In this document: in pieces, positions 1 to 64,000 of the stretch
How positions within the stretch are numbered: the first letter of the stretch is position 1
How the letters are laid out: the number at the start of each line of letters is the position of its first letter
Assembly (NCBI GenBank): GCA_964199315.1
Contig: OZ116704.1
Coordinates: forward strand, 26,226,001 to 26,290,000
Direction: 5' to 3'
Source: Orbicella franksi
Lineage: Eukaryota
Length of the DNA: 64,000 bases
Made by a program: the position numbers and the translations under genes
Notes under the pieces: generated by a model
The model's input: only the letters and a program-made list of their open reading frames with translations
What the model was told of the DNA's origin: nothing
Database searches by the model: none

Positions 1-801
1 CCTAATTGCAGGTGGCCAAAATCAGTTTGGTTCTGCTTGCGACGTTTTTGACATTTGTGCCTTAGACAAAATTAATCCTAGCCCCACCATGTTTGTCTAG
101 ATGATTAAAATTATCAATAAAGAACCTAACCGTAGTCTCTCGTTATTATTAAGTAGGTAATAGGGAAATTACTAAATTCGCTTTTAGGTTCAGATAAACT
201 GGTAGGAACGAGAAGAACTAGCACGAGTCAAGCTTAGGTACTCGCGCCAAACCTCCTCGGCATTTTCGATCTCGCCGAGAGAAGCCCTCACGGGATAAAA
301 ACCAATATCTTCAAATTCCAAATCGATCAGGATAGAAAGCCTGCATGAAAATCAGGTATGGCTGATGTGGCTTCCTCTCTAAATATTGCAATTTTTTATT
401 TTTATTTTATTTAGAACTTTGTTGGGACAATGGCGATGGACAATAGTTTTAACGATCCCTGTAATGTGGACGAGCTGAATAATACGTACGAGGTATTACT
501 CACAGGAAGTTATTTGATGTTAACGAGGTTGTTTTTCAACCAATCAAAAGGAATAGCGGAAAAACGAAGGACAATGATAATTAATAAAATTACGCGTACC
601 TGTTTACGCTTTCCTTGTCCAAAGTTATTTCCTCTGAGTCAGAAGAATCACTATAAAGAGCTGCAGCTTCCATTCGTCAAGTCTTCTTTCAACAAGGAAC
701 TGCCTAACACTTGACGGCCATTCCTCGTAGGCTCTGTTATATCGTGTTTCATGATCACCTCCTGAAAATTCAGTATGATGGTAGAACATTTGAATGAGAG
801 T

Positions 802-988
802 TAGCCTGCGAGCAGGCTCACGTTGGAGCACAAGCGCAAGTGGCGTAGAGCACGGAATTGAGCGGCGAAGGCACGAGAAGGGAAAGTCACTTTCTTGATG
901 GGCCTCCTCACCAGTCTCCACCCCGCCGGATCGCTTCGATATTCTCCGCTCGCGCGTGTGACTCAAAGGTGAGCCTGCTCGCAGGCTA
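802..988. mobile_element. MITE with perfect 20-bp terminal inverted repeats
   Basis: TAGCCTGCGAGCAGGCTCAC (802-821) and GTGAGCCTGCTCGCAGGCTA (969-988) are exact reverse complements. The interior is non-coding and the ends are TA. Confidence 0.85.
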
Positions 989-1111
989 AATGACAGCCAA
1001 GAAAAGGCCTCGCTCGTTTTAGCGGGACTAAACCTTGGCCTGCCCGGAATTTTTATTAGCGTCAAATTCAGACGTATTAGTTATCGATGATTATATATTT
1101 CTTGACCTCAG

Positions 1112-1173
1112 CAATCTTGTTCCCAGGCCAGGTCTTCCTCCAAAGAGAGTTCTAGCGCCTGGAAACGAGGTTG
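1112..1173. mobile_element. Very short MITE (62 bp)
   Basis: Imperfect TIRs CAATCTTGTTCCCAGG ... CCTGGAAACGAGGTTG. Confidence 0.6.
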
Positions 1174-3235
1174 CAATTCTACAACTACTGAGTCTGCCCG
1201 AGCGGATAATGTCCGATTGTAACTTCAGATCAGCATTAAAAGGGAGATTATTCCTCAAATGTGGAATAATCTGCCCATTAGTTTTGTAAAGTGAACTTGT
1301 AGTCATCTGGGTGAGTAGAATCTCATGAAAAAATGTTGTAAGGTTAATCGTGACCATATCTATAGAAACCCATACAGTTCTGAAAGCCACTCTATCATAT
1401 GTATACATGGGTTCTACTAAAGAGAATTCACAGCTTGACAACAGGCCTAGGGGATATGTATGGAAAATATTAAGACTACACTTTCTCGTAATCACCCTTT
1501 TCTGGTACGTGGGTCAAAGTATTCTATAGTGCTTATAAATGTCGAAGTTTCTTTTTAGATCTATCATGATGAATGAGAGAAATACCGACTACGACTTGTT
1601 TTTATTTAATTAACGCTCGTTTTCTTCTACAGCCTGTCACTTGTCACTTCGCTCAGCGAAGGGTGAACAGTCTCGTTTCTTTATCATTGTTCTAACAGCA
1701 GGTGGTCTTTTGACCCTATTAAAATCCACGGAAATAACGGAACAAAAGAAAATTGGTAAACCTGTTTACCAACCTGCAATCATGACAGAGACCAACACTA
1801 ACACAATGAGCTTAACCCAAATAATATATATGGTCGTCAAATAAAAAATAAATGCAGTTATCAGACAGCCGACGGACTCCCTGAGTTCTTGTCCAGAGGT
1901 ATTGCCTCATTTCTTTCCTTTCATTTTGCACTTTCCTCTACGCATATGACATCAAACGAAAATGCTAAATCATTAATGGAAGAGTAAAAAGCTTCTGAAA
2001 TGAAATGGTCGGTTTCTGTTAATCTAACAGAAATTATCTTATTTTTGGACGGAACGTTTTATTTTTCAATCTCCAAAGAAAAACGGACCATGGAGCGTAT
2101 GATTCGTTTTCCTATGCAAGTCGATAACCAGAGAAAAAGCAAAAGGTTAATTAATCTGGTTTTTGATACATTACACGGCAATTTTTGCTGTTTGTAAACA
2201 CCTTCTACTTTCTTAGAAGTCTAAGAAACGAAACATGACCACAGATTTCAGCAGATCTCTACCTTTTCAATGAACGGTGCTGTATCGTTTTAACATCCAA
2301 CAGTCTCAACTGATCGCTAAAGCTGCCCCGTTCATCGTGCCAGTATCAGTTATTATCATCGTAAACGGGTGGTAATTAGAAAAAAATAATTGTCTTTTGC
2401 TTACCTTCTCACGAATCTTTAACAGAAACAAGTATCAATTCTCCGTAGACCTACAAGTCCCTTCAGCGGAACGGTAAATCGTATTTCACATGTGTTATGT
2501 TTACATCACAATGTTTCTAAACTTTACGCTTTATTTGCACGGTCAAGCTTCGCGCACATGGACGGCGTTTCTAACTGGGAAACTGGGAACCAGCGATGTG
2601 TAAATATGACAGGCAAGAAGTACCGCCTTCTTGTCATACGATTGATACACCACCGTTTATAAATAGCACGACTAGCGTTTTATTTTTGATTAGGGGCTGA
2701 TCGAAACTATAACAGTGCTAATCAAAATACGAGTTGGAACATTTTATATATGAGCAAGAACTTGTAACTTTATCTTCTTGTTCCCAGATCTCTTGTGGGC
2801 AAAAACGACTGAAGTTTTTTGTAAGTTTATAAACATATAATATAATGACATGAGAAGGTAATGTTGACGGTTAATGTACCAAAAATAGCATTTTGTCCAT
2901 TAACGTTTAAATTTGCAGCTCTCCCTTAACGCTTGATAAGATTGTGAACTTTTTTTGCAGCTTAACGATAAATTCATAGTTAGCCTCTTTTGTCTGTTGA
3001 GGCGATTTGAGCGCACCCACAAAGTCGCGAAAACTAGCGCAAAGTCGTGAGGGGCCTGGGGAAGGACTCTTCCCAGGCTCCTCGCGGCTTCGCCACCTTG
3101 TGCGCGGGCTCAAACCGCTTAATCCACCAGCTACGCAGGTTAGCTGTCTACTGTGTTATCGATTGGGTCGGCAGTCGTAACTGACGTCTACGCTACTGGC
3201 AACATAACTTTCAACTTCATGAAGTCCTCAATACG

Positions 3236-3520
3236 ATAGAGCATCATTGGAGACACTCATGCAAATTTAGTGGAACAAAATGTAGGGTTTTATAAGAAAA
3301 GAGTTAAACTCCTACAGGATCGGTCTGGGACACTCATGGCCACCGTTTCATTGTTTTGGGACACCCCAGTCTGTAGTTTCCGTTGCAGCCGTTATTAGGG
3401 TCGTCACGCAACGCTTCTCCCCACTAATAATTAAGCGTTGCGTGACGAGACTAATAGCGGCTTCGAAGGAGACTATGCTACCAATCTGGCTGCCGTGACC
3501 TCATTTGAAAACACTCTATA
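3236..3520. mobile_element. MITE (ATAGAG...CTCTAT ends) interrupted by a nested MITE
   Basis: Ends ATAGAGC... and ...AAACACTCTAT. Internal GGGACAC/ATGGCC(G)CCGT repeats are split by the 3374-3475 element. Confidence 0.5.
3374..3475. mobile_element. Foldback-like MITE (long TIRs, short spacer)
   Basis: TAGTTTCCGTTGCAGCCGTTATTAGGGTCGTCACGCAACGCT pairs imperfectly with AGCGTTGCGTGACGAGACTAATAGCGGCTTCGAAGGAGACTA. Confidence 0.75.
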
Positions 3521-3648
3521 GTTGATTAGACTGAACTTTTTTATTGTGCTAATTGAAAAAAAATTGCAAAATAGATCCCAGTCAGTGGTAGGATGACCCG
3601 CTGGCAAGGAGCCGAGAATGTTAACTTAGGACAGTTGCGAACAAGGTT

Positions 3649-4032
3649 GGGGGGGATACATCCTTATATGCGCTATATAGGTATGGGCGGCCCTAAAGAG
3701 TATCATTTTTCAGCCGTTTTGGTCATAAATAGGGTATCCATTTTGGCCATTTTGCTCTTTTAAAATAGGGTAAGGTTTCTGTACTCAAGTCTTAAATTGG
3801 GTATGTTTTTAAGTAAAAGCTATTTCTTTCATCATTATCGATAAGACCATCAACAAAAGCCCTTCAAAACAGGACAACTGTGTCAGCCGCAACGATCATA
3901 AGTAGGGTATCGAATTTTTGGTCCGGTCATAAAAAGGGGAGAGAAAATCGCAGATTTTGATCATAAATAGGGTGGGGGTTTTGAGAAGCGGACTGCACAC
4001 CCCCCACCACATTTTTCTGAGAGTACTCCCCC
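3649..4032 (-). mobile_element. Non-autonomous DNA transposon (GGGG-TACT ends), copy 1
   Basis: Its reverse complement aligns by eye over about 380 bp with 14727-15138, including repeated ACCCTATTTATGACCAAAA motifs. Confidence 0.75.
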
Positions 4033-4062
4033 AAGAACAAAGCCAGTTAATGACAGTTTAAA

Positions 4063-4122
4063 GGACCTGAACCAGGGATCACCAGATTCAAATCCAGGTC
4101 CCTGAACCACTCGATCATACGC
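4063..4122 (-). mobile_element. Degenerate tRNA-derived SINE head
   Basis: Minus strand GATCGAGTGGTTCAGGGACCTGGATTTGAATCTGGTGATCCCTGGTTCAGGTCC has A-box-like and B-box-like (GGTTCA) elements but no complete cloverleaf. Confidence 0.4.
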
Positions 4123-4419
4123 ACCATTTAGCTTGCCATGTCTTATATTGGAAAACTTGTCTATGTGCAATATGGGCTTGAGTGGCAGCAATTCTGCAAT
4201 ACGAAATATTTACTACATGGACCCTTCTAGGGGTAGTCTACCACTCAAGAGATAGTTTCGTTGATTTCAGTTGAATGTGGATAAGAATATACAAAGGGTT
4301 AAGAAGTATAAAAGAAGCAAAACAATTTTAAGTGTGTTTATTTTATTATTGTGATTTTAAAATATTCTAGTAAATTTTCTGTTTTAACTTTTTTCGTCTT
4401 TGCAGTTTTTCTCCTATTT

Positions 4420-7400
4420 CTAAGTTTTCTGTTCCTTTGTACTTGCTTCAGTCTCAAAACCTTTTCTACCTCCTAGGTCAGCCTGTTCCCCAGTCTCCTT
4501 CTCAATTTTTCGGAGCCGTTTCATCAACACTCCTTCGAGAGATTTTAAGATTTTTTTCTTCCAAGGAATGTTTTCCATCTCAAATCTCTGCCTAGTCTCG
4601 ATAACTTTTTTGGCAAGCTGCTGAAGCGAAGTGTATTGTTTTTTCGGGGGAAGGGATGTTAGGAAGCTACAGTTTTTATCGTTTGTTCTTTCAGACTTGA
4701 TGGCAGTCGAAGCTTCAGTCTTCTTGCGATTTCCATTCTGGCAAGAAGTATTTTTCTCTACCTTAGGCACTATCTTATTTACCTTTGAAATTTCGGGGTT
4801 CGCGTTCGATTTCTGGCCCGACGGTGAGTTACGCGAAGCTTTGGAGCTACCATTTGATTGTTGGTATTCCTGTGCAGTACCTAGAGGTTTGAAACTTGTA
4901 TTTGAATGGCGTTGGTTTCTCTGTGTATTACGCGAAACGTCTGATTGCTGACTGCTGTTCGAACTAGTATTAGGCTGTTGGGTTGCCTGTGCATTAAGTG
5001 AAACACGGAAGCTTGAATTGGATTGCTGGTTTGTCTGAGCATGTAAGTTTCCATTGAACTGTTCGCTTTCCTTACGTTTTCGTGAAATATGCAGTGAAGC
5101 ATTATATTGTTGCGAGAGCTGTGCCTTCCTTGAAGTATTGTATTGCTGGTTTCCCTTTTCGTTGTGTGAACCATGTAAGCTGGCGTCAGAATGTTGCCTT
5201 ATTTGTGCAGTGGGCGAAACGAGACTGGAGTGTTGGTTTGCCTGTGGATTGGATACGATGGTAACAGTGCTATGAGATTGCTGGTTTGCCTGTGCGTTGC
5301 GTGAAGCGTAGAAAGTTGCGTTCGATTGTTGACTTGTTTGTGCAACAGGTGAAACGCGAAGGCTTGCACATGACGCTTGGTTACCTTGTGCATCAAGGGT
5401 AGCATCAATTTTTTTGCCTCCCTGTGACACATGGACGCTCGAATGATGGTTGGCCTGTGGTGAAACCAGGACGGTTGTATCAGATCGTTGGTACACAGGC
5501 TCATCATGAGTGGAAGAAACACTTCTCTCTGTTTTTATTTTAACGTTTGAAATTTGACTTTGAATTGGTGAGGTGTTTTTCCCTGCTGGAGAATTTCGAG
5601 AAGTTCTGATTATCATGCGCTGCATGCTCTGAATAGGATCACTTGATTTCTGTGTGCTCTGTGGACATCCTTTCTGATCTAAAACGCAGTAGCACCGCTG
5701 GCCGGAAGCTGCGGCACCACATACTTTCTTGTGTTGTTGATCGTCTGCTAAAGAAGACCGCTGAGTTGTTTGAGTATTGCATCTCTGCTCATTTGCCAGA
5801 AGTGATATCGAGGCTGATACTTTGTGATAAGACTGCTGACCAGAAGTATGAACTTCACGTTTTGCCTCCATAGAAACCTCCACTTCAGTATGTTTCTGCT
5901 GACTAGATACTAGATCATCAAGCTCGATTTCAGTCAGACGTTCTCCTCTGTTGATACTTGGCATGTTGTCGCTGATTAACTTTCCCCCTTTGAAACGCCA
6001 GAGATAACTTGCCTTTGTTTCTTGGCCGTGCACGGCGTCTTTTTCCCGCGATTCTGGACGGACGCCGTTTTCCACTGGATGCCGATAACGCTGCCCAGAT
6101 TCATTGTATGATTTGACGGAAATATTGCTGCGTAAAACGTTGTTTGATGGCGACAAGGGTGAATTAACCGAAGGCAAAGACTGATTTTGACTTGGTTTGG
6201 AAATCGTTTGTGGGAAATGCTGAAGAAGGCTTGCGAGTGAAATGTTCGTCGTGGTCGTTTCCTCTTCTTGTTTGAGGACGTTTCTCTGTGGAGTATCTCC
6301 GTAAGTTTCGCATTGATTCCTTGGAACGTTTTCGTGCACATGCTGTGTCAGGAAAATATCATTAGCTTTGACTTGATCATCAGACTTGCGTTTAACATTA
6401 CACATGTCAGAGCTCAAAGCCAGCGCTGCATGACGCTGACTAGTTGACGTCTGTGCGTGGATGTTACCAGGTCTTACGTTGGTGTCGTGTTGATTATGAT
6501 AAACTGCAGATGCAGGGTAGGAGTCGGGGCGATTTGCTCCCCTTCCTGAATTTTGTGAAACAGTATAAATCTTTTCTTGAACATGTATCGGGATATCCTT
6601 GTTTGTTCCGCTTCTAATGGGTCCCTGGACGATACCATTGTGCTGTGAGTTTGGGGTAACTCGAGATGGATTCACAGAGGACCGAGGAATCCCTTGATGT
6701 ATGCTACGAGCACTATGCAAAGGACTGTTTCCTTGAGGACACGAAGCTGGCCTCGATCGCTGAAGATTTGGAGAACTTTGATTGTTCCGATAACAAACCT
6801 CTGGGTTTTGTTGAAAATTTGTTCTAGAATCATAGTCTACGCGATTCGACTTGGAGTTCTGAGCATTTGAAATTGTTTGTACAGTGCTACCTCGAACTGC
6901 GTTCGTTCTTGGGCTTTTTTGCAACTGACACCAAATTTCATAGAGTTTCCGCAGCTCGTAAAAATTCACTCCTTCAAACGTTTGTTGTCTAGGATCCACA
7001 TTTCCTTGAGAGTAGGCCAGCCACTCTTGCATCAGGTTCTGTTTTAAAACACGTTTGACCTGTTCAACGTTTCCTTGGAACTTGGAAAGCAGGTGATAGA
7101 GCACATAACGTTCGAAGGTAACTTCCTCCGAAGAGCTCTTAGTCATATTACCAAAAGCAGATTGGTTGGTTTCCTGATAACGAGGATGACCTTGAGCAAT
7201 AGTTTGCTGATTTTGCGCTCTAACAGATCTTGTTTGCGAATGGCCCTTTCCTCTTTCCTCTACTGATGCACCACTGTAGGAAGGCTTATTCTGATTGGCT
7301 TTAGCTCGAGAAATAAAAGCTTTGTTTTTCGCCCATTCGTCTTCATCCTGTGAGCCTCGTGATACAGAATGCACTGCCACGATTTTCGGCATTGCCATGT

Positions 7401-8201
7401 GGTCAAATGCGTAACCTCCGCATGTCGAATTGTCTGGGCTCTCTATTTGTCTTGGTACAGGCTCTGCAGAAAACAATTTCTGTTTTACAATTGAAGAAGG
7501 CGACACAGGTTTAGCTTTAAGCGACTCTGTTCTCTGAAATTGGTCACCAGGAGTCCTCGCATTTCTCGACACGTTCCCTGGAAAAGTCGCTGCACTATGT
7601 TTACATCCCCCGTTATTCCTTAATGTTCTCCAGTCTATTGCAGGATCGGGAGTGTTGTCTTTTGTATAATGCTTTTGGAGGCTTCCCCAGCGGATTTCCC
7701 GTTCATGCTTGTACACTGCTGGTTGTTTTAACAGGGGTGGGGGAGGTCCTAGTGGCTTCAATGAATTTCCAAGGGTTCGAGTCTTTTCAAACATTTCCTC
7801 CCTAGCACTACTTGTCTCGTTTCTCCTTCGCACGGGATTTTGCTCGGCAAAAGCACAATAGTCCTCTAGTCGGGAGCACTTAGGATCTGCTGACCTAATA
7901 GTCGCGTGACTATGCTCCAAGGATCGCTTAGTGGGGCGATGGAGAAGCGGAGGAGGTTCGTGAGAAGTCACGTGACCTTGGGCTTCCCCACCGTGGTCTC
8001 CGTGTTTTTTCTCTTGCAAACTGTTTTTCTCGAATACTTGCCTGAATGATGATAATGTACCGTTTTCGTTGAGGTATTGCTCCAGCAAGCTGTGTAATGT
8101 TTTTGAACAGGCAATCCATGAGTTGGGTCCATTCCGTTGATTGTCCATGTGATAAGAAGCTTCGTTTGTGCCAGGAGTGGTTGGCGGCAACGCTTTGACA
8201 T
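4420..8201 (-). CDS. Paralog P1: large low-complexity protein of an unrecognised family (single giant coding exon, about 1240-1260 aa)
   Basis: Uninterrupted 3.8-kb ORF. Splice acceptor CCTTTTTTTAG|ATGTC ends at 8202. First in-frame ATG is at 8148 (MDNQRNG). Contains GGYAFDHMAMPKIVAVHSV (7363-7419) and C-terminal LQQLAKKVIETRQRFEMENIPWKKKILKSLEGVLMKRLRKI (4504-4626), both shared with P2 and P4. Confidence 0.88.
4826..5457 (-). repeat. Degenerate coding tandem repeat (about 12-17 aa unit, QxNQQSNxSxxxSxNA) inside P1
   Basis: About 14 units visible in the translation, e.g. QTSQQSNATFYASRNA, QANQQSHSTVTIVSNP, QTNQQSNSSFRVSLNA. Confidence 0.7.
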
Positions 8202-11200
8202 CTAAAAAAAGGAACGTTAGAGATGTTACGTTTCCACGAAGTTGATAGGTAGTTACCACAATAGCTAGTAATACATCTTAGCCTGCAGTTTAGTAGTTTT
8301 GTGTGTAGAAATATGTGCTAACGAGTCACGGTAACACGTGAACACCACATTACCAAATTTACAAAATGCTACTAAACAGTAAGATTATGAGCTTGAGATT
8401 TCTATCGCGTGATATATAGTTGTTGACGAGGGCGCAGCCCGAGTCAGCTATCACACATAGAAATGGATAGCGAATAATCTAATTGTTTTAGTGTAAATCT
8501 ACTAGTCGTTCAAAACTTTATCTACATCCTCTTTACAGACACCTCGAAGACGCAAAGAAGCGGCCGCAAGTTCGTCAACAAGCACACACTGCTAGGCTAC
8601 TTACTATCTACAACAGAACAGAGAGTGAGTAACCTAGCCAATCATCGAATGACATTCGTGATAGAACGCTAGTAGATTTATACTGATATGTGTTATGGCC
8701 CCTAAAAGGCTTGATCCTAAACTTATATTTCTTAGATGGCCGACTAGCCAGGTTACGCATGCAGATTTCAGGTTTTACCCCTCTCTTTCCTTCACAGAGG
8801 CTCCCTAGCGGGGTGAGCGAAGGGCGGAAAAAGGAGAAGGCTGCGCGTGGGGGACCCCAGCCTCCGAAATGTCAAAGTAACACGAAAGAGGCCTCTGAAA
8901 GGGAGAGAGATGTTACCCTCGAGACAGAGATATCTCTGAATCTGACCAGAAACATTCTATATTGATGATGTAGCCTTGCAAAACTCCGTACGTTGTCTCT
9001 AAATGGTTGTCGCTATACTGCAACGTTTTGCGACCAATTTGCCACACACTAAAAGGATGACTGTAGACCATCGTCCTCGCTATAAAATGTCGGACTCGAA
9101 GCTAGACCTCTCTCGAGCGAAGAATGAGTCAAGTTTTTTTCTAATTACTTCAATCCGTTCAGTGTAAACAGTGTAAATAGTGTAAATAGTGTCACAATGA
9201 TGCGGCAGCTTGCTTCCCTACTAAGGCGATTTTGAAATGTCACCAGCATCAACCCACAAGCTTACAGGCTGTTCTCTGTTGTCAAGCACTAGGACTGAAG
9301 AACAGCTTAGTTTACCAATAATGATTGTGCTTTCTTAACACAATACAGTCTTCAAAAACAAGATTATCCACCTCTAGTCCCCTTAAAAGCTATTCAGATA
9401 TTTTCGTTGAACAGAGAACCCTTAATCGTGCATTTCACTGTGATAAGAAATCAACAACAACAAATTAAATAAACAGATGTAGTACTGTTCTTACTTTGCT
9501 TTTTAAACCTCTCCATCGCAAATTGGTCGCTAATATTGTAGTTAACGGAGTTTGAAAATATAAATCTAGCTTTCAGCGCGACAAAATTAAGCAATCATTG
9601 ATGACAAGTAAGATGTGTGTTTCAAAGCCGTCTAAATAGTCAAAACAAAAAAGGGCAGGCACCAAATAGAATCCTTACCCTCGTTTCCATTTCTCATTTT
9701 GTCACCAGGCCCCCTGTAGCCACCATTTGTTTGTAAGCGGTCGATCGTCTGATCTCTCAATAGGGAACTGGTACCCAAAAGATCTGCTGCCTCCCTCGAG
9801 TGGTTAAAAAACTCGGCGAACTCCTTGTAATTCATACTTTTGAATTTTTGAGAGCGACTCGTTGGCACTGCAATAGAAACAAATTCAACATTGAAACAGT
9901 CATTAATTAATGTTGCCCCTAAAAAATACATCTTAACCCCACGGCGATCCAAACAATGATTTTACAAAAATTCATGTATTAGAACGGATCCCGTTCAGCG
10001 CCCCATCCACACACGCCTACCATTCAATCTAATATTTCATGTGATAGTAAAACTACTGATTATGATAAGTATAGCAGTCACCGACCAATGCTGTTAAGAT
10101 CAGTGCGTGACAGTTTTGTCAAAAAAGTTTTATCGTCCCCCATATAAGACTTGCAACCGCTAATTCCAACGTCCAACGTCATTTTCCACTTGTACCAAAT
10201 CGAACAATAGCTCAGTCAAACAATAGCTTCGTTGGGTTAATTGAATTAGAATTATTTGGTACATGTCACCATATGCAAAAAAATCAATGTGTACAAAATG
10301 AAACTACTAATTAAGAGTAAAAAAAAACAATTTTGACATTAGGTACAACATGATTCTTAATCTTCTTTTGATTATTAGAGTTGCCCTGGAGAAATAAAAT
10401 TTTGTTCGCAGGCTGTACGCGTTGTTTCCATGCACTGTTACTCTATTTGTATGACAGGTGTAGCAGGTAACTGGTTTGAATTTAATAAGAAAAGATACGT
10501 TGCGACGTTAACGAACGTATAAAAGGAAATTCATTCGCGACAAAAGTCCCTTCAATGACACAAAACACATACCAAATAGAAACGTCATCAGTGAGAACAG
10601 ATACTTCAATATAGGTCGAAAATCTATCCAGTTAAAGTGTTTGGAGAGGCACAGATCAAATATATAGTTCAAATCGATACTTCTTAGCGCTGTCAATAAT
10701 ATATCACACGTGATTTCAATCAGTTACCGAAATAAGAGCATTTGTTGCAACTTTGTTTGGAAGTATCCTTAAGGAATACCAACTTTAAATGAAACTATCA
10801 ACGAGAGCATTCTCCAGGTTAAGCCAGTTTGTTTAATACATGAAGATATCAAACTAATTAAGCGATTACTATCGCACTGTATCTTGACAAGATGTGTAAA
10901 TAAATTTTACGAAAGCCTATTAATTTGTCAGTGTGTCTCTCCGTTAACATACAATAAAAAAATATAGGTTGATTCAAAATATTGCTATTTCTTTATTTCC
11001 CTTTGTACACAATTTAATAAACGCTTTCGAGTCCCCAAGCTTGTTGTGTAAAATAATGACTGCGCGGCTCACCTCTAAAAGTTGTCAGCGGGAGTTTTGA
11101 TCATCTGAACATTCGAAAGTATACAAATTGTCCACTGATACAGCCAATATTAGTTAAAATGGCATTTCCAGATAATACACACCTGTGGGCGAATCAAAAC

Positions 11201-14200
11201 AGAAAAATCAGATAAAATTCACCATATTTTATGAAGTGTGCTTGACCATCAGTTAGTGCCTTTCGAAAACGAATTTGTAAGGTATGAAGCTTTTTAACCA
11301 GTGGAACTGATGTCATCAATCACACACACGTGCCCTGCTGGTATTAGCAAATCAGAATTGCACACGGGTGAGCAATGCACTGTGTTGGCTTCCTGAGCCC
11401 GCGCCACGTGTGCCAGTGACCTGCTAATGATGCCATTTTTACAAACTTCAAATATGGCAGCTGATTTGCTGAGGGTACAGACCATAAAATCACCTGCTAA
11501 ATGTGTCCAAAAAAAAGCAAGACTTCTTAAAACAGGGATAAGCTGCGAGCAAAGAAACATAAAGAGCCTGTATGTAGATATTCTTCGGTATTCTTCTAAC
11601 ATGGTAAATAGATTTTAACACAAAAACGGCAAGGATAGGTTTTTCATGATTTCGTGATCGATTTGAAAAGTGAATTTGTTTACCCTTCATTGGGAGGGGT
11701 CGTGGCAGATTGATTGATGCACATCTGCTCTTTGACTTAATCCTCGCTTAAAACCAGACATCGATCGATGTTCTTTTATTTTGTGTGAATATTTAAAATA
11801 AAAATGAACTATTAAACTATCACTGTAAAATGCAGCCAATGAAACTCGTATTTGGTATTTAAGCTGTGAGATAATAGCGATATTAACATCTTTAGTGCCA
11901 CTGGTAACGTCGTCTTATTATTGCTGCAGAATTCCAAGTTCGCTGTTTTATTATATTATCAATTTATATTTGCGTTTTCATAACGTAAACGATGAAAAGA
12001 AACTGGTTGATAAACAGATTTATCCCTGGAAGAAATATTTGTGTTCCGGCGATGTGTACAGATTTTAAAGTCTGAGAATTAAACTTTCTGTCCTGTAAAC
12101 GATGAACAATGAGGACTGTAGGCGAGGGCGATTAGTACAAGTTTATGAATTAGAAATATTACGAGAAACATACCTGTGATAACTTGCATGAATGTTTCAG
12201 TCAGATTCTGAGACTTTTCTAACCTTCACAGATGTGATCAGTGTTTTTAATACGGTGGTAACGAAATTCATCTGGCATTTATAGTGTTGACAAAAACTGT
12301 GAATTCACTAGCTGGCGACAACCAATAAATTAAAGATAGGAAACCCGTCTAACAACTGGTGTGGAAACAAAAGGAAACTCAAGAACCGGCACATGTTTAA
12401 CCAGCTGATTGTCAAAGGCTAACGTTACATGCTGAATTAGCGGGGGCCGGTTTAGTTTTACTGACACCCACAGGTAGCAAGGGTGAAATCAATGATGAAT
12501 TTTATCCCTGGACTTAAGAATGGGTTTCAGAAGCGTTTTCAGGAAGTTTTTAGAGGCAGGTTTAAAATCTGTTCGCTCTAAACTCAGTAAGAATATCGCT
12601 TCGGTTAAAAGACTAGTCACTGTGTAAGGCTATGATAATATGATGTATCGTAATTTATTCTGTGATGTTAAAAGGCATTTAAATTTACATTTCGTGCAAA
12701 AATCAATGTCAAATTGACGACTACGCTAATAGTCGTGTTCGACGGACTTTTGACGTAAAAGTCGACACAGTAAAGTAATGAATATTAGTTTTTCGTGGCA
12801 TAGAACACATAATTTTTCTGAATAAAACACACAACATTTTTACTCTTTCAATTGCATTGTATTAGTAGTAACGCCATTCTAAATAGCTCGTTACGTGATC
12901 CAATCAGAATGCGACATAAATTTGCTTTTAATTATAGAGCGGTTTCCTGATTATTATCGTCAAACTAAAGCTTATCGCACTAAATACAAATAACGTAATG
13001 AAGCAACTAGACCTCGAACCAAATATGTCAGCTACGGCGGGTGGCAAGCGCGGGAAAACACTGGTGGTTAACGCGGGAAAACGAGTGTAACCAAATAAAC
13101 GTTGCTTGGCTCCCCTGTTGGTTGGTTGGTTGGTTGAAAACACACTACAACGAGTTAACAAAACGAACGAACAATACCTAAAACAAGATTACTGAGCTAA
13201 TTCGTTGCAGCAGGCTGCAAGAGTTTTAAAAAAAGGCACAAGAACTTTCACTTTAAAAAAACACTCGAATTGCGGCTGAAAGGCAAAGAAAGAATTATTT
13301 TCAACAGTCAAAGAAAACTAGGCGACCTTTACTATTGTTTTGTTAAAATGCTGCTGAGGCTCGATCAGAAAGATAAGTTCATGTAATTAGCAGCTCTCTT
13401 ACGACCCACAACATTTTAAAAATCACAGTCGTGACTGGATCAACAGACAATGCACTCTTTCCATTTCTTTATGGGTTACAACTAGTCACACAACCAGCAT
13501 CCTTGTCTTTTTTCAACAAATAAACTACCGGCTCAGAATTTGAATCAAATTCACCACCTGTCATATTTTAATCATTCGACATTACATTTCGCAATGTTTA
13601 TTTCAAGAAAGTATTTAAGCAATGAGATGAAGTTCGAAAGAAAATGCTCGGCTTACAACCTCGGCAAGGAAAAATGAAGTCGCTTTGAACGAAGTGATGA
13701 AGGAAATCATCAAAGCTTAGTCTAAGAAAGTTAAATCGAGAGATCGGAGTTACACGTGATTTCTTTAACTCTCGTGGGCTATCCTGAACACGCTGCGGGG
13801 CAAACGGGGAATGCGCGAGAATTCATATGATCCACCTTTTGAATGAGGGAAAGCTCTCGTCCAATCTCAAAATCATTGAAGAGATTCAATCAAGTTCTGC
13901 GAAAATGCAGGAAAACGCACAGGAATTAGGACAAAGGACCTTCAGTTTAGACTCGTCTTCTCTCATACACTTACCGGTTCATTCGTTTAGAGGAGTCATA
14001 TCGTCATTTGCTATGAGATCATTAATAGCTTATACTTTTGAGAGGAAATTTTCAAAATATGTAATACTCCAGACAAGAGTGATGATAACAATATTTCCCG
14101 GCGAAGCTATCCTATAATAATCTGGTGTTAGAATGAACTTTTGTGTTCCCATTATTCCGCAGTAATGATGAATGTCTGTCTTCTCTTTACCGTTTTTACC

Positions 14201-14726
14201 CGCAGGTGGGTTATAAAAATTGTATAGCCTCACTTTTCTGAGGATGACTGAGAAACACAACCGGCCTGTCCATTTATGACTTACATTAAATTCTTTCTTT
14301 TGCACTTTATTTAGTTGTTCTCGTGGTTTAAAATCGCTTTGTTTTGTTTTACATTCCTTTTTATCCAGTTTCTTTCATTTTTTGCACGATTAAATCATTT
14401 TGATACAGATCGAAGAGGCGAAGTTTTGACCGCGCTTGTACCGTACCGTCTGAGTTTCATCACACGAGGTGGAGCCGGGGAGAAGGAGGGGTGGGGGGAG
14501 CGAATGGCTGTGTATCACAAAATGAGGAACTTCAGCAATTGGTGATGGGTGCGTTCGATCCTCATTGCTTACTACAACTAGGAAGTGTTCCCACGTGTGT
14601 CTGGTCTGATCGGAAGCTGTGCCATTTGATCAATTATTAACGTTCCATTGCCCTGTTCATGTTGCCTCAGGGTGTCTAAATTATTATGCAAATTTCCTCT
14701 TCAACACCACGAGTGTACCAGTGTGG

Positions 14727-15138
14727 CCCGGGAGGGGTACTTCCAGAAAAGTTGGGTGGGGGTGTGCGGGGCCACTTTCCAAAACCATTACCCTATTTAT
14801 GACCAAAATCTGCGTTTTTGCTACCCTATTTATGACCTGTCCAAAAATTCGATAGCCTATTTATGACCGTTGCGGCTGACACAGTTGCCCGAAACATAAG
14901 TTATGAAGGGCTTTTGTTGACGGTTTTATCGATGAAGATGAAAAGATAGCTTCTTCTAAGCAAAATACCCAATTCAAGACTAGAGGGCTAAAACCATACC
15001 CTATTTATAACCAAAATGGCCAAGATCGATACCCTATTTATGACCAAAACGGCTGAAAAACCATACCCTTTGAGGCCGCACATACCTATATAGCCCATAT
15101 AATGGAGTATACCTCCCCCCCCCCCCCACTTCCCCGGG
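14727..15138 (+). mobile_element. Non-autonomous DNA transposon (GGGG-TACT ends), copy 2
   Basis: CCCGGGAGGGGTACT start and GAGTATACCTCCCCC...CCCCGGG end. Same family as 3649-4032, in the opposite orientation. Confidence 0.75.
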
Positions 15139-15559
15139 CAGTGTTAGTCATCAACGCCAAATGTAATGACAACACTAGTTGTAAGTCAGCAGTAAATGTA
15201 ATGAAAATAAAGCTATCAGTTAATATGTAACTCACTTTGAATATAATGAAATATACTGACGGCAATCCGCCATTAAATAACCTTTACTTGAGGTTACCCG
15301 AACCCTTGGAAGGGTTATTGAACATTCATGGAGACGATGGCTCCTTGAAATCAACCGAATACTTCCGAAGGTTACCGACGATAACCAAAGACAACCGAAG
15401 ATCCCCTGACGTATTCGACAGATCGGTTTGTTTCCATATACATGCACGGCCTCAAACATTTCTAAATAAAGTTGAAACTCAAACTGCATGGCCACAAGGT
15501 TCACAAGGATTGTTCTTGGAGCTGTCTTAATCGTTACGCACAGTATGTTCAAAGAAATG

Positions 15560-15686
15560 CTTGTGTTGTGTTCTTGGGATTGACAAAGATTAATTACTCT
15601 CGAAGTGCTTTTCTCTGCGCAGGAGAATAAATAGGCACCAAGGAATTGTTTGAGCAAACTCTTCATGCTACAGAAACCGGAGTTCA
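15560..15686 (+). mobile_element. Degenerate SINE fragment (same family as 18931-19189)
   Basis: TGTGTTGTGTTCTTGGG...CTTCATGCTACAGAAACCGG matches segments of the 18931 copy. Confidence 0.5.
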
Positions 15687-16218
15687 AAGTCTCTTGAATG
15701 ACCTTAAACGTTTTGCTTCACTATCACCAACACCGATTACAATCTGTAACATAGCAGCTTACTAACCAATCAGGCCACGAGTTGAGCTAATAAAGTACAC
15801 AAACAAAATATTTCCAGATTTATTATATAACTGAGATAATTACTTCATTGTGATTGGCTGAGAGTAGGTTAATTTTTAATTTGCACTGCAGTGCGCATTA
15901 ACGCGCGCTCTTTCAGAACTTTCTCAGTCATATAATAAAGGAGCAATCGTATGAAAAATCGAGCAATCAAGGATTTGCACTACTCGTGATATTTGGAAAT
16001 TCTTTCAAATCAGTTGCACTCGCCTAAAGGCGAATGCAATTTTGAGAGAATTTTCAAATATCTCTCGTGGTGTAAATCCTTCATTGCACTCGCATTCATA
16101 CGATTTCCTGTACTAATCAATCTTCCAACACCAAAGGAACGAATTCCTGGTTGTTTATTGTTATTATTATTCTTGTTTTATGTATTTGAAATGTTGGGGC
16201 GTATTTCAGTCTTTTGTT

Positions 16219-16612
16219 AAGCCTGGTTTTTACTAGCGACGCAAGCACAAGCGCAAGCACAAACGCATGCAATAGGGATGATTCAAGTGAAAACGAAATT
16301 CGACGCAAACACAAGCACAAGCAAAATCATCCGAACCTTTAGTCATTTTAGAAAACTGTTTAGGCGAGCAGTCATCTGGATCTAGTGTTTTCATTGGCCA
16401 AACATAACCACGTGTGGTAAATATCCTTATGCTTGTGTTGTGCCTGAGCAGTATTTCGTTTTCACTTGTTGCAGCGCAAACACAAGAAAAAGGAAAAATT
16501 TTGATCTTTGTGCTTGTGCTTGTGCTTAAGCCTGCATCAAGGCCGTTTTCACGGTGAATTAAGAATTACTGTGTTTACGCTTGTGCTTGCGTCGCTAGTG
16601 GAAACCAGGCTT
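16219..16612. mobile_element. MITE with about 35-bp TIRs (AAGCCTGG...CCAGGCTT)
   Basis: AAGCCTGGTTTTTACTAGCGACGCAAGCACAAGCG pairs with CGCTTGTGCTTGCGTCGCTAGTGGAAACCAGGCTT. Internal GCACAA/TTGTGC repeats. Confidence 0.8.
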
Positions 16613-18246
16613 TAATTCAGTATTTGCACATACTATGAAAGATGCATCAGTAAATGGGTTTAATGTTTAACCAACGCAATGCAGCTGCAGGATCGTAGCA
16701 AGTGCGAATCGAGGAAAACAATTTAGAATTTATCTCTTTATTTCAAGTTGTCGGAGGAGACACCCAAATGCTTGCGTCCACATTTTTCAGATCACAGTGA
16801 CAGTTTCTATTACATTTTTTATCTTATTTGTTTAAATAGTTAATATGTATAAAAAAAAATCCAAGCTTGGTTTGAAAATTAGACTTTCTTGAAAAAGAGA
16901 ACGGAGCACGTCTTGTCTCCCACAGAGATAGTCTTGCCTTTAATAGCTTTTCAGTCTCCAAATTTTCAGTGTGCATCGAACTGATTTTTCATATTTCTTC
17001 ATTATTTCAAGAGAGAAAATGCTTTATTCGCAGCCTTAAAGATTCGTTTCCAACTGGCAGAAAAATCCAAAGTCCACGCCAAGCAGCTTTCTATAACGAA
17101 CGTTTAGAATCTCTGCGGAGGAGAGAGGACCTCATCAGCGCGTTTGACTCCAGTGTGAGCGATCTGGTTCAAACCCTAGTGTAAATCATTGTCTTGTGTC
17201 CCTGGTAAGACACATGACTGTCTGGGTGCCTTGCTCTCTCCCACAGTCTAATTATGGACACAGGCGAATTGTCAGGGTAGCCTACCAAAATGGCGCCGGA
17301 TATTGGCGATGGGCGAGCATCTTATTGAACGAGATTCACAATTGTGATCTCCCACTCCGGCTTTCAGGCCACAAAAGCCAGAATACGCTCCAGAGCTACC
17401 GAAAAAATTTGTTTGATGAGTTTCAAATTCATCGCAGGTTAATTTTCTATTTGAAATCTACATTGTCGAGTCTGAAATATTTTTCAACAAAAACACGATT
17501 CTCAAGTATCTTTTGAGTGTTTTAGAGATCGAGGTGTATTTTTAAGTTGCGGTAAAAAAACTTCAGTACGGTCAGCAAAAAACTTGTGGTGTCCGTCTTT
17601 GAGAGGTACCTTTCGGGAAAGAGTTAACTATGAATATTTTTTTCCAAGAAAAACACTACACAAAGATGTTCACAGTCTTACGGATTGGATTTCAACAGGA
17701 GAAAGATCATAAATGATTGACTGTTTCTTGTAACCGGTCAGCTCAACCAATCAGCTTTCGTCGAGGTATACTATATGTTGGAGTTGTTTCCCTTTTAATA
17801 TCGATTACTTTTCGCTGGAGAAATGTCGTCTAGCTAGATCCATACAAACAAGAGTTTGTGTGCATCTGAAATTCGATCGAAGAAATTTCTCTTCACGTAC
17901 GTAAACTTGTAAATAATGCGAATGAAAACCTGTTGTCTTTTCTCTCGTTCAATAGCTTTGATAGGCTGTCGGAGGCCGTTTTGGGCGATGTTCAGGTCAA
18001 TGATTCAACCCCCCTATTATATGTCACCCACAACAACCTCCAGAAATCTCTCTCAAGCACCGCCATAGAAAAAGACAACAGGCTAGGTTTTAACAGTTTT
18101 ATTCCCTTTCTTTACAAATTCACGGAAGAAAGATGAATTTCTTCGATTGAATTTTAAATTATTTTTTACTTTTATATTTTTTTATTTTTTATTTTATAAC
18201 AAGCGAGCGGCACTCTACGAACTGCTGTGGTAAAACTTGTTTATTG

Positions 18247-18287
18247 TCCGACGCGTTTCGTCTAACTATCGTAGACTTCTTCAGGGA
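18247..18287 (-). ncRNA. Minimal type I hammerhead ribozyme (Penelope-type), solo
   Basis: Minus strand: TCC-CTGAAGA-A-GTCTA-cgatagt-TAGAC-GAAAC-GC-GTC-GGA. It has the CUGANGA and GAAA cores, a 5-bp stem II, a 3-bp stem I, a palindromic minimal stem III and a GUC cleavage triplet. AATAAA follows immediately downstream. Confidence 0.75.
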
Positions 18288-18930
18288 GTTTTACAAACAT
18301 ACACCAAACACCTGTATCAGTAAAGCCATACTGCCGGCTATTTCGATGGTCACAAACCACAAAAGTTTGGCCGGATTTACGAAAGGTAGCGGGCGAAACT
18401 GTGAAATATTTACGCAAGGCGTGAGAAAGTTTTGGGGGTAGTGGAAAGTTTTTGCTTTCGCACTAAAGTGTTGTTAATTTGAAATAACATAATCACTGTG
18501 ATAAACGCCAAAGACAAAAAACAAGATGACAAGATTTATGACACAAAAATCCGTCAGATTTTAAATATGGTACTAATTCGGTCTCCAACAAACCACCATT
18601 TATGGGCTGGCTATATATTTAAAGGTTAGCCTTATGTTTTCAAATCGAACAAAGACGTAGAGAACGAAAGACCTCCTTTGAACATCGCACCTTAATACAG
18701 TACACAAAAACCTAAGGTACTCTACGCCAACAACACGAAAATTGCAATTACTGTTAGCAAATTAGGTGCGTTTGCAGTGAGTTGTGCTACAAGAGGGTTT
18801 GTGTGAGGTGCTGTAATCTCAGTTGTAGTTAAATGTTCATCTTGGAGTGTCTTCTTTCTCGTAACCACTGCGTCAACATCTTCATCTCCTCACCAGCCGT
18901 CAAAATAACCGGGACCTTCACCATTATTTT

Positions 18931-19189
18931 GCGATGGCTTGATCGACCGTTCGTGCGCTCGTCTTCGCATCGGGCGTCCTGGCAGGTGACATTGCTTCGT
19001 CTTCTTGTGCAAGACACTTTACACTCACAGTGCCTCTCTCCACCCGGGTGTATAAATGGGTACCGGCGAATTTAATGCTGAGGGTAACTCTGCAACGGAC
19101 TAGAATCCCATCCAAGGGGGAGCAGAAATACTCCTAGTCGCTTCATGCTACAGAAACCAGGATAAGCTCCGGCCTGGTGGGCCACTTGC
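18931..19189 (+). mobile_element. tRNA-derived SINE with CORE-like central domain
   Basis: Degenerate tRNA-like head, then GCAAGACACTTTACACTCACAGTGCCTCTCTCCACCCGGGTGTATAAATGGG, which resembles the MIR/CORE consensus. Partial copies occur at about 15560 and 17195. Confidence 0.7.
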
Positions 19190-21114
19190 CATATTTAATA
19201 CATTTTACAATCTGCTTGTGGTAAGCAGGTACCAGCAAACGTTTTTCACAGAAAAAAAAGTGCACGTTTAGATGAAAGGTTAAGATAGCTTTGATACTTA
19301 CAAAAGCAACTTTCCTTCTTCTTTCTTTCTTGTGGTCTTAAACATTAACTCTTATTTTAATTTCTCTGGATCTACATTGGCGACCTGTCCTTGACGCCTC
19401 TTAACTGTATCTTACTTTGTCAATTCCAAGCTCGCCCATGCCCCGTTCCCCGGGCATTTGACGGGCATTTGACAGGTTGTAAGTCCCCATCATGGTGCAT
19501 TTGATCGCAAAGGGTTGCCCGGGGGTTGGGCATTTGACAATTTAGTCAAATACAGAGAATTATAGATCAACAGCCCGCTTTATTAAACATCAAAAGGATT
19601 AAGCCCTACCTAAAGAACGTAGATGTAAATTCTTTTTCTGAGACTTAAACCATTAAAAACTAGCTGGTACCCCACCACCACCACCTCCACATGAGAGAGA
19701 ATCGAGGCCAGCCGTGTTGTGGGTCGTTGGTTAGGACAAAAGGTCCTGAAATATTTAGTAGAAATTTTCGAAGGTAAGTTATTGGCATTTTAAAAACACT
19801 TCGTACTTTTCTTTGAAGGGATAAGCCTTCTCTCAATGAGTTTTCTCTGCAAACTATCCCAGGTATGGGGCATTTGCACTTTTCTCCTGGCTCCACCATG
19901 GGGAGTTGCTTATGAAAGGAACCCACGGCGATCCCCAGCGCAGAACAAACGTGAAAAAACAACGAAACGCGCCGAGAACGCGTTAGGAAATGTACGCAAT
20001 ACGTACTGTGTAACGGACACATTGGGAACGCACTGGGAAGAAATCCATCAGGAAAACTTGGCGCGACACGGGGAATGCATAGCGAAACGCACGGGACTCG
20101 GAGTATGTATAAAGAACTCATCGGGGAACACACAGGTTGCGCACCCGGGAATGAACGGGGTAACAGTCGAGCAAATAGAACCGTGTACCCACAGCGAATG
20201 CACGGGAAATTACGGAGGGAATCCGCTGGGAATCGATGGCGGAACGCAGGAGGCTGCACATAAAAGAACAAATGGGAACAAATGGCTAGAGAGACGAGGA
20301 ACTCAAGGAAAATGACACGAGAACACACCAAAGTGACGACAAACAAAGCCTATGAAATTCCAAGCACCACAAATTGAAATCGCTCCGTTAAATTGTACTT
20401 TTTAATCGCAATTCGTAGTCGAAGTCACAGAAACCTTTATAAACCATCGATCATTTAAGATTCCTCGTAGTACCCTGTTTGGAACTGGCATTTTTTACAC
20501 AGTGAAATAACAGATTTGGTTTAAGCACCAGGGCTTGACTGTGACACAGACTGGATATTTCTTCAAGTGCAAATTATCGACTCTCTCTTGCATAAGGCCC
20601 AACTACAAAAGAGTACAGAAGAATTACAGCATAAAATAAAACGATGTAAGGAAAAGACACTTTCTAGGTGTTGCCATGACAATATATTCAGTGGTTGAGT
20701 TCCTTTTCTCGTCACCAAGGATACTAAAGCGATAGTGCATTGACTTGAAAAACAACTCCAGACAAATAAACAGCACTCTTAAACAAACATATAACGCTTT
20801 ATTTGAGATTTTTCAGCATATTCAGGAACATTTTTGTATTATTATTTGCAATAACACAAGGGAAAACAATGCTTACTTACAACACTAGATCTATTTACAT
20901 TATATTGCTCTAATTATTTCCACTATTTAAATTACAATATCCAAACGACTTACACTACTAACAAATACAGTGACGACAAGGGGCAAAGCAAAAAAGAAGA
21001 AAAATAGATAGTTGGGAACATTTTTGGCTATTTTGTCTTTACTTGCTTTGTTGTCATGCATACATTTAACTAACGCGTTGACGTTATTTATTTCAATACA
21101 AATACGGTTTCGAT

Positions 21115-21259
21115 TAGCCTCTTAAAGGCGTTCAGTTAGTTGGGGCGCAGCGCGAAAAACAGCAAGCGAAAAAATGAAAAAAGTGCGGCGAGAGGAAGCG
21201 AAAGAACGCCGCCCTTTTTCGCGCTGTGCCCCAACTATCTGAACGCCAGGAAGAGGCTA
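21115..21259. mobile_element. MITE with about 45-bp TIRs (TAGCCTCTT...AAGAGGCTA)
   Basis: TAGCCTCTTAAAGGCGTTCAGTTAGTTGGGGCGCAGCGCGAAAAA pairs with TTTTTCGCGCTGTGCCCCAACTATCTGAACGCCAGGAAGAGGCTA. Confidence 0.85.
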
Positions 21260-24245
21260 GGTTTCGACAAAAGACTGACCCCTCGTCAGCTGACCCCCCT
21301 AGAAAATCAACGGGAAAGAGAAAATAAAGCAGAGAACTATCGATGGGACAGATCCAAGTTGATTAATAAATTTAGTTAACCTGAAATTTCCAAGATGGCC
21401 TACCGGTTGCAGATTTCCGACTCTCTTCTCATCTGATTGCAAGTGCAGTTTTCGTTCGCGGAAAATCGAGCGCAGAATAACTTGAAATTCATTAGAAAAT
21501 TAAACAATGAAAGTAACGAAGAAACGCTGGCAGTATGACCATGTTCGCGATTGACCGCGGAGAGGAGAAGAGAAGCTAAGAGAGTTGGAAATCCGACAGA
21601 AATCACGTAACGCAAAAGCTTAGAAATTCAAACGTGTTCTATTACAAAACGAAGAACCCTGTCGAGCTAAGACGTTGTAAAACGTAAAGTTCCTATAGGG
21701 TCTTTTACCTGATGAAACTAAAACCTCTGAAGGAAAGTAATTTTAATTTTGGAATATGACTACGTCATAGTTCTCGGCAATATTTTCTTTTTCCGCCGAC
21801 AGGTTCATTTTCATGCAAATCAAACTCATTTTCATAACAAAGGTTTTGCTTTGTGGATAATTCTATGAGAACACTGAGGCTAGACGCTACTCTCTCCAGG
21901 CTTCAATCGGTCATTTGCCTCCCTCCCTTTACAAGTCTTAGTAAATATCAATTCTATTGAGCCTCCAAACAGAATGCATTTCAATGCATCAACACAATAT
22001 TATGCTTTGTGATTAAATCTTGCAGAAATTGTACGTTTCTAGATAATTTTGCAAAATATTTTATAATCTGCTGAAGTTTGTAGGTTCTGCCAAAGACACA
22101 AGCATGAAAAATATCAAAATTAGAAATTTAGTTATTTTCTTCTATCACAGTACAGTTGCTGGCAAAATCATATTAAACTGAGAGAGTTATTAAAGTTTCC
22201 TGTAAACAAGGTTTAAAACTCCAACGCAATTGTGCTTTTGTCTCATGTGACATCTGTTAAGTTCTTTTGGCAACACTTGTACTAGAAAAATCTTAGTGAA
22301 ATTAATTCTTTGAAAAATGACACCTACTGACTTCATTTGTTTTAGCATTTTTTTTACGCATCTTGTGTATACCATTCGAACACTGATTTTGAAATAACTA
22401 TCTGTGAGCTCATCTTGTCTATATTTGAGTGAGTCAAGAGCTTTGTTTATCTAGTTCCCCCAAGAGCTGGATTGCAAAATAAAACATTGAGCACTACTTA
22501 AAATAACTGACCATAGATTTGCTCTACTTAAACCCTGTTGGCATCTGACCTGCAAAAGCAATGGACATCTTTCAGTTTCCAACTAAATGCATTTGTATAA
22601 AAATAAAAGTTAACTTATTAAAAGCTAGCCTGCTAAACACTTTAAACCCGTCCCCCTCTCTGTCATGAAATGCTACGCTCTCTCTGGCAAGAGTTCAGGG
22701 ACAGTTGTTATGCATACTTACGCTAAAGCAATCCGAGGACAGGATGTCCATTTCATCCAAGGAAATTGCTCAGTGTGTTAAACCAACCACAGAAGAAACA
22801 TGATCCATTTGGGAAACATTATTTTCCTTTGCTGACTATATGTTTATCACCTAATCAGTCTGTCTGTCAATCCATAAGTCAGCCAAAAATCCAATCAGTC
22901 CACCAGTCAAGTAATTCATCAGTTGACTGGCAGGTCAGTAAATCCACCAATGACTGAATTGTCCAATTAATTATCCAGCCGATCAATTAACCACTTCTTC
23001 AACCTATCAGGCAGTTGAAGTAGTGGGAAACAAATTGTACAATCACCATTAGCCAGTCAATAAGTTAATCAGTTGACTGTTTATCATTCAATCAGTCATT
23101 TAATCTCCTAGCCTATCAATTTATTAGTCAATAATCCAATCAATTAACCTATTTGATTACTCTGTGACTCTCTCCATTATCCAGTCAATAACGCAGGCAA
23201 TCAGTTTGCTAGTAAGTCCATTGGTCAATCAGTGTATTTCATGTCTCGTAGTAACAGTGGAGAAATCTATTTACATTTGATTGTACATTATATAATCTAA
23301 TTTAATGTAAAGAGTGTCCACAATTAGCTGCACAAAGATTAATGTCTCTGACACGTAAACGTGTTGATTTAAATGAAGCACTGTATTAGAATCACATTGC
23401 TTGCCTGGATAGCTGCAGCATCCTGAGTGCTGAGGTTCCAGTCCTTAAACTATTAAGTTCCCTGTTTACATCTCACCTGGAAGACAAAATTCAAGCCCTA
23501 CATTTTAGTTTCCATTGACCTCAAAAGACAAATAAATTCCCCTTGCCTGGTAAAGTATTGTCATTTTGAAACAGCAAGAATCCTGGCAAGGTAAATTGTG
23601 AACACAACTTAACTTATATAGACATAAAAATTTACAAGATGGCAGAAAACTCGAAGCTCCAGGAAGAAGTTAGAGCCAGTCCCTTGGCGTACAACCCAGC
23701 AAACTGTGACTTTACTAACTGTAAACAGTATTGTGAATTTGTAGATCAAGAAAATATCTCTTCACTGTTCTCTGAACAGCACAAAATTCCATTCCAGAGG
23801 GTTTACACTGATGTTAATATATTTAAAGGAAGTATAGTACAAAGTCACTTTGCATTGATTCTTGCTTCTCCAGTAGTATCTCTAAAGCTAACAAAGGGTA
23901 GGCATACATGTATGCTAGTAATAATGCAAATTCCACAGGGTGCGTCGAAAACTCTGACCTTGAAAACTCAGACCTCAGACCTGTAGAACTTAAATTAAAC
24001 CCTTTTGGCGTCTTGAAAACTCAGGCTCTAAAACCTTGTACTCTCTGGGTGTCTCAAATTAATACACACCCTAGAAATTCATCAGACTGCCCTAGGTGTC
24101 TCAAAAACTAAAACTGTAAAAATTTAAACTCTTAGAAGCTTTTTGACCTAAATTTATGTGATGGTTTCTCAATACAAATATAGCATCGTGTTACAGAACC
24201 ACATATTCACAACAGGATGTAACCTTAAAGTACTTTTCCTTGGGC

Positions 24246-24408
24246 TTCAAAAAATTCTGCTGATAAATTCTCCCTCAATAGCTTCTTCACAACCACTATT
24301 TATCCGCGACTAGCCTTGTAGATGTTTAATTTTGAAAGCAACTCCAAATGAACCACATCTGATAATACTAATTTCTTCAAGATCTTCATACCAAAATTGT
24401 TGTAAATC
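24246..24408 (-). pseudogene. Degenerate protein kinase N-lobe fragment
   Basis: Minus-strand translation DLQQFWYEDLEEISIIRCGSFGVAFKIKHLQG*, then after a frameshift IVVVKKLLRENLSAEFF. This gives a Gly-rich loop and a VAIK-type lysine. No HRD or DFG motif found downstream. Confidence 0.45.
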
Positions 24409-26214
24409 AGTGCCTTATTTACAGTTGCCTTCTTGGATATATAAGGCAATTTTTAAAAAAACCATTATTAAACCAGATTCGGTAAAATTCTGAGTTATTA
24501 AAACATTTAGCAGCCACGCTTGGCTTATTGAAGAATGAAACTTTGGCACAAAAAAAGTCACCAAAAATTAAATGATTAATGAATAGAAAGAGGAGATGTT
24601 TTTGCTGACAAAAGGGAAGATTTTCCACACAACAAACATTACTTCTGTTTTGCTATTAGTAATGATCTATTCTGCTCAATATTGCCAGTTTCTGTCTGAC
24701 ACCATTATTTTTCAAATTTAAAAATTACCAATCCCTCTAAAGTTTCATTTGAATTCATCAGATGTAAAATCCTCTAAGAACTTGACAATTTACAACATTT
24801 AAGCTTGACAGGTTACTTCATTTTGTAATAGAAGACGTTTGAATTTTCAGGCTTATGTGTTGTGTGTGACATAAAGACATTGGCCCCAGAAGGCTCTTGT
24901 GTAGGTCATGTTGGTAGCCATCTGGATGGGCACCAGTATAGCATCTCCAGACAAAGCTCTACAAATTTGGGTGAAACACTTCTCTGAGTAATGCTAGGCA
25001 CTGCGTTCTTTATCTTTTATTTTTCAGCTCATATCCAATACATACTTGTGGAATAATTGTTAAAACAAAAATATCAAATGCAAAAATTTTTTTTCAGTGC
25101 ACGTCATGATTATCTCACAATTTTGCTTACAACAGACAAGTCCAGAGACAACATTATAACACGGTTATATTGCTTCATATTTGCCACATGTGATTGGTTT
25201 AAAGATTGAAATTGACATCACGATACTGTAATGGGCTGCTCACATTCTCTTCAAATTTCAGAATTTTTGAGCAATGAATCGCTGATAATCTCATACTTCT
25301 TGTCATTGGTAACACAGTTCAGACAAGTGTTACCGTATACTAGTTCATCTGGGCTTAAAAGTGGAATATTCAAGTAACTCGCCAGCAAATAGAAAACACC
25401 ACTGCATGCCAGTATCCATGGCAATTTTTCGAGTGTTCTACAATTTTATATTTTAATCAAAACTACCTGAGTAGTGCCTTTTTTCTTGTTTATTATTCTC
25501 AAAGAATGGTTAAATTGCAAAACAAAATTAAACAAAGTGCAGTTTTGAGATGGACGAACAGTCAGCCCAATATGAGAAAATATATTCTCTCCATGCCTTC
25601 AATATAATGCAGTTTAATGCTGTCTCAAAATCCCATTTAGTTTATGGTAACACCTTTACCTAATTTCCTCCCAAAAATGTAACCATCTTATATCTCTTGA
25701 TATACATTTCTGCTATAATATTCACAATCTACTTCAATTGTTTTATATTTTTGCTTCTTCTAACTGAGGGGGGTGGCTAGCACCCGGTCCACCCCCTCTC
25801 ACCCTCCTGAATCTGCCTCTGCTTTTTCCTAGGAAACCTCCGATGATAACTCAGATCAATGTTTGAAAACATTCACGGCCCTATATGTAAGAAATTCACA
25901 TCTATAACTTGTATACCAGTTATTGAATCATACTGAAGGCAATCACAACGTAAGGTAAGTCTGTGAGCTCACCTTTTTCCAGCTGAGTTGTTGCCTTCAG
26001 GACCTTCAGAGAGGTCAACAATGCAAGCTCCTCAATCTCCCTTCTGGTTCCAACGCACAAACAAAGTAAAGCAAGTCGGCTAATGATTCACGTATTCTAA
26101 AATCACTGGATCAATCCATATTAATACAAAGAACCATCCACTGAAAGCATCCTCATTGACATGATGTAAAATTCCCACTTTCTTTCCCAAGTACAAAATG
26201 GCGTCACAAGATCC

Positions 26215-26351
26215 NNNNNNNNNNNNNNNNNNNNNNNNNNNNNNNNNNNNNNNNNNNNNNNNNNNNNNNNNNNNNNNNNNNNNNNNNNNNNNNNNNNNNN
26301 NNNNNNNNNNNNNNNNNNNNNNNNNNNNNNNNNNNNNNNNNNNNNNNNNNN
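26215..26351. other. Assembly gap (137 N)
   Basis: Run of N characters. Confidence 1.
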
Positions 26352-39369: not shown

Positions 39370-40384
39370 TTACGTGATACATGGTCGAGAAAAATATATA
39401 TATAATCATTTTACAAATAGAGTTATCCAAACTGTTAGAAAATAGCCTAATAAAAAGCCGATTATCATACTGATCATCTTGATTTTGTATCGCTCTACCA
39501 ATTTGGTGATATCGGACCCCCAAATTGAGATGGCGCTAGTCAACTTCTCAGCCGCTGTTTGGGCCACGAAAACAGTGCACTGGGAACGAGAGAAGCGTTG
39601 CGTGACGGTTTGCGAACGAGGTTTCTAGGCTTTGTTTTCTTCCGGATCCCTCTAAACAGCGTTTGATGGTTCAAATGAGCTTTTACCTTTGAAGTTAAAT
39701 TGCAGATTGGCAAGAGTAACCTGAAGCTGTGGCAACGGCAACGATACACAGATAAGTTCGTAAGCAGTCGGTGTGACAGCTGAAACAACGCGTCACGCAA
39801 AGGTAGCCACAAGGAAATGGACTGCTGGTGCGATTTTGAAAGCCAACCGGAAGTTGTGAACAAATTTTCACCCTGACAAAAAGAGGACACGATGCTGTGA
39901 CAGAAGGTGTAAAATTCGGTGTATTGATGAAGCCTAGCATTTATAAACGAGGCGCTACACGCGTGTTTGAACAAGTCCCTTGTTTCCAGGTTTTCTCACG
40001 CGTGTTTATTTTTAATTAATCAATTGTCCCTAGTTGGTCTTACTTCAGCTCGCATGATTCTTCTTCCGTATTTATTTTAGTCCTCCGAATGAGATTCTAT
40101 TAACGGATTACGTAACGATTGACTACCGCTTTCTTAGTGTTTATTCTTACGTTGTTTAAATGATGCCAAAGCGACTGATTATGGAGAAGCAATATACAGA
40201 TCGTCGAGGCGTATCTTGTCCATTCGTAGCCGAAGCTTGGTATGCAATGCGGGCATTCCCGTCCTGAACCGGAAGATGTAGAGAGTTAATAAAGAACTAC
40301 ACGGTTAGATTCCTGAAAAGACTAAAAAAAGGAGGTTCACTAACAAAGTCGACTTAAAGTTATTGAAAAAAAAAATGATGAGGG

Positions 40385-41512
40385 CTTGGAGTGTGTCGTT
40401 TAGAATACCTTAAAACCTCACGTATGCCTTAGTATTCAAACATGAACACGTTTCATACTTCGCATGAGTCTTGTGTCCCAGTCGAACACCACGGAACACT
40501 TTAAGTGTGTCGTTTAGAATACCTTAAAACCTCACGTATGCCTTAGTATTCAAACATGAACACGTTTGATACTTCGCACGAGTCTCGTGTCCCAGTCGAA
40601 CACCACAGAACACTTGAAGTGTGTCGTTTAGAATACCTTAAAACCTCACGTATGCCTTAGTATTCAAACATGAACACGTTTCATACTTCGCACGAGTCTC
40701 GTGTCCCAGTCGAACACCACGGAACACTTTAAGTGTGTCGTTTAGAATACCTTAAAACCTCACGTATATGTCTCAGTATTCAAACATGAACACGTTTGAT
40801 ACTTCGCACGAGTCTCGTGTCCCAGTCAAACACCACGGAACACTTGAAATGTGTCGTTAAGAATACCTTAAAACCTCACGTATGCCTCAGTATTCAAACG
40901 TGAACACGTTTCATACTTCGCACGAGTCTCGTGTCCCAGTCGAACACCACGGAACACTTGAAGTGTGTCGTTAAGAATACCTTAAAACCTCACGTATGCC
41001 TCAGTATTCAAACGTGAACACGTTTCATACTTCGCACGAGTCTCGTGTCCCAGTCGAACACCACGGAACACTTGAAGTGTGTCGTTAAGAATACCTTAAA
41101 ACCTCACGTATGCCTCAGTATTCAAACGTGAACACGTTTCATACTTCGCACGAGTCTCGTGTCCCAGTCGAACACCACGGAACACTTGAAGTGTGTCGTT
41201 AAGAATACCTTAAAACCTCACGTATGCCTCAGTATTCAAACGTGAACACGTTTCATACTTCGCACGAGTCTCGTGTCCCAGTCGAACACCACGGAACACT
41301 TGAAGTGTGTCGTTAAGATTACCTTAAAACCTCACGTATGCCTCAGTATTCAAACGTGAACACGTTTCATACTTCGCATGAGTCTTGTGTTCCAGTCGAA
41401 CACCACAGAAGACTTGAAGTGTGTCCTTTAGAATACCTTACAACCTCACATATGCCTCAGTATTCAAACATGAACACGTTTCATACTTCGCATGAGTCTC
41501 GTGTTCCAGTCG
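40385..41512. repeat. Minisatellite, 114-bp unit, about 10 copies
   Basis: CTTA[A/C]AACCT recurs at 40409, 40523, 40637, 40751, 40867 (+2 bp), 40981, 41095, 41209, 41323 and 41437. In the central units all six frames contain stops. Confidence 0.97.
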
Positions 41513-42084
41513 CACGCTTCACGCTTAGTTGGTTCAAAATAATTCTTTTCATTTAATCAATGCATTTAGAAACTGACAGTTAGGAGGACTACATATACAC
41601 GTAGGTTAGGACATAATGAACTTACAAGGATTGTTTCAATTTTTCAAGTTTACCTTTCCCTCTTTTGAGAAATTTATCAATCCTTATAACTTCACTGAAT
41701 ATTCTGAACCTCACATGTAATTATTGTTATAACAAAGAAGTGATGTACTAAAAAGGTAAACACAATCACTGAAATGAATAATTATACAATGTAAGAGCAA
41801 CTTTATTTTATCAATCGATGTGTCCATTTATGTACAGTGTACTCTGCTTTAAACAGTCTGTGACATCATAATAAAATTATAAACAGTATAACTGAATATA
41901 TATTAAATATGATTAAAAACTGACAACAACTATTAGTACATGTAAAAAGCTTGCCTAAAAAGAAAGTCTTAACCTTAGCTTTTTGTGATATTCTCCCAAT
42001 AATTATAATTTCAGTTCCTTTCAGGATTTGCTCCAGTCAATTTTTGACTGTAATACATTAAGTTCCTGAATTTGTGTGTTAAGT

Positions 42085-42747
42085 TCATAAGATATATCTT
42101 CCAATCAATGGAATGGTAACAACGACCTTTTCTCTTCCATAATTAAATTTAACTTTGTACTGAACTGTCAAACATTGACTGTGAATTCTTTGTGCTAGAA
42201 TGAAAGGCATTTCTGAATGACTTTCAAAATCAGTACACCATACTTCAAGGGGGTCCGGAAACCAGTTCCTTTCAGGATAGCCCTTGAACCAATCAACCTC
42301 AGCGAGCACAAAAGTAAGTTTCTGCCTTTTGCCTTGGCCTTGCTTTACAACCACATCATTGGTAAGGAATCTGCAAACTTTTCCTGGCCTACACTCCCCG
42401 TTAAACCATTTAGCTAAAACACCATAATTCCTTGAACATCTGTATATTGCACCACTGATTTGAACTCTTGAAAAGCGGTCACAGAGTCTTTGAGTAGAAA
42501 CTACCTCACAGTTGGGAAGCAAAGTTTTATACATTTCTGTAAGTTTGGAATGATCATCATCATTTAAAGCAATCCTCTTGACCGGTGGCAAAGGAACAAT
42601 TGTTCCACTCTGTTCTTCATTCAGCATTTCTCCAAGAGTGCCAGTTTGAGTAGCGGTAGCAGAAAGCAAACACTGGAATTGTTTATGTTCATTGGGGAAG
42701 TCCATCATGCGTAACTCAATATCCTGAAGAAATGAGGTGCACCTCAT
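42085..42747 (-). mobile_element. EnSpm/CACTA (CMC)-type transposase C-terminal fragment
   Basis: Open 220-aa frame with CRPGKVCRFL..FVLAEVDWFKGYPERNWFPDPLEVWCTDFE..PFILAQRI..EKVVVTIPL. This resembles the C-terminal region of animal EnSpm transposases. The catalytic N-terminal part is missing. Confidence 0.65.
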
Positions 42748-43480
42748 AGAAATCTCGAGCTCATGATCTTCATTATTATCGGCGTGTCTTCCTTTTCGCG
42801 GCGGCCATTTTCAATTCAGTAAATCAATGGTCATCCAATGCAAGGTATGGAGCGGAAAATTTACATAGTATGAGAGCCGAGGATATTCGGAAATTTTCGG
42901 AGCATCTGATCCCGATCGTGCACCGAAAATAATGAAGTGACTTGTCATTTTCTTAAAACTCCGTGCGGTTTCCCAGCTTTTGTCGATTCCTGGCCTCGCA
43001 CTATGATTCAAAATGGCTACCCCAAAGCATCATCAGATCAGATTGTTTATCCTGTAAGTCTTCATCTAATGTGAGGGCCCCCTCCCCCGGCTGGCCCACT
43101 AGACTTCACAAAGACAACAGAAGCGGAGCACTAACATAAAGAAAACAGACAAACAAAAGTTAACAGAGAACTTGACCATCAAGTACCCTGCGAGACAAAA
43201 ATTTCCTTCTCTTTTTGCTCGGTGGGAGCTGGTCACAACCTCTCGATTTCCTATCAGGCATGCGCAAACCGACAACATATCGCCGTGTTGTGCTGTGTCA
43301 CACAATCAATTTTTAGTTATTTTCAGTTTTTGTGAATAAAGTACTTTAATTGTGGCATGGAGAATTACATAAATAGTCTTTTTACTAGATTTTTATTATT
43401 CATTTATCGTACTAAAGAATGAATACTTTTAGTGTTAATTAATATAATTTGGTCTGTTTTTCAGGCGCATTTGATCATAC

Positions 43481-43483
<3 letters not shown>

Positions 43484-43516
<33 letters not shown>
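43484..43516. repeat. (TTA)11 microsatellite
   Basis: Direct reading. It abuts the 3' end of the Penelope-like element. Confidence 0.95.
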
Positions 43517-43517
<1 letters not shown>

Positions 43518-44650
43518 AGCGTATTATCGTTTGTCTCACGATGTAGTCACTTGAGATGTAGATCGCGACGTTTCGACTGCTTACTGATAGTCTTCATCAG
43601 GCGATAAGGTCGACTGATTGCACGGTATCATTTATATCACAAAGGTCGGCTGTGATTGGTGCATTTCGATCCTCCGATTGTTCCATTGTTCCGGCGAGTA
43701 GCTGTTCCCTCCGTGGTCCGCTGTTGTACCGTTCTCCTCTTGTTGTGTTTCTTGATCGTGGGTATCCATGCTTCAGGAATTTCAATTCCACTCTCCCTGT
43801 TGATGTTATTAGGGTGAGGTGTTATGTGAATAGCTTCCTTGACCCTACGTGTGTACCAGTGAGGATCTCGATCAATAAACTTGACCTCATTCCAGATAGG
43901 ATAGTGGCCGGTCTCGTGGGTGTGTTCAGAAACGGCAGAGGTCTGGGTACGGGCGAGTCGTATATCCTTGTCGTGTTCTTTGATCCTCTCCTGCATAGAT
44001 CTCCCTGTTTCCCCGATGTAGACTTTGCTGCACTCACAGGGAATCCTGTAGACAACACCATCTTGTTTAGCCGGGCTGACGGTGTCCTTTGGTCGCACTA
44101 AGTGTGACCGAAGTGTCGTGTCGGACTTAAAAACGGTGCGAATGCCTTGCTGTTCTAGGCAGCGGCGGAGAGACTCCGAAACTCCTTGGACATAAGGTAA
44201 AACGGCGATGGATTTAAATTCCGCGACAGGCTCTCTTCTTGGGGTTGCTCGCGCCTTTGTGATCTTCTGTACAAAAGAAGAGGGATATCCGTTAGAAACA
44301 AGTACAGATGACAGATATTTCTTCTCTCCAGCGATTACTGATGGTTTGGTCACGAGACGTTTAGCCCGGTCGTACAGACACTTCACAATACCGCACTTTA
44401 CTGACTGAGGGTGGTGTGAATCATACGCTAGGTACTGATCAGTATGTGTTGGTTTCCTGTAGACACTGGTGGTAAGGCGGCCATCAGGTTCTCTATAAAC
44501 TGACTTGTCGAGAAAGGGGATCTTGCTGTTATTCTCGATCTCCATAGTGAAACGGATTGATGGTTGTTGACTGTTCAGGTGTTGCAGGAAGACGTCAACT
44601 CTATCCCGATCCAGGGTGTATCATCTACGTAGCGTTTCCAGATCTTAGGC
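43517..44650 (-). mobile_element. Penelope-like retroelement (RT C-terminus plus GIY-YIG endonuclease), 5'-truncated
   Basis: KPKIWKRYVDDT (RT catalytic motif), then a frameshift into LDRDRVDVFLQHLNSQQPSIRFTMEIE..IPFLD..VYRKPTHTDQYL..SHHP. Followed by GVVYRIPCECSKVYIGETGR..RIKEH..SAVSEH..GH (GIY-YIG with CCHH). The ORF is open 43637-44545. Confidence 0.95.
43562..43605 (-). ncRNA. Type I hammerhead ribozyme in the 3' region of the Penelope-like element
   Basis: Minus strand: ATCGC-CTGATGA-A-GACT-atcagtaagc-AGTC-GAAAC-GTC-GCGAT. Stem I is 5 bp, stem II is 4 bp, the core is intact and the cleavage triplet is GUC. Confidence 0.88.
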
Positions 44651-44665
44651 TTATTATTATTAGTA

Positions 44666-44722
<57 letters not shown>
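44651..44722. repeat. Imperfect (TTA)n microsatellite separating the two retroelements
   Basis: Direct reading. Confidence 0.95.
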
Positions 44723-44723
<1 letters not shown>

Positions 44724-45130
44724 AGATTGGCACAGCTATTGATGATATTGAAAGTGGTTTCGTCATTGGCTCCGGGCAACAACAAGTTGCCTAGGGAAGC
44801 CAAGAAACACCCCTTGTTTGCTTTTTCTCTTCTTTCTACATCTCCAGCACCTTTCTAAGAATTCTTGCTGACCAAAGCAATGCACATCTCTGGATCAGTC
44901 CAACAGGAATGCCCACCTCAATGGCTTTCAGATTGTCATTCAATCTCAGTGGTATTGATCCCAATGCTCCCACTACCACTGGAATAACCTTTGTCCTCAC
45001 ACCCCACATTTTTCGAACTTCTCTTGCTAGATCTTGATACTTTTCAACTTTTTCATCTTCCTTCTCTCTCACCCCATTATCCTCTGGAATTGCCACATCT
45101 ATAATCTGACAGCTCTTGTCTCTCTTGTCA
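44723..45130 (-). mobile_element. R4/Dong-like non-LTR retrotransposon 3' fragment (restriction-like endonuclease)
   Basis: IDKRDKSCQIIDVAIPEDNGVREKEDEKVEKYQDLAREVRKMWGVRTKVIPVVVGALGSIP..RILRKVLEM* matches the PD-(D/E)xK REL C-terminus. Short 3' UTR. Flanked on both sides by (TAA)n. Confidence 0.85.
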
Positions 45131-45200
45131 ATGATTATGATTATGATTATGATTATTATTGTTATTATTATTATTATTATCATTATTATTATTATTATTA
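45131..45200. repeat. Imperfect (TTA/TGA)n microsatellite
   Basis: Direct reading. Confidence 0.9.
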
Positions 45201-48002
45201 CACCGACTTTTCCACTCTTCTATTTTGTTAGAGAAACTACAGAAATTTCATAAAGTTCTACGAAGTACCTAGCGACAAAGAAAAGGACGAATTAGACCAA
45301 AGTGAGCGCACAGTATAAGTTAGAGTTCAACCAAATTAATTATACGGAGCGTAGCTCTGCATTTCGCTTTTATGACGCTCACATACTGAGCTTGAACCAT
45401 ACCTGTGGAGCGTGCTCCACAAACCGCAACTCCACAAGACTGCAAGTTAATTTGCTGCAGACAAAGAGACTGCCCTGCAACAATTTGAAAAACTTAAGCT
45501 TAATAACCTGCCTACTGGCAACCCTCACATCATGCTCTTTTGACGATGAATTCGAATAGCTTGTTATTGTGAATTAATGTATAGCAGTAGTTTCCGGGAC
45601 TGTACAAACAGCAAAAGACCAAAGATTGCTAGTTATTTATGGAGAAAAATTTTGAATAGGATGCGCACGTGATTACGTGGTGAACCGGTGTCAGTGCATT
45701 GTTGCCGATTGTAACTTTGTAGCCAACCACAGGGAAGCAGATATTGCGGACGGACAGCGTTTTTAATCCTATCTGTCTACGAAAGTTATAAGCGGGCTAA
45801 TTCTGGTCAAAAACCAGTATTTTCACTTTGTTCGTCCCTGGTTGTGGACGGCGGCTAAATAAACAATCGAGCGGTTGCGAGCAGAGCTTTCTTCTTGTTT
45901 CTCACGGGGGAATCTCTGTCTTGCAGGGTCCTGAACCATCAAGAGTTACTCAGTGCTAAAAACCTCCGTTCGAGCATGACTTATGGCTCGACTTGAACGT
46001 GCTCTCCAAAGTCACCCGTGCATCCATACACGTAACTTGTTAGACACACTCTTGTAAAGCCTCGTTTTAACTGGCACATAAACATCAGAAGCATAAATGT
46101 ACTGGAGGCGCAGTGAGCTGTTTTCAAGTAGCTCCTTTTGTTGCGAAGTATTCCTAACAAAAGGTGCTAATTACCATATTAACCTCTTACTGCGTCTTAC
46201 TCTGTTGCTTTTGCTAAGAGTTATGCTAAATGCACTAGTGAAAAAACCAGCCTCGAGCCTGAAATAACGCTAAGCTGGTCCACAACTGTACAAAAATACC
46301 AGGTTTTCGTTTGTCTTTGCTTCTGTTGAACAAGGAAGTAAACTGAACCGGAAACAGAATGACAGACGCTGCCCTACCGCTTCTACGTCAGTGTTTACTA
46401 TTGTGGGTTCCGCGTTTGATTTCACCAACCAAAATCTAAATCGTACGTTATCATGTCGAGAAAATAATCAATTGCGAACAAAGCCCACTGCGTTGTTCAG
46501 ATTTTGATTGGTGCAGACAAAGAAAACTGCAGCGTCTCAAAGATGCTATAGCTGATTTCACGCAATTATAAATAGCTTTATTGGCTGGAAGTCGGTTCGT
46601 CCAGTTTCTGATTTGCATAATGAAGCATTCATATTTGAGTTAGTCGCTGATACGGGGTTAAAGTTTAATTTTAATAAGGTGAGTTTTGTTTTATTCAAAG
46701 TAAGTTCACAGCAGAAGCTTCAATACATGTTTCGCACACTTGCAAAAGGTAGGACATGTTATCAAGTTAATATTTTTTCAAACCTCGCATAGATAGAGCA
46801 ACTGACCACTTGAAGACAGGTCAGCGTTATCAATTAACTAGACCAGACGTTATCGGTTATTGTGTTCTCACTGTGATGTGTTATCAGGGGTTAAACATGA
46901 GGCGGACGGTGGTATGATTATTTCGCCGGAATTTTATACGAGCAATGTCGTGAGCTGAGACAGGTAATCAGGAAAGCTTTTATCAGATTCTTTTGCTTAG
47001 CGATTTTCCGTTTAACTCAGCATTAGGTGGAAGTCTTTTTTGTGTTATTTAGCGCGTTCCGAGTTTTACAGTCGCTATCCCTCAGAGTCTTAATTACGAC
47101 ATGAAAGCACGGCCACATGCACGACAAAACTCGATTACAACTGACTTCCTTAACTGATACATATCTTAGTATTATACCTGCTCGACACAAATTCTCAAAA
47201 ACGTTATCTCATGTTAATGTGTTGCTACTTAGCCACACAAAACAAGGACAGGAATTCTTAACTCGTGACATTTTTCAGTTCCGCTCTACTGCTGGACCGT
47301 AGTCAGAGCACGCATCAATCTCAGTGGTGTGCATTAAGAGCGGGCTTAACCACAAACAAAACAGAATCAGAAGGTATAGTTTCCTTCCTGTGTGCCTAAA
47401 TCGGTATGGTGATTACTAGTGTTTTTCGTTGCTCAAGAAACACTGAAAACATCGTCTTTCTAGCGTTATCTTACGTACACGTTCAGTTTTTGTAAGTAGA
47501 CAATTAATTTACAGGGTCTTTTTTGTGTACATAATGGTCTGAAATGCCTCCAAGACCAAAGATCAGTTGCCTACAATAGAATTTCGAAGTAGAGCTGATT
47601 TATTACCAGATAAGAAGATCACGGTTTTAAGAAAGTTTTACAACTTTACTCGACAGATCATAATACATTTCTATATTACTCCTTCCCAACAGCTTCAATC
47701 TTCCACTTCGAGAAATAAAGAGTGACACAAATTGCGTATTTTGAGATACAGTGCAATAAGTTCTATGTTGGCGGACAGCGCCCCTTTGTTATGTCTGCGT
47801 CAATCATACGCGTTATGGAATGAAGACTCTTAACTGACTTGTAAGCTATTCAAATATCAGAGGCGTTTTTATGCAGGAGTCAATGTAAACTCCCCCGGAA
47901 CAAGGCAGGGATTAGTCGGGAAAAGGAGGGATTTGAGGGAAATCGCACCCCCAAGAGGGTGGGGGATTGGGGAATATTTGTATTTAACCGTCCCTAGGTA
48001 GG

Positions 48003-48115
48003 AAATATCTGTTTTGCTTCTGTGGCCAAGGAGAGTATGGAGAGATGATTGCCTGTGACAGCCCTACATGTCCAGTGGAGTGGTTCACCTTTACTCTCTG
48101 TGGCTCTCCTGTGCC
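48003..48115 (+). pseudogene. ING-type PHD finger remnant
   Basis: Plus-strand translation KYLFCFCGQGEYGEMIACDSPTCPVEWF, then a 1-nt frameshift hiding HL. Compare the ING consensus YCLCNQVSYGEMIGCDN..CPIEWFH. It is not in the ORF track. Confidence 0.65.
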
Positions 48116-49100
48116 CACTATTTGTATTTTTTGTTTTTTTTGTTTTTTTTGTTTTTTGTATCATTGTAAACCACTTATGTGATGTTAAGTTGTTTTCTGT
48201 AAACAGTGTGCAATAATAAAAAACTGAAACTGAAACTGAAAAAAAACTTTGCACTGGTTTGTCTGCGTAACTAATGATTTTGACTACTCCGTTTATATAA
48301 GCTTGAGGGACTCGAGGTACCCTTCGCCGTTCACTGATAGCGGCTTCGCCAAAAAAAACAAAAAAACTCTCTGGCACCCAGGGTAGTGGGAAGGTACAAC
48401 GCTAAATCGTATGGTTTGTGAGCTGCCGTTTAAAATAGGTTAAGAGTTTGAACATTTGGGTCAACTGAAAAAAATGTTTGGTTTGTGCGCAGTATGGTCT
48501 GAATCTGAAAAGTGTACGTTTTGCTTTACTTTTTGAAAAGAAAAAAAAAAACTTTTTCTCTCTTCGTAATTCAATCATAACGGAGACGTGCATTCAGAAG
48601 TATTAGCAATTTTAGCATCGAAGTTTTTGAAACCCTTTTAAAATGCGCGCATAAGCCATTCGGCCATGTCACTGAGAGACCTCTGAATATAGTATTGCAG
48701 AGACATGAATTCTGTGTGAGCAGGGTCTGAACTGAATCGCATGTTTTGTGTTGAAATCTTTAAAGGTTTCGAAAGTCGTGTTCAAGAGGCGGACCGAATA
48801 ACCCGACTCCAAACTTTTAATTCCTCTGTGTTCTTAGTGGTTCTTAACATCTTAGTGCGTGTCATATGCAGGCATATTTTAAAATTCATGCGAGGTTGAA
48901 CACGTCTATAATCCCCCCACCCCTACCCCCGTACTTTTTAACGGTTTCGTGAATGTGCATCAGTTAACTCGACGATTTTTGTCCTGCGTTAATTAGGTCT
49001 TAATTAGAATTAATATTGAAACCTAAGACGCGCCCATTCTTTATCATATATAAATATTGTCCTGAAAGTGTTCACTTCTCTTTCCAGGACAAAGCAGAAG

Positions 49101-49284
49101 ATGATTCAGAGCAAAATTGAGACATCTTTCTCGCAGTCGCACTGTGATGGTAATTCAAGATGTTATCCAAGATGTTGTGATGCTTCTTGGAATTCCGTTC
49201 CTTTCACCTCCCCGTGTGGAAAATTTGTTCGTTCTAGTGGAGGAGACGGGCACTTGTCTTCTACAGTCCAGAAACCAAGAAGTT
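49101..49284 (+). CDS. Predicted upstream coding exon of P3
   Basis: Acceptor TTCACTTCTCTTTCCAG| at 49087, ATG at 49101, donor T|GTGAGT at 49285. The phase-1 end joins in frame to the acceptor at 49923 (codon TTG). Confidence 0.55.
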
Positions 49285-49923
49285 GTGAGTCATTAAGATT
49301 ACAGAAGTATTTTTGTTTGCACTGCTTGTGTTTACAGCCACTGAAAGCGTAAATAAAGCGAACGCGACAATGCCAATTGGTGTTGTAAATGGTAATAGGT
49401 TATCGTTCAGCGCGAGTTGGTTGAGGTTCACAGTGTTTCAGCAAGAAGAAAGGGGAAGAATGAATACACGTGTCGGTGCTGCTTCTGTCTATCACGCTGA
49501 AACACCTTGAGCCTCAATTAAGCAACTGTAAACCACTTTGTTTACCAGCATTCATGTAGGTATTGTGTGGTTTTCCCGGCGCTTTCGATGATGCCATCAG
49601 ATCAGTATGGTAGCAATGTAAGACTGAAAGTAGATCGATCTGATTGACTGAGTCAATTTACCTGATGCCGTAACGAAAGTTTAACTTCTCTTTCGTGAAT
49701 AAAAGTAAATAGTAGGCCTGCATGACTTGAGTTACAATGATAATGTGTAATCTAGCGAAAATCATATGACATGAAAAACAAAAATTGTCCGCCATGCAGA
49801 ATTGATTTACACAATTATACAGTAAAACAATGGCCGTGAAACTTTCCGTGCACTGCTCAGGCAGTCAACGAAAAGCAGGAGCTAAACTGTTCCTTTAATT
49901 TACTTGTTTTCATTTACATGTAG

Positions 49924-51212
49924 TGGTTTTATCGTCAACGGAAGTGACAAACTACAACACTCCTGATGACTTTTTTCTTCGGCCGTTCTTGACCAGAGAA
50001 GAATTTGCATATTGGAACAGCCATTTTTGCCGCGTTCCATCTTCACGTTCATTCTTGCGCGCATTCAACCCACAAGTTACCACAACCATGACTTCCGGTC
50101 ATCATAAGACGTCTTGTGTCACGAATGTCACAGATACACCATGTTGCGATGAAAGACATCAAACTGGTGTGCCAGCGGTCCATGACTTAAGTACAAACTG
50201 CTGGAGCAATACAAGATGTGGCGAAATGCCCTGCTTCCCAGAAAACATCCCATCGTCAAGTGTAGAAAAAGGATTCGCTGGGAATCCTGTCTGCTTGGAA
50301 CATTTAGTTCCATGTACCAGTCACGCCTATCAAAACGGAAACCACCTTGACCTATCTACTAACTGTTGTGAAACAACGGAAAGTTATTTTGTTCAGCAAG
50401 AGGTGGAGCCCACAAAACTGAAGGGAAGGTATTTTGTTTATGGAGATGAAAGCTTTGGCAAAAAGCCTCCTCCTTTCACATCGTCTGGTTATCAGGAGGT
50501 TCACCCCAGGACTGGATCTGCTGTCCTCAGTGATTCAATGAGCGCTTATGGTGTACATTCAGAATTCGGATCAACTAATTCTTTCCCGGCTAAAAGAAAA
50601 TCCATAGGTACATCAAAGTATGAAAAATTTCCCCAAGAAAAGCAAAAGAGACCGTGCGTTAGCGATGAAGTAAATGGAATTCAACAAGATCAGGCACCAA
50701 TCAAAATCGAACACAAAAATGAAACTTGGAATGCTCATCAAAACGAACGCCCGCGAATCAGTGGTTATCGCGGCAAGGAGGCGAGATGCAAGATCAACGA
50801 GTCAAGTAACGTGCGCAAATCACGTGAAATAACAATGCCACCTGTTCAAGATTGCGTGGAGCAAAGCATCGATATTACCATCTCTGGCGATAGCACTTCC
50901 GGATGCAAACCCGGAAGTAAAACCTTTAAAGAAACTCAGCCAACAACGACTGACTTAACTGGGAACAACAGTGACGCTGCGTTCAAGTCACGTGTTCTGC
51001 AAGCTGGTGACCAGATTCCAAATGGTCGGAACAAATCTCCTGAGCGAAAAAACATTGATGAGGTTATCAAGACCACGAAGCCTGTCCAAAGAAAGCTGAT
51101 GACCAATGACAAAACCGGTGGCTGTGCTTTCGATCATGATTCCTTTCCCAAACTTGTCGGTGTGCTTAGTCCCTTCGCCGTAGCTACTGTGATGTCAAGT
51201 TTAGCAAAATAA
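49924..51212 (+). CDS. Paralog P3: short family member (about 490 aa spliced, or 374 aa from ATG 50088), ending just after the conserved motif
   Basis: Open 1.29-kb frame after acceptor TTTCATTTACATGTAG|. Contains GCAFDHDSFPKLVGVLSP (51120-51173), with a stop 13 codons later. Confidence 0.75.
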
Positions 51213-52202
51213 CCGCAGTGCTATGCTACTTCAAAATTACACTCTTAACTGTTCAACATGCATCCTTGTCCAAATCAAAGATCACTGCTAACGTGGTATC
51301 CAAAAAGAAAGATCTGAGAAAGAAAAAGGTTTACAGTCAAAGAGTAGACCACACTACTTAAGAAATCAACTGTGGCACAAGAGTGAAGATCGATGATGGA
51401 CGATAATGCTCATTTTTGAAACTGTTTTTGTCTTAATCCTGATGAGCCCTTGTGTGTGACCAGCGGCATGCCGGAAGGCTTAAATGCAACTCCAAATGCA
51501 AGCCTCAGCATCTTACCAATGCTGGAAAGAGAACTTGTGCTTATTCACGCGTCATGTGTTTTTCTATTAAACCTTGACGTTTCGTGAACTCGGCAACATA
51601 CATTTTCAAAAGTATATTCCGGGCAATGCCCCATTTTTTGTATAAATTGTTGTATTATTCAAATTCGTGGACAGACTTCTCAAATGATTAGATTGAAAAC
51701 TCTCTGGACTGTATAAAATAAGAGGATGTCATGTCTGTTTGTTTTAAAATATCCTTTTTTTTAACAAGAAACAAGGCTTAGATTTTTTCTGAGAAATTCT
51801 AAACGCCGAGGCAAGGATGTGTTGGAATAACGAGTGTCGAGTCGTTTGTATCGAGTGCGTCGAGTTTGCATGAAAGACGTGATGTCTTGTTCTTTTTGAG
51901 GCTTACATTCATTTGGTAAAATTTTAAAATGTGCTAAAAATTATGCCCAAGGTTGAGGTCTAGTTAAGAACAGTCTTCACATTCTGACAGATGATGAAAT
52001 ACAATAGAATCTTAAAACGTTTTTAAATGTACTTTGCATAAAATTGAAACATGTATTTTCGTTCCTCTTGAAAAATGAACAATTAAACAACAACAACACA
52101 CTTAATGTGTTGAGTCATCTATGGGTATTGCTACGTTGCCAGACAAGCACACGATCATACTATGCAACATATGTAAGCAAAAAATTGAGAAAAAAATGTG
52201 TT

Positions 52203-52639
52203 AAGCCTGGTTTTCACTTCGACATAACACAACTGCTAATCACAACGTTAATGAGGACGCCCACAACACAAGCATATGCCCCAGCACAAGTAGAACAAAA
52301 AGTTTTGTTCTTCCCGTGCTTGTACTTTTGCTTATACCAAGTGAGGTCACGCTGCTACAAGCATAAGCATAAGTCCGCCATCTTGTTTTACTGTATCGAG
52401 GAGGTGTGGAACGGAAAAATAAGGTAACTATCCATTCTGCACATGCGTACGTGCTTATGCTTGTGTTTTGGGCGTCCTCGCTACCGTTATACTTATGCTT
52501 GAGCTTGTGTCAATGTCATAGTGAAAATCGTCCGCCATCTTGCTTTACTGTGTCGTGGAGGTATGGAACCAAAAAGAAGGTAATTATCCATTCTGTGCAT
52601 GCTTGTGCTTGTGTTTATGTCATAGTGACAACCAGGCTT
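52203..52639. mobile_element. MITE related to 16219-16612, with an internal tandem duplication
   Basis: AAGCCTGGTTTTCACT ... AGTGACAACCAGGCTT ends. A roughly 100-bp unit (GTCCGCCATCTTG...TATCCATTCTG) is present twice. Confidence 0.7.
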
Positions 52640-55600
52640 CGCTATTTCACTTCAAAACAAAACAGGCTTGTAAATAAGAGGTCAAAGGGTCTCGGTTACT
52701 ATCGAACTGTCGAGAATGATCAATATCTGACACACATAAAACGCTACTCGAAAACTCGGAAGCTCGTTCGAAACTTATTTTTGTTATAAACTATCAAAAA
52801 TGTGATACTTTTTTCAAATTGCTTTCGTGAATGACCTGTTACGAATCTATCAGGGCAGCTGAAGACCATGTAGAGTAGACAATTTCACTTTCTGACAAAC
52901 ACCCAGCATTGATAATTCTCGGGCGGAAAGCTATATCGTGGTTTTAATTTTCACTTGTTTTTTACTTATTTGTTTTTCGGGAGGCCAGCCAACAGAACGT
53001 GGAATGGTTAAGACTTAGGAGCAACGCAAAGGGAAGGGAAAAATTATTGAAGTCAAAACAGAAATGTTCAAGGAACAAAAAAACTGAAAAATCTGGCGAT
53101 TAGAGAGGCAAACTGAAAAAGATCTCTTGTAGCAAATTATGCGGTCAGTTTAGTGTCGTGTTTAGTTATTTCAGTTTCATTCGCTTGATTCACACAAGGT
53201 CGATTTTTTTAAAAAAAGAACAGTGACATAATAGTTTTCGATTTCAGAAATAATATGGGTCAATGATGTCCTCTAATTCAGTTTCGTCAGCAGGTCTACT
53301 TGAACGAGCCTCCACAAGTTACAGCTGACAAGACTTACGACGTGGTAAGTACAGTCAGTGATTGTGCTGGTAAACTAAGATTGGGTGAATAACCAAGCCA
53401 AGTGTAAATAGTCTGTGCATAAAGTTTTAAACAGATTTAAGTGATTCATATAGTCTGCTTTGCGCAAATATATCGCTAGGAAGACTGAATTTGACTTTAA
53501 AACCCGTGCGCGTGCTCAATCAGCATTGCTCCGTCAATGTAACAACTTGAATACTGACCAGCTGGGCTTTTCACTGGGCCATTTTATTACCACTACTTGT
53601 AACTGGTTTATAGCCAGGCAACATGCGCGTTTCATATTCGTATGTTCAGACGTACTCTAGAGTTCACGTTTTACATCGTTTACATCGGAGTTTTGTCACG
53701 TTCTACGATTACACTTTGTTTGCGATAATCAAAATTATCAAGTTCGATCCAAGGAAAATAATAATGGTATTTTCCTGTCAGTTACAAAACTTCAAAAGGT
53801 AGTAATGAACTAATAAGAGGAACAATCGAAATTTGAGATAGAGAGAGAGAACAGACGACGAACCTGAAAACGTTAGGCCAAATTTTTCATTATATCACGT
53901 CTTACGACCTCAAGTCAACCGGAACAACATTTATTCGTTCAACCACTTTGGCGTTTTCGAAACTAGCTCGGTATGTTTCTTCCCTCGCCTTCATGACGTA
54001 GCAAAACAAATGGAAACCGAAATAAAGGTCCGGCCACATTAAACATGCACTTAATTGCATTGCTAAGGGCCGGAGGAAAGTGAAAAGAAGTTTGTTTCAG
54101 TTTTTACTTCTTCACTTCCGTTGTCTCAGTACTGAAGCGTTTAAGACTAACTCTTCTGCTTAGTATATGTGGTTTCTAGATCGTAACGTTGTCAAAAAAC
54201 GCAGCTAAAATATTTTACATCTTGGTTTTGATATTTTTAGCGCACTTTGTTAATGTTACGCTCGATCGACATTCTCAGTGGCGTATCATAAACAACTGAG
54301 AATGAAAAATGAAAAGATCGCGTCCGTGATTTGCATCTTCAAATACCGGTGCATACGGACAAACGACTCGGGCGAAGAACCCAACGATAAAACCTCTGAG
54401 GCAACAATAAGCGAAAGAAACAAAAAGATTCACTGAGAGCCATTTCAAGTATTTGTGTATTTCGTTAGGTATAATATTCTTAAACCTTTCGCCGGAAACA
54501 GCTTTTTGATTTCTTGATTTGTTTCTTTCATTTTATATTCCATCGATGGTTCTTCGAAACGATTTTCAGAGCGTAACGTTTATGTGTCATTCGTCTTATT
54601 TCTCTCGGGTTTTAAATCACGTTTTATAGCCGAAAGCATGTTGGAATGGGCATCCGTTTCCGCTGAAACGCTGAAACTGAAGTAACGGCAATTATAGCTT
54701 TTTATAAACAGTTAATTAAAGGCCGCGTTAATTTCCTTGTACATAGCAAACTGGTCTGCCTTCCGCCAGTACTAGTTGAGATATATATTTATTTGAATTA
54801 TTTACTCTCTTTCAATTTAAGTTGCATTCAGTGATACGTGAACGAATCCATGCATTACAAAGTTACTTGATGAAAAAGAACTGGTTAATCAGCATACAGC
54901 AGTAAAATCAAATCAGTAGGCTACAATATATGAGCATTTGTTATTCTTAATACTATCTGCTTTTTTTTTTTTTTTTTTGTTTTTCAATTTAGTTTGCTCT
55001 GAAGAGCTTTTTCTCCAAGTGTTATTTTATCTCGTTCATTGTTGATGTTTCGGTAGTTCTGATGTTTTTGTTATCAGCCAGTTAATTATATTTTTCAATA
55101 AACAAATTGAATATGTATATCTTTTTGTACCAAACAATTTATCACGTAAACAGCACGTGTTCAGGAAACAAAAGCTACAGAATACAAGGAAGCAGGATTT
55201 CTTAACGTCAATCATCCTTTTCAACCCGCATTTGCGTTGACTGAAAAAGTAAACAATAGTAATTCTATTCATGTAAGCAGTGACTGGTCGTGTTACGATG
55301 ATACTTCACTTTCCATCAAGCAACAAGAATATCATGTCAAGGTTTGAATGGTAAGCCACATAAGCCGGCTATTACGAATTACTCGCGTCGTAGAAAGTTT
55401 CACGCGTCGCGGGAGAAGTTCAGGACTTTGATTAACAGACTTTCTAAGATCAAGAAGTCAATTTTCAATACGCGGACGCTGTCGATCTTGCTTAATACCA
55501 ATTTGCTTTGGATTAAAAGGACGCGGTAACTCTGGAAACAGCAGCCAACCTCGAGCCAACCGGAGAGGACAGTAACGTCAGCAGCCGAGAAGAATTATAC

Positions 55601-58600
55601 CTAGGACTTTTCCGGCTTTGAAATAACATGGTTGAAGTGTTCGTTATAAGCTAGTGCAGAGAGAGGTGCCGACCACGGTGAGTACGTGTTTGGGGTCATT
55701 TTGTTGATTTTAATTATACCACGATCAGTTAATTCTTAACTCCCTCTAGGACAATGTTCTCTAGAGGTTCCTAGTCAGCCGGGGAAAGCTTTTGAATTTT
55801 GCTTCCAGTTTCACGCCACATAAATATACCGTCTGCGTTTTCAGGCGACATGATGAAATACACGGCGAAAATTTCAACGAGCAAGCTGCTGAAGCAGCTA
55901 TTTGGATAATATGATATTAAAACATAGTCATTCAGTCGTGAGACGAGGCCAAAGAGCATAGAAGCTCATAAAAGGAAGTGACTGACGTCGAACAACAAGA
56001 CCTTCTTAAGTTATAACAGCGAACGAGAGAAATACGAAAACGATAGTGAATTCTTTGTTCTTAAAAACATAAAACTCTGCTTGAATTAAGAGTGATCTCT
56101 TCAAAAGTTCCTAGCTTGTTTATATTAAGAAACGATTTAAGGCTTCCTGGAGGAAAAACGGATAAAAAAGAATCAGTCATGGTCAAAAAAGCTTTAAAAA
56201 AAGTTATTGCTTTGTTCTGTGCATTGGCATTTTTGTCAAAAATGTTACAATATGACTGTTTGTTACAGACTGCCGCCAAGTAGAGCAATTTTATTCAGGA
56301 TATCTCCCTGATTATGAGACGAGTCACTTTAGCCTACCCCCCTTGTCTCGCCTTCTTCCCTACTCGGCCACGGCCATGTCGCCCTTTAGCGTTCGCGATG
56401 ATAAAACACTAATCTAAGTGACCCTTAGAGAAAAAAAAGGCTACTTGCAGTCTATATTCCTTAGAATTGCAATTGTTGTTATTTTACGCTACAAAGTTTG
56501 CTTTGGATGATCAACAATCATTAATTCAATATAGAAAAGGCTAATTGCTATTTTCTATGTAAGGAGTCCTCGCGATAACATACTCCAATTATTTCAGCTG
56601 AGATGGATCCTTGCTGCTGCACGAAATCGTCAATTTCAGGAATTTGTTAACTTACAACGTTCTGACTAAGTATGGCGTAGTAGTCATGGACTGGTAACAA
56701 AAATCTAGAAAGTACAATTTGAATTACGTTAATTAATTCGATCTCGATTATTTCGGATTTCCAGTTATTTCGTTATCAAATCTTCTTCCCTTGTTCACTC
56801 TCTTGTTTCAGTTCAGTCATTTACCATAGCCGTTTATTTCGAATCAATCGGTGGGTCGAAGTTAGGCTTTGCCATTTCGAACTTTTTTTGTTCCTCTTGG
56901 CTAAAAATCAGTTTATTTCGATCTCCAAAGGTTGGGTCGAAAAAAATATATCACAAAACTAAAACACTAAAATTTGACCTTTTCAATACACTTTCATCTT
57001 ATACTGTAATTAGGATGTCCTCGGGGTTTTCCCTTCCAGTTTTTTGGTCCTAAAAATATTCCATTCCATCATGATCTAGTTTTACCACAAACTGAAATGG
57101 GATAGATGTCACTCCAGCTAGCGAGACAAAATCTACCTAAAGATACTTAGCAGTGAGTCACGATTTTGACAATTATGGTCTGTCGAGATCACACTTCAGC
57201 AGAATCCAAGACGAGAATTTTTGGGTTCGAGCATTTGTCATAAAAACTTTTTGTCTGAGGTTTGAAGCGACCTAATGAAACGACAGGTGACAATTTTAAA
57301 AGCTAATAATATAAGTGAGATCACAAGGAAGTCATTCAGTCCTAAGACGGGGGCAAAGAGCATTGAGGAACTGAGAGATTGATGACGAACGGCGAGACTC
57401 TTTCGAAGTGATAACGGCCAAGGACAAAACACGAAAAAAACGTTTTGTTGTTAAGGATATGAATCGCCCTTAAGTAAATAGCGAGCCATTAATAAAGATT
57501 GCTGCTTCTTTTTTTTAGACCCGCAGATTCAACAGGCGAAAGGCTTTCACGTTGAAAATAAGAGAAAATAATTCTAGTAGATACAAACATTCGTTGCTTT
57601 GTCCTTCTTCCTAGTATTTCGTTTAAGTGTCAGTTGCAAAATTACTATTCGTTATAATTTCGGAAGCTGATATTTTCCTTTGATTGGGTAGGAAGTAATT
57701 ACTTTCAGTATCTTAAAATTACCACTTTATTCGCCAGTATGCAAAGAAATCTCGTGTTTGTCAGATACCTCAACTATCAAAGACCGACAAAGAAGGTTGA
57801 ACGGGAGACCCGTGCACTAAACTGATAATTAACATAAGAATATTTACGGAGAGTCATACTAAAGGGTAATGACAAATAGAAGAATGGATACTTTGCAACG
57901 AGCCACCGTTTGGAAAATTATGGTCTGTCGAGATCACACTTTTACAAGCAGATTTCCCATCAGGAAATATTTTTTTACCGTTTGAGAATTTTTCATCAGT
58001 GGCAAAACTCTTTGTTAAAGGAAAGTTTTTCATCGGTCAGGAATTGACACTAAGTAAAAAGCCTCAGGAGAAACTCCTGCCTTGTGTACTTGGTTTAATA
58101 GCTTAATCATATCGCTTTTGATGGGTCGGGAAATTTTTGAAATGCCTGAGAAACTCCTGCTCTGTGTATTTAACTTAACTTTGCGGAGTAAACAAACATG
58201 ATTTGAATGCCTTGTCTGATGATGTCTTGTAATTACATTGGGCGCTAAAAATAAATCATTGTTACACCAAGTCAGTCTGAATGGTGCAAAATTTCATTTT
58301 CGTGATCAGTAAAGGGCAAACAGAACAACAAGGAACACATGACAATTTCGCTCACAAACAACACAACAGAGAACACGGAATCAGAATAGAAAATATTGAG
58401 GATATTTATTTTGTAGAATGACCGTATTGTCACGGAATATGAAACACGTCTAACTGGGTGCGTTGAGATCCATTCAATATGCGAATTTTTCTTACGTTTT
58501 CAACTTCACACCTTCATATAAAGGTAGGGATATCGGTATATGTGAAATTCGTTTCTAATCAGTCGGTGCATTTTCTTCTTTCTTTTAACAGGGAAAAGGC

Positions 58601-58727
58601 CTGACTGCCATCTTAGTGACTGTACAGTACTTTGGTTCATGCTCAGTTACCTTCGCCTCCAATTCGAAGAGAAGAACATGCAATCTCTTATGGAATAGAT
58701 ATCCATCTTCTTCAGTACTCCATCAAC

Positions 58728-61700
58728 ATGCAAACACAACAGAATAAAGAGAACCCTTTGTTTCTCAGCAGCGCGGTTAAAAATGAAGGAATCCCTTCTA
58801 TTTGCGCAGTGAAACATGAAAACTTATTGATTGATGACACCTGTCAACTTACATCACCCACGTCCGATTCTTCTGTCAAACGTCCCTTGATTGACAGCCA
58901 ACATGACATGACCACGTCAAGTTCAAAACGCATCAAACAAGAATGGGACGATCCATCATTCTGGGCAAATAAGGAGAGACGTTTACTCTCAAGCAAGACG
59001 AGCTTGCAGAATATCGTCAGTGAAGTGGCTGATTCGTTTGAAAGCAACAATTGCGTGAGAAATGCATCGTTTCAGGGCTTTGAGAGCTCCAACAGGAATC
59101 TGTCTGGTGAAGATGACGCAATAGCTTTGAAACGAAAGAGAAGACAATTTGAAAGTTCGACCCAAATTGTTGCGAGTGCGAACGAAGTTACAACTGGGGA
59201 TGAAAATGTAGAAGTAGTAGCGCCTTCCATTGATTGCCACAAAGAGGAACGTTCGGTGCCCTCAATTGCTGATCACGTTCAGCCTGAAACAGCGAAGCCA
59301 ATTCTAAGACCTCTGAAGAGTCTTGATTCCGGACTAAGCGAGGGTTATGCATTTGATCATAACTTCTTTCCCAAACTAGTCGGAGTTCACTCAGCTTTAT
59401 TACCAACGTCAAGCTCGCCAGAACTAGAGTCGAATCATCAATCCCAACAAACAACGTATGTACCACTGCTCAAGAAACTTGCACCAAATCAAGAAACAAG
59501 GGATAGAAATTCTTCCCCTCCGCAAAACGCCGAGAATACTTTAACAGCGGTTTCAAATCGAAACTTTCTTGGCCATTGTAAAGATGACAACGGTCACGCA
59601 ATTCCCAAGAATACTGGCCAGGTCAGGTCACTTGAAACGCCCTTGATGTCACGGACTCAAAATGCATTGACTTGCGACACCAATTTATGCAAACGTGACT
59701 TGCTCGAAGATTCAAGGGTTCATGCGCAGAATGCATCAAGGACATTACCCATCACTCCCCGTGTTCCTTCCACGGACAATCGTCCAGTTCCATGGATAAA
59801 CGCCAGCTTGTTTAGTCAAAAGAAACACGGAACAAAATCACCGGAAACCGCAGCTAACATTTGTACATCGACTGATGCAACAGTTGCTGAGCATGCGCAG
59901 GGTAAAGACAGTGCAAGACATGACGCGGTGGATAGTGCGTCACAACTATCCCCACTCCTCTCTCCGGTTAGCCCAAGAACTCACAGTCTGGTTTATTCAA
60001 GTAAGCAAACTTCCAAGAAGTCTTCCAAAAAGCTCAAATCAGTCAACATGCAGGAAATGGTCAACATTTATAGAATGGCTACCAGTGCCTCGTCACGCAA
60101 GAATCAAACTAAGGGCGCCACTCTTCATTCTCCTCCAGATTCCACGTCACAAAAGCCATGTGACCTCTTGTTTTCCTTTACGACAGCAGACGGCAAAAAC
60201 GACTTATTTCTTGTCGTAGACGACGAAGTGTTTGCAGTGAAACGGTTCGACTACAAAGGCGTGTCGTATTTGATTCACACCGATAAAAAGGGAAAGGCTT
60301 CGATTTTAGCCAAACTTCCAGAGGAGGAAAAGTTGAAGTTGCAACACAGCGACACAAGCTCAAGCAGTCGTCAGCAGTTTCCGTCTAACAGAGCAAGTAC
60401 CTGTAATGTCACGTCCAGCAGTTCAAAGCAATCAAGGCGCACATCTCGCCCCAGGCTTACTCCACAGTGCCCTTCTGGGACATCTCTTAGTGTCACAGCA
60501 CTGCAGACGTTTTGTGAAGAGACCTATGGTGACAAAGCTCAGGCAACGTCAGGTCAGCAACCGGTTCTAGATGAAATTTCCAGAAGAACGGGCGGTCAAG
60601 GCAGGCAGAAACAAGCAACATCACTGGATGTGGATGAAGTTTTATCTAAACGTCAAGCCGTGTATGGTATGCGGACACAAAGCGATAATGATAGACCTAT
60701 ATCTTTTTCAAGAAGTGGCAATTTAAATCCAGACAGAAGGCAGCTGCTCAAACAATTACTGAATGGTATAAGAGCAAGCACAGCCCGTCGGAAAGGGCTG
60801 CCTCTGGACACAAATTGGCCACAAAGTGTACCTGTTAGTCAGCAGCACTCGTCTTCTCAAGCATGCGCTGACAGACAAGGCAGGCATCAAGGAAGTGCTG
60901 TTCCCATCAAGGCAAGCTCCAATCCCAGACCTACGCATGCGGCGCGGAACCGTTGCGGCAATCAACAGGGCAACGTGAATCCAAATCCAGTGGACAGAAA
61001 TCAACAGATTGATGAAGTGAATGCGCACAGTCATGAACAGTTCACATACACCTCATCGCAGAGTCCTTGCAACGGAAACCAAGCCGTCGGAACTCGGCAT
61101 CAACCTTACGACAATGAAGAAATTGTTGATGAAGACAGTTATGGGAACTTTGCCAACAGTAACAAATCGATGATGAGCGGGAACAGAAATCCAGAGAGAG
61201 TGAAGTTAATGAGTTACATTGCTCGTCGTTTGGCTTCAAAAGCAGAACGTGCCTCGTCAACGGCTAACGCCTCATATTATAATCAGCCACCAAGCAGGCG
61301 ATCTGAAGTCGAAAGACAGATATTTAATAGGACTATGGCAAATCCGTTGAGCACTAGAGCAACAAACGCATCGACCAGAAGACACGAAGAGTTACCGCCA
61401 CTTCAGCAATGTCAACGACTTATGGACCTATTGGTAGGGACGTATAATGTTAAATCTGATGATAATCGCGAAAACGGTGGACTAAAATCCTCATCAAGAA
61501 AAAGACCGGCCGAAGGCACTCGAGTTGCCAATAGTCCAACACCACCCAGGGCTCAGGGCATGATGGACCGCTGGATACATTTTGAAAATGAACTGTGGAA
61601 AAAGAGGGTAGCTTCACTCCAAGCTGAGCAGCGACATTCTTTGTATGTCGATACGACGTCTGATTCACTCACTGACGACAAATGCAGATCAGGAAATCCT

Positions 61701-62495
61701 GATCGCCAGGTTCTGAATGATAGAAGGGTGACTTCACGTCTGCATTCAAATCAGTCAAACACGGTTTTGTCTCCAGTGTCTTCAGACGGTGACGAAATCC
61801 CAGGTCTCATTCAGGAACCTCGGCGTCCTAGTAACGACACAGTTACACAAGATGATCAGCATTTTACCAACAGTGTGCCACAAAACACATCAGCGGTTTC
61901 GAGTAATTTAAATTACCATAATTGTATGAGTCATACATCTCTCTACGGCAGATCCTATTTAGTCTGTTGTGAACAGCAGTTTAGCACCGCAAAGAGGCCT
62001 CCAGGACATGAAACAAACGTAAATGAGTGTCTTACCAACATTTCATTTAATCAAGCTGTTGAAAAAAGTGGTTCAGCAGTCCAAAGAGAGTCCGTGTCCG
62101 CGCTCATCAGTGGTCAGCTAAGATCCACTAAAGATGCACCAGTACGAGGCATTGCAGACGTTGCTGAGTCATTGGATGATGAAGAAACGGACACAGATGA
62201 CGGCGATGTCGAAATAATTAGCCCACCTCCCAAAAGATATTCTACGCCTAACACGTTGCTTGATGTTGATGACAAGAGAAATGACAAGAGTCCAGTAGAA
62301 CAAGATACCCGCAAGATTTCCCACGGCGCACTGCGCGCCGAACTAGTGACAAAAATTCGAGCCACCCGAGAGAGAATAGCACAAGAGAATGTCGAGTGGA
62401 AGAGGAAATATCTCTACAGGATACAAACAGAGCTAGAGAATAAACTGGCCAAGGTTTGTGGTACAGCTCACGTTATTGTCATTGATGACGAATGA
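58728..62495 (+). CDS. Paralog P4: 1255-aa low-complexity protein, closest to P2
   Basis: ATG 58728 (MQTQQNKE) aligns with the P2 start. Acceptor TTTTCTTCTTTCTTTTAACAG| at 58591, followed by an in-frame stop at 58602. Motifs: GYAFDHNFFPKLVGVHSA (59343-59396), beta module (60162-60314), C-terminal module plus VIVIDDE (62331-62495). Confidence 0.92.
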   Translation: MQTQQNKENPLFLSSAVKNEGIPSICAVKHENLLIDDTCQLTSPTSDSSVKRPLIDSQHDMTTSSSKRIKQEWDDPSFWANKERRLLSSKTSLQNIVSEVADSFESNNCVRNASFQGFESSNRNLSGEDDAIALKRKRRQFESSTQIVASANEVTTGDENVEVVAPSIDCHKEERSVPSIADHVQPETAKPILRPLKSLDSGLSEGYAFDHNFFPKLVGVHSALLPTSSSPELESNHQSQQTTYVPLLKKLAPNQETRDRNSSPPQNAENTLTAVSNRNFLGHCKDDNGHAIPKNTGQVRSLETPLMSRTQNALTCDTNLCKRDLLEDSRVHAQNASRTLPITPRVPSTDNRPVPWINASLFSQKKHGTKSPETAANICTSTDATVAEHAQGKDSARHDAVDSASQLSPLLSPVSPRTHSLVYSSKQTSKKSSKKLKSVNMQEMVNIYRMATSASSRKNQTKGATLHSPPDSTSQKPCDLLFSFTTADGKNDLFLVVDDEVFAVKRFDYKGVSYLIHTDKKGKASILAKLPEEEKLKLQHSDTSSSSRQQFPSNRASTCNVTSSSSKQSRRTSRPRLTPQCPSGTSLSVTALQTFCEETYGDKAQATSGQQPVLDEISRRTGGQGRQKQATSLDVDEVLSKRQAVYGMRTQSDNDRPISFSRSGNLNPDRRQLLKQLLNGIRASTARRKGLPLDTNWPQSVPVSQQHSSSQACADRQGRHQGSAVPIKASSNPRPTHAARNRCGNQQGNVNPNPVDRNQQIDEVNAHSHEQFTYTSSQSPCNGNQAVGTRHQPYDNEEIVDEDSYGNFANSNKSMMSGNRNPERVKLMSYIARRLASKAERASSTANASYYNQPPSRRSEVERQIFNRTMANPLSTRATNASTRRHEELPPLQQCQRLMDLLVGTYNVKSDDNRENGGLKSSSRKRPAEGTRVANSPTPPRAQGMMDRWIHFENELWKKRVASLQAEQRHSLYVDTTSDSLTDDKCRSGNPDRQVLNDRRVTSRLHSNQSNTVLSPVSSDGDEIPGLIQEPRRPSNDTVTQDDQHFTNSVPQNTSAVSSNLNYHNCMSHTSLYGRSYLVCCEQQFSTAKRPPGHETNVNECLTNISFNQAVEKSGSAVQRESVSALISGQLRSTKDAPVRGIADVAESLDDEETDTDDGDVEIISPPPKRYSTPNTLLDVDDKRNDKSPVEQDTRKISHGALRAELVTKIRATRERIAQENVEWKRKYLYRIQTELENKLAKVCGTAHVIVIDDE

Positions 62496-64000
62496 GAGAA
62501 ACAATTGTTTCCACAACAAGTAAATTAATGACTGGAAAACATGTTAAAACTTACATCACTGCGCTTGGACGCTTGTAGTATGAGATGAAACCTTGAGAAC
62601 AATTGTGAAACCTTTTATTCGATTTAGCCGCCTTTTTGACCAGACTAAACATGGCAACTGTTTAATTTTTTAACACGAGAAAATTTGAAAGGATTTTTTA
62701 TAGTACACTGAGGTGTTAAATTCCTGAAGTATTGAGGTTTTGATAGATGACTGGGTTTATGAAAACTGTGTCATTGTAAAATACATTCCTTTGCGCCAGG
62801 TGAAACCTAAGACCTACAAATAACTCCAAGTGATGAAATACTGTATAAAAAAGAAAACGGTATAGTACGAAAAGGAAGATGGAAAAGTGAAAAGGAAAAA
62901 AACTGACTGCCATTACTCTGAATTTCTTTTTTATAATTATATCTGTCTACTTTGGAGGTATTGTCTGGCAAGAAAAAAAGGTTGAGTAAGGCGAGATTTT
63001 CATTGACACTATTTTCATAAATCGAGATATACCAGAACTAAATATTGTATTAAATTTGATTTTTTTTTTATATTTTAAATATGACAAATTCAACCCTATC
63101 TGGGTTAATGGTGCAAATTAGAGACCACCTTATAGGAAAGCGAGTGCTGAACAATCTGTACTTCTATGACTGAATAGAAACACAGGACTAGCACGAGTTG
63201 CTGACGAAATGATGAAGCGAGCAAAGAGAATTTACTTTTTGATAATAGAAATAAGCAAGTGATTGTTCTTCCTTCAGTTCTTACATTGTTTCTAAAAGAA
63301 ATAGAAAACACCTTTCGAGTTTTCATCAAGTTCTAGAAACACTCGTAAACGATTGTTTGAACTTAAAAACAGCTCAGTGTGGAAACATTCTCCTGCAGCT
63401 CGTGTTTCGGCGGCATTTCTCGTTTCGTCACGACCATTTTCTTGAATGGTTATGTTTAAAGCTGGCTTAGTACTATGATTTCTTAACGTTTAATTGTATG
63501 TTTCGTAATGAAAATATGTACAAATATTGGTCCCATCATTCTCTGCTTTTTTGTCTTTTCTTTTCAATTTATTTACTTATTTGTTTTTTCTATTTTGAAT
63601 TTTACAACCGGGATAAAATTTGTAATTTTTTGTGATTACTTAGCTTGCGAGAGCGGACGCCTTTTCTCGGCGTGTAAACCCAAAATCGATAACGACGTGT
63701 TCTATCGCAGACTAGTCACAACGCAGTTCGTTTAGCTTTTACTATTCTGAGTAGTTTTTGCCTTATTAAGTTAAATTATTGATTGTTTTATTTATTCTAT
63801 ATTCTGTGGCAAATAAATGCTTAGTTGCGCATGTTGTTTGCAAAAACTTCCACTTGCGTACGAAACTGAAAACATGAAATTGCTTTCTACACGTGTAGAA
63901 AACTTCAAATTAAGTGCGCCCGATCGTAATAACTTAGGCAGCGTCTGCACTAAGCCGGAGAAATTTGAAAACGCAGCTTGGTTAGGCCTACCGTCCACAC

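What the first reader, a model, noticed from the sequence alone, without database searches (positions are those of the whole stretch)
4420..62495. Cluster of four paralogs of an unrecognised giant-exon, disordered protein family
Four long ORFs (P1 minus, P2 minus, P3 plus, P4 plus) look like unrelated low-complexity sequence. They nevertheless share short, strongly conserved islands and the same gene architecture: a splice acceptor directly before one huge coding exon. P2 and P4 are colinear, sharing MQT..NKE, KRPLIDS.H.MTT...KR.KQE, LLSSKTSLQ.IVSEVA.SFE, SIAD.VQ.ET.KPILR, LM.YI...LAS and QRHS.YVD.T.DS. P1 and P3 keep only a subset. Islands conserved amid highly diverged linkers imply selection on linear motifs and mini-domains. 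I cannot assign any known family, so this is the best candidate for an undescribed system in the window.
Basis: partly seen in the sequence, partly recalled or inferred. Interest (0 to 1): 0.88.

Follow-up and report, generated by a model that had tools for sequence, protein, structure and literature searches.

The report
Undescribed coral disordered-protein gene cluster
Four neighbouring coral genes encode mostly unstructured, probably nuclear proteins from a family nobody has described; it occurs in stony corals and sea anemones and is recognisable only by two short, strictly conserved signatures.

Summary
P1 (4420-8259, -), P2 (30131-33757, -), P3 (49923-51212, +) and P4 (58728-62495, +) are real paralogs. 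P2 and P4 are colinear (BLASTP 5e-54). P1 shares three islands with them. P3 is only 429 aa and shares one island.

The assembly gap (26215-26351) lies between P1 and P2, outside every ORF. A related coral assembly has the same gene order and orientation.

P4 is a spliced polyA mRNA: 5' exon ending 55677, GT-AG intron, then the giant exon from 58592. dN/dS is about 0.2 in the islands and 0.5-0.6 in the linkers.

An exhaustive profile search found 78 relatives. Every named one is an 'uncharacterized' protein of stony corals or sea anemones. There is no Pfam, PDB or fold match.

The family signature is a motif (G-G-Y-A-x-D-H-x2-h-P-K-I/L-V-x-V-H-S) followed 150-1000 residues later by a helix of about 45 residues (..TRERI..E.I.WKKK.L..).

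AlphaFold models 87% of P2 at low confidence, with one orphan five-strand mini-domain and a 54-residue helix. P2 and P4 also keep SUMO-site-like and SUMO-binding-like motifs.

My best reading is nuclear disordered scaffolds that work through short motifs. That function is inferred, not shown. It is a genuinely undescribed family of a familiar kind.

The parts
9679..9835 (-). P1 first coding exon: ATG plus 52 codons plus the first base of a split codon
   Evidence: tblastn with the N-terminus of the Oculina RefSeq model P0047 gives 79% identity and E 1e-22. A gtaagg donor follows directly.
4420..8203 (-). P1 giant coding exon (about 1260 codons plus the stop). The acceptor tttttttag ends at 8204.
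   Evidence: ORF. Acceptor sequence. The frame across the junction matches the Oculina model. Orthologs occur across stony corals.
7864..7929 (-). P1 basic, bipartite-NLS-like island (KR ... K..R.E)
   Evidence: These columns are conserved in both subfamilies. HMM hit E 1e-13.
7366..7461 (-). P1 AFDH island (P.R...S..GGYAFDHmaMPKIVAVHS)
   Evidence: E 7e-23.
4498..4632 (-). P1 C-terminal helix island (L..K.I.TR.R...E.IPWKKKIL...)
   Evidence: E 1e-24.
26215..26351 (.). Assembly gap, intergenic between P1 and P2; not part of any gene of the family
   Evidence: Synteny in a related coral is shown.
30131..33757 (-). P2 complete CDS in one exon (1208 aa, ATG to stop). A likely 5'UTR acceptor (tttaaacag) lies near 33893.
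   Evidence: A 99% identical protein, P0022, is in public data.
33554..33619 (-). P2 basic NLS-like island (KRPLIDS...KRTKQE)
33086..33181 (-). P2 AFDH island
   Evidence: E 1.4e-22. AlphaFold models it as a low-confidence beta hairpin.
32717..32875 (-). P2 five-strand beta mini-domain (DLLFTF...SILA..P)
   Evidence: AlphaFold pLDDT is 74-93 in the full-length model. Folded alone, mean pLDDT is 79 with 39 residues at 90 or more. No fold match was found.
30176..30337 (-). P2 C-terminal 54-residue helix
   Evidence: AlphaFold helix at model residues 1131-1184, pLDDT about 89. HMM E 6e-26.
30134..30154 (-). P2 extreme C-terminal SIM-like motif (VTVIDDD-COOH)
   Evidence: Conserved in about 25 of 32 P2/P4-type proteins.
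49923..51212 (+). P3: a 429-aa ORF, a truncated family member that stops 13 codons after the AFDH motif. The acceptor-like catgtag sits directly at the ORF start, and the upstream exons are unresolved.
   Evidence: An ortholog with 446 aa, 73% identity and the same stop position exists in a related coral. PolyA RNA runs hold about 0.9 of its sampled words.
51081..51170 (+). P3 AFDH island (KPVQRK...GGCAFDHDSFPKLVGVLS)
   Evidence: (E 2.5e-09, independent of HMM training).
55323..55677 (+). P4 non-coding 5' exon. The 3' end is exact; the 5' end is a guess from the contig overhang of at least 355 nt.
   Evidence: The loose upstream letters of the RNA contigs map uniquely to 55649-55676. A GTGAGT donor follows.
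55678..58591 (+). P4 intron (GT...AG, 2.9 kb)
   Evidence: Depth is 0 at 57600-58399 in three polyA runs, against 56-188 in the exon. Contigs break exactly at 58591. Sequence.
58728..62495 (+). P4 complete CDS (1255 aa) inside the giant exon that starts at 58592
58878..58943 (+). P4 basic NLS-like island
   Evidence: E 1.8e-17.
59298..59393 (+). P4 AFDH island
   Evidence: E 3e-21.
60162..60320 (+). P4 beta mini-domain
62328..62462 (+). P4 C-terminal helix island
   Evidence: E 1.9e-26.
62472..62492 (+). P4 extreme C-terminal SIM-like motif (VIVIDDE-COOH)

Best explanation
Shown:
- The window holds a conserved cluster of four expressed paralogs of a protein family that has no name, no Pfam model and no solved relative.
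- Every member that carries a species name comes from stony corals or sea anemones (Hexacorallia).
- Each gene puts nearly all of its coding sequence in one very large exon behind a small 5' exon.
- AlphaFold gives most of each protein low confidence.
- The family is defined by an AFDH motif (G-G-[YF]-A-x-D-H-x2-h-P-[KR]-[IL]-[IV]-[AG]-V-H-S). A long amphipathic helix always follows it, 150 to 1000 residues later: EL..KI..TRERI..E.I.WKKK.L..LE.VL.KKLRK.E.ETGEK. In most subfamilies an acidic I/V-rich tail follows the helix.
- P1, P2 and P4 have the full signature plus a basic, bipartite-NLS-like island.
- P2 and P4 arose by a later duplication. They add a small five-strand beta domain, three N-terminal psi-K-x-E sites, and two or three [VI][VI]x[VI]+acidic motifs. 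One of these motifs sits at the very C-terminus.
- P3 is a conserved truncated copy that ends right after the AFDH motif.

Inferred:
- These are nuclear scaffold or adaptor proteins that work through short linear motifs.
- The basic island imports them into the nucleus.
- The helix pairs with itself or with a partner.
- The AFDH motif docks as an added beta strand onto a conserved partner.
- In P2 and P4 the psi-K-x-E sites and SIM-like motifs tie the proteins to SUMO-dependent assemblies.
- P3 lacks the helix and could compete for the AFDH partner.
For: - Paralogy.
- Spliced polyA mRNA for P4. The P3 region is held in the same polyA libraries, whose P4 intron has zero depth.
- Purifying selection focused on the islands: one search gives omega 0.21-0.24 in islands against 0.50-0.60 in linkers.
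- Orthologs of P1, P2 and P4 lie on single contigs in at least four other coral assemblies. Order and strands are identical in one that I checked.
- Family range and signature.
- Disorder and structured islands: one search gives 1044 of 1198 residues at pLDDT under 50, a mini-domain at pLDDT 74-93 and a helix at about 89. One search covers the mini-domain alone. Composition is 73-74% polar or disorder-promoting residues.
- Conservation of the psi-K-x-E and SIM-like motifs across P2/P4-type orthologs.
- The protein language model places the proteins nearest to vertebrate nuclear giant-exon disordered proteins (NEXMIF, PPP1R26, BRCA1 exon 11, RESF1, LRIF1, AF4). Scores are low (0.78 or less), so this is a lead only.
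- Reading these motifs as SUMO sites, SIMs and an NLS rests on established consensus patterns that I recalled from my own knowledge.
Against: - There is no experimental or homology-based link to any function.
- The NLS-like island has a 14-16 residue spacer, longer than the textbook 10-12.
- P1 lacks convincing SIM-like motifs, so the SUMO link cannot hold for the whole family.
- The AFDH motif matches no linear-motif class that I could recall, and AlphaFold gives it low confidence (pLDDT about 50).
- The language-model neighbours are below the level at which chance hits are common.
- P3's dN/dS of 0.70 is close to relaxed evolution.
Confidence: 0.5

Rival explanations
1. The family is real, but it works outside the SUMO and chromatin sphere. 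It could be a cytoplasmic, centrosomal or cytoskeletal adaptor in which the helix is a coiled-coil tether and the AFDH motif binds some other machine. On this reading the psi-K-x-E and I/V-acidic motifs are incidental or serve another reader.
For: The function is unassigned. The helix matches only generic coiled coils from many cell compartments. P1 and many subfamilies lack the P2/P4-type SIM-like motifs. Other subfamilies carry different motifs such as PPPY and a C-terminal C-[ED]-R-N-I-W.
Against: A basic KR...K..K.E island is conserved in P1, P2 and P4. The acidic I/V tail after the helix recurs across distant subfamilies, for example ..GEKADIVIDEE. The psi-K-x-E triplet is conserved amid diverged sequence.
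Confidence: 0.25
2. These are very diverged members of an already named metazoan family of giant-exon nuclear disordered proteins (for example LRIF1, RESF1, NEXMIF or AF4-like), and sequence methods cannot see the link.
For: Language-model feature neighbours include exactly these families. Such proteins evolve fast outside short motifs.
Against: Neighbour scores are 0.59-0.72, where shuffled proteins score as well. No Pfam hit, even at E up to 10, recurs across 35 members. I could not run a direct profile-profile test against those families.
Confidence: 0.12
3. P3 specifically is a decaying remnant of a P2/P4-like gene rather than a working short paralog.
For: dN/dS is 0.70. Only one island is retained and its His is replaced (..VGVLS). 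No P3-like ORF lies within 10 kb upstream of the P4 ortholog in a more distant coral.
Against: The ORF is intact, with the same stop position, in a species at dS about 0.16-0.24. It is 85-87% identical at the DNA level against about 76% for the long intergenic block between P3 and P4. PolyA RNA libraries that show no intron or DNA signal at P4 hold it. An acceptor-like site is conserved at its start.
Confidence: 0.35
4. The long ORFs are not host genes. They are transposon-derived or chance ORFs in low-complexity DNA.
For: Composition is low-complexity and no domain is known. A repeat-like ORF lies between P2 and P3 (43637-44545).
Against: Orthologs are syntenic at single positions in several genomes. 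P4 is a spliced polyA mRNA. Omega is below 1. There are no tandem repeats and no transposon domains.
Confidence: 0.02

Closest known systems
SUMO-linked disordered nuclear scaffolds with terminal SIMs (for example DAXX with its extreme C-terminal SIM, or RNF4-type clustered SIMs); recalled from my own knowledge
   Same: P2 and P4 have clustered [VI][VI]x[VI] cores with acidic flanks, one at the very C-terminus. They also have psi-K-x-E sites and are mostly disordered.
   Different: There is no sequence or domain homology: no DAXX helical bundle and no RING domain. SUMO binding is untested. P1 and P3 lack the motifs.
Vertebrate giant-exon nuclear disordered proteins: NEXMIF (PF15735), PPP1R26 (PF15740), RESF1 (PF15395), LRIF1 (PF15741), AF4/FMR2 (PF05110)
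   Same: One huge coding exon, length around 1200 aa, S/Q/N/T-rich disorder with a few conserved islands. They are the nearest language-model neighbours.
   Different: There is no HMM match, and neighbour scores are in the chance range. I saw the AFDH motif and the WKKK helix only in the hexacorallian family.
Uncharacterized hexacorallian proteins: Nematostella vectensis LOC5506439 (A7SMN0), Actinia tenebrosa LOC116303112, Stylophora pistillata LOC111330583, Oculina patagonica LOC144663918 and LOC144661998
   Same: They are true homologs with the same AFDH motif and helix in the same order.
   Different: None has a described function. The sea-anemone members are shorter (442-1298 aa) and lack the P2/P4 mini-domain.

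Membership tests
AFDH-WKKK family (defined here) | AFDH motif: G-x-A-x-D-H-x2-h-P-[KR]-[IL]-[IV]-x-V-(H)-S | tested here: met
   All four window ORFs match (E 7e-23, 1.4e-22, 3e-21 and 2.5e-09). In P3 the penultimate His is replaced by Leu.
AFDH-WKKK family (defined here) | Helix T-R-x-R ... E-x-I-x-W-K-K-K-x-L, lying C-terminal of the AFDH motif | tested here: met
   P1, P2 and P4 match at E 1e-24 or better. The order is conserved in every full-length relative. P3 does not have it, and no such exon lies downstream of it in the window.
LRIF1 / RESF1 / NEXMIF / PPP1R26 / AF4 (Pfam PF15741, PF15395, PF15735, PF15740, PF05110) | Match to the family's Pfam model | tested here: not met
   hmmscan at E up to 1 on the window proteins and at E up to 10 on 35 family members lists none of these families.
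SUMO-interacting-motif proteins (functional class) | Hydrophobic core [VI]x[VI][VI] or [VI][VI]x[VIL] next to an acidic or Ser stretch, conserved among orthologs | tested here: met
   P2 has VVEI(I/T) twice plus VTVIDDD-COOH. P4 has DVEIIS plus VIVIDDE-COOH. These are conserved in most of 32 orthologs. P1 and P3 do not have them.
SUMO-interacting-motif proteins (functional class) | Physical binding to SUMO | not testable with these tools
   This needs a pull-down or NMR with peptides.
SUMO substrates | psi-K-x-E consensus sites | tested here: met
   VKNE, VK(Q/R/H)E and (I/T)KQE lie in the first 70 residues of P2 and P4 and are conserved in most orthologs. Modification itself cannot be tested here.
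Classical bipartite NLS | KR, a 10-12 residue spacer, then a basic cluster | tested here: inconclusive
   K51, R52, K67 and K70 of P4 are invariant and shared with P1. The spacer is 14-16 residues, and import is untested.
Coiled-coil dimerisation helix | Long helix with a 3-4 spaced hydrophobic pattern | tested here: inconclusive
   AlphaFold gives a 54-residue helix at pLDDT about 89. It matches only generic coiled coils at Z 5.6-5.9. The heptad pattern was read by eye, and P1-type members have a Pro before the Trp.
Transposon or retroelement ORF | Reverse transcriptase, integrase or transposase domain; multicopy dispersed insertion | tested here: not met
   No such Pfam domain was found. Orthologs are syntenic at single positions.

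The most novel reading that the evidence does not exclude
The AFDH motif and the WKKK helix are the two handles of an anthozoan-specific nuclear assembly system. A multi-paralog set of disordered scaffolds (at least six subfamilies in corals) all dock onto the same conserved partner through the AFDH strand and oligomerise through the helix. Subfamily-specific motifs (SUMO sites and SIMs in P2 and P4, PPPY and C-terminal RNIW in others) route them to different pathways. Truncated copies such as P3 act as natural competitors.
Probability: 0.25. Interest if true: 0.6.

Novelty: new variant of a known kind. Interest (0 to 1): 0.42.

Why it matters
Corals and sea anemones carry many lineage-restricted genes with no assigned role. 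Here is one that is old: it is shared by stony corals and sea anemones. It has expanded into many paralogs, is syntenic, is expressed and is under selection, yet it is invisible to every domain database.

The family now has a precise two-part signature, gene models and a tractable homolog in the laboratory anemone Nematostella (LOC5506439). That makes it directly testable.

If the SUMO-scaffold reading holds, it would point to a cnidarian-specific layer of nuclear organisation. If it does not, the AFDH motif is still a strictly conserved short motif in search of its reader. The finding matters mainly to cnidarian genomics and to people who study disordered proteins.

Tried and rejected
- Pfam scans found nothing on the window proteins, on distant relatives, on 35 members one by one, or on eight other window ORFs.
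- PDB profile searches with the P2/P4 alignment and the pan-family helix alignment found nothing at E up to 1.
- A fold search with the full 1198-residue model returned only generic coiled coils for the helix. I then folded the mini-domain alone.
- The mini-domain model has no fold match. PDB Foldseek best E is 0.23 with TM 0.4 or less. VIA wide best Z is 3.5. AFDB clusters returned only a family member. The ESM Atlas returned only weak bacterial beta-sheet matches.
- The third word-index homolog search, run with the pan-family alignment, returned only three proteins of the first row's own subfamily. The word selection evidently missed the helix.
- The Logan contigs for P1 and P4 (L001, L002) are colinear with the genome, introns included, so they say nothing about splicing.
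- Literature searches by locus and accession names, and by topic, found no description of the family.
- Earlier notes of this scan returned nothing for this place or topic.
- TRF found no tandem repeats in P1, although its Q/N/S-rich region looks repetitive.
- From memory, I compared the AFDH motif with these motif classes and rejected each because conserved positions do not fit: HP1 PxVxL, calcineurin PxIxIT, PP1 RVxF, B56 LxxIxE, HCF-1 [DE]HxY, WDR5 WBM and cohesin YxF.
I used orthologs instead.


Full report
**1. What is in the window**

The window has 35-46% G+C and holds four long ORFs.

| Gene | Coordinates | Strand | ORF length |
|---|---|---|---|
| P1 | 4420-8259 | - | 1279 codons |
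| P2 | 30131-33757 | - | 1208 aa, ATG to stop |
| P3 | 49923-51212 | + | 429 aa |
| P4 | 58632-62495 | + | 1255 aa from the ATG at 58728 |

I take 58728 as P4's start because the first residues after it (MQTQQNKE) align with P2's start (MQTHRNKE).

I tested the assembly gap first (26215-26351). It lies in the interval between P1 and P2, 3.8 kb beyond P2's stop codon. No ORF of the finding touches it, so there is no frame or continuity issue. Only the P1-P2 linkage depends on the scaffold.

**2. The observation**

BLASTP of P2 against P4 gives four colinear segments (E 5e-54, 5e-42, 4e-17, 2e-11). P1 against P4 gives two short islands (4e-07 and 5e-05). P3 against P4 gives one (3e-06).

I aligned 65 family members and compared column conservation in the P1-type and P2/P4-type groups. 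Three islands are shared by both groups:
- a basic KR...K..K.E island;
- the motif P.R...S..G.A.DH..hPK[IL]V[AG]VHS;
- a C-terminal helix, L..K[VI]..T..R...E...WKKK.L......L.K.L.K.

HMMs of these islands, run on the six-frame translation of the whole window, hit only the four ORFs. P3 was not used to train the HMMs. It is hit by the AFDH island alone (E 2.5e-09; next best in the window 0.18).

- P3 is short and keeps only one island.
- P4's start is at 58728.

**3. Gene structure and expression**

Twenty public RNA or probable-RNA libraries hold two thirds or more of P4's sampled words. I laid contigs of three polyA libraries and one metatranscriptome on 57000-62999.
- In the three polyA libraries, depth is 0 over 57600-58399 and 56-188 from 58600 on.
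- Contigs in all three polyA libraries break exactly at 58591. They continue with letters that map uniquely to 55649-55676.
- At that upstream site the genome reads ...CCACG|GTGAGT, and at the downstream site ...ttttaacag|G.

P4 is therefore a spliced polyA mRNA: a non-coding 5' exon ending at 55677, a 2.9-kb GT-AG intron, and a giant exon from 58592 that carries the whole CDS.

P2 has the same layout in sequence, with ttttaaacag 136 nt before its ATG. I had no read evidence for it.

P1 has an extra coding exon at 9679-9835. It encodes 52 residues that are 79% identical to the N-terminus of the Oculina RefSeq model (E 1e-22). A gtaagg donor follows it, and it joins in frame to the acceptor tttttttag at 8204. 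This gives a protein of about 1312 aa.

P3's ORF starts directly at catgtag|, and this is conserved in a related species. Its upstream exons are unknown.

The same polyA libraries hold about 0.9 of the sampled words of the P3 ORF. Their zero depth in the P4 intron argues against DNA carry-over.

**4. Conservation, synteny and selection**

P4 and P1 each have full-length relatives down to about 30-40% identity. The few that carry names are 'uncharacterized' or 'hypothetical' proteins of Oculina, Desmophyllum, Stylophora and Montipora. None has a Pfam domain of note.

Orthologs of P1, P2 and P4 sit on the same contig in at least four other assemblies. I judged this from the contig lengths listed.

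In one related coral I read the coordinates:

| Gene | Position in related coral | Strand |
|---|---|---|
| P4 | 450211-454005 | - |
| P3 | 462635-463975 | - |
| P2 | 481016-484663 | + |
| P1 | 519244-523008 | + |

This is the window's order and relative orientation. Spacings compare as follows:

| Interval | Related coral | Window |
|---|---|---|
| P2-P3 | 17.0 kb | 16.2 kb |
| P3-P4 | 8.6 kb | 7.4 kb |
| P1-P2 | 34.6 kb | 21.9 kb |

The order across the gap is therefore corroborated. The interval that contains the gap is shorter in the window.

The P3 ortholog there has 446 aa, is 73% identical, and stops at the same place. A more distant coral has no P3-like ORF within 10 kb upstream of its P4 ortholog.

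Nei-Gojobori dN/dS values:

| Comparison | Overall | Islands | Linkers |
|---|---|---|---|
| P4 vs closer ortholog | 0.41 | 0.21 | 0.50 |
| P4 vs more distant ortholog | 0.48 | 0.24 | 0.60 |
| P3 vs its ortholog | 0.70 | - | - |

A maximum-likelihood tree makes the P2-type and P4-type proteins sister clades (SH-aLRT 100). A further group of eight proteins lies outside them (midpoint root only).

**5. How far the family reaches**

I built a profile of 35 trimmed P1-, P2- and P4-type proteins (A2). HMMER scored it against 1.84 billion representative proteins and gave 78 hits at E 0.001 or better.

The distant hits match through the helix, and most also carry the AFDH motif. The AFDH motif always lies N-terminal of the helix, with 150 to 1000 residues between them.

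Named members add three sea anemones:
- Nematostella vectensis LOC5506439 (A7SMN0);
- Actinia tenebrosa LOC116303112;
- an Actinostola protein.

No hit that carries a name lies outside Hexacorallia. Most hits are unnamed metagenome or assembly proteins that I could not place.

Corals hold several more subfamilies:
- a compact type with the AFDH motif about 150 residues before the helix;
- a type with GGPPPYLP and a C-terminal C-[ED]-R-N-I-W..L...G.F;
- a type without the AFDH motif.

The pan-family helix consensus is EL..KI..TRERI..E.I.WKKK.L.RLE.VL.KKLRK.E.ETGEKA.I (A4).

**6. Structure**

AlphaFold2 on P2 residues 11-1208 with 32 homologs gives mean pLDDT 37.7, and 1044 of 1198 residues are below 50. 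Two parts are confident:
- a five-strand beta unit (model residues 283-340, pLDDT 74-93);
- a single 54-residue C-terminal helix (model residues 1131-1184, pLDDT about 89).

The AFDH island is drawn as a beta hairpin at pLDDT about 50.

Folded alone, the mini-domain has mean pLDDT 79 with 39 residues at 90 or above. It has no convincing fold relative:
- Foldseek against PDB: best E 0.23;
- VIA-align wide: best Z 3.5;
- AFDB clusters: only a 62%-identical family member;
- ESM Atlas: weak bacterial sheets.

The helix matches generic coiled coils only. Profile searches of PDB sequences find nothing.

**7. Motifs and mechanism (inference)**

Composition is 73-74% polar or disorder-promoting residues.

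In P2/P4-type proteins, three psi-K-x-E sites in the first 70 residues (VKNE, VKQE, IKQE) are conserved across most of 32 orthologs. So are [VI][VI]E[VI][VI] motifs after acidic runs, and a V-x-V-I-D-D-[DE] motif at the extreme C-terminus.

By the established consensus patterns, which I recalled from my own knowledge, these read as SUMO acceptor sites and SUMO-interacting motifs. An acidic I/V tail after the helix (for example ..GEKADIVIDEE) recurs in distant subfamilies, so this element may be ancestral. P1 has lost it.

The basic island resembles a bipartite NLS with a long spacer.

I therefore read the proteins as nuclear, motif-driven scaffolds:
- the basic island for import;
- the helix for pairing;
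- the AFDH strand for a conserved but unknown partner;
- SUMO sites and SIMs in P2 and P4 for SUMO-dependent assemblies.

P3 keeps only the AFDH handle. It could be a competitor or a decaying copy.

None of this is shown experimentally. The AFDH motif fits none of the motif classes I could recall.

**8. Comparison with what is known**

No family membership can be claimed. The Pfam models of the language-model neighbours (NEXMIF, PPP1R26, RESF1, LRIF1, AF4) do not match. The neighbour scores (0.78 or less) are in the range that shuffled proteins reach. The resemblance is one of kind: giant-exon, disordered, probably nuclear. It is not evidence of descent.

No paper in the library mentions the named loci.

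**9. Verdict**

This is an undescribed, hexacorallian-wide, multi-paralog family of disordered proteins with conserved linear motifs, one orphan mini-domain and giant-exon genes. The cluster is conserved and at least two of the four genes are transcribed.

It is a new family of a familiar kind rather than a new kind of system. Its function is unknown beyond motif-level inference. Interest is moderate.

Noticed in passing
window 9679-9835 (-): This is an upstream coding exon of P1: 52 aa plus a split codon. It has its own acceptor (tctattgcag) about 30 nt before the ATG, so there is at least one further 5' exon.
   Followed up: partly
window 60680-60712 (+): One metatranscriptome contig (run X7) lacks these 33 nt, an in-frame 11-codon deletion in a P4 linker. 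The ends are AA..AG, so it looks like an allele or species indel rather than splicing.
   Followed up: no
window 43637-44545 (-) and 42085-42747 (-): A 302-aa and a 220-aa ORF lie between P2 and P3. The first has a YIGETG-type motif that reminded me of GIY-YIG retroelement endonucleases, but Pfam finds nothing, so this stays unverified.
   Followed up: partly
window about 33868-33888 (-): A short upstream ORF (ATG CTT AGA CGA TTT TTC TGA) sits in the presumed 5' leader of P2, just after the putative acceptor.
   Followed up: no
P1 residues about 930-1130 (window about 4870-5470, -): This is a Q/N/S-rich stretch with loosely repeated ..AQ.NQQSN.S.. units. TRF finds no DNA tandem repeat, so the repetition is degenerate or compositional.
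   Followed up: partly
P0102, P0113, P0115, P0118, P0124, P0094, P0110 (relatives, not in the window): Another coral subfamily carries GGPPPYLP (a PPxY-like motif) and ends with C-[ED]-R-N-I-W-x-x-L-x-x-x-G-x-F. A third subfamily (P0093, P0095, P0098) ends with ..AKKISSWGGAIKPQP.. These extra conserved motifs are unexplained.
   Followed up: no
P1-type and compact-type relatives; P1 around window 7930-7960 and 7720-7750 (-): A PPPP-L-[LV]-K/H motif (PPPLLHRP, PPPPLLKQP) recurs in P1-type and several distant subfamilies but not in P2 or P4. It may be a further docking motif.
   Followed up: no
window interval 8260-30130 compared with the related coral: The P1-P2 spacing is 21.9 kb here and 34.6 kb in the related assembly. 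The assembly gap sits in this interval, so its true length may be underestimated, or the difference may be due to insertions.
   Followed up: no
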